Shown here in pieces: positions 1 to 37,933 of a stretch of DNA of 37,933 nucleotides. The DNA is from PVC group bacterium (lineage in GTDB: Bacteria > Auribacterota > Erginobacteria > Erginobacterales > Erginobacteraceae), in the NCBI GenBank assembly GCA_043804695.1, contig JAZDIV010000080.1, forward strand, positions 1 to 37,933, read 5' to 3'. Numbering within the stretch: the first letter of the stretch is position 1; each line of letters opens with the position of its first letter. Below the pieces are notes generated by a model. That model saw nothing but the letters and a program-made list of their open reading frames with translations. It had not been told where the DNA came from and did no database searches. A program made the translations under genes and the position numbers.

Positions 1-1
1 G

Positions 2-40
2 ACATTGAATGAGTGTTTCGAGTCGTTGGTATTGCCTTAA
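2..40 (+). CDS. Possible 3' end of an upstream gene (partial, TLNECFESLVLP*)
   Basis: Open frame ending in TAA at 38-40, followed by the same palindrome that follows the tonB stop. Too short to identify. Confidence 0.3.
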   Translation, partial: TLNECFESLVLP

Positions 41-73
41 CCCGATTTATTAATAAATCGGGTTAGTTTTGAA
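38..73 (+). repeat. Stop-codon-anchored palindrome, copy 1 (possible terminator)
   Basis: taacccgatttat-ta-ataaatcgggtta then gttttgaa; second copy at 12788-12847. Confidence 0.7.
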
Positions 74-86
74 CAATGACAAAGAT

Positions 87-293
87 TAATCGGAAAGATA
101 CGATTATTGAACTCCCGAAACAGGCGAAAAAGCAACCAGGAAAATATTTTGTTTTATTACGCTCAGGGCTTACCGTTGTTTATTGAGCAGTTGCATTTAA
201 ACTAATTCTTGGATAATCATCAGTCTGTTACAAGTTTAAAAAGTACAATTTACTCCAATTCTTTTAAATTAGCGCCGGAGGCGCTAATTTATA
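87..293 (+). repeat. Leader element A, copy 1 (5'-truncated)
   Basis: Near-identical to 4857-5106 and homologous to 10939-11174; ends in taaattagcgcc-GGA-ggcgctaattta 2 nt before an ATG. Confidence 0.9.
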
Positions 294-449
294 ATGAAAG
301 TAAGCTTGCTCAAAGAACTCTGGGATTTCCTGAGAATCAGGAAAAAGTGGTGGCTCCTTCCGATTCTGGTGCTGCTGCTCTTGCTGTTTCTGTTGATCTT
401 TCTGACCAGCAATCCCGCCACCTCTCCCTTCATTTATACTTTATTTTAA
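294..449 (+). CDS. DUF5989-family small membrane protein (51 aa, not in ORF track)
   Basis: Manual translation MKVSLLKELWDFLRIRKKWWLLPILVLLLLLFLLIFLTSNPATSPFIYTLF matches the ELW.FL..RKK.WL.P / PFIYTLF pattern of this family. Confidence 0.85.
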   Translation: MKVSLLKELWDFLRIRKKWWLLPILVLLLLLFLLIFLTSNPATSPFIYTLF

Positions 450-485
450 GCTGAAAGCGTATGCTTTCAGCTTAAAATAAAGTAT
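436..485. terminator. Perfect 23-bp inverted repeat overlapping the DUF5989 stop
   Basis: atactttattttaagctgaaagc-gtat-gctttcagcttaaaataaagtat; terminator role is inferred. Confidence 0.55.
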
Positions 486-630
486 GCAGAAGGCCGCCTT
501 TTGCTATCCGGTGAACCAGAAGGTGTTCCCCGCTTTATTGTGGTCCATTCGGTAAAGCAATTTTTCTGCTGTATAATCTAACCGTGGTATAGTACTCTCC
601 CTGGGGCTAATGCTTATTAATTTTTTAATC

Positions 631-655
631 CAAAATTTTTCGGAGAAAAATTTTG
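631..655 (+). promoter_or_regulatory. cGGAg-triloop hairpin overlapping the smc TTG start
   Basis: caaaatttttc-GGA-gaaaaattttg, perfect 11-bp stem; GGAG lies 7 nt before TTG. Confidence 0.65.
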
Positions 656-3600
656 TATTTAACCAAGATCGAACTGAACGGGTTCAAGTCCTTCGCCGAC
701 AAGACGTCGCTCAAGATCCTGCCCGGGATCACCTCGATCGTCGGCCCCAACGGCTGCGGCAAGACCAACATCGTCGACGCGATCAGCTGGGTCCTGGGAG
801 AGCAGCGGATCAGGCTGCTTCGCGGCTACAAGATGGAGGATGTCATCTTTAACGGCACCTCGGGGCGCCAGCCGGTGGGAATGGCCGAGGTGACCCTCAC
901 TTTCGACAACTCCGACGGCACGCTGCCGGTTGAGTACCGGGAAGTTGGCATTTCCCGCCGCGTCTACCGCTCCGGCGAGAGCGAATATTTTATCAATAAA
1001 AACCCCTGCCGCCTTCGTGACATCAGCGATCTGCTCTTGGGCACCGGTCTGGGAACCCGGGCGTATTCGCTGGTGGGCCAGGGCCGGATCGACCAGATCC
1101 TCCAGGCCCGCCCCGAGGAAAGGAGGCAGCTTCTGGAGGAAGCCGCCCAGATCAGCCGGTACCGGCAGAAGAAGGAAGAATCCCTGCGGAAACTCGAGCA
1201 GACCCAGAACAATCTTCTCCGGATAGAAGACATCCTGAAAGAGGTCAGGCGCCAGCTGTCGATCGCCGATCGCCAGGCCCGCCAGGCCGAGCGGTACCGT
1301 GCCTACCGTGATCGGCTCCGGGAGCTGGAGACGGAAGCGGGTCTCCGGCAGCTGTCCGGATTCCGCCGCCGGTCCCGGGAGCTGGGAGCGGAGAAGGAAC
1401 ACTGGCTGGCAAAATACCGGGCGCTGGAAAAAGAGGTTGAGGAAATCGAAACCGGACTGACGCGGCTGCGGGCCGGCCGCGGGGAGAAGCAGGAGGCGCT
1501 CGCCTCGACGCGGGCCGATCTGATCGGGAACCGGGCGGAGATCGACAAGAGACGGCACCGGATTGAGGTAAACGCCGAGCGGGGGGGTGAACTCAAGCAC
1601 GAGCGTGGGCGGCTGGATGAGGAGATCCGGAAGATCGGGGATTCCCTGGCGGCCGCCCGGAAAGAAACGGGAGATCATGAACGGTCCCGGGAGGGGCTGA
1701 TCGAGGCGAATCAGGCCGCCGCCGAAGCCCTCCGGGGAAAGGAGAAGGAACTGGAGCTTCTGCGCCGCGAGCGGGCGGCGGCGGAGAAAGCGCTGGCGTC
1801 CCTGCAGTCGCAGTCGCTGGAGTTATCGCGCCGGGAAAGCCATCTCCGCAACGAGCTGCTGGGGCTGCAGGCGGGAGGGAAGGAGCTTGCGCTCAGGAAG
1901 AGAAAGCTGGAGGTGGAGCTGGAAAGGGTCGGCGAGGAAGAAGGGGATCTGAAAAAAGAGCTTGCGGAAGCCGAGCCGCTCACCGGGACGGCGGAGAGCG
2001 CTCTCGCCTCCATCCGGGAGCGGTTGGCGGGCGAAAGGACGGCGTCCGCGAAGGCCGAGGAGGAGGCGAGGGCGTTGCGGGTCCGCCGGGAGAGCCTCCT
2101 GGTCGCCGCCGGCGAGCTGGAATCCCGGAAGAGGGCGCTCCAGGAACGGGGCCAGGACGGGTCCGCCGATCTGCTCCTGGCGGCGGTCAGGGAACGGAAA
2201 GCGGACCTGCCGGGGGTGCTCGGCCGCCTGGACGATTTCATCACGATCGAGCCCGGCGGCGAGCGGATGGTCCGCGCCGCCCTGGGGGAGAAAGCCCGCG
2301 CGGTCGTGGCGGTGACCGGATCGGATGCCCTGCGGGCCATTGAGTATTTGCGGGGCAAAAAGACGGGGCCGATCAGGTTTATCGTCCTGGCCTGGCTGCA
2401 GCGCGCCGCGGCCGTCCGGCCCTCCGGCCCCGGCGGTCGGAACGGCGCCGGCCTGTCCCGCCGGATGACCCTTGCCCCTCCCCTGGAAGGCCTGGAGGAA
2501 GCGTTGCTGGAAGGAGAGGTGCCGGTCGTCGAACTCGCCGGGTCGGCCGGGGAAGGGTTCACCCCCTCCCCGGGCCCGGTCGTCACTGTTGAGGGGGCGG
2601 CGATTCTGCCTCCCGGGGTTATCTTCTGGGTCGGCGAGGCGGAACCGGCCGAAGCCTTCGGGCTCCCCGAATTGGAGGCGGAGCTGAAGAGGCTCCGGGC
2701 CGCGAAGGAAGAGGCCGCGGCCGCCGAAAAAGAAATGGAGAAAAGACTGGCCGACCTCCGGGCGAGAGTTGAGGAAACCGTCTGTGACCTGCATCGCCAG
2801 GAGATGGAGGTCGCCCTGGATAACAACGAGCAGGCCCGCCGCCGCCGCGGCCTCCAGAAACTGATTTTGAGCGGCGAGGCGATCAAGAATGAAATCGAGT
2901 CGCTGGCGGAAGAACAGCGCCGGGCCACCGGCCGTTTGGAGCAGCTGGAACTGGAGCTGAAGGAGTGTCCCAGCCGGGATCAGATCGAGGAGGCCCGGCT
3001 CGCCTCGCTCCGGGTCGCTCTCGATGAACGGAACCTCGCCCTCCGCGGCCTGGAGTCGGCGGTCACCGAGATGAAGATCAGCCTGGCCTCCGCCCGGGAG
3101 AGAGAGGACAGCCTGACCGGCCGGCTGGAAAGGCTGTTCGCGGAAAACCGGAACCTGCAGGAGCTGCTGGAGGCCCGCCGCCGCCAGATCGCGGATGACC
3201 AGTCCCGGGAGCGGTCACTGCGGGAAGAGACCGAACAGCTTCGGAAAGATATCGGGGAGCTGGAACTGCAGGTTGACGAACTGAAGTCACGGGTCTCCCT
3301 CGAGGAGGAAGAGATCGGCCGGCTCAACCGGGAATGCGGGGAGAAGGAAGAGGTGTATCAGAAGATCCGCCCCCGGTTTCAGGAGGTGCAGAGCAATCTC
3401 GGTTCCCAGGACGTCACCCTCGCCGAGCTGCGCGTCAAGGAGCAGGCGGTCTGCCAGCGGATACGGGAAAAATATCACATCGAGCTGGATGAACTGGAGC
3501 TCCCGCCCGGAGAGGCCGATCTGGACGCCCTGGCCGGCGAGATCGAGCAGATCCGGGAAAAGATGGACCGGATGACCAGCGTCAACCTGGCGGCCCTCGA

Positions 3601-4201
3601 GGACAAGGAGAATTATGAAGACCGGTTAAAGCTGCTCACCGAACAGAAAAGCGATCTGGAGGCCGCGATCCGGGACATCGATGAGGCCATCACCAGGATA
3701 AACGTGACCGCGCGGGAGAAACTGCAGGCTGCCTACGACACCGTCCGGCAGCATTTCCAGTCTCTCTTTTCGCATCTTTTCGGGGGAGGACTGGCCGACC
3801 TGGTCCTTGATAACGAGAAGGACATCCTCGAATCCGGCCTCGACATCATCGCCCAGCCGCCCGGGAAAAAGCTTTCCCACATATCGCTTCTCTCCGGGGG
3901 CGAGAGGGCCCTCACCACCATCGCCCTGATCTTCGCGCTCTTCAAGGTCCAGCCCAGTCCCTTTTACATCCTGGACGAGATCGACGCCCCCCTCGATGAG
4001 GCCAATATCGGCCGTTTCGTCAACCTGCTCAAGGAGCTGGTGGCCGAGTCCCAGTTCATCATCATCACCCACAACAAGCGTTCGATCAGCGAAGCGGACA
4101 TCCTCTACGGGATCACCATGGAGGAGTCCGGTGTCTCCAAGGTGGTCTCGGTCCGCCTGGGAGCCGGCGCCAAGGCCGAAGAGCCCGTGGAAGCCAGCTG
4201 A
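653..4201 (+). CDS. smc: Chromosome segregation protein SMC
   Basis: GFKSF start, Walker A GPNGCGKTN, long coiled coils with hinge, LSGGE signature, Walker B/D-loop ILDEIDAPLD; 1182 aa. Confidence 0.97.
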   Translation: MYLTKIELNGFKSFADKTSLKILPGITSIVGPNGCGKTNIVDAISWVLGEQRIRLLRGYKMEDVIFNGTSGRQPVGMAEVTLTFDNSDGTLPVEYREVGISRRVYRSGESEYFINKNPCRLRDISDLLLGTGLGTRAYSLVGQGRIDQILQARPEERRQLLEEAAQISRYRQKKEESLRKLEQTQNNLLRIEDILKEVRRQLSIADRQARQAERYRAYRDRLRELETEAGLRQLSGFRRRSRELGAEKEHWLAKYRALEKEVEEIETGLTRLRAGRGEKQEALASTRADLIGNRAEIDKRRHRIEVNAERGGELKHERGRLDEEIRKIGDSLAAARKETGDHERSREGLIEANQAAAEALRGKEKELELLRRERAAAEKALASLQSQSLELSRRESHLRNELLGLQAGGKELALRKRKLEVELERVGEEEGDLKKELAEAEPLTGTAESALASIRERLAGERTASAKAEEEARALRVRRESLLVAAGELESRKRALQERGQDGSADLLLAAVRERKADLPGVLGRLDDFITIEPGGERMVRAALGEKARAVVAVTGSDALRAIEYLRGKKTGPIRFIVLAWLQRAAAVRPSGPGGRNGAGLSRRMTLAPPLEGLEEALLEGEVPVVELAGSAGEGFTPSPGPVVTVEGAAILPPGVIFWVGEAEPAEAFGLPELEAELKRLRAAKEEAAAAEKEMEKRLADLRARVEETVCDLHRQEMEVALDNNEQARRRRGLQKLILSGEAIKNEIESLAEEQRRATGRLEQLELELKECPSRDQIEEARLASLRVALDERNLALRGLESAVTEMKISLASAREREDSLTGRLERLFAENRNLQELLEARRRQIADDQSRERSLREETEQLRKDIGELELQVDELKSRVSLEEEEIGRLNRECGEKEEVYQKIRPRFQEVQSNLGSQDVTLAELRVKEQAVCQRIREKYHIELDELELPPGEADLDALAGEIEQIREKMDRMTSVNLAALEDKENYEDRLKLLTEQKSDLEAAIRDIDEAITRINVTAREKLQAAYDTVRQHFQSLFSHLFGGGLADLVLDNEKDILESGLDIIAQPPGKKLSHISLLSGGERALTTIALIFALFKVQPSPFYILDEIDAPLDEANIGRFVNLLKELVAESQFIIITHNKRSISEADILYGITMEESGVSKVVSVRLGAGAKAEEPVEAS

Positions 4202-4205
4202 CTCC

Positions 4206-4321
4206 ACCCCGCCTCGCCCCCATTTTTAACAGACGATTGAATGTGATTGAATGGGATGGGCGGTTTCCAGTCCGTTCGACGTTCAACGTCGGAAGTTGGA
4301 AGTTCAACGTTGGCCGTTCAT
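4206..4321 (-). repeat. Composite repeat B (heptamer array + ttcaatcacattcaatcgtctg + AAAAGGGGGCGAGG-like motif)
   Basis: Reverse complement has the same module order as 7646-7764 and 8611-8716. Confidence 0.85.
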
Positions 4322-4376
4322 GTCACGTCCTGATTTAAAATTGTCGCTTTTTACCGGTAAAACGTCGTCATACGAT

Positions 4377-4480
4377 GACCCCTGCCGGTTTATCCGGCAG
4401 GTGAATCAGTTCATGAGCTACCGGTTCGCCACACACAAAAAAGACCCCCGCGGCCTTGCGCCGCGGGTGAATGAGTTCAT
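4377..4480 (+). repeat. Two tandem 38-nt GACCCC-hairpin-TGAATNAGTTCAT motifs (IS200/IS605-end-like)
   Basis: 4377-4414 and 4443-4480; further copies at 35488-35525 and 36521-36559; stems covary. Confidence 0.65.
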
Positions 4481-4555
4481 TAGCTATCAAAGTAGCAACT
4501 AAGAACTTTCTCCCCTGCCGCGTAAAGCGGCATTTTTCATATCCAATATTTGCGC

Positions 4556-4584
4556 TTGTCTTTTTCTTGCCGATAACGTATGGT
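4556..4584 (+). promoter_or_regulatory. Putative sigma70 promoter of the riboswitch/rib operon
   Basis: TTGTCT-17 nt-TATGGT; predicted start near 4591 coincides with the aptamer 5' end. Confidence 0.55.
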
Positions 4585-4592
4585 CTTCTCAC

Positions 4593-4711
4593 AATCTTCG
4601 GGGCAGGGTGCGATTCCCGACCGGCGGTGAAAGCCCGCAAACTCCGATAGCTATCGGAGCCGAACCGGCGCGATTCCGGTGCCGACGGTACAGTCCGGAT
4701 GGAAGAAGATT
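4593..4711 (+). promoter_or_regulatory. FMN riboswitch (RFN element) aptamer
   Basis: aatcttcggggcagggtgcgattcccgaccggcggt...gccgacggtacagtccggatggaagaagatt; P1 aatcttc/gaagatt; upstream of riboflavin genes. Confidence 0.95.
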
Positions 4712-4733
4712 CGGAAAAAGGAGCGGTGCCGCA

Positions 4734-4767
4734 TGCCCCGGAGATGGTGTCTCCGGGGTATTTTTTT
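4734..4767 (+). terminator. Intrinsic terminator, riboswitch expression platform
   Basis: tgccccggagat-ggt-gtctccggggta followed by T7. Confidence 0.85.
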
Positions 4768-4795
4768 CTGCGAAAAAATAATAGGCAGTTCTTTT

Positions 4796-4835
4796 AACTT
4801 TAGGCACTTTTAACTTTAGGCACTTTAGGCACTTC
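4796..4835. repeat. 9-mer tandem array (taggcactt)
   Basis: aactttaggcacttttaactttaggcactttaggcacttc; a degenerate inverted unit lies near 6345-6359. Confidence 0.75.
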
Positions 4836-4856
4836 AGAACGTTGCCCGAACGAAGT

Positions 4857-5106
4857 GAGGGCTAAGTTCCTGTTTCGGAATTTCAATAATCGGAAAGATC
4901 CGATTATTGAACTCCCGAAACAGGCGAAAAAGCAACCAGGAAAAAATATTTTGTTTTGTTTTGTTTTATTACACTCAGGATTTACCGTTGTTTATTGAGC
5001 AGTTACATTCAAACTAATTCTTGGGTAATCATCAGTCTGTTACAAGTTTAAAAAGGTACAATTCACTCCAATTCTTCTAAATTAGCGCCGGAGGCGCTAA
5101 TTTATA
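4857..5106 (+). repeat. Leader element A, copy 2
   Basis: 5' hairpin ctgtttcggaatttcaataatcgg/ccgattattgaactcccgaaacag, AT-rich middle, 3' GGA-triloop hairpin at 5078-5104 before the ribBA ATG. Confidence 0.9.
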
Positions 5107-5107
5107 T

Positions 5108-6307
5108 ATGACTTCCTTTGATCCCATAGATAGCCTGGTCGCCGACCTCCAGGCCGGGAAGATGGTCATCCTCACCGACGACGAGAGCCGGGAAAACGAG
5201 GGCGATTTGGTGATGGCGGCGGAGAAGATCACCCCGGAAGCGGTCAACTTCATGATCTCCCGGGGCCGGGGCCTGGTCTGCGTCCCGATGACGGCGGAGC
5301 GCCTGTCCGCGCTGGGCCTGGAGCCGATGGTGAAGAACAACCGCGACACCTTCGGTACCGCGTTTACCGTTTCGGTTGACGCCGCCCAGGGCGTCACCAC
5401 CGGCATTTCGCCGGCCGACCGGGCCCGGACGATCAGGATTCTTTCCGGCCCGGACTCCGGCCCGGGGGACATCGTCACCCCCGGACATGTCTTCCCCCTG
5501 GAAGCCCGTCCCGGCGGTGTCCTGGTCCGGGCCGGCCACACCGAGGCGGCGGTCGACCTGATGCGGCTGGGCGGCCTGATCCCGGCGGGGGTCATCTGCG
5601 AGATCATCAATGACGATGGGACCATGGCCCGTCTCTCCGAGCTGCAGAGGTTCGGGGAGGAGCATGGGCTGAAGATGGGGACGATCGCCGCCCTGATCCG
5701 GGAACGCCGCTCGCGGGAGAAACTGGTTCAGGAAACGGTGACCGCATCGCTCCCGACCGCCTATGGAGATTTTACCCTGAAAATGTTCACCTCGTCGATA
5801 GGGGACGGGGGGCCCCATCTGGCCCTGATCATGGGAGAAGTGGCGGGCAAGGAGAACGTGCTGGTCCGGGTCCACTCGAAATGCCTGACCGGCGATCTTT
5901 TCAAGTCCCGCCGCTGCGATTGCGGCGAGCAGCTTGAATTCGCTCTCAGGAAAGTGGGGGAAGAAGGAAGGGGAGTCATCCTCTACATGGATCAGGAGGG
6001 GAGAGGCATCGGCCTGGAGAGCAAGCTGGCGGCCTACGCTCTCCAGGACCGAGGTTTGGACACGGTTGAGGCCAACGAAGAGCTCGGCTTTGAGGCGGAT
6101 CTGCGGGAGTACGGCATCGGCGCCGAAATCCTCCGCCAGCTCGGACTGAGCAGTATCCGGCTGATGACCAATAACCCCCGCAAGATCATCGGCTTGAAAG
6201 GGTATGGTCTGAGCATCACCGGGATCGTTCCCGTCAAGATCCCCCCCAACAAGCATAATTACCGTTATCTCATGACGAAGAAAAATAAGATGGGGCACCA
6301 TCTCTGA
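5108..6307 (+). CDS. ribBA: Bifunctional DHBP synthase / GTP cyclohydrolase II
   Basis: DDESRENEGD, RAGHTEA, RVHSKCLTGD...RCDCGEQL, QEGRGIGL, LMTNNP. Confidence 0.97.
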   Translation: MTSFDPIDSLVADLQAGKMVILTDDESRENEGDLVMAAEKITPEAVNFMISRGRGLVCVPMTAERLSALGLEPMVKNNRDTFGTAFTVSVDAAQGVTTGISPADRARTIRILSGPDSGPGDIVTPGHVFPLEARPGGVLVRAGHTEAAVDLMRLGGLIPAGVICEIINDDGTMARLSELQRFGEEHGLKMGTIAALIRERRSREKLVQETVTASLPTAYGDFTLKMFTSSIGDGGPHLALIMGEVAGKENVLVRVHSKCLTGDLFKSRRCDCGEQLEFALRKVGEEGRGVILYMDQEGRGIGLESKLAAYALQDRGLDTVEANEELGFEADLREYGIGAEILRQLGLSSIRLMTNNPRKIIGLKGYGLSITGIVPVKIPPNKHNYRYLMTKKNKMGHHL

Positions 6308-6335
6308 AATTTCCCCTGCGGGGAAAATTTCAGAG
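6302..6335. terminator. Hairpin spanning the ribBA stop (cGCAg loop on minus strand)
   Basis: ctctgaaatttcccc-tgc-ggggaaaatttcagag; no T-tract, function uncertain. Confidence 0.4.
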
Positions 6336-6470
6336 TGAAGTTCAAAGTGTCTAAAGTTGCCCGACCCGGCAAAACTCCCCCAAGGATCACATTCAATCAA
6401 AATATAAAAACATCGAATACCGGATAAGTAACAAAGCTTTCCCCAAAAAACCTCTGATTGGAGTGAATAC

Positions 6471-6544
6471 AAGGGTCCGAGGTAGAGGCCAAAAAATCCT
6501 ATTCAATCACATTCAATCGTCTGATAAAAGCGGCGAGATAGAGG
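6471..6544 (+). repeat. Partial composite repeat B
   Basis: aagggtccgaggtagagg...ttcaatcacattcaatcgtctg...aaaagcggcgagatagagg, parallel to 13318-13399. Confidence 0.8.
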
Positions 6545-6578
6545 CTGTATTCGTCTGTTCAACCAAGGGAGGGAAGCG

Positions 6579-7043
6579 ATGAAAATTTATGAAGGCAAAC
6601 TGAACGCGGCCGGGCTGAAGTTCGGCCTCGTCATCAGCCGGTTCAACGAATTCATCACCGGAAAGCTGCTGGAAGGAGCCCTCGACGCCCTGAAAAGAAA
6701 CGGCGCCGCGGAAGATGATATCGAGGCCGCCTGGGTCCCCGGGTCCTGGGAGATTCCGGCGGCGGCCGCCCGGATGGCCCGGAGCCGCCGGTATGACGCG
6801 ATCATCTGCCTGGGAGCGGTGATTAAGGGGGCGACCGCCCACTGGCAGTACATCAGCACCCAGGTCACCCGGGGGATTGCCGCCGTCGGACAGGAAAGCT
6901 CTCTCCCCGTATCGTACGGGCTGATCACGCCCGATACCCTGGAGCAGGCGATCGAGAGAGCGGGGACCAAGGCCGGCAACAAGGGCTTTGATGCCGCGAT
7001 GGCCGCGATCGAGATGGCGAACCTGTTCAAGGAACTGGCATAG
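6579..7043 (+). CDS. ribH: 6,7-dimethyl-8-ribityllumazine synthase
   Basis: [48 protein letters not shown] upstream. Confidence 0.97.
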
Positions 7044-7095
7044 GGTTCAGGGGACAGGGTTCAGGGGACACGGTTCAGGGGACAGGGTTCAGGGG
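7042..7095. repeat. 14-bp (2x7) tandem array (agggttcaggggac)x~4
   Basis: Seen directly; begins inside the ribH stop codon. Confidence 0.9.
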
Positions 7096-7104
7096 CTGCC
7101 CGGA

Positions 7105-7151
7105 ATGGCCGCGATCAAGATGGCGAACCGTTTCAAGGAGTTAGCATAGGG
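7105..7151 (+). pseudogene. Duplicated 3' end of ribH (MAAIKMANRFKELA*)
   Basis: 41 of 47 nt identical to 6999-7045. Confidence 0.85.
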
Positions 7152-7216
7152 CAGAGAGCATAGGGCATAGCGCCCTGAGGCAGGTTACGCTATGCCCTCT
7201 GCGCTCTGCGCTATGC
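7144..7216. repeat. Inverted pair of heptamer arrays (gcatagg/gcagaga versus gctatgc/gctctgc)
   Basis: 29-nt arms with 3 mismatches around a 15-nt spacer. Confidence 0.85.
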
Positions 7217-7238
7217 GATTTCCCGGAGGAAAATTTTA

Positions 7239-7655
7239 ATGAGCAGACGACGGCAGGCGAGGGAGCTGGCGCTCCAGTTTCTTTACGGCTACGACCTGAA
7301 CCGGAAGGAGCTGACGGAGGCGTCGGCCGACTTCTGGAAGGGGAAGAATCTTCCCGCTGACGTGCGCCGGTTTGCCGGGGAACTGATCGACGGCACCGTC
7401 GCCCATCTCGATCAGATCGACCGGGTCATCGCCGATCATGCCCGGAACTGGAAGCTTTCCCGGCTCGCCCTGGTCGACAAGCAGATCTTGCGCCTGGCGC
7501 TCTACGAACTCTACTACCGCGATGACATTCCTCCCCTGGTTACCATCAACGAGGCGGTGGAGATCGCGAAGAAATTCAGCACGGACCAGTCCGGCCACTT
7601 CGTCAACGGCATTCTGGACAAGGTTCGGGAAGAAATTGAAAAGAATGAACGTTGA
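7239..7655 (+). CDS. nusB: Transcription antitermination factor NusB
   Basis: RRRQARELALQFLY, NWKLSRLALVDKQILRLA, INEAVEIAKKF, FVNGILD; follows ribH. Confidence 0.96.
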   Translation: MSRRRQARELALQFLYGYDLNRKELTEASADFWKGKNLPADVRRFAGELIDGTVAHLDQIDRVIADHARNWKLSRLALVDKQILRLALYELYYRDDIPPLVTINEAVEIAKKFSTDQSGHFVNGILDKVREEIEKNER

Positions 7656-7764
7656 ACGTCGAACGTCCAACGTTGAACGTCTAACTTCGAACGTAAGAAG
7701 CCCGGATGCCCCCCTCCTATTCAATCACATTCAATCGTCTGTTAAAAAGGGGGCGAGGTGGAGG
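7646..7764 (+). repeat. Composite repeat B overlapping the nusB stop
   Basis: (gaacgtt/gaacgtc/caacgtt)n, aagcccggatgcccccc, ttcaatcacattcaatcgtctgtt, aaaaagggggcgagg. Confidence 0.9.
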
Positions 7765-7786
7765 ATTTATTGTCTGAAGGTAGTCG

Positions 7787-8614
7787 ATGAACGCGGAAAA
7801 AACAGCCGATCTTCACATCCACACCCTGGCCTCGGATGGCGCCTATTCCGCGCGGGAAGTTCTGAACGCGGCCCGGGTGGCGGGGCTTTCCGCCATCGCC
7901 ATCACCGATCACGATTCGGTTGAAGCTCTTCCCGAAGCGATCTCTCTCGCCGAAGAGTACGGGATTGAAGTTATTCCCGGGATCGAGATCTCGGTCGAGC
8001 TGGATGCGGCTGAGATGCACCTGCTCGGGTACTTTGTCGACTATCGGGATCCCGGGTTCCGGGAGCGGCTCGCCCTGCTGCGGCGGGTCCGCGCCTGCCG
8101 GGCGGAGGCGATGCTGAAGATACTTGAAGAGATGGGGTTCCCCCTGGACATGGAGAAGCTGCTCCCCGGCCAGATGACCGGAGCGATCGGGCGACTGCAC
8201 ATCGCCCAGGCTCTTTTCCGCTCCGGTTACGTGCAAAGCCTGTCCGAAGCGTTCTCCAGGTACATCGGCAACAACGGACCAGCGTATGTGTCGAAGATGA
8301 AACTTTCCAAGGAAGACGCCCTGGCAATGATTCTCCGCGCAGGCGGGGTTCCGGTGCTGGCTCACCCGGGGCAGCTGGACAGAGATGAACTGATCCCGGA
8401 TTTGATCAAACTGGGCCTGGCCGGCCTGGAGGCGTATTACCCGTCTCACTCCCGCTTCACGACCAATCACTACCTGGAACTGGCCCGGCATTACCATATT
8501 CTGGCGACGGGCGGGTCGGATTGCCACGGGACGAACAAAGAAAAAATCCTGATCGGCACGGTCCGGGTCCCCTACCGGGTGGTGGAGGAACTGCGGGAGA
8601 GAAATAAAAGATGA
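7787..8614 (+). CDS. PHP-domain metal-dependent phosphoesterase (YciV/TrpH-like)
   Basis: DLHIHT, ITDHD, PVLAHP, TGGSDCHG metal-binding motifs. Confidence 0.92.
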   Translation: MNAEKTADLHIHTLASDGAYSAREVLNAARVAGLSAIAITDHDSVEALPEAISLAEEYGIEVIPGIEISVELDAAEMHLLGYFVDYRDPGFRERLALLRRVRACRAEAMLKILEEMGFPLDMEKLLPGQMTGAIGRLHIAQALFRSGYVQSLSEAFSRYIGNNGPAYVSKMKLSKEDALAMILRAGGVPVLAHPGQLDRDELIPDLIKLGLAGLEAYYPSHSRFTTNHYLELARHYHILATGGSDCHGTNKEKILIGTVRVPYRVVEELRERNKR

Positions 8615-8716
8615 ACATCGAACATCCAACGTCGAACTTCGAACGGAAAAAGCCCGGATGCCCCCCTCCATTCAATCACATTCAATCGTCTGTTAAAAAG
8701 GGGGCGGGGCAGGGGG
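8611..8716 (+). repeat. Composite repeat B overlapping the PHP stop and abutting the ftsY start
   Basis: Same modules as 7646-7764 with fewer heptamer units. Confidence 0.9.
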
Positions 8717-8722
8717 AGCGAG

Positions 8723-9649
8723 ATGGGGAAAAAGCTCGACCAGGGACTTGACAAAACCCGGCAGTCTTTGAAGAAAAGAATCTCGCGCTGGCTGGGCGGA
8801 AAAGGGAGGCTGCCCGCTGAGTTCTGGGAGGACTGGGAAGCCGCCCTGATCGAGGTCGATCTCGGCGTCGGGACGGCGACGGCGCTCCTCGATGCCGCCC
8901 GCGCCGCCGGCAAGAAAAACCAGACTCCGGCCGGGATCAAGGAAAAACTGGGAGAGACGCTGACCGGGATTCTGGAGAAGAACCGGAAAAAGCTTCCCGC
9001 GGGGCCGTCGCCGGCCGGGAAGCCCGTCGTGATCATGGTGGTCGGGGTGAACGGGACCGGGAAGACGACCGCCGTCGCCAAGCTGGCAGGCAGACTGGCA
9101 TCCTCCGGCGCGCGGGTCATTCTGGGAGCCTGCGATACCTTCCGGGCCGCCGCCATCGAGCAGCTGCAGATCTGGGCCGACCGGCTGCAGGTCGAGGTTA
9201 TCCGCCAGCAGTACGGCGGGGACCCGGCCGCGGTCGCCTTCGACGCCCTGCAGGCAGCCGTGTCCCGGGGCTGCGATTACCTGCTTCTCGACACGGCCGG
9301 CCGGCTTCACACCCGGGACACCCTGATGGATGAACTGGGGAAGATTTCCCGGGTATTGCGGAAGATCAAGCCTTCGGCGCCGGACGAGATATTTTTATGT
9401 CTCGACGCCACGTTCGGACAGAACGGCCTGGCCCAGGCCCGGAGCTTCGCGGAGAAATTGCCCCTGACCGGCGTGCTGCTGACCAAGCTGGACGGCACCG
9501 CCCGGGGCGGCATCGTTGTCTCCATCCAGCAGGAACTGGGTCTCCCCGTCGTCGCCCTCGGCGTCGGCGAGGACGTGGCCGATCTCGTTGAATTCGACCC
9601 GGCTGCGTTTGTCCAGGCCTTGCTCGAAGAACCGGAAGCGCTCGATTAA
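8723..9649 (+). CDS. ftsY: Signal recognition particle receptor FtsY (short, NG-only form)
   Basis: GLDKTR amphipathic start, GVNGTGKTT, DTFRAAA, DTAGR, TKLDGTARGG, GVGE. Confidence 0.96.
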   Translation: MGKKLDQGLDKTRQSLKKRISRWLGGKGRLPAEFWEDWEAALIEVDLGVGTATALLDAARAAGKKNQTPAGIKEKLGETLTGILEKNRKKLPAGPSPAGKPVVIMVVGVNGTGKTTAVAKLAGRLASSGARVILGACDTFRAAAIEQLQIWADRLQVEVIRQQYGGDPAAVAFDALQAAVSRGCDYLLLDTAGRLHTRDTLMDELGKISRVLRKIKPSAPDEIFLCLDATFGQNGLAQARSFAEKLPLTGVLLTKLDGTARGGIVVSIQQELGLPVVALGVGEDVADLVEFDPAAFVQALLEEPEALD

Positions 9650-9697
9650 GAGGATAGAGAAGACCGGAGTGCAACAATAATAATTTTATTTTATTTT

Positions 9698-9733
9698 TGT
9701 CCCTGATGTCCTTTGTGTCACTGGCGTCCCTTG
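9698..9733. repeat. 9-mer tandem array
   Basis: tgtccctga tgtcctttg tgtcactgg cgtcccttg. Confidence 0.7.
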
Positions 9734-9754
9734 TCAGGTAACAGGAAACCGTAA

Positions 9755-10993
9755 ATGGCGATGACCTCCCGGAAGCAACAAGACCGCTTGTTCATGGCCC
9801 GGGCCCTTGCTCTGGCAGTCCGCAGCGGCCGGGCGGTGCGCCCCAACCCGAGGGTGGGGGCGGTCCTGGCGCGAAACGGCCGGGTGATCGCCGCCGCCTA
9901 TCACTCCCGTTTCGGCGGGCCTCATGCCGAGGTGAAAGCGCTGCAGAAGGCCGGCCCGGCGGCCCGGGGCGCCACCCTCTATGTGACACTGGAACCCTGT
10001 TCCAGCTACGGGAAAACCGCGCCCTGCACCGACGTCGTCATCGGGGCCGGTGTTTCCCGGGTGGTCATCGGCTGCCGGGACCGGAACCCGGCCAATGCCG
10101 ATAAGGCCCCGGCGATATTCCGGAAAGCGGGGATCCGGGTCACGGTCGGCGTCCTGGAGAAAGAATGCTCGGAGCTGAACCGGGATTTTTTCACCTGGGT
10201 GGTGCGGGGGAAGCCCTACACGGTCCTGAAACTGGCCCTTTCCCTGGACGGAAAGATAGCGACCCGTACCGGGCAGTCCCGCTGGATCGGCTCGGCCGGG
10301 AGCAGGAGATGCGCCCATTTCCTGAGGAGCCGGTCCGACGCGGTCCTGGTCGGGATCACCACGGTCCTGGCCGACAACCCCCGGCTGACCGTTCGGATGG
10401 GCTATCGCAATCCCGGTCTGAAAAGGGTGGTCCTTGACAGCCGGGGGAGAATCCCGCTCTCTTCCCGGCTGGTCCGGAGGCGGGATCCGGGAAACACCAT
10501 CCTGGCCGCCACTTCCCGGGCCCCGGCTGCCCGGCTGAGGAAGCTTGCCCGAAGAGGGGTTTCCCTGCTTCAGCTCCCGGTCCGTTCCGGCCGGGTCGAT
10601 TTGAAATCACTCTTCCGGCAATTGGCCGGAGCGGGAGTGATGAGGCTGCTGGTGGAAGGGGGGGGAGAGACGGCCGCTTCCGTTCTGGAGGCCGGATTGG
10701 TTGACGAGGTCCATCTTTTCATCGCTCCGGTGATTGTCGGAGGGAGATCGGCCGTCCCCGCGGTGGGCGGTCGGGGGGTTAAAAGTATAAAAGACGCCTT
10801 TCGTTTGACTGGTCTGGTCGTGGAACGCGTGGGCGAGGATATCCATCTGCATGGCTTCATCAAGAACCGTAAAATTATTTGCCCGTGCCCCGATAAACCC
10901 CGATTAAAACTTCGGGGCGGAGGCGGGGTAGACTGTGCGAGGGCTAAGTCCCTGATTCGGAATTTCAATAACCGGATAAAATCCGGTTATTGA
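9755..10993 (+). CDS. ribD: Riboflavin biosynthesis deaminase/reductase RibD (C-terminus runs into repeats)
   Basis: PNPRVGA, HAE, TLEPC...PC, SLDGKIA, DNPRLT, LLVEGGG. Confidence 0.96.
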   Translation: MAMTSRKQQDRLFMARALALAVRSGRAVRPNPRVGAVLARNGRVIAAAYHSRFGGPHAEVKALQKAGPAARGATLYVTLEPCSSYGKTAPCTDVVIGAGVSRVVIGCRDRNPANADKAPAIFRKAGIRVTVGVLEKECSELNRDFFTWVVRGKPYTVLKLALSLDGKIATRTGQSRWIGSAGSRRCAHFLRSRSDAVLVGITTVLADNPRLTVRMGYRNPGLKRVVLDSRGRIPLSSRLVRRRDPGNTILAATSRAPAARLRKLARRGVSLLQLPVRSGRVDLKSLFRQLAGAGVMRLLVEGGGETAASVLEAGLVDEVHLFIAPVIVGGRSAVPAVGGRGVKSIKDAFRLTGLVVERVGEDIHLHGFIKNRKIICPCPDKPRLKLRGGGGVDCARAKSLIRNFNNRIKSGY

Positions 10994-11174
10994 AATTCCG
11001 AAACAGACGAAAAAGCAACCAGAATAAAATAATCAGGTTTTGTCTTATGATACCAAGGGCTTACCGTTACGGATTGAGCGGTTAGACTCGAACTAATTTT
11101 CGGATCGCTATCAATCTGTTTTATATTTATAAAGAGAAAATTCACTAAATTAGCGCCGGAGGCGCTAATTTATA
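10939..11174 (+). repeat. Leader element A, copy 3 (diverged)
   Basis: Same two hairpins as copy 2, with a compensatory T-A to C-G pair; GGA hairpin at 11146-11172 before the ribE ATG. Confidence 0.88.
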
Positions 11175-11807
11175 ATGTTTACCGGAATCATTCAGGAACT
11201 GGGGACCGTCATCCGCCGGGGGGACGGGTCCCTGACGATCGACGCCGGGCGCCTCTCCCGGGAGTGCCGCCCGGGCGACAGCATCGCGGTCAGCGGCGTC
11301 TGCCTGACGGTGGTCCGGGCGGACCCCCCGCAGTTAACCATGGATCTTCTCCTCGAAACCCGGGAGCGTTCTAACCTGGGCGTTCTGCAGCCGGGTGACG
11401 CGGTCAACCTGGAGCCGGTCCTGAAAGCGAGCGGCAGCCTGGGCGGCCACTTCGTCACCGGCCACATCGACGGCCAGGGCGAGCTGGTGTTCGGACGGAA
11501 CGCCGGGCGGGACCGGGTGCTGAAAGTCGCCCTTCCCTCCGGGCTGGAGAAATACGTGGTGGAGAAGGGATCGATCGCTCTCGAGGGGGTGAGCCTGACG
11601 GTGGCGGACATCGCCGGGAACACCGTCTCGGTTCACGTCATACCCTACACGCTTTCCCACACCAACCTGGGGGGAAAAACGGCCGGCGCCCGCTTGAACG
11701 TGGAGACCGACCTTTTGGGAAAGTACGTTATCCGTTATCTGGAGAAGAAAGACGTTCAAAGCCGTTCAATAGATAAAGCATTTCTGGAAGAAACGGGGTT
11801 TATATAA
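11175..11807 (+). CDS. ribE: Riboflavin synthase (alpha chain)
   Basis: MFTGII start, GDSIAVSGVCLTV, GGHFVTGHIDG, KGSIALEGVSLTV. Confidence 0.96.
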   Translation: MFTGIIQELGTVIRRGDGSLTIDAGRLSRECRPGDSIAVSGVCLTVVRADPPQLTMDLLLETRERSNLGVLQPGDAVNLEPVLKASGSLGGHFVTGHIDGQGELVFGRNAGRDRVLKVALPSGLEKYVVEKGSIALEGVSLTVADIAGNTVSVHVIPYTLSHTNLGGKTAGARLNVETDLLGKYVIRYLEKKDVQSRSIDKAFLEETGFI

Positions 11808-11838
11808 AAGGTTTTCTTCTACTTCACTTTTATGGCTC

Positions 11839-12045
11839 GACCTTGCTCGAAAAGCTCGTAAGTTCTCAAATCCTAATGTCTTCACCCAAAGGCTGATCCG
11901 CCTCTGGCGGAAAATACTAAATCCTAAACAATGGGGCTAAAACCGGCGATATTTTGAGCATTTGGTCATTTGGATTTAGGATTTATTTAGGATTTCGATA
12001 TTAGAATTTAGGATTTCCTGCTCGAAAACTTTTTCGAGCAGGGTC
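11839..12045. mobile_element. MITE-like element with 15-bp TIRs enclosing inverted heptamer arrays and a nested palindrome
   Basis: gaccttgctcgaaaa ... ttttcgagcagggtc (1 mismatch); internal aaatcct/aggattt arrays; no clear TSD. Confidence 0.7.
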
Positions 12046-12092
12046 TATCTCAATTGATGCAGAACGCCGGTAAAGAAGCGTTAGGGCCACCA

Positions 12093-12127
12093 CATTAGTA
12101 ATTGGTCATTGGACATTGGTCATCTGG
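12093..12127. repeat. Heptamer array (cattggt)
   Basis: cattagt aattggt cattgga cattggt catctgg. Confidence 0.7.
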
Positions 12128-12790
12128 AATTCAATAATAATTCCTGGCTGGATAAAAAAGCATCCCTTTGTCAGTTTTTTTCTCCTCTCCCTGCTGGTTC
12201 ATGCCATTGTCATTACCCTGACCGGCGGATGGGGGCGGTTGACCGGCGGTGGTGCCCGGGAACTGATCGAGTGTGATTACCGGGAGTTGCCGGAGTCTTT
12301 GGCGGAAGAAGATCAGGGCCTGTCCGGGCCGGTTCTCCCCGAACCTGCTCTCGAGGAGTCAGCGGAGCCGGAAGGAGAGAAGACAGAGCCTCCGCTCCCG
12401 GAAAAAGCGCCCGCCCGGCCCGCTGCCGCGGTGGTCCTGCTCCCGGACAGCAATCCGGCGGAGACCGGGAACGGGGAGTCCGCCCGCGCCCGGGCGCTGG
12501 AAGCCTATGTCGCCTATCTCCAGGATATTATCGATTTCCAGATTGAGTATCCCGAGCGGGCCTCACGGGAAGCTCGGGAAGGGGAGGTGACGGTGGTTTT
12601 CATCCTCAATCGGAAAGGAGAGCTCCTGGCCCTGGGTATTCCCCGTGACGGCGCATCGCCCTTTCATCCGTTTAACCGCGAGGCCCTGCGGGCCGTCCAG
12701 TGTGCCGCCCGGTATTTCGATTCTTTTCCGGAACCCCTTGACGATGAGGAGATAACCTTCCTCCTTCCCATTATTTTTTCCTTACATTAA
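12116..12790 (+). CDS. Energy transducer TonB family protein (start uncertain)
   Basis: TM helix with SLLVH, Pro/Glu linker, TonB_C-like YPERASREAREGEVTVVFIL...EALRAV...LPIIFSL. Confidence 0.85.
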   Translation: MVIWNSIIIPGWIKKHPFVSFFLLSLLVHAIVITLTGGWGRLTGGGARELIECDYRELPESLAEEDQGLSGPVLPEPALEESAEPEGEKTEPPLPEKAPARPAAAVVLLPDSNPAETGNGESARARALEAYVAYLQDIIDFQIEYPERASREAREGEVTVVFILNRKGELLALGIPRDGASPFHPFNREALRAVQCAARYFDSFPEPLDDEEITFLLPIIFSLH

Positions 12791-12847
12791 CCCGATTTAT
12801 GCCTGCCGGTCGACAGACCGGCAGGCATAAATCGGGTTGGTTTTGAA
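12788..12847 (+). repeat. Stop-codon-anchored palindrome, copy 2, with a 26-bp palindrome at its centre
   Basis: taacccgatttat[gcctgccggtc-gaca-gaccggcaggc]ataaatcgggttggttttgaa. Confidence 0.8.
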
Positions 12848-12858
12848 AGTAAGAATCA

Positions 12859-12887
12859 TTGACATTGTCCTTATTTTCAGCTAAACA
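12859..12887 (+). promoter_or_regulatory. Putative rpsU promoter
   Basis: TTGACA-17 nt-TAAACA. Confidence 0.45.
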
Positions 12888-12955
12888 CTTTCTTGTTAGA
12901 ATAAAATTTACGGTTTTATTTTTTCGAAGAAAAAATAAAAGGGGGGTGAATTTAG

Positions 12956-13129
12956 GTGCCTAAAGTTGTGTTGAAAGCGAACGAATCGGTCGATCGGGCC
13001 TTGCGGAGACTGAAGAAGAAAATGGACAAGGAAGGGATTATCAAGCAGTTGAAGAAACACCGCCATTACGAGAAACCAAGCGACCGCCGGCGGAGGATCA
13101 AGAAAAGAACCAGGCCAGCCGGCATGTAA
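12956..13129 (+). CDS. rpsU: 30S ribosomal protein bS21 (57 aa, GTG start, not in ORF track)
   Basis: MPKVVLKANESVDRALRRLKKKMDKEGIIKQLKKHRHYEKPSDRRRRIKKRTRPAGM; ALRR.KK and YEKPS motifs; GGGGGTGA SD. Confidence 0.93.
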   Translation: MPKVVLKANESVDRALRRLKKKMDKEGIIKQLKKHRHYEKPSDRRRRIKKRTRPAGM

Positions 13130-13191
13130 ACGAATGATGAGGCAGACCCGCCCCGGGCGGAAAGTTCACCCGGCGCCGGAAGGGAAGACCA

Positions 13192-13247
13192 AGCCCGCAT
13201 TACCCGTGAACCCGACGAATGCCACGGGTAATGCGGGTCTGTTTTAT
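13192..13247 (+). terminator. Putative terminator after rpsU
   Basis: cccgcattacccgtg ... cacgggtaatgcggg (15-bp stem) then tctgttttat. Confidence 0.65.
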
Positions 13248-13283
13248 CCGGTTACGGAGAGAGACGCATCGATAAAAAAGAAA

Positions 13284-13834
13284 AACGTTCAACGTCCAAC
13301 TTCGAACATCGAACGAAAAAAAGGGGCCACGGTAGAGGCCGCTAATCTTATTCAATCACATTCAAATCGTCTGTTTTATAAAGGGGGTGAGGCGGAGAGA
13401 AAAGCGAATAACGAACCGCAGAATATCGAACACCGAATATCGAAGTAAAAGAGCTGAGACAAGGCGAACCTTCAGACTTCGCTAAAGCTACGTCAGACAG
13501 GTCGAAGTTCGATGTTCATTATTCGACATTTGGTAACACTTTAGCTCTTTGAAAGTGACGACCATCTATCTCGTTACCACGCTCCGCGTGGTAACGCTTA
13601 GTTTATCGTTCCCACGCGGAGCGTGGGAACGAGGGAATGAACGTCGAACATCCAACGTTGAACATTCAACATCGAACGAACAAAGTCCCGTCGTCTGTTA
13701 AACAAAGGGGGTGAGGCGCGGGTATTTTTGTGTCTTTTGCGCCTTTTTGCGGCTGATCAAAAAGGGTGAAGCGGGGGAAACAATCAGAGTAATCTGTGTA
13801 ATCTGTGGACTTAAAAAGGGGCCGAGGTAGGGGG
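13284..13834. repeat. Intergenic repeat cluster: five AAAAGGGG..GAGG-type motifs separating different 7/9/10-mer arrays, plus REP-like palindromes
   Basis: Motifs at 13318, 13380, 13704, 13759, 13813; arrays of gaacatc, ttcaatcaca, gaatatc, ttttgcgcc, aatctgtgt. Confidence 0.85.
13570..13633. repeat. REP doublet (REPIN-like)
   Basis: ctcgttaccacgctccgcgtggtaacg-10 nt-cgttcccacgcggagcgtgggaacgag. Confidence 0.8.
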
Positions 13835-13867
13835 AGTACCAGGGAGAATAATTAGTGGATTGTAAAT

Positions 13868-14812
13868 ATGTTCGCCATCTCAACAGTCTGGAATGCCTGG
13901 CGGCATAAAGATGCCGCATCCATGGTGGATGAGCTCACGGGCCTCGGTTTCGGGAGCCTGGAGCTGAGCTTCGGCCTGCCGCTGCAAATGGTGGAAGAGA
14001 TCGGGACGCTGGTCCGGGCCGGCACGATCTCCATCAGCAGTCTCCACAACTACTGCCCCGCCCCGCTCCTGCCGGAGGGGACGAGCTTGTCTCACGACGC
14101 GCTGCCGTTGTCGAGTCTTGATGAACGGGAGAGACGATGGGCGGTCCGCCAGACCGTCCGGGCGATCGAGATCGCTTCCTCGCTGAAGGCGCCGGCGGTT
14201 GTTCTCCATCTCGGGAAGGTCCCCATCTCGCCGCTCAGCCCGAAACTGATGGCGCTGGCCGAGAACCGGGAGACACAGACCGGACGGTATCAGCGGCTGA
14301 AGGCAAAGCTGCAGAAGAAGCGGGAGGCAAGAAAACAGCCCTATCTGGAGCAGGCCGCGACCAGCCTCCGGGAACTGGTCGGCCGGGCGGAGGAACTGGG
14401 CGTCCGGCTGGGGATCGAGAACCGCTATTATCCGGAGGAGATCCCCTCGCTGGAGGAGATCGGCCCGCTGATCGAGCGGGCCGGCTCTCCCGCGGTCGGC
14501 TATTGGCACGACCTGGGCCACGCGGCGGTGAAGGAGAACATCGGATGGGAGCCCCGGGATGAATACCTGAAGCGATACGGCAAATACCTGATCGGGATCC
14601 ACATCCACGACGTCATCCTGACCCGGGACCACAAGGCACCCCTCCAGGGGGAACTCGACTATGAAGAACTGGGGGATTTACTGAGGCAGGACGTCTTGAA
14701 GGTCCTGGAAGTTCATCCCGCGGCTACCGCGGAGGAGATCCGGAACGGCCTGGGCTGCCTGCGCCGGGTGATCCAGACTCCCCGGAACGGATCGGCCGAA
14801 TCGCTTCAATAG
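13868..14812 (+). CDS. Sugar phosphate isomerase/epimerase (AP endonuclease family 2 TIM barrel)
   Basis: LGIENR, WHDLGH, IHIHD, DHKAP..G..D, VLEVH metal-site pattern. Confidence 0.85.
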   Translation: MFAISTVWNAWRHKDAASMVDELTGLGFGSLELSFGLPLQMVEEIGTLVRAGTISISSLHNYCPAPLLPEGTSLSHDALPLSSLDERERRWAVRQTVRAIEIASSLKAPAVVLHLGKVPISPLSPKLMALAENRETQTGRYQRLKAKLQKKREARKQPYLEQAATSLRELVGRAEELGVRLGIENRYYPEEIPSLEEIGPLIERAGSPAVGYWHDLGHAAVKENIGWEPRDEYLKRYGKYLIGIHIHDVILTRDHKAPLQGELDYEELGDLLRQDVLKVLEVHPAATAEEIRNGLGCLRRVIQTPRNGSAESLQ

Positions 14813-14833
14813 ATTTTTTGCAAAGCAAAAAAT
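14813..14833. terminator. AT-rich hairpin between convergent stop codons
   Basis: attttttgc-aaa-gcaaaaaat fills the whole intergenic gap. Confidence 0.45.
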
Positions 14834-15208
14834 TTACTTGTTCGTCTGCGCTCCCGCGTAGAGACCGATCCCGACCGCGATCCCGCAGATAAGGAAGACA
14901 AGGGCGACATTGTTGATCGGGGGGTCGTAATCCCGGGGCGGCTCCCCGCCGGCGCCGAAAAGCATCCCGCTGAAATAAATCCCCGCTTTCCCCAGAACAT
15001 CCAGCCTCTCTTCAGCTTCTTCCCGGCTCAAGCCCAGCGCCGTCAGGCGTCCCGCGGCCGCCCGGGCGATGCTCCCCCGGCAGGAAGAACACCGGGGGGA
15101 TGCGGCATCCAGAAGCGCCCCGTCGATCCGCCCGGGAAGCAGCGCCAGGAAGAGGCACAGGTAGCCGGTGATGACGGGGAAGGCCGGGGTTTTCATTATG
15201 TGCGGCAT
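14834..15208 (-). CDS. Hypothetical exported/membrane protein, PA2779-family-like
   Basis: Signal-like N-terminus, RLTALGLSREEAEERL motif, then GAGG and a C-terminal hydrophobic helix. Confidence 0.6.
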   Translation of the reverse strand: MPHIMKTPAFPVITGYLCLFLALLPGRIDGALLDAASPRCSSCRGSIARAAAGRLTALGLSREEAEERLDVLGKAGIYFSGMLFGAGGEPPRDYDPPINNVALVFLICGIAVGIGLYAGAQTNK

Positions 15209-15235
15209 AGGGACGTCTCGCTGTATTGGATGGGG

Positions 15236-15264
15236 ACTATAACATTACCCCATCCTCCGTTCAA
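15236..15264 (-). promoter_or_regulatory. Putative promoter for the PA2779-like gene
   Basis: Minus strand TTGAAC-17 nt-TATAGT with extended -10 TG. Confidence 0.55.
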
Positions 15265-15366
15265 GGCTGATTCTGTCTCAACATGGGTTATTTGTTAAAG
15301 ATTTTTTTATCAATAGCCCCTGATTACCCGGAATTAAGGATGGTAAGTTTTCCGAGCAAAGTATGC

Positions 15367-18300
15367 CTATTTCCCCTCGATCCAGACCGGGATCCCGATG
15401 GTGTCGTGGCCGCCGCCCCAGGTGACGCCGGTGCTGACCGGCGGCGTGTTCCAATACATGGCCCGCTCGATGATGAGAGGGATCTTGTTCGCGAACGGTT
15501 CCGTGGTCTCTTCGACGCGGGCGGAGATGGCGTTAATCTCCCCGAGGACGTTGTTGACATACAGGGTCTGGCGGGTGTTCGGGTCGATCGTCACGTAGGT
15601 GTTGATCGGCGGATCATTTTCAAAGTAGAAGGTGATGCGGGCCCGGGCGGTCCGCGCCGGGTCGGGGTTGGCCATCAGGATGTACTCATCGAAGATGTCG
15701 GTTGCCCCTTCCGGCAGGTACCAGACCGGGGCCGGTCTCACAGCCCCGATGCTGTCGTGCCCGCCGGCCCAGGGGATTCCCCCCGCCATCCAGTACATCG
15801 CCCGCTCGCACATGATGAACACCCCGTTGGTGGACTCCACGACGGCCGAGACGTGAGCCTGATATCCGACGAAGTTCTTCACCTCCATCGTGTACCGGGA
15901 GTGGGGCCCCACCGTCTCCGCCTGCTCCAAGATGATCCCGTCCAGATTCATCAGGGTTATCTTGATCTCGGCCTCCCGGTCCGGCGAGGGATTGATGACC
16001 AAAATGTACTCGTCGAAGAGATGGGTAGCCCCTTCCGAGAGGTACCAGATGGTCGAGACCTCGGTGGTCCCGAGGGAGGCGTGCCCGTCGATCCACTTGA
16101 TCGTCTCCGGCGGTTCCCCGGGGAAGGAGTCCCAGTACATGGTGCGGTCGGCGGCGACCGGGACGCAGCCGCTGGGCGGCCACTTGGCCACGATCGCCGG
16201 GTTCGGTTGGGGGAGGGACTCCACCATGGTGGCGAGCTGGTCCTGGCTGCCGGCGACCTCGTTGGCGTGGACGGTCCAGTTGCTCTCGGAGCCGATGAAG
16301 GTCTGGGCGGTGAAGGTGTCCCCGTACTTGTTCATGAAAGTGACCCGGACGTCGGCCGCGAAGTCCTTGTCCGGGTTGACGACGTGGATGAATTCGTCGA
16401 ATATATGGGTCGCTCCTTCCGGCAGGTACCACCTGGCGGATATCGTGTTGCTGCCCACGCTGTTGTGGCCTCCCCCCCAGGTGACCCCGCCGGCGTCCCA
16501 GTACATCGAGCGGTCAACCATGATTACCCGGTCGGTCAGGTCGTAGACGAGGAGGGAGACGGAGTCGTTCTTCTCTCCCCGGGTCCCCTTGAGCATGTCG
16601 TTCAGGTAGAGGGTGTGGCGTGACTCGGGGGAGACGATATCGTTGACCCGGCGGATCGGCCCCAGTTCGTCCAGCGCGGTGATTTCGATGTAAGCGTCAT
16701 CCGTGGTCGGGTTGGTGATTGAGACGTACTCGTCGAAGTCGAACCCGTTGATCTCGGTCCCGCCCGCCGCCACGTACCAGTAGGCGTACGAAGGGGTGGG
16801 GGTGGGGGTGGGGGTGGGGGTGACCGACGGGGACGGCGTTTTGTATCCTTCCGGAGTCGGGGTCGGCTTCGGCGTCGGGGTAATCTTCGGTGTCGGGGTT
16901 ATCTTCGGCGTCGGTGTTACCGAGGGCGTCGGCGTCGGGGTCCGGGTCTGTACCGGTGTCGGCGTGGAACTGGGGGTGGTCCAGAGAGCGTCCAGGTACT
17001 GGGTCGCCGTTTCGTGGTAGGTCCAGGCGCTGAACCAGGTCTGGCCGGGTCCGGTCCCGTAGGTCCACTGGGCCGCGTACCAGCGGTACTCCGGCATCCC
17101 GTAGATCTCCCGCCAGGCGCCGGTGGACCAGCCGATGGTGTAATAGGTATCGGGAACGGGGTTATTGCTGATCCAGAGGTAGAGGAAGCTGTGGTGAATC
17201 TGGTCCCGGTAATAGAAGTCGATCCGGGTCGGCGTCGGGACCGGCGTCTTGTACCCCGCCGGCGTCGCGGTGGGCATCGGGGTGGGGGTGGCGGTTTTAT
17301 ATCCGACCGGCGTCGGCGTTCTTGTCGGCATCGGGGGAGGCCGCGTCGGCGGAGGAACGATCGGCGTCGGGGTCCCGGTCGGCGTCACCGACGGGGTCGG
17401 CGTCACCGTCGGGGTAGGTGTCACCGTCGGCGTCGGGGTCGGGGAGGGGAGGGCGAGCGCTTCGTGGGCGCCGATGTTGAAGGATTCCTGCGGGGATTTC
17501 GTGACCGGCGGACCGGGGACCAGCGCTCCTGGACAGGTCGTCTGCGGCCGGGTGACCCCGTCCATGTCGTAGCCGCCGGCATAGCGGTAAGCGCCGGCGC
17601 AGATCAGGGGCGAGGTCCAGTGGATGTGATAGTTCCCGGCCGGGGCGTTGGTGAAGAGCGGATCGAGAGAGACATTTCCGTTGATCCCGTCATAGTCGCC
17701 GTCCTCGATGTCGCAGTAATAAACCATATCGGTCTGGACGCCGAAGAGGTCGTCCCCGTTGTTCCAGAGAATGTCATTGATCAGGAGAATGCTGTCATCG
17801 ACACTGTCAATCTCGATGCCCCCCCGTCCGCCGTCACCGGTATTGGCCGCGATGGTGCAGTTGACCACGACCGGGGCGGATGAGTTCATCGCGTAAAGGG
17901 CCGCCCCATGGCCGGACGCTCCGGTCGCGGTGTTGTTCCTGATCACGCAGTTGGAGATGAACGGCGAGGAGGCGTAGCAGAAAATTCCCGCCCCCGGGCC
18001 GTTGTAGTTCGCGTTCCGGATGGTGAAGCCGTCCACCAGGGCGCTGGAGATGCCGCTGAAAAGGATCCCCCGCCCCCCGGCGGCGTCGATGATCGTATCG
18101 CCGGCATACTCTCCGAGCAGCGCCATCCCTTCCTTCATCGAGATGTCCCTCTCAGCGTAGAACCCGGCCCGGACGATGATGGAGAGCGGGCCGGTGTTGT
18201 CCGCGATCGCCGCCTTGATCGAGGTGTAGTCCGCCCACCCGTCATCGTCAACGACTACTGTCTGGGGCGACCAGGCCAGGTTGGGATCGGTCCCGAACCC

Positions 18301-21300
18301 GTATTCGAGGTAATTGTTGATCCGGTCGTTGTCCGGGTCGCCCCCGGCCCCGTTGACCAGGAAGTAGAAGCCGTCGTCGGAGGGATCGATCAAGTGGTCG
18401 CTCTCCCATCCGTCCGGTGTGCTGTCCCCGTCGGAGTCGGGGTCGAGCAGGTTGGGGATGCCGTCCCCATCCCAGTCGTAGTTCCAGGTGGTGACGGCGC
18501 CGCCCGGGAAGTCGCTGTTGTGCTGAACGTTCCAGTAGCTGACCTCGTCCCCGTCCTCCAGGCCATCCCCGTCGGTGTCGACGGCGGCGGGGTCGGTTTT
18601 GTAGTACACCGCTTCCGCGCCGTCGGAGAGAGCGTCCCAGTCGGAATCCGGGTCGAGGATATTGACGATGTGGTCGCCGTTGTCGTCGCTCTCCCAGCGG
18701 TGGGGGTTGGCGGGGTTAGCCGGCCAGTCGACGTCGTGGACGGTGTTCCAGTAGGTCACCTCGTCAGAGTCGGTGAGGCCGTCGAAGTCGGTGTCCCGGT
18801 TGAGGGGGTCGGTCAGGTAGTAGTATTCCTGATAGTTGGTGAGGCCGTCCGGCTCCTCATCAATATTGGGATTCTGCCCGGTAGCCGCGAAGTACTTCAT
18901 CTCCCACCAGTCGGGGAGGGTGTTGTAGTCCTGGTCAACATACTCGTCGGCCCCGATATCGTAATAGTAATACCCGTCGATCCCCAGCCCGGTCACCGGC
19001 GCGGAGAGGTAGTTCCAGCGGGCGTCGCCCTCGTAGTCGTAAAGCATCGCCTTCCAGCTGGTGCCGGCATTGATATTTGGGTTGGTCTGCCCATAAAAGG
19101 TGCTCAGGTGGAAGTAACGGCTGTAAGCGTGATAGAAACCGGGTTCGGCGGAGATGTTGCCGTAAAAGCCGTTATAGTCGCCGTCCTGAATATTAGAGCT
19201 GGAGACCATGTTTGCGGTGGCCCCCTGCAGGTCGTCCCCGTTATCCCAGAGGATGCAGTTGGCGATCCGGGGCGATGCTCCGGAGGCGATATAGATGCCG
19301 CCGTAGTTGTTGTAGCCGGTGTTCTGGGCGATGGTGCAGTCAATGACGAGCGGGCGGGCGGCGGAACCGGTGATATAGAGAGCCCCGCCCCGCCCCGTCC
19401 CGACGGCGGCATTGTTGTGGATCATCAGGTTGCTGAGTGTCGGGGAGGCATTGAAGAGGTAGAAGGCTCCCCCGGACCCGCTGTTGGAAGCGTTCCTGAT
19501 CTCAAAGCTGTCGATCTTGGCGGTCTGGATGTTGAAGGCGCTGAAAGCCCTTCCGGCCCCCCCGGCGTCGATGACCGGCCGCTGGTAAGGGTCGGCGCCC
19601 ATCAGGGCGATCCCGTTTCGGGTCAGCTCCAGGTTAGACTCGTAATATATCCCCGCGGTCACCAGGACGATCGCCGGGGCGTTCGTCGTCTCCTTCCAGT
19701 CAAGAGCGTCCTCGATGGTGTCCCAGGCGGCGGCCCAGGAGGAACCGTTGCCGCCCGGCGCGGCGGAAGCGTCCACGTATCGGGTTTGAGGGGAGCCGGA
19801 ATTGAGCGGGTTGGTCCCGAAATAATATTCTTCCAGGTTGTTCAGGCGGTCCCCGTCCGGGTCGCCCACGCCGCCGCTCTGGATGTTGAACTGCCCGTAA
19901 TCGGCCGGGTTCAGGCTGTAGAAGACCTCCCACCCGTCCGGGCAGCCGTCCCCGTCGGAGTCCTGGTCGAGGAGGTTGACCACGCCGTTGCCGCCGCCGT
20001 AGTTGATGTCGGCGGACCAGTTCGACCAGCTGCTGGCGTTCCAGTAATCAACTTCGGAGCCGTCGCCGAAGTTGCCCTGAAAGCCGTCGTCGTCGGTGTC
20101 CGGGTCAAGAGGATTGCAGGTGACCGAGGAATATGGGGTGTTGGTGTAAACGTAAACTTCATCCCCGTCTAATAGGCCGTCATTATCAGTATCAGGATCA
20201 AGAGGATTGGTGCTCCCCTGATAATAGGTGATTTCCTCGCCGTCGGTGAAATGGTCGAAGTCAGTGTCCGGATTATTCGGATTAGTATAGCGATCGTACT
20301 CCTCGATGTTGGTGAAGGGGTTGCCGATGATACCGTCCTGGTCGGGGTCCTGCTGGTAGCCGTATCCCAGGTGTCCGAAGAATTGATATTCCCAGTAGTC
20401 GGGGAGGAGGTCGGTGTCGGTGTCAACGTACTCGTCCGCCCCGATGTCGTAGATGGTGGGTCCGGTAACCAGGGGATCCTTCCAGCGCGATTCGCCGTCG
20501 TAATCAGTCACGGGGATTATAACGCCGTCGGTTCCGCGATCGATGCAAGGAGAATAGGCGAAGTAATTGGAGATCAGGTGGAAATCGTATATGTATTCCT
20601 CGTTACCCATGTAGGCGAGCTTGTAAAACCTGGGATTGGCGCTCAACCCGCTTTGATCGCGGGCGCTGGCTTCCGTCCAGTCGTTGAAAGTGACCCGGTC
20701 GCCGTTCCAGTAGCCGACAGAAGCGTTCCCGGTGGAATAGAGGTCATTCCAATCCGAAGCGAATCCGCTCTGACTGGCGGCATCCACGTAAACCGCATGC
20801 TCTCCTGTCCCGATACTCCAGGATATATTATTTTTAAGATCATTGTTGGGAGAGTTCAGAAGGCGCAGGCCCGCGGTGGTGTTGTCGTAAATGGTATTGT
20901 TGTAAATTTCGCAGCGCTGCGCGGTATTGAGGAGGATGCCGGCGCCCCCGTTGAGGTAATCCATCGTATTCTGGATGCGGTTGTAGTCGCCGGTGACCTC
21001 GATCCCGTCGCCGCCGTTGGCATAGCTCTGGCAGCTGTTGACCATGTCATGCTCCCCGGCGATCAGGAGCCCGCTCCCTCCCGCGCCGGTAAAATCGATC
21101 CCCTGGACGATGGTGTAATAGCTGTGGATCTCCAGGAGGTGACTGACGAAGCCGTCCCCGGTCATGGTCGGGCGCCCGTTATACCCTTCGATATGGATCG
21201 GCAGCTCCTGGGTACCGGAATGGGCGTCCGTCACCGATACGGGACTCCCGGTGACGGTGAAATCGCCCCCGGCGTCCAGATAGATTCTGTCACCCTGCTC

Positions 21301-24300
21301 GAGAATGGTGCTGGTCAGCACATCCCGGAATTCCTGGGTGTCGGTTACATAGTAGTTGGCGGCGGTCTTGAATGTCCACCAGTTCGGGGAATCGGTGTCT
21401 CCGCAGAACTGGCTCTCGTTCGGAAGATCGGCGTCGTCCCGGGCTTTAACCTGCCAGTAATACCAGGTCCTGTTCGAGAGAGTCTGCAGGCTCCATTCCG
21501 GATCGGCCAGCCAATCGGACAACCGCAGGCCCGTTGCCGAGTTGAACGTGGAGACGATATCGAGCCGGAAGTAGTATGGCTGGGCATTCAAGCCGGCCAG
21601 TGCATCCTGGGCGGTCAGAGCGGAAAGGGTAAGGGCGCCGGGGTGCCCGATCGACCCGTTGTCGGGGGAAGCGCACCCGACGTTGGTCGGGTGGGAATTA
21701 TCGATCATAAAGCGCCCGCTGGCGCTGACGACTGCCGGGTCAGAGTCGTCCGAGACGCGGACCTGGCAAGTGTCTCCGTCGGGGTAGGCGGTGGTGTTCC
21801 AGACCGGGTAGGTGAAATCGCTCCAGGCTAACCCCGTGGCGATGGCGGTGAAGCTGGTACCGTCGGTAGCGTATTCGAGGCTGACGGTGTCCCCTCCCCC
21901 CCAGCCGTCCCCGACCGGAAGCCAGGCCAGGTCGTGGGAGCCGCTCCACTTCTCCCCGCCGACCGATCCGCCGTAGGGGGTGACCAGGAAGAGGGTGTCA
22001 AGCGAGGAGCGGGACGCCTCCGCGGTCCCCCCGGAGGCCCCCTGGTTGATGCGGTTCCCGTTGGGAGCGGTCTCGAGGAGGTAATCATCGTACGGATTTC
22101 CCGTGTTCAGGGAGGGGCTGTCGGCGGCGTCTGCGGCCCAGCTCCCAAAATGGTAGGACCCTTCGGTACTCTGAGGGTGGAAATCATCGTCGGCCCCGTG
22201 ATCACCCCCGATGATTCCGTCCGGCCCGGCCGGATCGACAAAGAGGGGATCCGCGCTCAGGCTGTGCTGGTCCTGGCGGCTGGCGATCTGCCAGGCGGCG
22301 AGCGTTGTCCGGGGGCCTCCCCAGTAGCCGAGGGTGGCGTTACCGTCGGCGAACAGGTTATTGAAGTCGGAGAACTGACTTGCAATGAAGAAGACACCAT
22401 AATTCCCGGTCCCGGAAGTCCAGACAGTGTTGTTCTTGGCCGCGCCGCCGGGGTCGTTGACATAAATTTCCTGGCCGGAGTTCTGGTAAAGAGTGTTGTT
22501 TTCGATCAAAGCGGACTGTCCGCTGAAAGCGGCGCCGTCCCCCAGGTTGCGGTAGACCAGGTTGTTCCGAAAGATGGCGGCCGAGGAGGAGAAGGAAGCC
22601 CCGGATTCCTCGTTGGAATAGATCGTGTTGCCGTCGGCCTCCGTCGAATTGGAATCGGAGACCGCCAGGCCTGAGTAATTGAGGAAGATGGCGTTCCCGG
22701 TGACGGAGAAACCCGGGCACTTGTTGGCCTGGAGCCCGGCATGGCTGGTCCGATACCCGTAGTTTTTCCCGATCAAATTTCCGGATATGATGGGGCCGGA
22801 GCAGTCTTGAAATTGAATCCCGCTAGTGATATTCCCGGTGATAAGATTACCGGAGATGGTTATCGCAGAACCTCCCGTGCCATAGATGCCAACCCCACCG
22901 GAAGTTATCGCGCCGGCGCTGCTCTGCCCGTTCCAGGTAATGGCGGAGTCGCGGACGGCGATATGATCCGCCTCCTGCAGACGCAGGCCGTAGTCAAGCG
23001 CCGAGGCTATCGCCAGTTCTTCCAGTTCCAGGTATTCGGCCTGATTGAGATAGATCCCGGTATTGACGGCGGCGTTCCCCCGCAGGAGCGAGCGGTTTGG
23101 AGAGCCGGTCAGGAAGACCGGGTTCCCCGCGATCCCGGAATCCGGGAGCCCGATCTCGACCGTGGCGGCGAGAGGATAGCTTCCGGTGTCGACGTAAACG
23201 GTGTCCCCCGGTTCCAGGTCCACATTGTCGATCAGGGCTTTCAAAGTCGCCTTGGGGCGATTGGGAAGGGTGCCGCCGTAGGAATCGCTCCCGATGGAGG
23301 TGGTATAGACATCGTCCTGAGTGCTGGTGTCGTTGACCCAGTAATTGAACCCCGTCCCGCCCGGCGAGCGGGAGGCCTGGTAGGTGTTCCCGTACGCGCC
23401 CAGGTTGATCCGCCCCCCCTTAGGGGAGGACTCGAGGGCATAGCGGAAGGCGGGGTCGCCCGCGTCGATGCCGGGCGAGACCGAGATGTCGGCGTCGGTC
23501 CAGGCCGCCCACCCCACCCAGCGCCCGTAAGGGCTTTGCAGGTGATAATCATCGGCCCCGGGGGCGAAGAGGGGGTCCAAACTCAGGCTGCCCCCGTCCT
23601 GGAGGGAAGCCCCCTGCCAATCGTTCAGGGTGGACAGGTCTCCCCCCCAGTAGCCGGTGTAAGCCGGGGCCGGTCCCAAAATATCGTTGTAATCCGAGGC
23701 AAAGTCGTCTTCGCTGGCGGCATCGACGTAGATCCCGTGGGCGTCGGTAGCCGCCGCCCAGAGGATATTGTTGCGCAGATAGCTGTGGGGGGCATTTTGA
23801 CAGATCACTTCCCCCCGGTTGTTGTTGTGCGAGGTGACGTTGACCACCCGGTTCCCTTCCCCCCCGTCGAGGGAGAATCCCGCCCCGGCGTTCCGGTAGG
23901 CGAGGAAGTTCACCAGTTGATTGGCATTCCCGGTGACCAGGACCCCGTCGCCCCCGTTGGCCCAGGACCGGCCCCGGAACACGATGTTATTGTCGCCGCT
24001 GACCAGCAAGCCGGCGCCGGTAGCCCTTGTGAAACTGACGTTATCCAGGATGGTGTTGTTCCCTTCCAGGATCAGGCAGTTGGCGATGGCGTTGTTCCCG
24101 TCCAGAATGACGCCCGGGCCGCTGCCGGCGATCCGAACGGGATAATAGTTTGAACCTTCATCTCCGGTTGAAATCGTGAGCGGGGAAGTGATGATGTAAG
24201 TGCCGGAAGAGACGTACACGGTGTCGCCGGGTTCGAGATCGCGGTTGGCAAGGATCCAGCGCAGGCCGGTGGTCGCGGCCTCGATGCTCGTGGCGTGATG

Positions 24301-27300
24301 CACCGCGCTGGTAGAGAACGTTCCGTAGCCGGCGGTGTCGGCATTGAAGCCGCAGAAGGTTGATTCGTTGAAGATTTCGTCCCGGGCTTTCACGCGCCAG
24401 TAATAAGTCTTGCCGGTGGACAGGCCGGGGCACCACATGTTGAGGGCGATCCAGCCGGAGCTGATTAAATCAGGCGGGGTGAAAGAAGGGTCGTTATCCA
24501 CCTGGAAGTAATAGGGAAGCGCGTGGAGGCCGACCAGGGCGTCCCGGGCGTCCCGGGCTCTTAAAGGCACGTAATCCGGAAGCCCGGTCTCCCCCTCCTC
24601 GGGCAGAAAGCAGGAGACGTTCCCGGGGGGGGTATTGTCGATCGTGAAGGTGCCGCTGCTGGCCTTGAGGCCCGTCGGCTCGCGGATGGAGATCTGGTAG
24701 GAATTGCGGTCCCCGCTGGCCGAGAGGGTATTCCACCCCGTGTACTGCTGGGTGGGGTAGGTTTCGGTGGAGATGGTGAAGAAGGAGGTCCCGCCGGTGG
24801 TGTATTCGAGGATGAGTGGGTCCCCGGAGACCCAGTCCTCTCCCACCGCGAGCCACCTGATGTTGTGGACGCCGTTCCATTTTTCTCCACCCAGGGGCTC
24901 CACCATGGCCAGCGTCTTGCGGTCGGCGAGCGACGCCTGGTCCGTCCCGCCGTAGGCCCCGATGTTGATGCGGCCGCCGCTGGGGCGCGGCTCGCCGGTG
25001 TAGTCCGAGCCGATCGGCTGGAAGACCCTCATGCCGGCTCCGGCGGCTTCGTCGATCCCGGAAACGCCCGTCAGGTTGTTCCCGGTCTTGCCGGTATAGG
25101 CGATGAAGTCCCCCCGGATTTCGACCGCGGAAGTCTGATCGAGGAAGTTGGCGGCGTCGGTGAGCTCGACGAAGGTCGATGAGGGATCGATCGGAGAGGC
25201 GAGGTACGAATCGGCGGTATAGATCTGCCCCAGGTTCAGCCCCGGGCCGGCGTTGGTGTCGGCGGTCCAGTTCCCGTCGTGGTAGCTCCCGAGGGGGGAT
25301 TGGACATGAAAATCCCCGGATTCCTTGCCGACAAAAACGGGGTTCAGGTTGAGGCTGGCGCCGTCCTGGGAACTGGCCAATTGCCAGGAGGGGAAGGTGG
25401 GTCGCTTCCCCATCCAGTAGCCGATGTTGGCCCCGCCGGTGGCGTAGAGGATGTTGTAATTGGAGGTGTAATCCCCGGGGTCGGGGAAGCGCTGGATATA
25501 AATGCAATAACTGGCGTCCGTCCCGGACGCCCAGAGAATATTGTTGACGATGGGAATCTGCGCGGAGGAAGAGTTTATGAATAATTCGTTGACGTTGCTG
25601 TAGCAGGTGTTGCTGATGATATATGAATTTGAACACCCGTTGAGATAAATCCCGTCCGCCTGATTTCCATGGGAGACGTTATGGGAAACGGTCGATAGGC
25701 TGGATTCTCTCAGGTAAAGTCCTTGTCCGCGGTTGGCGGAAAAGACATTTCCCGAGATCGTGGAAGCGGAACACAGATACAGATACATCCCCAGGCTGTT
25801 TCCGTCGCTGACATTATCGCGGATCGCCCCCGCCGTTCGATAGAGATAAAGGCCGATCCCGGCGTTGTCCCGGGCTGTGTTGCCGATAATCCGATTCTGA
25901 CCACTTACATAATAGCAATAAACCCCCATCCCCAGGTTGGAGATGCTGGAGTTATCTAAGAAGCTCAGAGAGTTCACCGAGAAAACATAAAAACCCTCCA
26001 GTAGGTTACTGTCGGCCCTGTTCCCGGAGATCAACGGTTCGTCCCCCGCGTTGTAAAGATGGAAACCGCGCCCATAATTGTAAGACGATGAATTATTGCG
26101 CAACGATAAACTTTGGCAGTTCAAGGTCAGGTAAAAACCATCGATCCCGCTGCCTCGGGCCTCGCAGTCCGCGATCGCGCAATATTGGGAAGAGGAGAGT
26201 AAGAAAGCGTATGAAGCGGCGTTGAAGACCTTGAGGCGGCTCAAGGTCACATAATGTTTAGCATTGAGATATAAGCAGATGGGCACCACGCCTTCAATAT
26301 CCAGGATGGTGGTGTTGGGCGAACCGGATATGGTCAGGGGATTACCCGCGCTTCCGGATGAGGGAAGGGAGATGGTCCCGGTGACCGTGTAGAGCCCGGT
26401 GTCCACGTAGACGGTGTCCCCGGCCGCGACCGTGTGCGCGTTGAAGACCGCTTGTAGGGAAGGCAGGGGATCGTTCGGCGAGGTGCCGGTATGCAGAGGC
26501 CAGGGGAGGCCGGTGGTGGCGCAGTAAAAATCCCAGTCGGGGGAGGAGTCGTTGACATAGTAATTATTCCCCGCCGCCGTTCCGGGGGAACGGGAGGCCT
26601 GCAACGTGTTGCCGTAGGCCCCGATGTTGATCCTTCCGCCGTTGGGGGCGGATTCGAAAGCATAGATAGACGCGGGGTGGCCCTTGTCCAGGCAGGGGGA
26701 GGCCTGGGTGTCGTCGGTCCAGGCGATCCCGTTCCATCTCCCGGCGGTGCTCAGGAGGTGGTAGTCGTCCGTTCCGGGGGCGAATAATGGGTCGGCGGAG
26801 ATGCTTGTCTGGTCCTGGAAGGACGCGCCGGTCCAGGCCGCGAAGGCGGCGGCGGTGGCGCTGTTCCAATAGCCGATGGCGGCCCCCGCCGTCGCGTAGA
26901 GGTCATTGTAATCGGATGACAGGCCGACCTGGCTTTCCTCCTCGACGTACGCCGCCACCCTCCCCGGGCTCCCGGCCCAGAGGATGTTGTTCTCCAGCGT
27001 GCAGTACGTCGAACCGACGCGGTGATCGGGTGCAGCGGGAACATAATCTTCCAGGAATACTTCCCGCGTTCCGTTGTTCGTGCAGGTATTATTCTCGATC
27101 AATCCGTGATGGGAAGTATAGAGGTGGATCCCGGCCAGGAGATTGTTGTACAGACGCATATTTTTGATCGTCACGTAATCGCCGGTAACCTCGATCCCGT
27201 CGCTCTGGTTGCCCCAGCTCGCCCCTCCCCAGAGCGTGTTGTGGTCGCCCGTGATCAGGACCCCGGAACCGGCGGCGTTGGTGAACTGGAAATTCTCTAT

Positions 27301-30300
27301 GCTGTAATAGTCGCCGCTGACCACCAGGCAGTTGGCGGCGGTCCCCCCTCCGTCGAGGATCACCTCGCCGTCGTAACCGACGATCCGCACCGGGGCTTCC
27401 GCGGACCCTTCGTCGGCGTCGGTGAAATCGAGCGGAGCGGAGAGGAAATACGATCCGGCGTCCACGAAGACGACGTCCCCGGAAAAGAGGCCGACGTTGT
27501 CGAGGATCCAGCGCAACCCGGTGGTGGCGCTCTCGATGTCGAGGGCGTGGTAGATCCCCTGGGTGCGGAATGTCCAGTAGGTTCCCACGGCGTCGGGATC
27601 GCCGCAGTAGCGCCGCTCGTTCCTGGGGTCGGCACGGTCGCGGGCATTCACTCTCCAGTAATAGCTGGTGTTGGCATTCAGCGCCGGGTGCCAGGTCGGC
27701 AATAGCCGCCACCCGGAATTTTGCAGGTCGGGCGAGTCGAAGGATGGGACGGTGTCGATCTGGAAGTAGTAAGGCGTCGCGTCCAGGCCGGCCGGGGTGT
27801 CCGTGGCGACCCGGGCGGTGAGGGTGGTGGAGAGCGATTCTCGGGGGCTGCCGTCGGGGGGGAGCCGGCAGCCGACGTTGACGGGAGGGGTGTTGTCGAC
27901 GATGATGAAGCCGCTGATGTCTTTGGCGTAGTAGGCCGGCCCCCCCTGGGCGGAGATCCTGACACGGTAGTCGGGATGGTCGTGGGGGGTGGACAGGGTG
28001 TTCCAGACCGCATAGGGGCTGGCGATATACGGAATCCCGGAGGTGATCTCGAAGAAGGAGGTCCCGTTGGTGGTGTACTCGATGTCCAGTTGGTCGGCGA
28101 TTGACCAACCGGCGCCGTAGACCGACCAGGAGATGTCGTGGCCCCGGCTCCACTTCTCCATCCCCAGGGGCGAACCCTGGGGCGAGTCGAGGGAAATGGT
28201 TTTGGTTTCGGTCGGCTGCGACCAGGAAGCTTCCGCCGTATTCCCGAACGCTCCCTGGTTGATCCTACCCCCGTTCGGGGAGGGCTCATTGGAATAATCG
28301 TCGGAGGCCATCCCCTTGTTTATTCCCGGGCTGTTGACGCCGTCGTTGGTCCAGACCCCGTTTTCGTATCTCCCCTCCCGGCTTTTCAAGTGGAAATCGC
28401 TCGCGCCGGGCTCGGCGAATTGAGGATTGGCGAAAGCGCTGTGGCCGTCCTGGCGGCTGGCCGATTGCCAGAGGGGAAGGGTGGAACGCCCCCCGCTCCA
28501 GTATCCGATGCGGGCGTTCCCGGTAGTATAGAAGAGGTTATAATCGGAGAGATAACCTCCGGTCGCCGGGTTGGAGAGCGCGAAATACAGAGCGCTGTTC
28601 CCCGTGCCGTTTGCCCAGAACACATTGTTTCGCAGGGTAGCTCGAGTTGAATCAGAGGGCAGGTAAACGCCCGCGATTCCCGTGTTCGCGAAAGTATTGT
28701 TTCTGATCAGGCAATCCGGGGAACTAACGAAATAAAGCCCAAGAGAGGTAGTCCCCTGGACGATATTGTTCGAAACCACCGATTCGCGGGAACGGGAGAA
28801 ATAAGCGCCATAAGATCCGGATAAGGTATTTCCCGAAACAACGGGGGCCGTGACGTCCTGGAGAAAAACCCCGTAGTAGTTGCCATAGCAGCGGTTATTC
28901 AGCACGTCGGAGGGGCTCGCGTAGAGGAAAATACCCGCGGAAAATTCGGAAATCATATCCCCGTTGGAGTAACAGAGGTTCCCGGAAAGAATATTGATGT
29001 CGGAGCATTTGTTAAGATAAATTCCGTGCTTCGTGTTGGAGTGGCACTCGTTGTTGTCAAGAATGCCGTTGCTGCATTGATAAAGGTAGATGCCGTATTC
29101 GGCGTTGCTGAAGCTGGAGTTGGACTCGACACGGGGCGCGGAATAAGCTTTATAGAGATAGATCCCCGATTCCTTATTTAGCAGGAAAGCGCTGTTCCGG
29201 ATCAGGATCCCGTCGGAGGTTGAAAGCGCCAGGCCGTTTGCTCCCGAGGCGGTGACGGCAACCCCGCAAACTCCGAAGTAATGGGAATTTGCAGCGGAGA
29301 TTCCATCGCCGGTGGCATTGATGAACTGGAGCTCGCTTAACTGGACATGGGGGGCGTTAATAACCCGGACGATGGAAGAAGCGGTATTTTGTCCGTCTGC
29401 GACGGTTCCTTCCGGAGAGCCGACCAGGGAGACCCTGTTGCCGGCGCTTCCGGCCGCGGTTACGTTGATGGGGGCGGTAACCTGGTAAAAGCCGGTGTCG
29501 ATAAAAATGTTGTCTCCGGGACCGATGGCGTGATGATCGAAAACGGCCTGCGCGGAATCCAGGGGACTGTCCGGCGCGGCCCCGTCGTGGATCGGCCAGG
29601 GCATCCCGATCGTCGAGCAATAATAATCGAAGGAATCATCCGCGTCGTTGACGTAGAAATTGCCGCCGGTTTTTCCCGGAGAGCGCGAGGCCTCCCGGGT
29701 GTTCCCGTAGGCCCCCAGGTTCGTCCGGCCGCCGTTGGGAGCGGTTTCGTAGGAGTACGGAAGAATCGGATCGCCGGCGTCGATCCCCAAAGACGTGTTC
29801 CCGTCGTTGGTCCATCCGATCCCCGGCTTGTAGGATCCGGCGACGCTCTGGAGGCGGTAGTTTCCCCCTCCGACGAAGAGGGGATTGTCGTTTAGACTGT
29901 GCCCGTCCTGGAGACTGGAGTTGGTCCAGTCGCTGAAGGCGGCTCGGGTGGCGGAATTCCAATAACCGAGGGAAGCGGACCCGGTGGCGTAGAGGTCGTT
30001 GTAATCGGAGCCGAAGCCGGTCTGGCTTTCGGGTTCCACGAAGAGGGCGGTCCGGCCCAACCCAATCCCCCAGAGAATGTTGTTGGCGATGGTGGCGGCG
30101 ATCGATCCGTTCGGCGGATTGTCCTCCAGGAAGACCTCCCGCGTCCCGTTCCCGGAGCAGGTATTGTTATAAAGCGAGGAATCGTGGGAGGCGGCGAGAT
30201 GGATGCCGGCGAGGGTGTTCCCGTAAGCGAGCATGTTCCGGACCGTGCAATAGGAGCCCTGGATTTCGATGCCGTCCCCGCCGTTGTTAAAGCTCCGTCC

Positions 30301-33057
30301 GCCTTGAAGGGAGACATGGTCCGCTCCGAGTTCGACCAGAAACCCGCTGTTGACGGCGCCGGTGCAGGAGAAGTTCTCCACCTGGTAATAATCTCCGGAT
30401 ATCCGCAGGCAGTAGGCGGCGGTCCCGTTCCCGTTCAACAGGACTTCTCCGTTGTAGCCGGTGATCCTCACCGGGAAGGTGGAGGAGCCCTCGTCACCGG
30501 CGGAAAGCACCAGAGGTTCGGAAAGGGCGTAGGTCCCCGGGGTCACGTAGACGATGTCCCCCTGGACGAGGTCGTAATTCTGGAGGATCCAGCGGAGGCC
30601 GTCGGTGACGCTTTCCGAGTCTTTTCCCTCCACGGTTTGGGCGAAGTAGACCCCCTGGGTCCGGAAAGAGAAATACGAATCGGGGATCGTGGTCTGGGCC
30701 TGGAAAGCGGTTTCGTTCGGAGGGGTCGCGTCATCCCGGCCAGTGACCTGCCAATAATACGTCGTGTTCGAAAGAAGACTTATGGTCCAGATGTTGTTCG
30801 GGATCCACCCGGAAGTGAACAAGGCGGGGGAATCGAAGTCCGGCGTGGTGTCAAGGCGAAAATAATAAGGTGTCGCGTTAAGACCGGATAGGGCATCGCT
30901 GTAAGTGTTGGCGATCAGGCTGGTCAGGCGGTGCTGCCCGACCATACCGTCAGCCGGACTGAAGCATCCCACGTTCCGGGGAGGGGTATTGTCGGTGATC
31001 AGGATCCCGGTGCGGGCATCGGTGGCGCAGGGGGAGGAACCCGCCGAATGGGCTATCTGTACACGGGTGGTGGGACTGTCGGAAAAAGAAGCGGTATTCC
31101 AATCGGTGAAGGGACTGGCATCATAATCCGCCCCGCTGGTGATGGTTGACCAGGTTACTGAATCCGTGGACAGGGAAATGGTAATTTTATCCGAGCTGTC
31201 CCATCCCGTCCCGTAAGTCCGCCAGGAGATGTCATGCGTCCCGCTCCACTTTTCATAGCCGAGCGGGCCTCCCAGCGGCGAATCGATGCCGATGCTCCGG
31301 AGGCTGGACCTGGAGGCCTGGGAGGTGTTGGCGAAGAGACCGAGGTTGACCCTCGAGCCGTTGGGATCGGGCTCGAGGCTGTAATCGGCGCCGGCCGGCT
31401 GGACCGCCAGTGACCCGGTGGCGTGGGCGAAATCCACTCCCCCGCAGCCGATAAGCGAATTCCCGGATATGCCCGTATAGGCGATGAAATCCCCCTCGAT
31501 TTCGATCCAATCCCCTTCCGCGGTGAAGCCGGAACTGCTGGCCAGGGGGATGGTTGGCGCACCCGCCGGGATACTGGAGGCCAGGGGGGAAGAGATATCG
31601 ATAGTCCGTCCGCCGTTGAGGCCGGGACTGGAATCGCTGTCAACGACCCATTCGCCCGCCCGGTAGCGCCCCTCCGTGCTTTGCAGATGATAATCCAGCC
31701 CGTCGGGATCGGCGAACATGGGGTCGCCGCTGATGCTGTGGCCGTCCTGCCCGCTGTTGAGGACCCAGGCGCGAAAATCGACCTGGTATTTCCCCTTCCA
31801 ATATCCGGCCTTAGCTCCTTCTCTGAGATAAAGAAGGTTAAAGTCGGATCGGTATGATCTCGTTTCCGGACTAGGATCGGAGAAATAGAGGGCAAAACCA
31901 GAGGTGCCCCTCGGGACTATTATATTGCCTTGTATCCGCAAATGATTGGATAGGGGTGTTACATTTATGCCGGTGTCGCCATAGATGGTGTTCCGGGAAA
32001 CCAGCAGGTCGCTCGTGTTGAATAGCACGGCGGCCGTTACGTTCCCCGCGAAGAGACAGTGATCGATAACGTTGGTGCTCCCCGAGTCGAGAAATATCCC
32101 TTGCTGGTTGCCCAGCACCGTGTTCGATCGCATAGCCAGATTCCGGCAACTGGCTCCATATAATCCGGTATAGTTATCGGCGAGGGTGTTATTTTCGATT
32201 ATATGATTAATGCCGGAAAGATTGAGGCCGGCCTGTTGATTCCCTCGGAACGAATTCCCGAACAGGGTGAGGTTGGTCGTGGAGCTGGCATAAAGACCAT
32301 GGCGGGGCGCGGATTGGAGTGTGAAGTAGGAGATTTCGATAAAACCGTTTCGATATAGCGAGAGAATGTCATAAGCCGGCAAACGTATCCCGGAATAGAC
32401 GCTTCCATTGGGAGAACCGGCGAAGGTCAATTTCCCGGAGGTCGTCCCCGTGTCGGACGAATCGATGTAGAGACGGTGGGGAAGGTCCCAGCTTCCCGTG
32501 TCAACATGGACCACGTCCCCGGCTCTCAGGACATATCCGTCAATGATGGACTGGAGGTTCCATTTCGGTGTCGCCGGAGTTAAGCCGTTGTTGGCGTTGT
32601 TACCCACCGCGCTGCAATAAACGTCGTTGGATGTATCGGTGTCGTTGACAAAGTAAGATGTTCCGGTCACCGCGTTGCTGATCGTAAAATCATACCCGCT
32701 CTCGTCAGAGACGGTCGAATCCGCCGTCCAGGATATTTTGACCCGGTAGTTGGCTCCGTTGTTGGTTGCCCCGGTGTAAAAACGGAACTCTTCCAGGTCA
32801 TAGGGGAGGTTGGTCGCGAGCTGGGTGTCGTAAGTGGAGCCGCTGTCCGCTGACAGCTCGATTTTGACCGTATCGGTCAATATCCAGCCGGTTGTGGAAG
32901 TAGTCCAGGCAATATCGTTCGCCCCGCTCCAGACCAGCCCGTTGGTGTTGGGTGAGATCAGGGTGATGGTCTGTCCGAAACCATCTGTGCCCCGGAAACA
33001 GACCATGATGAGAATCAGGGCACAGCCGGCGGAAAAGGTTAGATGAGCTTTTTTCAT
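15367..33057 (-). CDS. Giant secreted surface protein (5896 aa): parallel beta-helix repeats, Ig/Fn3-like modules, Ca-binding DxDxDG repeats, Pro/Thr linkers, four C-terminal WYxxEGxT/FDE repeats (DUF5719-like)
   Basis: Uninterrupted ORF with signal peptide; N..GIYL beta-helix repeats; 7 copies of a PNGGRINxGAYGNT..AS-type motif; DTDNDGLLDGDE-type repeats; (TP)n tracts. Confidence 0.93.
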   Translation of the reverse strand: MKKAHLTFSAGCALILIMVCFRGTDGFGQTITLISPNTNGLVWSGANDIAWTTSTTGWILTDTVKIELSADSGSTYDTQLATNLPYDLEEFRFYTGATNNGANYRVKISWTADSTVSDESGYDFTISNAVTGTSYFVNDTDTSNDVYCSAVGNNANNGLTPATPKWNLQSIIDGYVLRAGDVVHVDTGSWDLPHRLYIDSSDTGTTSGKLTFAGSPNGSVYSGIRLPAYDILSLYRNGFIEISYFTLQSAPRHGLYASSTTNLTLFGNSFRGNQQAGLNLSGINHIIENNTLADNYTGLYGASCRNLAMRSNTVLGNQQGIFLDSGSTNVIDHCLFAGNVTAAVLFNTSDLLVSRNTIYGDTGINVTPLSNHLRIQGNIIVPRGTSGFALYFSDPSPETRSYRSDFNLLYLREGAKAGYWKGKYQVDFRAWVLNSGQDGHSISGDPMFADPDGLDYHLQSTEGRYRAGEWVVDSDSSPGLNGGRTIDISSPLASSIPAGAPTIPLASSSGFTAEGDWIEIEGDFIAYTGISGNSLIGCGGVDFAHATGSLAVQPAGADYSLEPDPNGSRVNLGLFANTSQASRSSLRSIGIDSPLGGPLGYEKWSGTHDISWRTYGTGWDSSDKITISLSTDSVTWSTITSGADYDASPFTDWNTASFSDSPTTRVQIAHSAGSSPCATDARTGILITDNTPPRNVGCFSPADGMVGQHRLTSLIANTYSDALSGLNATPYYFRLDTTPDFDSPALFTSGWIPNNIWTISLLSNTTYYWQVTGRDDATPPNETAFQAQTTIPDSYFSFRTQGVYFAQTVEGKDSESVTDGLRWILQNYDLVQGDIVYVTPGTYALSEPLVLSAGDEGSSTFPVRITGYNGEVLLNGNGTAAYCLRISGDYYQVENFSCTGAVNSGFLVELGADHVSLQGGRSFNNGGDGIEIQGSYCTVRNMLAYGNTLAGIHLAASHDSSLYNNTCSGNGTREVFLEDNPPNGSIAATIANNILWGIGLGRTALFVEPESQTGFGSDYNDLYATGSASLGYWNSATRAAFSDWTNSSLQDGHSLNDNPLFVGGGNYRLQSVAGSYKPGIGWTNDGNTSLGIDAGDPILPYSYETAPNGGRTNLGAYGNTREASRSPGKTGGNFYVNDADDSFDYYCSTIGMPWPIHDGAAPDSPLDSAQAVFDHHAIGPGDNIFIDTGFYQVTAPINVTAAGSAGNRVSLVGSPEGTVADGQNTASSIVRVINAPHVQLSELQFINATGDGISAANSHYFGVCGVAVTASGANGLALSTSDGILIRNSAFLLNKESGIYLYKAYSAPRVESNSSFSNAEYGIYLYQCSNGILDNNECHSNTKHGIYLNKCSDINILSGNLCYSNGDMISEFSAGIFLYASPSDVLNNRCYGNYYGVFLQDVTAPVVSGNTLSGSYGAYFSRSRESVVSNNIVQGTTSLGLYFVSSPDCLIRNNTFANTGIAGVYLPSDSTRATLRNNVFWANGTGNSALYFALSNPATGGYLSDYNLFYTTGNARIGYWSGGRSTLPLWQSASRQDGHSAFANPQFAEPGASDFHLKSREGRYENGVWTNDGVNSPGINKGMASDDYSNEPSPNGGRINQGAFGNTAEASWSQPTETKTISLDSPQGSPLGMEKWSRGHDISWSVYGAGWSIADQLDIEYTTNGTSFFEITSGIPYIASPYAVWNTLSTPHDHPDYRVRISAQGGPAYYAKDISGFIIVDNTPPVNVGCRLPPDGSPRESLSTTLTARVATDTPAGLDATPYYFQIDTVPSFDSPDLQNSGWRLLPTWHPALNANTSYYWRVNARDRADPRNERRYCGDPDAVGTYWTFRTQGIYHALDIESATTGLRWILDNVGLFSGDVVFVDAGSYFLSAPLDFTDADEGSAEAPVRIVGYDGEVILDGGGTAANCLVVSGDYYSIENFQFTNAAGSGVLITGDHNTLWGGASWGNQSDGIEVTGDYVTIKNMRLYNNLLAGIHLYTSHHGLIENNTCTNNGTREVFLEDYVPAAPDHRVGSTYCTLENNILWAGSPGRVAAYVEEESQVGLSSDYNDLYATAGAAIGYWNSATAAAFAAWTGASFQDQTSISADPLFAPGTDDYHLLSTAGRWNGIAWTDDTQASPCLDKGHPASIYAFESAPNGGRINIGAYGNTLQASRSPGTAAGNNYYVNDSSPDWDFYCATTGLPWPLHTGTSPNDPLPSLQAVFNAHTVAAGDTVYVDTGLYTVTGTISLPSSGSAGNPLTISGSPNTTILDIEGVVPICLYLNAKHYVTLSRLKVFNAASYAFLLSSSQYCAIADCEARGSGIDGFYLTLNCQSLSLRNNSSSYNYGRGFHLYNAGDEPLISGNRADSNLLEGFYVFSVNSLSFLDNSSISNLGMGVYCYYVSGQNRIIGNTARDNAGIGLYLYRTAGAIRDNVSDGNSLGMYLYLCSASTISGNVFSANRGQGLYLRESSLSTVSHNVSHGNQADGIYLNGCSNSYIISNTCYSNVNELFINSSSAQIPIVNNILWASGTDASYCIYIQRFPDPGDYTSNYNILYATGGANIGYWMGKRPTFPSWQLASSQDGASLNLNPVFVGKESGDFHVQSPLGSYHDGNWTADTNAGPGLNLGQIYTADSYLASPIDPSSTFVELTDAANFLDQTSAVEIRGDFIAYTGKTGNNLTGVSGIDEAAGAGMRVFQPIGSDYTGEPRPSGGRINIGAYGGTDQASLADRKTLAMVEPLGGEKWNGVHNIRWLAVGEDWVSGDPLILEYTTGGTSFFTISTETYPTQQYTGWNTLSASGDRNSYQISIREPTGLKASSGTFTIDNTPPGNVSCFLPEEGETGLPDYVPLRARDARDALVGLHALPYYFQVDNDPSFTPPDLISSGWIALNMWCPGLSTGKTYYWRVKARDEIFNESTFCGFNADTAGYGTFSTSAVHHATSIEAATTGLRWILANRDLEPGDTVYVSSGTYIITSPLTISTGDEGSNYYPVRIAGSGPGVILDGNNAIANCLILEGNNTILDNVSFTRATGAGLLVSGDNNIVFRGRSWANGGDGVLVTGNANQLVNFLAYRNAGAGFSLDGGEGNRVVNVTSHNNNRGEVICQNAPHSYLRNNILWAAATDAHGIYVDAASEDDFASDYNDILGPAPAYTGYWGGDLSTLNDWQGASLQDGGSLSLDPLFAPGADDYHLQSPYGRWVGWAAWTDADISVSPGIDAGDPAFRYALESSPKGGRINLGAYGNTYQASRSPGGTGFNYWVNDTSTQDDVYTTSIGSDSYGGTLPNRPKATLKALIDNVDLEPGDTVYVDTGSYPLAATVEIGLPDSGIAGNPVFLTGSPNRSLLRGNAAVNTGIYLNQAEYLELEELAIASALDYGLRLQEADHIAVRDSAITWNGQSSAGAITSGGVGIYGTGGSAITISGNLITGNITSGIQFQDCSGPIISGNLIGKNYGYRTSHAGLQANKCPGFSVTGNAIFLNYSGLAVSDSNSTEADGNTIYSNEESGASFSSSAAIFRNNLVYRNLGDGAAFSGQSALIENNTLYQNSGQEIYVNDPGGAAKNNTVWTSGTGNYGVFFIASQFSDFNNLFADGNATLGYWGGPRTTLAAWQIASRQDQHSLSADPLFVDPAGPDGIIGGDHGADDDFHPQSTEGSYHFGSWAADAADSPSLNTGNPYDDYLLETAPNGNRINQGASGGTAEASRSSLDTLFLVTPYGGSVGGEKWSGSHDLAWLPVGDGWGGGDTVSLEYATDGTSFTAIATGLAWSDFTYPVWNTTAYPDGDTCQVRVSDDSDPAVVSASGRFMIDNSHPTNVGCASPDNGSIGHPGALTLSALTAQDALAGLNAQPYYFRLDIVSTFNSATGLRLSDWLADPEWSLQTLSNRTWYYWQVKARDDADLPNESQFCGDTDSPNWWTFKTAANYYVTDTQEFRDVLTSTILEQGDRIYLDAGGDFTVTGSPVSVTDAHSGTQELPIHIEGYNGRPTMTGDGFVSHLLEIHSYYTIVQGIDFTGAGGSGLLIAGEHDMVNSCQSYANGGDGIEVTGDYNRIQNTMDYLNGGAGILLNTAQRCEIYNNTIYDNTTAGLRLLNSPNNDLKNNISWSIGTGEHAVYVDAASQSGFASDWNDLYSTGNASVGYWNGDRVTFNDWTEASARDQSGLSANPRFYKLAYMGNEEYIYDFHLISNYFAYSPCIDRGTDGVIIPVTDYDGESRWKDPLVTGPTIYDIGADEYVDTDTDLLPDYWEYQFFGHLGYGYQQDPDQDGIIGNPFTNIEEYDRYTNPNNPDTDFDHFTDGEEITYYQGSTNPLDPDTDNDGLLDGDEVYVYTNTPYSSVTCNPLDPDTDDDGFQGNFGDGSEVDYWNASSWSNWSADINYGGGNGVVNLLDQDSDGDGCPDGWEVFYSLNPADYGQFNIQSGGVGDPDGDRLNNLEEYYFGTNPLNSGSPQTRYVDASAAPGGNGSSWAAAWDTIEDALDWKETTNAPAIVLVTAGIYYESNLELTRNGIALMGADPYQRPVIDAGGAGRAFSAFNIQTAKIDSFEIRNASNSGSGGAFYLFNASPTLSNLMIHNNAAVGTGRGGALYITGSAARPLVIDCTIAQNTGYNNYGGIYIASGASPRIANCILWDNGDDLQGATANMVSSSNIQDGDYNGFYGNISAEPGFYHAYSRYFHLSTFYGQTNPNINAGTSWKAMLYDYEGDARWNYLSAPVTGLGIDGYYYYDIGADEYVDQDYNTLPDWWEMKYFAATGQNPNIDEEPDGLTNYQEYYYLTDPLNRDTDFDGLTDSDEVTYWNTVHDVDWPANPANPHRWESDDNGDHIVNILDPDSDWDALSDGAEAVYYKTDPAAVDTDGDGLEDGDEVSYWNVQHNSDFPGGAVTTWNYDWDGDGIPNLLDPDSDGDSTPDGWESDHLIDPSDDGFYFLVNGAGGDPDNDRINNYLEYGFGTDPNLAWSPQTVVVDDDGWADYTSIKAAIADNTGPLSIIVRAGFYAERDISMKEGMALLGEYAGDTIIDAAGGRGILFSGISSALVDGFTIRNANYNGPGAGIFCYASSPFISNCVIRNNTATGASGHGAALYAMNSSAPVVVNCTIAANTGDGGRGGIEIDSVDDSILLINDILWNNGDDLFGVQTDMVYYCDIEDGDYDGINGNVSLDPLFTNAPAGNYHIHWTSPLICAGAYRYAGGYDMDGVTRPQTTCPGALVPGPPVTKSPQESFNIGAHEALALPSPTPTPTVTPTPTVTPTPSVTPTGTPTPIVPPPTRPPPMPTRTPTPVGYKTATPTPMPTATPAGYKTPVPTPTRIDFYYRDQIHHSFLYLWISNNPVPDTYYTIGWSTGAWREIYGMPEYRWYAAQWTYGTGPGQTWFSAWTYHETATQYLDALWTTPSSTPTPVQTRTPTPTPSVTPTPKITPTPKITPTPKPTPTPEGYKTPSPSVTPTPTPTPTPSYAYWYVAAGGTEINGFDFDEYVSITNPTTDDAYIEITALDELGPIRRVNDIVSPESRHTLYLNDMLKGTRGEKNDSVSLLVYDLTDRVIMVDRSMYWDAGGVTWGGGHNSVGSNTISARWYLPEGATHIFDEFIHVVNPDKDFAADVRVTFMNKYGDTFTAQTFIGSESNWTVHANEVAGSQDQLATMVESLPQPNPAIVAKWPPSGCVPVAADRTMYWDSFPGEPPETIKWIDGHASLGTTEVSTIWYLSEGATHLFDEYILVINPSPDREAEIKITLMNLDGIILEQAETVGPHSRYTMEVKNFVGYQAHVSAVVESTNGVFIMCERAMYWMAGGIPWAGGHDSIGAVRPAPVWYLPEGATDIFDEYILMANPDPARTARARITFYFENDPPINTYVTIDPNTRQTLYVNNVLGEINAISARVEETTEPFANKIPLIIERAMYWNTPPVSTGVTWGGGHDTIGIPVWIEGK

Positions 33058-33080
33058 TTATTTTTTCTTCGAAAAAATAA
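33058..33080 (-). promoter_or_regulatory. cGAAg-triloop hairpin directly abutting the giant-gene ATG
   Basis: Minus strand ttattttttc-GAA-gaaaaaataa-ATG; identical 23-mer upstream of rpsU at 12916-12938. Confidence 0.65.
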
Positions 33081-33184
33081 GAATGGTATATTTGGAATTT
33101 TCCGATATTTATCGGGATGCGCCTCTGGAGCACAAAAAATGTCGTAGCGGCAGCCTTCAGGCTGCCAGATAGTGGCGACCTGAA

Positions 33185-33352
33185 GAGGCTGTCCGGTAAT
33201 TCGGATTTTAGGCATTTTGGATGTCATTGCGAGGAGCGCAGCGACGAAGCAATCCCATTATTTTAGATAAGAGGCGGTTATGAATGAAAAAATAGTTTGC
33301 TTCGCCCCTTCCGGGGCTCGCAATGACATTTCAGGGTTTACCGGACAGCCTC
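33185..33352. mobile_element. 168-bp MITE, 15-bp perfect TIRs, 4-bp TSD (TGAA); IS1182/IS5-like ends
   Basis: GAGGCTGTCCGGTAA ... TTACCGGACAGCCTC with tgaa on both sides; removal restores a perfect REP hairpin. Confidence 0.88.
33221..33329. repeat. GTCATTGCGAG...CTCGCAATGAC palindromic element (RPE-like), copy 1
   Basis: atgtcattgcgag / ctcgcaatgacat termini with internal gaagcaa/ttgcttc pairing; second copy at 36740-36839. Confidence 0.8.
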
Positions 33353-33418
33353 TGAAGGTCGCCGCTACGAAGTTAGCGCGAAGCGCTAAGCTCCTTTTTG
33401 TACAAAAACCCCGTTTAT

Positions 33419-33447
33419 AATATATGGTATAAATAGAGAATAGTCAA
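33419..33447 (-). promoter_or_regulatory. Putative promoter of the giant gene
   Basis: Minus strand TTGACT-17 nt-TATATT. Confidence 0.65.
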
Positions 33448-33544
33448 TATGCCGCTCGTAAATTCATTAGAGTTCGCTCTCCCGGCGCAATTTCGTGAAC
33501 GCCATTACTTTGTTGCAGTTCCGCAACGGCAAGTTAATTCCCCG

Positions 33545-33573
33545 TTGACCCCCTTTCTCTCTTGTATTAGACT
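33545..33573 (+). promoter_or_regulatory. Putative promoter of the glycosyltransferase gene
   Basis: TTGACC-17 nt-TAGACT. Confidence 0.6.
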
Positions 33574-33601
33574 TAACTCTTTGAAATTAGGTTCACAACT
33601 C

Positions 33602-33624
33602 TAATTTTCTCGGAGAGAAAATTA
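33602..33624 (+). promoter_or_regulatory. cGGAg-triloop hairpin 2 nt before ATG
   Basis: taattttctc-GGA-gagaaaatta-ta-ATG, perfect 10-bp stem. Confidence 0.65.
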
Positions 33625-33626
33625 TA

Positions 33627-35264
33627 ATGGGAACCACCGCCGAATATCGCCGCCTTTTCGACAGGATAACATTAACCGGATTCATTATCCTGGTCACGAT
33701 AGTCATCGGCGTTCTCTGCTGGGGGATCTACTACTCCCGGCACTATGAAGGGATTTTAACCATTGACGCGATGAACCAGGCGCAGGTCGCCCGCCATCTC
33801 TTCCGGGGGGAAGGACTGACCACCAGTTTTCTCAAGCCGGTCTCTATCCTGCTCGGGAATTACTCGGTACCTACCCCCGATTGCTATATCTCGCCTTTAC
33901 CGGTTCTGATCCTCTCCCGATTCCTTAAGGTCATCGGGCTGAACGACTTTGCCGTTCTCGGCTATTCAGTTTTCTGGGCTTTCTTTGCCGGGATTCTGCT
34001 GCTGCTGTTATCGCGGATGCTTTTCCATCACCTGATCATTGCTTTGCTGGTTTTCCTGAACTACATGTTCAATATCGGCGTCCTGGAAAGTTCTTTCTCC
34101 GGGCTTTCGATGACGGTTATTTCCTGTATCTTGTTGATCGTGATATGGTTGTATTATGTCCGGAACCGTTCATCCGTGGTCTGGACAATGATTTTCGGCA
34201 TTCTGGCCGGGATACTATATTTAAGTGAGTTTGATTTTTTATTTCTGGCAGTCCCTCTGGGGGTTTTAACTGTCATTGACTCGAAAGGAAATAGATGGCC
34301 GCACGCTCTCGTTTTTCTCTTCGCTTTTGTTTTGGTCGCTCTGCCCTGGATGATCAGGAATGCCGTGGTCACCGGCAATCCGTTCTTCTCCCTCAGATGG
34401 CTTGATTTCAAGGCGTTCAGCCTGCCCTTCCCCGGGAATAAAATCACCCGGGATTTTGCCGTTTCCTCGTTTGCCTCAACTTTGCCGATGACAATCTTAT
34501 GGAATAAGTTCCTGATGTTCAATCGCCTGATGTATTCCTTGTGGCTTTCTCTCTCGCTCTCTCTCCTGCTCCCGCTGTTCCTCGCGGGAGGTTTACTCCG
34601 GTTTCAGGATGCCCGCTGGGGAAGAGCGATGCGGCTGGCAATAATCCTTTTTTTCTCGCAGCTGGCTTTAATAGCGGCCGGGAACGGTGATTTCGCGCGT
34701 CTCTTATCGTTTATGCCGCTGATAGTGGTGGGAGGGATGGCCGGCTTTATACAATTGCTCGCCGATCTCAAGCTGAAAACAGAGAAGCGATACTGGCTGA
34801 TGATTTCTATCTTGTGCTGTGTAAATTTTTTCCCCGGGCTGATCAGTTTGGTGTACGGACTTCCTGAACAGAGGTATATATCAGCAGCCTTTTCAAAAGA
34901 TGAGGCGGCGCTATTGAAAGAAGCCGGGACCATGGATAAGATACGGAGGATGATGAAGGATGATGAGGTTGTTGTTTCCGACATCCCCTGGGCGGTAGCC
35001 TGGTATGCCGGCCGGAAAGCGGTCTGGATCCCCTGGGAAATTGAGCAGATGAAGGCCATTAAACAGGAAGTTAAGAATTTACGGTTTCTTCATCTTTCCC
35101 CGATGATATTCAGGTATCCTGGGGTTGAAAATGCCGGCCCCTGGCGGGAGATCTACAGAAGCGGGATGGTTCCGGAGTGGCTGGAAGTCGATCGGGGAAT
35201 CCTCCTCCCCGGCGATCACCTCTTCATGGGGGACATTATCTTTGAACGGCTTGACCTGGAATAA
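33627..35264 (+). CDS. Multi-TM GT-C glycosyltransferase (ArnT/PMT_2, GT39-like)
   Basis: D..NQAQVARHL..GEG after TM1, many TM helices, PWMIRN..VTGNPF motif, C-terminal SDIPWAVAWY.GR. Confidence 0.8.
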   Translation: MGTTAEYRRLFDRITLTGFIILVTIVIGVLCWGIYYSRHYEGILTIDAMNQAQVARHLFRGEGLTTSFLKPVSILLGNYSVPTPDCYISPLPVLILSRFLKVIGLNDFAVLGYSVFWAFFAGILLLLLSRMLFHHLIIALLVFLNYMFNIGVLESSFSGLSMTVISCILLIVIWLYYVRNRSSVVWTMIFGILAGILYLSEFDFLFLAVPLGVLTVIDSKGNRWPHALVFLFAFVLVALPWMIRNAVVTGNPFFSLRWLDFKAFSLPFPGNKITRDFAVSSFASTLPMTILWNKFLMFNRLMYSLWLSLSLSLLLPLFLAGGLLRFQDARWGRAMRLAIILFFSQLALIAAGNGDFARLLSFMPLIVVGGMAGFIQLLADLKLKTEKRYWLMISILCCVNFFPGLISLVYGLPEQRYISAAFSKDEAALLKEAGTMDKIRRMMKDDEVVVSDIPWAVAWYAGRKAVWIPWEIEQMKAIKQEVKNLRFLHLSPMIFRYPGVENAGPWREIYRSGMVPEWLEVDRGILLPGDHLFMGDIIFERLDLE

Positions 35265-35303
35265 TCCCCCTACGACGCCCCCTTTTTAAACAGACGATCG
35301 AAT

Positions 35304-35725
35304 GTGATTGAATGGGGTTTTGGCCCGTGCCCGGGGCATGTAAAGACGGTAAGCAGTAAAAGTGACATCCCGGTGCTGGGCCAACCGTTTACTGATCACT
35401 GTTTACTGATTACTTGTTTTTCGGTTCGACGTTCGATGTTCATTTGTTATTTCTCCCCGCCTTGGCCGCTTATAATGATCCAGCCAAGACCCCCGTGACT
35501 TTATGCCACGGGTGAATTAGTTTATCCGCTGCAGAAGCTCGCTCCTCCCAACTTCAAACCGTGCGAGGGCCGGGAGGGGGGATCGCCGATGTAGCCGGCG
35601 AACTTGCGCTCCGGTGAGATTCCTTCGACTTTGCTCAGGATCTTCGAAAACTCACCGGGGGCGTACTCGAATATCAGGCATAAATGGTATACGTTTTACC
35701 TGTTACCCTCAACTGTCAACCATCT
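35304..35725. repeat. ~420-bp direct repeat, copy 1 (composite of smaller elements)
   Basis: Aligns by eye with 36288-36910 at high identity apart from heptamer copy number and one MITE. Confidence 0.92.
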
Positions 35726-35939
35726 GACGATCCTGCAAGGCGCCGCCGACCCCGCAGTGGAAATTATTTCAATTCAGATAAAGCTGGCAACAAAACCATA
35801 AAAGTGTTATCTATTGAACCTGAAATGTTAACCATGTTCAGATCTCTCAAGAATGCTTCTGCGCTATGTGGGAGGGCTTTTTAAGCCCGAGTGCTATCTT
35901 TTTCAGTCAACTGTCAACCGACCTTATGAGGCGATTAAA

Positions 35940-36167
35940 ATGTTTGATCGAATATCTATTAATCCGGATATTTGCCATGGGAAACCATGTATCAAGGGAA
36001 CTCGCATAATGATTTTAATAATCCTTGGATTATTGGAAGAAGGTTTTTCTTTCGAGCAAATAATCGATGAGTACCCCGAGTTAGAGAAGGCGGATATCGC
36101 CGAAGCTATACATTATGCTAAAGCCATTATAGAAAATGAGCAGATAGAACTTGTCACACTCGCGTAG
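35940..36167 (+). CDS. DUF433-domain protein (putative antitoxin), 75 aa from ATG 35940
   Basis: RISINPDICHGKPCIKGTRI...IIDEYPEL..ADIAEAIHYA signature; GAGG upstream of this ATG. Confidence 0.9.
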   Translation: MFDRISINPDICHGKPCIKGTRIMILIILGLLEEGFSFEQIIDEYPELEKADIAEAIHYAKAIIENEQIELVTLA

Positions 36168-36716
36168 AAAATGAAACTTGCATCAGATCACGATCATTTA
36201 TTTGAGTAACATGAAGGCAATCCACTATTAAAGTTTCGGGGCGGATCAGACGATTGTCTAAGATCCGGCAAGCTTTTTGACGAGGAGGTGATTGAATGGG
36301 GTTTTGGCCCGTGTCCGGGGCATGTAAAGACGGTGAGCAGTAAAAGTGACATCCCGGTGCCGGGCCAACCGTTTACTGATCACTGCTTACTGATTACTTG
36401 TTTTTCGTTCGACGTTGGAGGTTGGATGTTCGATGTTGGACGTTCGATGTTGGACGTTCGATGTTCGATAGTTCATTTGTTATTTCTCCCCGCCTCGGCC
36501 GCTTATAATGATCCAGTCAAGACCCCCGTGGCTTTATGCCACGGGGAGAATTAGTTTATCCGCTGCAGAAGCTCGCTCCTCCCAACTTCAAACCGTGCGA
36601 GGGCCGGGAGGGGGGATTGCCGATGTAGCCGGTGAACTTGTGCTCTGGTGAGATTCCTTCGACTTTGCTCAGGATCTTAGAAAACTCACCGGGGGCGTAC
36701 TCGAATATCAGACATA

Positions 36717-36866
36717 CTAAGGAGAGCATAATCGAAATAGTCATTGCGAGCGAAGCGAAGCAATCTCTTGTTCGCCAACTAATTGAGATTGCGGAGCCTG
36801 TCCCGAACTCTAGTGAGGGATCTCGTTCCTCGCAATGACATGTAACCTATCTTATGCTCTCCTTAG
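36717..36866. mobile_element. 150-bp MITE, 15-bp perfect TIRs, TA duplication (IS630/Tc1-mariner-like signature)
   Basis: ta-CTAAGGAGAGCATAA...TTATGCTCTCCTTAG-ta; the paralogous site in copy 1 (ggca-ta-aatgg) is empty with a single TA. Confidence 0.9.
36740..36839. repeat. GTCATTGCGAG...CTCGCAATGAC palindromic element, copy 2
   Basis: gtcattgcgagcgaagcgaagcaatctc...gagattgc...ctcgcaatgac. Confidence 0.8.
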
Positions 36867-36938
36867 TAATTGGCATACGTTTAAACTATTGCCGTCAACT
36901 GTAAACCATTTATCGACCCAGCCAGTTGAATTTATTGC

Positions 36939-36967
36939 TTGCTTGCCATCCGGCTATTTAGTATAAA
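36939..36967 (+). promoter_or_regulatory. Putative promoter of the TPR gene
   Basis: TTGCTT-17 nt-TATAAA. Confidence 0.45.
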
Positions 36968-37016
36968 GATGCCTCACGTTAAAATTATAACCGGGATTTC
37001 CCCCCGGGGAAATTAC

Positions 37017-37933
37017 ATGACGCGGATCGCCGCCATCATTTGCACAGTACTTTTATCTTCGGCTGCCTTTGTCCCGGGCTTTGCTTTCGGAGCAACGGAT
37101 ACCGGCAAATTGATAGCCGAAGGGAAAACCCTCCTTGAGCTTGGACAGTATGAAGAAGCTCAGGCTACCTTCCGGAGAATTCTCGCCGAAGATCCCGAGA
37201 ATGTTGAAGCGCTGTTATACCTCCAGGAAACCGGTGTCAGCGAGCCGCCTCCCGCGACCGGCGAGCAGCCGGCCGTCAACGGTCAGCCGTCAACCATCCC
37301 GGGTCAACCTCCGGAAGAATCTGTTCAGCAGCTGGAAGAAGTGGGAGTTGATCCGGGTGTCAATCCCACCGAGCCTGACGACGGTTCAGCGCTGGAACTG
37401 GAAAGCGAACCCGAACCCTTCCGGGGTCACGAGGACATGGTGGTCCCCGTGCCTTTTGAAGAGCAGGTCAGCACTGAATCCCAGGAAGAGCAGGTTGAGC
37501 GGCCGGAGCCGGCTGTCCCCGACTCCCCGCGCCGGCGCTTGCAGTATTATTACCGGAAAGGCCTGGAGGAGTATGAGGCTAAAAATTACCCGGAAGCCAT
37601 CCACTCCTTTGAAAAAGTTCAGGAACTGGAGACCGGCTACCGCCGGGCCGATTACTACCGCCGGGAATCTTGGAACAGGCTGGCCGATCAGCAATGGGAA
37701 GGAAAAGGAGAAGAGCGGGCTGAAGAACAGCCGAAGGGGAAGGAGAGTTATGACGCCTATGCCCGGGGCAAGGAATACATGAGATACGGCAGGTACGAGG
37801 CCGCGATCCAGGAGTTCCAGACAGTCCTCGACCGCGAACCGGACCACCAGGGGGCCCGGGCATTACAGGAAGAAGCGCGTTTGAAACTGGAAAAGACCGC
37901 CTTCGAGGATGAAGTCGCCGCCGCGGAACAGCT
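37017..37933 (+). CDS. Exported tetratricopeptide-repeat protein (runs off the window; not in ORF track)
   Basis: Manual translation MTRIAAIICTVLLSSAAFVPGFAFG...GKTLLELGQYEEAQATFRRILAEDPENVEALLYL...acidic Pro linker...GKEYMRYGRYEAAIQEFQTVLDREPDHQGA; no stop seen to window end. Confidence 0.85.
   Translation, partial: MTRIAAIICTVLLSSAAFVPGFAFGATDTGKLIAEGKTLLELGQYEEAQATFRRILAEDPENVEALLYLQETGVSEPPPATGEQPAVNGQPSTIPGQPPEESVQQLEEVGVDPGVNPTEPDDGSALELESEPEPFRGHEDMVVPVPFEEQVSTESQEEQVERPEPAVPDSPRRRLQYYYRKGLEEYEAKNYPEAIHSFEKVQELETGYRRADYYRRESWNRLADQQWEGKGEERAEEQPKGKESYDAYARGKEYMRYGRYEAAIQEFQTVLDREPDHQGARALQEEARLKLEKTAFEDEVAAAEQ

Follow-up and report, generated by a model that had tools for sequence, protein, structure and literature searches.

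Mosaic intergenic palindromes resembling REP, BIME and BOX elements have probably been co-opted as a portable Shine–Dalgarno (SD) site in the bacterial genome considered here (G000), a reading to which a probability of roughly 0.6 is assigned. The window, i.e., the whole stretch of 37,933 nucleotides that was analysed, contains recurrent hairpins in which a C–G pair closes a GNA triloop, and these hairpins would represent the terminal modules, or the sole surviving part, of family-restricted mosaic intergenic repeat cassettes. Such palindromes are set flush with coding and tRNA units, with the GNA strand reading 5'→3' into the neighbouring unit. When a palindrome lies within ~5 nt of a start codon, the loop and the first G's of the stem (GGAG or GGAGG) would provide the SD for a canonical anti-SD, and selection would then retain GGA in the start-flush loop; when the hairpin lies further from the start, the gene would use its own SD located behind the hairpin. 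The net role would be that of a portable boundary hairpin with a ready-made ribosome-binding site, and neither that of a new initiation code nor that of a regulon switch.

Hairpins in the Window

All hairpins described in the earlier note are present in the sequence, and seven of them lie 0–3 nt from a start codon or overlap it, as claimed. Their recurrence, the preservation of pairing through compensatory changes, the fixed closing C–G pair with a GNA loop and the orientation towards starts were equally confirmed. The following features are found in the window:

265–291, plus strand: family-A palindrome TAAATTAGCGCC-GGA-GGCGCTAATTTA, 12-bp stem; the ATG at 293 opens a small ORF
631–655, plus strand: solo hairpin CAAAATTTTTC-GGA-GAAAAATTTTG, 11-bp stem, covering the TTG start of smc (653)
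4590–4761, plus strand: FMN riboswitch aptamer (4590–4714) and T-run terminator hairpin (4733–4761), 5' of ribBA
4759–5104, plus strand: repeat-cassette block of ~345 nt, from the riboswitch terminator to the ribBA ATG
6302–6335, minus strand: ribBA stop-adjacent hairpin, with a sense-strand TGC loop (GCA on the minus strand) and the TGA stop inside the 5' arm
7217–7235, plus strand: imperfect GGA hairpin with one C.A mismatch, 3 nt 5' of the nusB ATG (7239)
10956–11172, plus strand: ribE leader cassette, comprising a hairpin with a 22-bp stem (10956–11002) and a family-A GGA palindrome (11146–11172)
12914–12940, plus strand: rpsU-leader GAA hairpin, 12-bp stem, 15 nt 5' of the GTG start (12956)
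13572–13632, no strand assigned: GC-rich doublet of near-identical, inversely oriented hairpins separated by 9 nt, the first with a TCC and the second with a GGA loop
33058–33080, minus strand: GAA hairpin, 10-bp stem, 0 nt from the ATG of a 5896-aa gene
33373–33389, plus strand: short family-A-like hairpin TTAGCGC-GAA-GCGCTAA inside a divergent spacer
33602–33624, plus strand: GGA hairpin, 10-bp stem, 2 nt 5' of an ATG (33627)
36996–37013, plus strand: hairpin with a stem of 7 bp and a 4-nt loop, CCCG (not GNA), 3 nt 5' of an in-frame ATG of the TPR gene (37017)

The gene names proposed earlier for smc, ribBA, nusB, ribE (Lum_binding), rpsU and the TPR gene are supported by Pfam, as is ribH, whereas the genes named DUF5989 and GT-C have no Pfam match at E ≤ 1e-5.

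The palindromes at 265–291, 5078–5104 and 11146–11172 share identical 12-bp stems and a GGA loop. The first of them closes a repeated ~220-nt leader at its 3' end, and its family A comprises 78 oriented copies in G000 (≤2 mismatches), in which similarity stops exactly at the outer edge of the palindrome. At this position, G001, G003 and G006 have related imperfect palindromes with the loops GAA, GCA and GAA, respectively.

A difference between relatives is found at ribBA. The FMN aptamer matches RF00050 with 108 bits and is followed by a predicted terminator-like site (4733–4761). The cassette block that comes next, present only in G000 among the genomes compared, begins on the left with a TGC-loop hairpin (4759–4780), whose 5' arm is the T-run of the terminator, and ends on the right with the family-A GGA palindrome. 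In G006 and G002, the ribBA ATG stands directly 3' of the terminator T-run with no block between them, and the junction in G001 holds a different repeat of ~115 nt. Such an insertion can part a riboswitch from the gene that it controls. At the ribBA stop, a comparable hairpin occurs in G002 and tandem arrays in other relatives. The ribE leader cassette, whose left hairpin extends over the preceding gene's stop and whose GGA palindrome lies 2 nt 5' of the ATG (11175), has at least 15 copies with 76–89% identity on other G001 contigs.

The orthologous leaders provide a mixed picture, in which some hairpins are kept with paired changes and many orthologues have none. Pairing is preserved in this way in nusB, rpsU and other stems. 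The nusB leader of G006 has TTTATCC-GGA-GGATAAA in the corresponding position, two pairs being altered on both sides, and the hairpin is absent from G003 and G004. Likewise, the rpsU hairpin appears in G003 as TTTTATTTTTAC-GGA-GTAAAAATAAAA, with one pair altered on both sides, and is missing in G002, G004 and G006. In the window, rpsU has a separate SD (GGGGGGTGA) between hairpin and GTG start, as well as a promoter-like site (12874–12902) 5' of the hairpin. The smc hairpin is kept in G001 only, the place being occupied by other repeat modules in G003 and G004 and by none in G002 and G006. The computed RNA folding energies are −7.1 kcal/mol for the smc hairpin, −7.6 kcal/mol for 33602–33624 and −5.1 kcal/mol for the GAA hairpin 33058–33080, where no SD-like sequence is found at the start of the 5896-aa gene.

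Abundance and Design of the Hairpins

The genome G000, 88% complete, contains 664 perfect triloop hairpins (stem ≥8 bp), 327 of which are of the c-GNA-g type or its complement and comprise 206 distinct stem/loop combinations. A custom, crude codon-score caller assigned 78% of the bases to 2152 genes, and the hairpin centre falls outside called genes in 307 of the 327 cases. The 669 kb of intergenic DNA hold 529 triloop and 306 c-GNA-g hairpins, against means of 14.2 (maximum 23) and 0.25 (maximum 1), respectively, in 20 dinucleotide-preserving shuffles, which places the pattern far beyond chance expectation. Moreover, the reversed, not complemented, control pattern yields 0–1 matches versus 175 for TTTTYCGNAGRAAAA.

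The hairpins follow a common design consisting of a T-rich arm, C, GNA, G and an A-rich arm, with stems of 8–15 bp, most commonly 12. In 12-bp arms, exemplified by the stems TAAATTAGCGCC, TCTTATTTTTCC and TAAAATTTTTC, the outermost base is T in 87%, and 5' arms carry T in 56–67% at positions 3–7 from the loop. Perfect hairpins (327, stem ≥8 bp) outnumber those with one mismatch (125, ≥10 pairs). The single mismatches on the GNA strand include 25 G.T versus 21 A.C, and 6 versus 6 at starts, i.e., there is no preference for G.U.

Repeat Cassettes, Distribution and Turnover

About half of the hairpins are the ends of longer repeated cassettes: the 60-nt inner flank is repeated in 175 of 327 and the outer flank in 76 of 327, and cassette similarity ends at the outer edge of the palindrome. 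At least four different interiors terminate in the same family-A palindrome, and one and the same interior is combined with B-type as well as A-type ends, whichever way it lies in the genome. Usually, a cassette begins and ends with different palindrome families, e.g., TCTTATTTTTCC on one side and TAAATTAGCGCC on the other. As for a putative target-site duplication, TAA was seen by eye to flank 3 of 9 cassettes on either side, and the flank logo is weak (T/A/A, 41–45%). On the other hand, simple copy-and-paste does not explain the 45 of 77 start-flush hairpins whose inner flank is not repeated, nor the solo start-flush hairpins, among which 39 of 43 have distinct stems.

Three genomes of one family contain the hairpin class in large numbers; among the remaining members of that family its occurrence is patchy, and elsewhere in the phylum it stays near background. 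The signal is therefore not lineage-wide. TTTTYCGNAGRAAAA occurs 175 times in G000, 139 in G001 and 108 in G003, 0–31 times in six further genomes, the rest of that family, 8–12 times in one sister family and 0–7 times in the remaining 66 genomes, with 0–5 for the controls. Family A itself is matched in 5 of 41 genomes, all of one family, and orthologues in relatives often have a plain SD without hairpin. Turnover is also apparent within the family, since the orthologous G000 starts of eight alignable start-flush hairpins of G001 carry a hairpin in four cases and were scored as having none in the other four, one of which has a related imperfect palindrome missed by the finder.

Polarity with Respect to Genes and tRNAs

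The two strands of the genome carry the motif equally (CGGAG 74 versus CTCCG 70), yet a strong bias emerges relative to genes. A unit, gene or tRNA, lies within 5 nt 3' of the GNA strand in 114 of 315 hairpins (77 starts and 37 ends) and within 5 nt on its 5' side in 8 of 315, seven of which fill the entire spacer, these adjacency counts being approximate and probably lower bounds, since starts were chosen without SD information by a crude gene caller. Because units adjoin the 3' side of the GNA strand, the sense strand reads GNA before genes and TNC after them. Hairpins before genes have GNA in sense versus antisense in 71 versus 4 cases. In co-directional spacers, TNC-sense prevails over GNA-sense by 44 to 5 in the quintile at the upstream stop, and GNA-sense prevails by 92 to 16 in the quintile at the downstream start. 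When two hairpins share one spacer, the order is TNC-then-GNA in 23 of 36 pairs and GNA-then-TNC in 3 of 36. The same polarity is observed among 122 solo hairpins with unique flanks (62 versus 7) and in samples of relatives (9 versus 0 in 400 kb of G001; 4 versus 1 in 205 kb of G003).

These data do not agree with an initiation code at start codons, as the earlier note had proposed, given that the same palindromes abut stops and tRNA 3' ends in inverse orientation (37 ends versus 77 starts). Moreover, 16 of 36 tRNAs have hairpins flush with their 5' ends under a relaxed hairpin criterion; tRNA 5' ends need no ribosome, and therefore the hairpins are no start-codon code. The polarity at gene ends (37 versus ~1) involves all three loop types equally and is not explained by SD selection. 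In annotating this uncultured lineage, one can use the hairpins to locate the starts and ends of genes, as well as tRNA ends, to within a few nucleotides.

Intrinsic termination was considered as a function and rejected, the hairpins having a T-rich 5' arm and an A-rich 3' arm and not a GC-rich stem followed by a T-run. Canonical A-run/stem/T-run terminators occur separately, e.g., after tRNAs.

The GGA Loop and Ribosome Binding

The 16S rRNA of G000 terminates in ...GGATCACCTCCTTT, with the 3' end CACCTCCTTT, and its anti-SD is canonical. Genome-wide, GGAG peaks at −10 to −15. GGA loops are found in 53 of 71 start-flush hairpins versus 86 of 244 elsewhere (Fisher p = 5e-9), an enrichment confined to hairpins flush against starts, and solo hairpins carry GGA in 32 of 43 cases at starts versus 7 of 19 at gene ends (p = 0.009). 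In G001, the loop is GGA in 7 of 8 start-flush hairpins. The distance between hairpin and start is bimodal, with 71 hairpins at −3 to +5, 6 at 6–11 and 17 at 12–17; in gaps of 12–45 nt, a separate SD-like word is present in 26 of 46. In start-flush hairpins, loop and stem yield GGAG or GGAGG complementary to the anti-SD, 13–17 nt 5' of the start. As judged from these sequences, the GGA loop at gene starts most likely doubles as an ordinary ribosome-binding site. If so, housekeeping genes, among them smc, ribBA and ribE, illustrate how a palindrome between genes, be it selfish or neutral, can come to serve as a functioning ribosome-binding site. Of the two alternatives in the earlier note, the translational signal code is not borne out, and the DNA-level mini-element domesticated as a ribosome-binding site comes close to the data.

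Some features fit less well. The mode of the loop SD, at 15 nt before the start, is 3–4 nt further away than the usual GGAG of the genome, and two of its G's are paired. Family-A hairpins might inhibit initiation rather than serve it, in view of a computed RNA stability of −15.7 kcal/mol. In addition, 18 of the 71 start-flush hairpins have GAA or GCA loops, and some of these genes, e.g., the giant gene, are then without SD.

A function at the RNA level would account for part of these observations, in that a 5'-UTR hairpin would tune translation or protect the 5' end and a stop-flush 3' hairpin would stabilise the 3' end or stall terminating ribosomes, as known from E. coli REPs, all of them being maintained by selection, not mobility, with the cassettes as by-products. 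This agrees with the GGA enrichment at starts and with the two-sided changes through which pairing survives between genera in nusB (G000 versus G006) and rpsU (G000 versus G003), and the promoter-like sites 5' of hairpins, at rpsU and by eye also at smc and the gene at 33627, mean that the hairpins would be transcribed. Furthermore, ribosome stalling has been reported for REPs located <16 nt from a stop codon (PMC12306157, citing Liang et al. 2015). However, single mismatches lack a G.U preference on either strand, sister-genus orthologues have no hairpins, TTTTYCGNAGRAAAA counts span 0–31 inside one genus, and tRNA genes carry hairpins as well. Moreover, energy rules give no cause for an obligatory UNC after genes and GNA before them, and the special stability of c-GNA-g is a property of DNA, RNA versions being much less stable (PMC13037366). 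Taken together, an RNA-level function is unlikely as the reason for these hairpins.

Hairpin-reading systems already known are extremely improbable candidates. The GGA loop and the proximity of a hairpin to the SD recall CsrA/RsmA sites and RNA thermometers, both brought up in the earlier note, but in thermometers of the ROSE/fourU type the SD is occluded, whereas here it lies unpaired in the loop and the stems are perfect, not metastable or imperfect. The search for CsrA (PF02599) returned no match in G000, at its 88% completeness, and control matches in 3 of 14 genomes. N4-type promoters, likewise mentioned there, require the hairpin on the template strand. They would need GNA antisense before genes, and the opposite orientation is seen, although c-GGA-g and c-GAA-g are the loops of N4 promoters (PMC13037366). 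Furthermore, the same hairpins stand at gene ends and tRNAs.

Candidate Enzymes and Single-Stranded DNA

DNA mini-hairpins of the form d(GCGNAGC) have been reported from ssDNA initiation signals, namely the G4 origin, RSF1010 ssiA and promoters of the N4 virion RNA polymerase (PMC13037366, PMC3201870). The closing C–G pair and GNA triloop are identical here, and so are the GGA and GAA loops; however, those signals are single phage or plasmid ssDNA sites with 3–7-bp stems, whereas here hundreds of chromosomal hairpins have AT-rich stems of 8–15 bp. On one reading, each cassette strand might end 3' in a very stable c-GNA-g DNA mini-hairpin, which would prime itself or recruit a primase or HUH enzyme while the cassette spreads via an ssDNA intermediate, and the polarity would be the footprint of this process. 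The GNA form is indeed what both strands of a spacer have at their 3' ends (23 of 36 pairs are TNC-then-GNA; polarity 114 versus ~1), and perfect palindromes prevail (327 versus 125 with one mismatch) with no G.U bias.

The search for partner enzymes weighs on the other side. Six PF01797 (Y1_Tnp) matches exist in G000, and their 700-nt flanks contain other, GC-rich repeats or 28-bp inverted repeats and no c-GNA-g palindromes. Among the enzymes sought, none that would mobilise the hairpins was identified and none lies beside them: the Y2 transposase is represented by a fragment of 28 positions only, and a RepB-type primase was not found in a search without positive control. Y1_Tnp matches are most numerous in hairpin-rich genomes (6, 9 and 20 versus 2–4), which is a weak hint, as relatives are not independent. 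In addition, the two cassette ends are different palindrome families, and transposition hardly accounts for solo hairpins whose stems are unique. Such single-stranded DNA signals are very unlikely to be the explanation. A broader formulation, quite unlikely too, would have either ssDNA-spreading cassettes primed or recognised at GNA hairpins as at ssi signals, or polar boundary marks read by a DNA-tracking machine; in the former case, the cassettes would be previously undescribed non-autonomous elements that install ready-made ribosome-binding sites and boundary hairpins. Since this loop has its special character in DNA alone, its strict orientation towards genes offers a testable clue to how REP-like repeats spread or act.

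Comparison with Known Intergenic Repeats

The interpretation as co-opted REP/BIME/BOX-like palindromes draws on several described families. The RAYT Y1-mobilised REP, BIME and REPIN elements of Proteobacteria are similar in their 20–40-nt palindromes, hundreds of intergenic copies, lineage-specific expansions and mosaics (PMC3116915, PMC3733652, PMC12306157), and, as with REPs, many copies here lie few nucleotides from stops. Nevertheless, the present elements have no GTAG/CGTC tag, start their AT-rich arms with T and show a fixed c-GNA-g triloop; their orientation towards genes is nearly without exception, and of the gene-flush copies two thirds adjoin starts or tRNA 5' ends, where the loop supplies GGAG. 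Unlike in REP–RAYT systems, where copies of the same repeat flank the RAYT gene, other, GC-rich repeats surround the Y1_Tnp genes of G000. With BOX elements of Streptococcus pneumoniae, they share interchangeable modules, a variable interior, defined ends, intergenic location and co-transcription with neighbours (PMC3049150), whereas the end modules here are perfect palindromes flush with start or stop codons, of unrelated sequence and in a host of a different phylum.

Correia elements of Neisseria, ERIC and RUP are, like the present cassettes, non-autonomous intergenic repeats of 100–350 nt that vary between relatives. Both groups can bring promoters, fold as RNA and affect neighbours in an orientation-dependent way, and TA-rich termini are frequent in both (PMC2649163, PMC2229807). 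Unlike in MITEs with terminal inverted repeats, the ends here are two palindrome families, not one terminal inverted repeat, and an SD supplied by a hairpin loop was not found in two MITE reviews searched for it. Tight inverted doublets, of which the AT-rich majority has none, belong to the GC-rich CGTT(A/C)CCACGC subfamily only, with 3 copies. The doublet at 13572–13632, which resembles a REPIN, recurs on contigs C1 and C144.

Hairpins of the window

The hairpins that recur beside start codons in the window, in which a GNA triloop is closed by a C–G pair (c-GNA-g, reading TNC on the complementary strand), are best explained as a DNA-level mini-element domesticated as a ribosome-binding site, a reading to which we assign a probability of about 0.6; the alternative proposal of the earlier note, a new initiation code, is not supported. 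All hairpins named there are present, and the gene names smc, ribBA, ribH, nusB, ribE, rpsU and TPR are borne out by Pfam, while DUF5989 and GT-C found no Pfam match at E ≤ 1e-5.

Hairpins and associated features
265-291, 5078-5104 and 11146-11172: three identical 27-mers, TAAATTAGCGCC-GGA-GGCGCTAATTTA, copies of a palindrome with a 12-bp stem (family A)
631-655: AT-rich hairpin before smc
7217-7235: AT-rich hairpin before nusB
12914-12940: AT-rich hairpin before rpsU
33080-33058: AT-rich hairpin before the 5896-aa gene
33602-33624: AT-rich hairpin before the gene at 33627 (the stems of these five AT-rich hairpins differ)
36996-37013: hairpin of the TPR gene, with a 7-bp stem and a 4-nt loop
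13572-13632: REPIN-like doublet of two inverse GC-rich GNA hairpins 9 nt apart, also found in contigs C1 and C144
15367-33057, minus strand: single ORF of 5896 aa, with Beta_helix and NosD domains in its first 1000 residues

Genome-wide census

The draft genome that contains the window as contig C80 (G000; 2.97 Mb, 155 contigs, 57.8% G+C) harbors 664 perfect hairpins whose loop is 3 nt long and whose stem has 8 bp or more, among which the six commonest combinations of closing pair and loop are CGGAG (74), CTCCG (70), CTTCG (64), CGAAG (56), CTGCG (30) and CGCAG (26). The c-GNA-g form, on either strand, accounts for 327 of the 664 and comprises 206 distinct stem/loop combinations, with stem length peaking at 12 bp. 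Genes were called by codon log-odds scoring, with long ORFs as the training set (2152 genes, 78% of bases), choosing as start the start codon with maximal coding score and ignoring both Shine–Dalgarno (SD) sequences and hairpins, and 36 tRNAs were located with ARAGORN; all gene-adjacency counts carry the errors of this caller. The intergenic DNA so delimited (669 kb, 46.6% G+C) contains 529 triloop hairpins, 306 of them c-GNA-g, against means of 14.2 and 0.25 in 20 dinucleotide-preserving shuffles. Chance and low complexity are ruled out by these shuffles together with a reversed-pattern control. Regarding composition, the 5' arm is T-rich (T in 56–67% at positions 3–7 from the loop) and the 3' arm A-rich, and T is the outermost base in 87% of the 12-bp arms. 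This is the reverse of the arm composition of intrinsic terminators, whose canonical form (A-run, GC-rich stem, T-run) is present separately, e.g., after tRNAs.

Polarity relative to genes and tRNAs

For a census of polarity, hairpins were oriented so that the loop reads GNA, and the 12 of 327 lying wholly within called genes were excluded. On the 3' side of the GNA strand, a gene or tRNA lies at most 5 nt away in 114 of the remaining 315 hairpins (77 facing a start, 37 facing an end), compared with 8 of 315 on the 5' side, where seven hairpins span an entire spacer, and so contact a gene at either end, and the eighth is located at a contig end. The sense-strand loop is therefore GNA before genes and TNC after them; in other words, each strand of a spacer has the GNA form at its 3' end. 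Thus, although the two genome strands carry equal numbers of hairpins, the orientation towards genes is clearly biased. In co-directional spacers, hairpins gather at both ends and are mixed in the middle, with 44 TNC-sense versus 5 GNA-sense beside the upstream stop and 92 GNA-sense versus 16 TNC-sense beside the downstream start. Where a spacer holds two hairpins (36 pairs), the order is TNC-then-GNA in 23, the reverse in 3 and same-sense in 10. The polarity is kept among the 122 hairpins with both flanks unique (62 versus 7) and in samples of two relatives, namely 400 kb of G001 from the same genus (9 versus 0) and 205 kb of G003 from another genus (4 versus 1). The window hairpins at 6302-6335 and 4762-4778 on the minus strand, previously regarded as lying away from starts, are stop-side or terminator-side members that obey the same rule. 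N4-type promoters, with which the hairpins had been compared, require the hairpin on the template strand, whereas here GNA occupies the sense strand before genes and, therefore, the comparison does not hold where expression of the neighboring gene is concerned.

The pattern extends to tRNA genes when a relaxed hairpin is considered (at least 7 pairs, at most one mismatch, loop of 3–5 nt, hairpin end at −5 to +3), and several tRNAs carry a TNC hairpin 2–4 nt past their 3' end. Since hairpins stand flush with tRNA 5' ends, they are not solely a translation signal.

Relaxed hairpins at the 5' ends of units
tRNA 5' ends: 16/36; c-GNA-g 8
CDS starts: 158/2122; c-GNA-g 109
Control 60 nt farther upstream: 56/2108; c-GNA-g none among the commonest loops listed

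Two interactions between hairpins were considered and rejected. A panhandle joining the 5' and 3' hairpins of one unit would require both, and both are perfect in 4 of 2188 units (2.1 expected), with the stem likeness of paired hairpins equal to that of random pairs (0.53 versus 0.53). As to loop–loop kissing across a spacer, the same middle base occurs in about 10 of the 23 TNC-then-GNA pairs, where about 8 are expected.

The loop as a probable Shine–Dalgarno site

The 16S rRNA ends in ...GGATCACCTCCTTT and GGAG peaks 10–15 nt before called starts; thus, the organism uses normal SD recognition. Among the 71 hairpins at or overlapping CDS starts, the loop is GGA in 53, GAA in 15 and GCA in 3, while GGA makes up 86 of the 244 loops away from CDS starts (Fisher p = 5e-9) and the three loop types are equally frequent at gene ends (12, 12, 13). 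The same preference is seen in solo hairpins with unrelated stems, where GGA accounts for 32 of 43 at starts versus 7 of 19 at ends (p = 0.009). The distance between hairpin and start is bimodal, with 71 hairpins at −3 to +5 (mode 2 nt, 30 cases), 6 at 6–11 and 17 at 12–17, and a separate SD-like word occurs in 26 of the 46 gaps of hairpins 12–45 nt from the start. Both the GGA enrichment and the spacing would be expected if the loop and the first G's of the stem (GGAG or GGAGG) acted as the SD only when nothing else can, and they argue that a hairpin at a flush position most likely is the ribosome-binding site. However, several observations speak against a simple role of this kind: the loop lies 13–17 nt before the start, 3–4 nt beyond the usual distance; two G's of the putative SD are base-paired; the family-A hairpin folds stably as RNA (−15.7 kcal/mol, the AT-rich ones being weak at −5 to −8 kcal/mol); and some start-flush hairpins have no SD at all, e.g., that of the giant 5896-aa gene, a GAA hairpin directly abutting a start that lacks any SD-like sequence. 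As for transcription, no sharp peak of −10-like hexamers precedes the hairpins, and a promoter at fixed distance was therefore rejected. At rpsU, a promoter-like site is located upstream of the hairpin, which lends no support to a leaderless-mRNA or promoter reading there. As for RNA evidence, no sequencing run was found for positions 4200-14100.

Repeat elements and their distribution

The family-A palindrome has 78 oriented copies in the genome at up to two mismatches. At least four different repeated leaders, each about 200 nt long, terminate 3' in this palindrome, and their similarity ends exactly at its outer edge. Complete cassettes, i.e., repeated intergenic blocks bounded by palindromes, measure 190–350 nt. 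At one end a T-rich palindrome abuts the upstream stop, and at the other a family-A palindrome abuts the start or SD of the downstream gene. Both genome orientations are represented, and a cassette always points the same way as the genes around it. Of the 327 hairpins, 175 have a 60-nt inner flank that recurs elsewhere in the genome, and only 76 have an outer flank that does so. Nevertheless, the inner flank is unique in 45 of the 77 start-flush hairpins and the stem is distinct in 39 of the 43 solo start-flush ones, and thus the recurring unit is the hairpin itself and not only the cassette. Further repeats were noticed in the window.

Other repeats of the window
11839-12047: repeat of about 210 nt after ribE, found 15 times or more on other G001 contigs at 75–89% identity
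35300-35700 and 36290-36700: stretches of about 400 nt that appear by eye to be near-duplicates, including REP-like hairpins
7044-7095, 7656-7700, 8615-8650, 13640-13680 and 36400-36470: tandem arrays of short units (GGTTCAGGGGACA..., CGAACGTC/CAACGTT...) that start right after stop codons; in relatives these sites carry different arrays
6500-6540, 7716-7760, 8672-8715 and 13690-13720, and in reverse 4215-4260 and 35275-35310: motif TTCAATCACATTCAATCGTCTGTTAAAAAGGGGGCG, recurring closely upstream of several genes and after smc, and present in G001 too

Family A was matched in 5 of 41 related genomes, all of them members of the family to which the window belongs. A generic core, TTTTYCGNAGRAAAA, was counted in 79 genomes of the phylum, and its number ranges from 0 to 31 inside one five-member genus. 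Such patchy counts fit expanding repeats and not a core translation mechanism.

Occurrences of the core TTTTYCGNAGRAAAA
G000: 175
G001: 139
G003: 108
Other six genomes of the family: 31, 26, 21, 8, 2, 0
One sister family: 8-12
Remaining 66 genomes: 0-7
Reversed-pattern control: 0-5

Turnover at orthologous sites

Synteny with five relatives is maintained across positions 1-13200. In the relatives G006 and G002, the ATG of ribBA directly follows the T-run of the FMN-riboswitch terminator, while in G000 (window 4590-5108) about 345 nt of cassettes lie between terminator and ATG, beginning with a TGC hairpin that uses the terminator T-run as its 5' arm and ending with the GGA palindrome of family A, which stops 3 nt short of the ATG. 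Another repeat, of about 115 nt, occupies the same junction in G001. The insertion may weaken riboswitch control of ribBA in G000. The smc hairpin is common to G000 and G001 only, with other repeat modules in G003 and G004 and none in G002 and G006. The nusB hairpin recurs in G006 with two pairs altered on both sides, and that of rpsU in G003 with one pair altered on both sides and the loop changed from GAA to GGA. Twelve start-flush hairpins sampled from G001 and G003 were also followed, excluding three from G003 without a match in G000 and one from G001 without N-terminal alignment. The eight alignable cases, all from G001, include four in which the G000 orthologue also bears a hairpin, in some cases with an altered stem, and four scored as hairpin-less, one of which has a related imperfect palindrome missed by the finder. 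Over the time that separates genera, hairpins are therefore gained, lost or exchanged for others, and their pairing is kept while they are present.

Proposed DNA-level origin and known systems

Among single stem mismatches on the GNA strand, G·T and A·C are found in 25 and 21 distinct sequences, respectively, and in 6 each at starts; G·T is not preferred over A·C and, thus, there is no sign of one protected RNA strand, although the power of this comparison is low. The c-GNA-g motif with its C–G closing pair is reported as a 'mini-hairpin' of exceptional stability in DNA and much lower stability in RNA, and occurs in ssDNA initiation signals such as the G4 origin, RSF1010 ssiA and N4 promoters (PMC13037366; PMC3201870). 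Speculatively, the two GNA 3' ends of a spacer would be the expected outcome if an element were copied from ssDNA through priming by a 3' hairpin.

REP elements of E. coli are described as lying 1–20 nt downstream of stop codons, and those at less than 16 nt as causing ribosomes to stall (PMC12306157, which cites Liang et al. 2015 for this); the stop-side half of the pattern described here is therefore REP-like. Among other elements, orientation-dependent effects are reported for ERIC (PMC2229807) and promoter or RNase III effects for Correia elements (PMC2649163). What is unusual is that the start-side half presents a probable SD within a fixed triloop, that copies also abut tRNAs, and that the polarity is almost absolute, a trio of which no description was found in the literature searched, limited as its coverage was. 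A review on MITEs (PMC10969869) does not mention Shine–Dalgarno, ribosome binding or start codon; 'Shine-Dalgarno' and 'start codon' are absent from PMC2229807, where 'ribosome' appears once in another context; and none of the papers found on Auribacterota concerns repeats, as judged by title or abstract.

Candidate partner enzymes

CsrA, which the earlier note had linked to the GGA loops, was not found in G000. Six Y1_Tnp (RAYT/IS200-like) matches are present there, and they were rejected as partner enzymes because their flanks carry other, GC-rich repeats that differ from the GNA palindromes. A search for Y2_Tnp returned a fragment only, and RepB primase was not found in a search run without positive control. 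Across nine genomes of the family, Y1_Tnp matches number 6, 9 and 20 in the three hairpin-rich genomes and 2–4 in the others, a weak hint that their number tracks hairpin abundance, since the relatives are not independent.

GC-rich REP-like hairpins with a conserved GAATNAGTTCA flank
4381-4401 and 4447-4467 (4381-4467)
35500-35520
36524-36546

The same GC-rich repeats flank a Y1_Tnp (RAYT-like) gene at 10537-13836 of contig C62 in G000 and constitute with it a classical REP–RAYT pair, distinct from the GNA palindromes. Elsewhere in G000 (contig C43, 47550-50873), 28-bp inverted repeats enclose a 335-aa Y1_Tnp-like gene; immediately after the right-hand repeat come GGAGG and then the ATG of the next gene, and relatives of this long form are numerous in G003.

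Follow-up and report, generated by a model that had tools for sequence, protein, structure and literature searches.

The locus studied here raises the question of why one leader sequence of roughly 240 bp should occur three times within a single stretch of bacterial DNA, on each occasion directly before a start codon and twice among riboflavin genes. An earlier note, made from the sequence alone, had read this repeat (element A) as a portable structured leader or ribosome-site module, either an unrecognised cis-regulatory RNA or an element which inserts at start codons and supplies its own initiation signal. We have examined the repeat both in the window, by which we mean the whole 37,933-nucleotide stretch of DNA that was analysed, and in related genomes.

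Three copies of element A and their setting

All three copies lie on the plus strand, in the sense of the gene that follows, as the earlier note had reported. Their positions, and those of the structures associated with them, are as follows (SD, Shine-Dalgarno).

87..293, plus strand: element A copy 1, 5'-truncated (profile positions 26-234), before DUF5989
265-291, plus strand: SD hairpin of copy 1, 12-bp stem and GGA triloop; DUF5989 ATG at 294
4590-4714, plus strand: FMN riboswitch aptamer (Rfam, 108 bits), about 350-520 nt upstream of ribBA, terminator included
4733-4761, plus strand: the riboswitch's own terminator, a hairpin followed by a T run
4857..5106, plus strand: full-length copy 2 of element A, after the FMN riboswitch terminator and before the ribBA ATG (5108)
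4869..4924, plus strand: long 5' hairpin of copy 2; stem of about 25 bp interrupted by mismatches, 6-nt loop
5078-5104, plus strand: SD hairpin of copy 2, 27 nt; ribBA ATG at 5108
10939..11174, plus strand: full-length copy 3 of element A, located between ribD and ribE
10952..11006, plus strand: long 5' hairpin of copy 3, 26-nt arms, with a perfect 22 bp at 10956-11002
11146-11172, plus strand: SD hairpin of copy 3, 27 nt; ribE ATG at 11175

The start codons at 294, 5108 and 11175 follow the 3' hairpin after gaps of 2, 3 and 2 nt respectively; the proposal that the element always ends 2-3 nt before a start codon therefore holds for all three copies in the window, but it is not universal among relatives. 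Pfam identifies the downstream products as DUF5989, the DHBP synthase/GTP cyclohydrolase II RibBA and the riboflavin synthase RibE. Copies 1 and 2 are 89.5% identical, and either of them is 73.5-76% identical to copy 3. In copy 1 the long stem is without its outer 5' arm, and this copy is located behind a terminator-like hairpin at 41-62. Terminator hairpins at 38-75 and 12790-12850 form a family in their own right, with a common foot (CCCGATTTAT ... ATAAATCGGG) and the tail TTRGTTTTGAA.

Inspection of the three window copies revealed neither terminal inverted repeats (TIRs) nor a target-site duplication and, as had been claimed, the element holds no convincing ORF, a point on which inspection and the indels between copies agree. 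Two candidate identities could be rejected on these grounds. The element does not behave as a MITE, its two ends being unrelated to each other and the flanks of copies 2 and 3 lacking a duplication, and a conserved ORF in the body is ruled out because of the indels between copies, whose short ORFs are unlike one another. The 25 nt or so that flank copies 2 and 3 on their 5' side are a separate repeat, which is present in another MAG as well, and a 'distant' blastn search with copy 3 against plasmids and phages gave no match.

Coding sequence in the window has a G+C content of about 60-73% and intergenic sequence one of about 35-45%. The order along the window is DUF5989, smc, the FMN riboswitch, ribBA, ribH, nusB, a PHP protein, ftsY, ribD, ribE, a TonB-like gene, rpsU and others. 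The best named relative of RibBA (81% identity) is labelled Candidatus Auribacterota, and it is probably to this uncultured lineage that element A belongs.

With two of the three copies in the rib operon, a link to riboflavin metabolism had to be considered. An intact FMN riboswitch with its terminator stands upstream of copy 2, which is therefore part of the ribBA leader; this arrangement argues that copy 2 would be transcribed through rather than serve as a riboflavin sensor. A riboflavin-specific leader is ruled out by this separate, intact riboswitch at ribBA together with the unrelated genes found downstream of the element elsewhere. The location in the rib operon remarked on in the earlier note is thus incidental, because ribBA has its own riboswitch and terminator and because the 14 Pfam-annotated downstream genes in relatives have nothing to do with riboflavin. 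A unit of about 14 nt is repeated three times at about 4795-4835, between the riboswitch terminator and element A.

At copy 3 the ribD frame stays open until 10991-10993, with the stop and last codons of the gene falling inside the element. All 119 other RibD homologues listed are 352-401 aa long and cover at most 90% of the 412-aa ORF in the window; because these 119 lack it, the C-terminal tail of about 40 aa (10850-10993) seems peculiar to this genome, and it carries no information on when element A arrived. An out-of-frame TAA is present at about 10869 in ribD, where an indel or an assembly error is possible. N-terminal extensions of RibBA homologues (418 aa) were checked for translated hairpin sequence and none was seen.

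The 3' hairpin and its pairing

Irrespective of how far they have diverged elsewhere, all three copies end at their 3' side in the identical 27-nt hairpin TAAATTAGCGCCGGAGGCGCTAATTTA. When up to 3 mismatches were allowed there were three sense-strand matches to it in the window against none expected from 100 shuffles, the search having also scored near-palindromic reverse complements to give 6 matches in all. The loop and 3' shoulder of the hairpin hold a GGAGG, 8-12 nt before the start codon, and near each of the three ATGs this motif occurs solely within the hairpin, just as the earlier note had described for what it called an invariant hairpin. The module has a 19-nt core with an 8-bp stem, which in most copies is extended to 27 nt and a 12-bp stem; by inspection, its 5' arms open with TAAATT or TAATTT, after which 4-6 nt lead into the loop. 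When the 27-nt unit is read by eye together with the TA spacer that it usually has, stop codons appear in two frames, one of which is the frame of the downstream ATG, with the stop 9 nt ahead of that ATG. The predicted stability of the hairpin is -15.9 kcal/mol, which leaves the SD half buried, and by inspection the distance from GGAGG to ATG is 12 nt as compared with 4-9 nt at other genes in the window.

The 3' hairpin is constrained as a paired structure. Copies 1 and 3 differ at about 26% of positions in the body and yet share 27/27 positions of the hairpin, an identity whose probability under equal drift is, by our own arithmetic, about 2.5e-4. Among the loci found in related genomes (numbered with the prefix L; see below), variants preserve pairing through a G-C to A-U exchange in L026b, an A-U to G-C exchange in L001 and a different outer stem in L010. 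In a hairpin alignment of 12 rows (A3), double changes occur in 12/16 pairs and the observed values were reached by 0/500 shuffles, although covariation is inflated here by three rows (two from L011 and the 5' hairpin of L026b) that were picked as perfect hairpins and are paired by construction, and the 19-nt core was also the search key. Compensatory changes of the kind that the earlier note proposed to look for are therefore present in the hairpin (12/16 pairs, 0/500 shuffles), with some rows preselected as perfect hairpins.

The remainder of the element presents a different picture. The compensatory T-A to C-G change noticed earlier in the 5' stem is genuine, and across 5 sequences the covariation of the 5' hairpin amounts to double changes at 2 pairs, which is not significant (181/500 shuffles). 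Folds of the whole element are much more stable than those of shuffled sequences (z of -7.8 for copy 3 and -4.5 for copy 2). A conserved RNA fold of the body was ruled out: RNAalifold gives three short helices of 4-5 bp only, and of its 26 predicted pairs 4 show a double change, one of these being in the hairpin. Given that the body has so little conserved structure, a ligand-sensing cis-regulatory RNA is unlikely. Rfam had been named as a further check, and no known family matches element A: at the gathering threshold the sole match across the window and six loci is the FMN riboswitch, which lies outside the element, and with E up to 10 the segment 4560-5130 returned only this riboswitch and sub-threshold matches to generic hairpins.

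Relatives of the hairpin and the modular build of the element

A scan of genome contigs with the 19-nt core, in a collection made up of genomes other than the window's own, returned 35 loci, 16 of them in one uncultured MAG (CAWGIE), 14 in another (CAKZYZ) and 5 elsewhere. The last five (3 Dehalococcoidia, 1 Kapaibacterium and 1 Chitinophaga) were left out as possibly independent hairpins, since a palindrome with a GGA loop leaves just 8 free positions and chance identity is possible. Three of them (L002, L034 and L012, from Dehalococcoidia single-cell assemblies) have the core 12-14 nt before the start of rpsM (S13) or rplD (L4), with a separate SD after each hairpin; these cores may be chance convergence or a shared element.

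Within the two MAGs, 16/30 loci have an ORF of 60 aa or longer that starts no more than 6 nt from the end of the core, a long-ORF start lies 16-40 nt past the core at a further 4/30 (that of L010, at 20 nt, being doubtful), and the remaining 10/30 have no long-ORF start within 45 nt. Fourteen of the 16 adjoining ORFs carry Pfam domains and every one is different: S9, ThrC (threonine synthase), a SpoU methylase, an NDK-domain protein, GT2, PMT_2 and an M48 peptidase, together with NAD kinase, GshB (glutathione synthetase), MnhE, PAS, an acyltransferase, FAD_binding_5 and SmpB. The downstream genes of the two MAGs have no orthologues in common, and none of 14 window proteins had an orthologue at any of the 35 loci in a tblastn search. 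The orientation of the hairpin is also biased, as in the perfect-hairpin set of 20 family hairpins a long-ORF start falls between -3 and +6 nt of the hairpin end on the GGA strand in 13/20 cases and on the opposite strand in 3/20. The hairpin therefore precedes unrelated genes in two other genomes, which supports the original idea of a portable structured leader with a ribosome-site hairpin at its 3' end.

Searching with a profile of the whole element uncovered a nested series of 5' truncations in which every copy keeps the 3' end.

Profile extent 2-234: copies 2 and 3, L035, L013
Profile start 3: L005, in which a different, unrelated hairpin replaces the long 5' hairpin
Profile start 12: L031
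Profile start 26: copy 1
Profile starts 34 and 61: two copies in L026
Profile start about 120: L024, L009, L017
Profile start 142: second copy in L011
Profile start 176: L028
Hairpin alone: remaining loci

At about half of the MAG loci the hairpin has no body and its position is nevertheless conserved, and the sequence upstream of it is unlike between loci, so that the same hairpin is found behind unrelated DNA. Where a body is present it retains its core sequence even in a diverged subfamily (L024, L009, L017 and L011), and copy 3 is 88.9% identical to L035, at a different locus in a different genome. Eight of the 9 distinct body-bearing copies are in gene sense with a start at most 12 nt after the hairpin. 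The view of element A as one indivisible 240-bp unit has consequently to be given up, given that the hairpin occurs without a body and that bodies are truncated from the 5' side; the element is a dispersed modular repeat whose downstream genes are functionally unrelated.

How compact the arrangement can become is seen at L018 and L004, where the stop codon of an upstream co-directional ORF lies inside the 5' arm of the hairpin. At L018 the next ATG follows 2 nt past the hairpin, which thus makes up approximately the whole intercistronic region and leaves no room for a promoter. At L004 the GGA hairpin is followed by the T-rich tail of this lineage's terminator hairpins (TTRGTTTTGAA). The one exception in orientation is L013, with the near-identical L021 and L029, in which a body in antisense orientation separates two co-directional genes. 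The hairpin of this copy lies 2 nt past the stop of the first gene and the transcribed strand still reads GGA in the loop, which, as a single event, may be chance. These three loci of the CAWGIE MAG are near-identical over at least 320 nt compared around the hairpin, which points to a segment of several kb, present in multiple copies and bearing an antisense element A.

Some copies also bear a candidate promoter. A sigma-70-like site is present about 35 nt before the hairpin, at the same position of the element, in L013 (TGGACA, 17 nt, TATCAT; 10/12 consensus matches) and in L031 (TGGATA, 17 nt, TATCAT; 9/12 consensus matches). A consensus promoter scan at that position found nothing in L017 or in copies 1, 2 and 3; as only some copies pass (2/6), a promoter in the element would be optional or decayed. 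In copy 1 a promoter-like site at 76-104 straddles the 5' boundary of the element. Copy 1 most likely needs a promoter at or within the element, and co-transcription as leaders is the most likely situation for copies 2 and 3.

Hairpins of similar shape and unrelated sequence also stand near starts elsewhere in the window.

631..655, plus strand: smc hairpin, unrelated sequence, GGA triloop, 11 bp; TTG start (653) in the 3' end of the stem
12914..12940, plus strand: rpsU leader hairpin, GAA triloop, 12 bp, 15 nt before the GTG (12956); a separate G-rich SD follows
33058..33080, minus strand: hairpin of a 5896-aa ORF, unrelated sequence, GAA triloop, 10 bp; ATG immediately after
33602..33624, plus strand: orf33627 hairpin, unrelated sequence, GGA triloop, 10 bp; ATG after 2 nt

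Outside the family searched for, the 146 kb made up of the window and 28 MAG loci (L021 and L029, which duplicate L013, were excluded) contain 26 perfect triloop hairpins whose stems reach 9 bp or more, against 0.75 in shuffled sequence. All-purine loops are found in 20/26 (GGA 6, GAA 6, AAA 5, AGA 2, GGG 1), and those of the same shape with GAA, AAA or AGA loops have no SD. A start is abutted by 6/26 on the purine-loop strand and by 2/26 on the other. The purine-triloop shape is common in these genomes and its association with starts is non-exclusive.

The window contains a number of further repeats. Adjacent hairpins of 11-12 bp at 13572-13596 and 13606-13632, in a gene-poor stretch, have GGA loops on opposite strands and represent another family, of which an AGA-loop relative is found at 2187-2211 of L007 (CAKZYZ MAG). 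A tandem 7-nt unit (roughly AACGTYS) forms intergenic arrays at 7648-7699, 8600-8651, 13284-13321, 13415-13452 and 13647-13684, and inverted ones at 4271-4318 and 36399-36472; arrays of a similar kind are found ahead of the hairpin core both in the CAKZYZ MAG and at the Dehalococcoidia locus L012. A second leader-like repeat of about 37-48 nt, ending in AAAAAGGGGG, occurs at 6493-6529, 7716-7753 and 8668-8715, in gene sense, with the start of ribH, the PHP gene or ftsY following 15-50 nt further on, and inverted at 4207-4260 and 35279-35321; by eye it has a possible -35/-10 pair with a 17-nt spacer. The 57-aa ORF at 12956-13129 (GTG start), which from its sequence we take to be ribosomal protein S21 (rpsU), has a promoter-like site at 12874-12902 and a 5'-proximal GAA hairpin. 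The 5896-aa ORF (15367-33057, minus strand) is internally repetitive at a period of about 1.5-3 kb (families D2-D5 and D7), and direct repeats at 35304-35423/36288-36407 (120 nt) and 35510-35682/36544-36716 (173 nt) are 96-97% identical and about 1 kb apart.

Explanations for the element and its likeness to known repeats

On balance we think it reasonably likely that element A is a dispersed modular cassette of 5' leader and ribosome site, of the REP2/CREN kind, with a promoter-like site in some copies. The hairpin would be its essential 3' module, read as RNA and carrying the gene's only SD, and might act as a self-contained stop/start junction which terminates upstream translation and supplies the ribosome site of the next gene. 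The upstream body, which measures about 150-210 nt and includes both a conserved core and a 5' hairpin of 22-25 bp, would be optional and could be lost from its 5' side. Any gene behind the element would in this way be given its leader and ribosome site, and in some cases a promoter as well. Local folding may make initiation independent of the upstream sequence, or may protect the 5' end after processing, and the 12-bp stem may shorten the effective distance from SD to AUG. Action at the RNA level, use of the SD, an effect on translation or stability and the spread of the copies are all features that we infer. A number of observations sit less comfortably with such a cassette: the SD is half buried in a stem of -15.9 kcal/mol, a spacing of 12 nt is long and the hairpins with GAA or AAA loops are SD-less; 10/30 hairpins lack a nearby long-ORF start and one body copy (L013) is antisense; just 6/26 non-family hairpins abut a start and 2/6 copies have the promoter-like site; and no mobilising enzyme was seen among the 16 window proteins scanned.

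One alternative would be a selfish, non-autonomous mobile element of the REP/BIME or IS200/IS605 type with no host function, where the position at start codons reflects a preference for inserting into AT-rich DNA combined with tolerance by the host, and the GGAGG is incidental or was co-opted later. Dispersal at non-orthologous loci in three genomes, hairpins at both ends without TIRs or target duplication, intergenic regions that are a mosaic of other short repeat families, the antisense copy and the nested 5' truncations with a common 3' end all fit this explanation. We nonetheless consider it unlikely, as the hairpin is invariant while the body drifts, GGA is on the transcribed strand even in the antisense copy, the hairpin is the sole SD of essential S9, SmpB, NAD kinase, ribBA and ribE, no transposase or RAYT was found among 16 window proteins, and the bias towards gene sense is 13/20 against 3/20. 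The partial sequestration of the SD in a stable hairpin can also be read as the expression platform of a regulon leader, in which the body binds a protein or small molecule and the genes are co-regulated. The hairpin-loop GGA resembles, as we see it, a CsrA-type binding site, and the body core is conserved in the diverged subfamily as well as between copy 3 and L035 (88.9% identity). Co-regulation has been reported for the Neisseria CREN genes in the accounts of PMC3184786 and PMC9031163. This explanation appears quite improbable to us, considering that the downstream genes share no pathway, the hairpin lacks a body at about half of the MAG loci, the body is only weakly structured and without an Rfam match, and ribBA is already under an FMN riboswitch.

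We give very little credence to a signal at the DNA level, for which the RNA hairpin would be irrelevant and the palindrome would act as a cruciform, as a promoter component or as the operator of a dimeric protein. C-GNA-G triloops are very stable DNA mini-hairpins, a -10-like hexamer opens the 5' arm and the loop is placed where transcription would start. Against this, the loop is asymmetric with GGA on the sense strand of the gene, stems of differing sequence at one position speak against a single DNA-binding protein, and the compensatory changes preserve a pairing that a promoter does not need. Hairpin-only copies, moreover, have no conserved -35 at a fixed distance, and hairpins are found between tightly packed co-directional ORFs. 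A bolder version of the cassette proposal, and in our view a rather unlikely one, is that the 19-27-nt hairpin is itself a mobile, REP-like ribosome-binding site (stops, SD and spacer) which is actively copied before housekeeping start codons. Taken with the purine-triloop hairpins of unrelated sequence at other starts, it would indicate a lineage-specific mode of initiation in which the folded stem sets the SD-AUG distance. An enzyme that recognises the hairpin could do the copying, or the process could begin at the 3' end, in which case nested, 5'-truncated bodies with a common 3' hairpin would be left.

If the cassette proposal holds, an uncultured phylum-level lineage would build many of its translation starts from one interchangeable cassette, a natural counterpart of the standardised, insulated ribosome-binding sites of synthetic biology, and repeats would rewire the start signals of essential and not just accessory genes. 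There would also be consequences for annotation, since gene callers may misplace starts or extend ORFs into repeats, as with RibD here, and repeated leaders can be mistaken for riboswitch-like regulators of their host operon.

The cassette proposal can also be set against known systems. In CsrA-type sites a short hairpin overlaps the SD and shows GGA in its loop, which usually has 5-7 nt; the GGA loop of element A overlaps the SD as well, but has 3 nt, and equivalent hairpins have GAA or AAA loops. The left end of IS200, which has no TIRs, forms a terminator-like hairpin and then a hairpin covering the ribosome-binding site of the next gene. Element A resembles it in having hairpin ends without terminal inverted repeats, but where IS200 has a transposase gene behind the hairpin, element A has any host gene and no transposase in view. 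In the wider comparison with IS200/IS605, hairpins are present at both ends without TIRs or target-site duplication, and neither a transposase nor a conserved target sequence was seen. REP/BIME elements of enterobacteria and pseudomonads, as far as their description goes, are likewise short, conserved, transcribed intergenic palindromes that occur in many copies and form mosaics; they affect mRNA stability. REPs lie mostly at the 3' ends of genes and without an SD, and their defining link is to RAYT transposases. The 19-nt core is a conserved palindrome in many copies (16 and 14 in the two MAGs and 3 in the 38-kb window), and a Pfam scan of 16 window proteins contained no transposase or RAYT domain. 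RNase III cleaves the hairpins of Correia elements. As summarised in PMC3184786, Correia elements (CREE, Neisseria) and ERIC share with element A a small size and a place near the 5' side of genes. They may include promoters and fold as RNA into long hairpins, and transcript stability is altered by some of them, but they have TIRs and target duplications, neither of which is present in element A.

Our literature search found no description of a repeated SD-in-triloop hairpin before start codons, and in one paper that names Auribacterota (PMC9324843) the terms intergenic, hairpin, palindrom, MITE and Shine-Dalgarno do not occur. Closer parallels exist in other bacteria. IR-A and IR-B of Borrelia plasmids are described as gene-adjoining repeats with a ribosome-binding site, two stem-loops, a promoter and a start codon (PMC3184786), and resemble element A in their place immediately before genes and in their two stem-loops; they differ in being plasmid-borne and of low copy number with both stem-loops near the 5' end, and an SD-bearing hairpin abutting the start is absent from that description. 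The nearest likeness is to the Neisseria REP2/CREN repeats (Parkhill 2000 and Morelle 2003, as reviewed in PMC3184786; for CREN also PMC9031163), and it is one of analogy, as the two were compared by description and belong to different phyla. REP2/CREN elements are reported to be 120-150 bp long, with two stem-loops and no terminal inverted repeats (Delihas 2011, PMC3184786), and REP2 is stated to contain a promoter, a ribosome site and an ATG and to lie immediately upstream of 14 co-regulated genes (PMC3184786). Going by these accounts, they share with element A a dispersed intergenic distribution, a length of 120-150 bp or somewhat more, two internal stem-loops, the lack of TIRs and a position in gene sense directly before ORFs; REP2/CREN repeats give these ORFs a 5'-UTR and a ribosome site, with a promoter in some copies, and element A may do likewise. 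Element A itself falls, as a dispersed repeat, in the range of about 120-250 bp without TIRs (3 copies in the window, 9 distinct body-bearing copies) and stands in gene sense immediately before an ORF in 3/3 window copies and 8/9 distinct ones, L013 and its duplicates being the exception. As far as the published descriptions allow a comparison, REP2 includes the ATG whereas the spacing between hairpin and ATG in element A varies from 0 to 6 nt; REP2 marks a co-regulated set whereas element A precedes ordinary housekeeping genes; and element A, with its mostly degenerate promoter-like site, is set apart by a separable 19-27-nt SD hairpin that is also found alone.

Follow-up and report, generated by a model that had tools for sequence, protein, structure and literature searches.

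Mosaics of small intergenic repeats have been described in several bacterial lineages. The BIME/REP mosaics of enterobacteria are modular mixtures of small non-coding blocks, which are intergenic, lineage-specific and variable in internal copy number. In Staphylococcus aureus, the STAR elements are G+C-rich direct repeats found every 40-60 bp in intergenic DNA, with a 14 bp consensus (TNTGTTGNGGCCCN, T(G/A/T)TGTTG(G/T)GGCCC(C/A)) and locus-specific spacers (PMC3532100). The MIRU of mycobacteria are units of 40-100 bp, often in tandem, that lie in operon spacers, contain a small ORF and overlap the neighbouring genes by 4 nt at their ends (PMC3184786, PMC12548453). The REP2 repeats of Neisseria and the upstream repeats of Borrelia are dispersed, lie directly upstream of genes and carry a ribosome-binding site (PMC3184786).

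Here we analyse a spacer between two housekeeping genes of an uncultured Auribacterota bacterium, rpsU and a gene for a xylose-isomerase-like TIM barrel, which is packed with small non-coding repeat units. The window is the whole stretch of 37,933 nt on contig JAZDIV010000080.1. Each unit ends in a 23-nt purine box, R (consensus AAAAAAGGGGGCGAGGTAGGGGA, ~80% purine). The R units are best read as a variant of the mosaic intergenic repeats known in other bacteria, the nearest being STAR, MIRU, BOX and BIME. We lean towards the reading that they are lineage-specific interspersed direct repeats, reshuffled by slippage and recombination at R. The coding fraction of the source genome is ~79%, as estimated with a home-made ORF caller, and its spacers are unusually long; a large share of the spacer DNA consists of these tiny stackable units, including beside the essential genes rpsU, ftsY and nusB.

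Anatomy and distribution of the R arrays

One unit, of ~55 nt, is a module of 2-3 tandem 7-10-mers, followed by an A-run and by R at the 3' end. The modules measure 25-40 nt, are non-coding and fall into about ten classes that recur genome-wide. The features of the main array and of the outlying arrays are as follows.

13130..13250, plus strand: 3' region of rpsU, single-copy, in which TCTGTTTT comes after an inverted repeat (CCCGCATTACCCGTG ... CACGGGTAATGCGGG); outside the repeat mosaic
13283..13316, plus strand: module E, (GAACRTC)n 7-mers with an A-run in front (direct reading)
13317..13339, plus strand: R box 1, a GGCC...GGCC variant (PWM 23.6)
13340..13376, plus strand: module A, ATTCAATCAC / ATTCAAATCGTCTGTT, also read as ATTCAATCAC/ATTCAAATCGTCTG (direct reading, genome copies)
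13377..13399, plus strand: R box 2 (PWM 26.0)
13400..13530, plus strand: module G, a long inverted CGAATATCGAA (CGAATAT) cassette, its right arm degenerate here (genome copies)
13531..13637, plus strand: REP-like block, hairpins GTTACCACGC-TCC-GCGTGGTAAC and GTTCCCACGC-GGA-GCGTGGGAAC (stem scan, genome copies)
13638..13700, plus strand: module E, then the tail of module A (CGTCTGTT) (direct reading)
13701..13723, plus strand: R box 3 (PWM 20.1)
13724..13755, plus strand: module B, TTTTGYGYC / TTTTGCGCC / TTTTTGCGGCTGAT 9-mers (direct reading, genome copies)
13756..13778, plus strand: R box 4, degenerate (PWM 16.2)
13779..13811, plus strand: module C, AATCAGAG TAATCTGTG TAATCTGTGGACT (AATCTGTGT 9-mers) (direct reading)
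13812..13834, plus strand: R box 5, the best copy (PWM 31.2, exact core match)
13835..13867, plus strand: truncated C-type unit (AATAATTAGTGGAT), reaching the ATG of the TIM-barrel gene at 13868 (direct reading)
7646..7765, plus strand: composite E-x-A-R, most of the nusB/PHP spacer; the PHP ATG lies 21 nt past R (reading, orthologue comparison)
8612..8716, plus strand: composite E-x-A-R filling the PHP/ftsY spacer; R ends 6 nt ahead of the ftsY ATG (reading, orthologue comparison)
6467..6545, plus strand: R, module A and a degenerate R, upstream of ribH (PWM 20.5, 16.9)
4205..4320, minus strand: antisense E-x-A-R, with 3 nt from the end of its R box to the smc stop codon (direct reading)
35266..35475, minus strand: antisense array with two R boxes and modules A and E; R adjoins the stop of the gene at 33627-35264 (PWM, reading)
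36486..36508, minus strand: R box in a duplicate copy of the 35266..35475 array (PWM)

All 13 R boxes named in an earlier sequence-only reading are present, five of them in the main array (PWM 16.2-31.2), and direct reading confirmed the order of modules that it gave for 13284..13834. The starts of the last three R copies, said to be ~55 nt apart, are separated by 55 and 56 nt. The outlying copies are likewise real, both on the plus strand (6467, 6523, 7743 and 8694) and on the minus strand (4205-4227, 35266-35288, 35453-35475 and 36486-36508), and all of them come after a repeat module that has their polarity.

The sequence at 13130-13279 has no second copy in the genome (copy depth 0), and its inverted repeat was left unlisted by a consensus terminator scan because the loop is longer than 8 nt. 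The left arm of module G has 9 further copies of 92-100% identity. The two REP-like hairpins lie at 13572-13596 and 13607-13630, and the block that contains them has 5 matches of at least 104 nt, 82-96% identical, in addition to shorter part-matches on other contigs. The gene downstream, at 13868-14809, belongs to Pfam PF01261, the xylose-isomerase-like TIM barrel. In the PHP/ftsY spacer, the TGA stop of PHP is the first TGAAC of module E.

The source genome has 65 arrays on many contigs (32 single, 25 double and 8 triple), with an R-to-R spacing of 46-63 nt in 26 of 39 cases. An upstream module was recognised by regex for 80 of the 108 R boxes scoring at least 18. Module E is present in 66 copies, 65 of them intergenic, with a tandem copy number of 3-8. 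The exact 21-mer of module A has 12 copies in the source genome and was found in genus g1 only, apart from 2 copies in genome G003.

Among 117 R boxes, positions 0-2, 4, 10, 16, 17, 19 and 20 share information with the class of the upstream module (p ≤0.024), whereas for the downstream module this holds at position 17 only (p 0.0) and, more weakly, at position 1 (p 0.048). R therefore behaves like the 3' end of each unit, since its variable positions follow the module that precedes it. A SINE-like unit, with R as head, a body and an A tail, was rejected, given that R co-varies with the upstream module and not with the downstream one. The idea that R is a composite junction, its left half from one unit and its right half from the next, is pointed to only by position 17 and by the R boxes before module G.

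In the window, AAAGGGGNNGAGG with at most 1 mismatch has 7 matches, against a mean of 1.88 in shuffled sequence, where 7 was reached in 0 of 100 shuffles. Genome-wide, R lies far above chance, with 149 matches at a PWM score of at least 16 (9-13 in block shuffles) and 107 at a score of at least 18 (~3 in block shuffles), although the PWM was trained on the same genome, which favours the real count. An independent control compared the exact pattern with its reverse in 79 genomes; the forward pattern had 281 matches in family f1 and the reversed pattern 0 in all 79. The exact core was found in 8 of the 9 family genomes (16 copies in the source genome, and 50, 92, 50, 19, 18, 8 and 8 in the others), G004 being R-free. 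There were 1-2 matches in 3 of 5 genomes of the same order, 0 in the rest, and 0 in 65 other genomes of the phylum.

R units occur in hundreds of copies in three genera of one Auribacterota family, with R nearly invariant among them. The variants of R and of the junctions that are preferred differ from genome to genome. TA stands at the YR position in 39 of the 50 listed copies of G003 and CG in 26 of the 32 listed copies of G007; the C-R junction, present in 8 of the 9 family genomes, also has genome-specific variants. A phage vector for R was considered and rejected, since 2.9 million viral contigs contained 1 match, within a coding region and with no module adjoining.

Likeness to described repeat systems

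Like STAR, the R arrays are made of short GC-rich direct repeats at 40-60-bp intervals, intergenic, with a locally variable copy number and with locations that differ between species. The two consensus sequences are unrelated (14 bp against a 23-nt purine box) and the phylum is different, which makes STAR an analogue of R and not a member of the same family. While STAR spacers are locus-specific, those of the R arrays belong to the ten or so genome-wide classes, each made of tandem 7-10-mers. The R arrays are also polar and adjoin gene boundaries, unlike STAR as described in PMC3532100.

With MIRU, the R units have in common a size of 40-100 bp, tandem arrangement, location in operon spacers and absence from the same site in relatives, as well as ends that fit the flanking genes and disturb expression little. 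Unlike MIRU, they carry no consistent ORF: all three frames of 13270-13880 contain stops, and two open frames, across the nusB/PHP and PHP/ftsY spacers, continue into the next gene. The fit to the flanking genes also differs from that of MIRU, as a TGA within the first module and a Shine-Dalgarno (SD)-like box that closes the unit provide it; in some cases there is an ATGA overlap with the upstream stop at the start of module E.

BOX of Streptococcus pneumoniae and the R arrays are both modular mosaics of non-coding blocks with variable internal copy number, intergenic and lineage-specific, and the E-x-A-R composite recalls the boxA-boxB(n)-boxC order (PMC3184786). In contrast to BOX and BIME, R is non-palindromic and its units are direct repeats rather than hairpins. 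The core of REP/BIME is the palindromic REP, whereas in the R arrays the REP-like doublet (13572-13630) is one separate module among many. No RAYT-type link is apparent for R: PF01797, with its subfamilies pooled, has matches in 36 of the 41 genomes compared, among them G004, which lacks R. The Neisseria and Borrelia repeats resemble R units in being dispersed, directly 5' of genes and provided with a ribosome-binding site, but they are described as single copies with a promoter and an ATG. In the R system, by contrast, the units are stacked, many boxes lack a following start codon and one third of the arrays point in the other direction.

The R system is neither CRISPR-like nor integron-like; the sequence-only reading, too, had it match neither of them, and the comparison of features bears this out. 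CRISPR arrays have unique spacers between near-identical repeats and adjoining cas genes; here about ten module classes recur, R is degenerate (PWM 16-31 in one array), and 65 arrays lie on many contigs, with a lone Cas1 match on an array-free one. An integron has intI and attI at the head of the array, ORF-bearing cassettes and an attC that folds as a hairpin from imperfect inverted repeats, whereas R arrays have no nearby integrase, their modules are non-coding, and R, ~80% purine, is unable to pair with itself.

Turnover among relatives and its possible origin

At a given spacer, related genomes are set apart by entire units or by entire blocks of several units. The nusB/PHP spacer measures 13-20 nt, and is therefore empty, in G005 and G002, 131 nt in the source genome, ~400 nt in G001 and ~750 nt in G003, and the order of units differs among genomes. 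In the rpsU/TIM spacer, R is absent from 10 of 18 family-level loci (9 distinct, because two share one sequence), occurs 1-4 times in 7 and 5 times in the source genome. Loci L034 and L041 (92% identity in the TIM gene) differ in a ~210-nt super-unit, of which they contain 1 and 3 copies, and L034 and L036 have different modules straight after an identical C-R. Two paralogous arrays on contig C22 differ by one hairpin cassette plus R, and successive copies of module C in L041 have 2 or 3 words.

In all four pairwise comparisons, gains, losses and swaps of units have a boundary at R. For the closest pairs available, identity in the adjoining gene is 88-94%, so that no junction is base-exact, and for rpsU/TIM no strain closer than ~94% was found. 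Spacer composition differs even where the adjoining gene is 91-94% identical, and the turnover of units outpaces the divergence of the genes beside them. With R above chance and the break points at R, neither of the two outcomes that would have spoken against the sequence-only reading, namely an R no more frequent than SD-like purine tracts or polymorphism boundaries away from R, was obtained.

Copy number changes at three nested scales, which fits slippage or unequal recombination between direct repeats. R may serve as shared homology for replication slippage, unequal crossing-over, and gene conversion or template switching between arrays, and such exchange would add, delete and swap units. 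The same slippage probably acts inside modules and on super-units of 110-210 nt. A unit would be tolerated at tight gene junctions because its ends fit the gene boundaries. The leader of module E (AAAGAATGAAC) may provide the stop codon of the upstream gene, R could serve the downstream start as a strong SD-like tract, and module E on the opposite strand resembles a putative terminator of hairpin and U-run. Slippage and recombination cover change within arrays; they do not explain how spacers without units in sister genera came to be colonised, a step that needs an insertion process.

In a rival reading, R could be an attachment site: a dedicated recombinase or transposase, specific to the family and encoded at another locus, would insert micro-cassettes of module plus R beside existing R boxes and at gene boundaries. 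We consider this unlikely. The units are head-to-tail with the conserved box at the 3' end, like attC in integron cassettes; break points fall at R; R is conserved across genera while the repertoire of modules shifts (the module A 21-mer is narrow, R and C-R are in 8 of 9 genomes); spacers empty in sister genomes have become colonised; and the R end adjoins gene boundaries. However, a candidate enzyme is absent beside any array, R, ~80% purine, is without the dyad symmetry of a hairpin site, and the arrays occupy ~65 loci rather than one platform. The expectation that the enzyme is not in the window held in a Pfam scan of its 24 ORFs, which gave no recombinase, transposase, nuclease or Cas family.

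Elsewhere in the genome, the single Cas1 match (C51:801-1673) and two of three tyrosine recombinase matches (C47, C32) are on array-free contigs, the third (C48) is >27 kb from the nearest R, and the reverse transcriptase gene is not near any array (array-free contig or >27 kb away). Self-BLAST of the 2155 called proteins showed no multi-copy transposase, although metagenome assemblies often drop insertion sequences; the one large family, of 60 members, is a repeat-rich secreted protein. Neither RVT_1 nor Y1_Tnp (PF01797), the latter with its subfamilies pooled, tracks R across genomes. The Y1 transposase domain was matched in all but 5 of 41 genomes, and G004 and the outgroups, although without R, are among those that have it, while RVT_1 is lacking in three R-bearing genomes.

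Of the earlier proposal that R is a recombination or insertion site at which short repeat-tagged cassettes accumulate, the non-random junction box, the head-to-tail units, their accumulation and the breaks at R stand, but nothing shows a dedicated enzyme or site-specific insertion, and the modules are recurring genome-wide classes rather than unique cassettes. A further reading, an undescribed insertion system confined to one Auribacterota family that recognises R and places 55-nt non-coding micro-cassettes at gene boundaries, appears quite improbable. If it were true, the cassettes would be harmless or useful, a stop codon and a ribosome-binding box forming their two ends and a terminator lying on the reverse strand, and would be a new 'junction-compatible' mobile DNA in which the conserved box is the only constant part; driven by an enzyme, R units would represent a new small-cassette insertion system.

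The R units are a clean natural case of non-coding repeats that invade tight operon junctions without breaking them. R arrays could serve strain typing, like MIRU and STAR repeats, and are a possible origin of expression variation in this uncultured phylum. R repeats also account for part of the fragmentation of these metagenome assemblies.

Fit to gene boundaries

Some properties of the arrays go beyond the earlier description: R is SD-like, the arrays are polar and lie at gene boundaries, and the first module often gives the stop codon of the upstream gene. The genome-wide context statistics come from the crude home-made ORF caller, which recovered 11 of 12 Pfam-supported genes wholly inside the window and missed rpsU. 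With this caller, 48 of 59 intergenic arrays are nearer the gene ahead of R than the gene behind (p 1e-6), and the R end adjoins the start codon in sense arrays and the stop codon in antisense arrays. The last R lies a median of ~30 nt from the start codon; in antisense arrays it is ≤11 nt from the stop codon in 9 of 21. There are 7 cases in which the start of module E and the upstream TGA overlap, and in 21 of 42 the distance from that start to the stop is ≤12 nt. Co-directional gene pairs contain 37 sense and 12 antisense arrays (p 5e-4), while divergent genes flank 1 of 59 arrays, compared with 17% expected by length (p 4e-4). The near-invariance of R, the sense bias, the placement at boundaries and the depletion between divergent genes could equally reflect host function or targeted insertion.

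Host function would mean that the units are mRNA parts kept by the host, in sense as an operon linker or leader with R as ribosome docking (standby or SD), and in antisense as a 3' UTR ending in a terminator; this, too, seems improbable. The sense bias agrees with it, as do the upstream stop codons supplied by module E in the 7 cases, and 11 of 38 sense arrays end ≤16 nt ahead of a start codon. On the opposite strand, the fold of module E has a median of -12.8 kcal/mol, with at least 5 U in 8 nt after 40 of 66 copies. The pairing of R with the 16S tail (GGATCACCTCCTTTAAA) has roughly double the strength of that of real start regions (median -11.8 against -6.5 kcal/mol), and the first 13 bases of R box 2 reach -19.5 kcal/mol. 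However, shuffled R pairs almost equally well (-10.8 kcal/mol), and the SD likeness of R is therefore mostly a matter of base composition; the R consensus has a C at the site where T would pair with the 16S tail.

Moreover, orthologous genes manage without units (the spacers of G005 and G002 are empty, and 10 of 18 rpsU/TIM loci, 9 distinct, are R-free), start codons do not follow the internal R boxes, and any one spacer varies in composition even at 91-94% identity of the adjoining gene. In three metatranscriptome runs of one study, compared with 5000-15300, exact contigs were found at 13029-13143 and 13189-13387 only, parts without coverage being uninformative; other matches were short, 90-95% similar repeats from other organisms. 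The contig at 13189-13387 spans the hairpin, E, R and A, which favours the reading as mRNA parts, but it is a single contig, unstranded, and DNA may be present in the library it comes from.

It is very improbable that R is a hot spot of non-B DNA, either H-DNA from a purine mirror repeat or a two-tier G-quadruplex, which stalls replication and leads to duplication and template switching. R is ~80% purine and its G-runs flank a short centre, and abundant triplex motifs in bacteria have been tied to rearranged loci, according to PMC4666352. Against this, prediction gives a marginal quadruplex only (-1.4 to -4.8 kcal/mol), which is missing from the minimum-energy fold of the array, and the mirror symmetry of R is poor because the A-run is strong on the 5' side only (A fraction 0.74 against 0.41). 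Arms of 8-9 nt, as in R, are short for H-DNA.

Promoters, or CRISPR-like or small-RNA arrays processed at R, are close to refuted: the regular ~55-nt spacing and the A-rich hexamer right before the G-run would suit them, but the spacers of divergent genes, where promoters must sit, are poor in arrays (1 of 59), no sigma-70-like match occurs in the array while a normal one lies upstream of rpsU, the 'spacers' are recurring module classes rather than unique sequence, the sole Cas1 gene sits on an array-free contig, the folds of eight stretches of array did not surpass those of shuffled sequence (z -0.9 to +1.1), and Rfam had no match in the array. A lax Rfam search of 13100-13900 gave one chance match (E 0.73), and at gathering thresholds the sole match was an FMN riboswitch at 4590-4714.

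R boxes in the window and across the family

The window is contig C80 of G000, a genome of 2.97 Mb in 155 contigs with 57.8% G+C. Its housekeeping row, supported by Pfam, consists of smc, ribBA, ribH, nusB, a PHP-domain gene, ftsY, ribD, ribE, a TonB-like gene, rpsU and TIM (a xylose-isomerase-like TIM-barrel gene), and the order from ribBA to TIM is kept across the family. Relatives retrieved with the TIM protein include Candidatus Euphemobacter frigidus and Candidatus Erginobacter occultus, both Auribacterota of Ace Lake according to part of PMC9324843. The words 'repeat' and 'intergenic' are both absent from that paper and, judged by title and abstract, none of the five papers found to mention Auribacterota is on repeats. 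A single ORF of 5896 codons (15367-33057, minus strand), with internal 18-nt tandem repeats, lies 3' of TIM on the other strand.

The main site, a spacer of 738 nt, separates rpsU (12956-13129) from TIM (13868); in it, a 23-nt purine-rich box, R, closes each repeat unit. Its R boxes score 16.2 to 31.2 with a position weight matrix (PWM):

13317, plus strand, R box
13377, plus strand, R box
13701, plus strand, R box
13756, plus strand, R box
13812, plus strand, R box

The sequence-only reading had described here an array of unrelated repeats separated by R, and all of the elements that it listed were found in place. The starts of the last three R, said to be ~55 nt apart, are separated by 55 and 56 nt, and the eight outlying copies that it claimed are all real.

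R is more than a chance purine tract. Scanning the genome with the PWM (23 nt, consensus AAAAAAGGGGGCGAGGTAGGGGA), a check proposed in the same reading, gave 107 matches at a score of at least 18 versus ~3 in composition-preserving block shuffles, although training on the genome that was tested favours the real count. The 13-nt core of R has 7 matches in the window, against 1.9 expected. Unlike the genome-trained PWM, the exact 18-nt core is an independent test. It has 16 copies in G000; the eight other family genomes have 50, 92, 50, 19, 18, 8, 8 and 0, three of five genomes of the same order have 1-2, and 65 more from elsewhere in the phylum have none. All of these counts are of exact patterns, which miss diverged copies. 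A reversed control pattern gave zero in every genome searched, and 2.9 million viral contigs yielded one R match, within a coding region and with no adjoining module. R has no dyad symmetry and a two-tier quadruplex that is only marginal; RNA folding of array stretches with R gave no significant structure.

Repeat units and their place between genes

Genome-wide, the upstream neighbour of R is one of ~10 module classes. A regular expression found a module at 80 of 108 R matches scoring at least 18, and several of the other 28 are C-type modules that it missed. Modules are built of a 7-10-nt word in 2-3 tandem copies, the final copy altered, followed by an A-run and then R. Further classes exist besides these:

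Class A: ATTCAATCAC ATTCAATCGTCTGTT
Class B: TTTTGCGCC TTTTTGCGGCTAAT
Class C: TAATCTGTG TAATCTGTGGACT
Class D: TCTTAGTG TCTTGGTGGTTA
Class E: (GAACRTC)n
Class G: long CGAATAT hairpin cassette

G000 has 65 arrays, of which 32 contain a single R, 25 contain two and 8 contain three; the spacing from R to R is 46-63 nt in 26 of 39 cases. Among 117 boxes, nine variable positions of R are informative on the upstream module class (p <=0.024), whereas the downstream class is linked to position 17 and weakly to position 1. Since R variation tracks the upstream class and hardly the downstream one, a unit consists of a module and the R that closes it on the 3' side. Neighbouring units of the same class are common (B-B 9, C-C 8, D-D 4), as are mixed neighbours, and a composite E-x-A-R, x being the segment between E and A, was found repeatedly. 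Nearly all of the rpsU/TIM spacer at ~13280-13835 has copies elsewhere in the genome, unlike the unique stretch of 150 nt at its beginning, where the rpsU 3' hairpin lies.

Among the matches listed, the YR position of R is TA in 39 of 50 rows of the relative G003 and CG in 26 of 32 rows of another, G007, and the C-R junction reads GTGGACTGCAAAGGGG in the former and GTGGATAAAAAAGGGG in the latter. The exact 21-mer of module A has 12 and 19 copies in two genomes of G000's genus, 2 in G003 and none elsewhere. Every genome carries variants of its own; R and the C-R unit are thus the family-wide core, the other modules being younger and narrower in distribution.

In genomes like those of genus g3, namely at loci L034, L036 and L041 and in spacers of G003, R gives way to a second junction box, AAAGCCGCCAAnCCnAGGCGAAA, ahead of C-type modules. 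The x segment of G000, GAAAAAGCCCGGATGCCCCCCTCC, plays the same junction role between E and A, and is able to pair with the next R in the fold of 8615-8726.

Positions relative to genes were taken from a purpose-made codon-bias ORF caller, a crude tool (2155 genes, 79% coding) that recovered 11 of the 12 Pfam-supported genes wholly within the window and missed the 57-codon rpsU. Between two called genes lie 59 of the 65 arrays: 37 are co-directional sense, 12 co-directional antisense (p 5e-4 for sense versus antisense), 9 convergent and 1 divergent. The scarcity in divergent spacers (1 of 59, versus 17% expected by length, p 4e-4) argues against the arrays as promoters. Their polarity is marked: in 48 of 59, the nearer gene is the one ahead of R (p 1e-6). 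The distance from the last R of a sense array to the called start has a median of ~30 nt, a value partly biased by longest-ORF starts, and is at most 16 nt in 11 of 38; in antisense arrays, where there is no start bias, the last R ends 0-11 nt from the stop-codon complement in 9 of 21.

E modules are intergenic in 65 of 66 cases, and 21 of 42 start at most 12 nt from the stop of a co-directional upstream gene; in seven cases, that of the PHP gene in the window included, the TGAAC of E itself supplies the upstream TGA. On the strand opposite R, E has a median folding energy of -12.8 kcal/mol, versus -6.5 in sense and -2.3 when shuffled, and 40 of 66 copies have at least five U in 8 nt after them. 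Judged by sequence, the opposite strand of E looks like an intrinsic terminator in shape, also at 13286-13315 (minus strand) of the window.

Turnover of arrays between relatives

The nusB/PHP spacer is 13-20 nt long and repeat-free in the relatives G005 and G002, and 131 nt long with one E-x-A-R in G000. In the congener G001 it reaches ~400 nt and in G003 ~750 nt, the unit orders being different. The PHP/ftsY spacer has one composite in G000 and three in G001; that of G005 contains four C-R units and that of G002 none. Of the 34 rpsU/TIM loci returned, 20 were examined after most of those below 45% identity had been set aside, along with short fragments and a duplicated record. Eighteen of these 20 were counted, the remaining two being distant outgroups at 38-40% identity. 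An R-free spacer of roughly 90-285 nt was found in ten loci (nine distinct, L022 and L032 being the same in sequence), and 1-4 R upstream of TIM in seven, compared with five in G000; L029 showed neither rpsU nor R. R-bearing spacers measure ~430-815 nt in the five loci where the rpsU end is present.

Polymorphism boundaries were expected at R by the sequence-only reading, and were found there in four comparisons, in which the neighbouring gene is 88-94% identical or the arrays are paralogous. A ~210-nt super-unit ending in R is present once in L034 and three times in L041 (TIM 92% identical). In L034 and L036 an identical C-R is followed by different modules, with homology back at the second junction box. 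L038 and L031 (91% identical) have the last unit alone in common, and two paralogous arrays on contig C22 are alike as far as the R head, beyond which the difference is one hairpin cassette and one R. Copy number also varies within modules (3-8 copies in E; 2 or 3 words in the C module of L041). As read from these sequences, this is tandem instability on three nested scales.

A ~400-nt repeat mosaic is duplicated at 35290-35700 and 36290-36700, either side of a DUF433 gene (35853-36167), and its copies have 3 and ~10 7-mers. In five arrays (C84, ~14750; C114, ~19640; three copies on C154), module B is interrupted by a 26-30-nt insert (TCGAAGAYCCTGAGTTTATCGAAGG and a relative), which also splits module A of L034 (~480-510), there in opposite orientation. 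This indicates nested insertion into the modules themselves.

Agents of turnover and other repeats

The R arrays fit lineage-specific interspersed direct repeats; membership of CRISPR and of integrons fails on defining features, in agreement with the earlier view that they are neither. The shared box R is probably where arrays lengthen, shorten and reshuffle, the simplest agents being, in our proposal, slippage and recombination between direct repeats. Agents of this kind have also been put forward to explain how STAR elements vary in copy number (PMC3532100, in part). The cassette ends match gene boundaries: the 5' end has a stop codon and the 3' end an SD-like box, while the reverse strand has a terminator-like hairpin. 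Such ends would allow units to persist in tight junctions. A similar boundary fit is described for MIRUs (PMC12548453, in part) and for RBS-bearing REP2 repeats of Neisseria (PMC3184786, in part).

Both an enzyme and a host function are kept as alternatives, because the first unit's arrival in an empty spacer and the tight contact of R with stop codons are left unaccounted for. It is unlikely that an unseen enzyme lies behind the R units. The window was said to lack it, and Pfam indeed returned no recombinase, transposase or nuclease family for 24 window ORFs. Y1 transposase domains occur in 36 of 41 genomes irrespective of R, RVT_1 is absent from three genomes carrying R, and Cas1, three tyrosine recombinases and a reverse transcriptase are on array-free contigs or >27 kb from an array. 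No multi-copy transposase is present among the called proteins of G000, and no enzyme linked to the R system was found, in an assembly that is 88% complete and of a kind in which repeats are often unassembled.

A host function of the units appears equally improbable. The 16S gene ends in GGATCACCTCCTTTAAA, and real starts of G000 have GGAGG or AGGAG at -13 to -9. R pairs with the 16S tail at a median of -11.8 kcal/mol, versus -6.5 for real start regions; this affinity is mostly purine composition, given that shuffled R gives -10.8 kcal/mol. Where the last R is near a start, its tail is the sole SD-like sequence there (e.g. ftsY in the window); a last R at a greater distance is followed by a truncated module and then by an SD of its own, separate from R. 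In a groundwater RNA library, one exact contig covers 13189-13387 (rpsU hairpin, E, R, A) and a second 13029-13143, which hints only weakly at rpsU read-through, as these contigs are unstranded and may include DNA.

Apart from the R units, which we take to change by slippage and recombination, the spacers hold other repeats. Repeat cassettes occupy the stretch from a riboswitch to the ribBA start codon:

4590-4714, plus strand, FMN riboswitch RF00050 (108 bits), ~390 nt upstream of ribBA

A ~200-nt leader cassette is repeated at about 60-296, 4880-5107 and 10994-11174 (plus strand), closing with a hairpin, AAATTAGCGCC-GGA-GGCGCTAATTT, a few bases ahead of the ATG of ribBA, ribE and a small ORF. 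Short tandem repeats of other kinds, including AGGGTTCAGGGGAC x3.9, are found in the spacers at 7042-7217 and 11968-12016, GCATAGG and its inverse CGCTATG form a long inverted pair in the ribH-nusB spacer, and ATTTAGG x7.6 stands ahead of the TonB-like gene. Elsewhere in G000, 60 paralogous genes on many contigs (e.g. C102:488-2188) make up a secreted-protein family, at least 60% identical, with repeats of the type GDYNGDG...GLWAVRGVTRxYFG.
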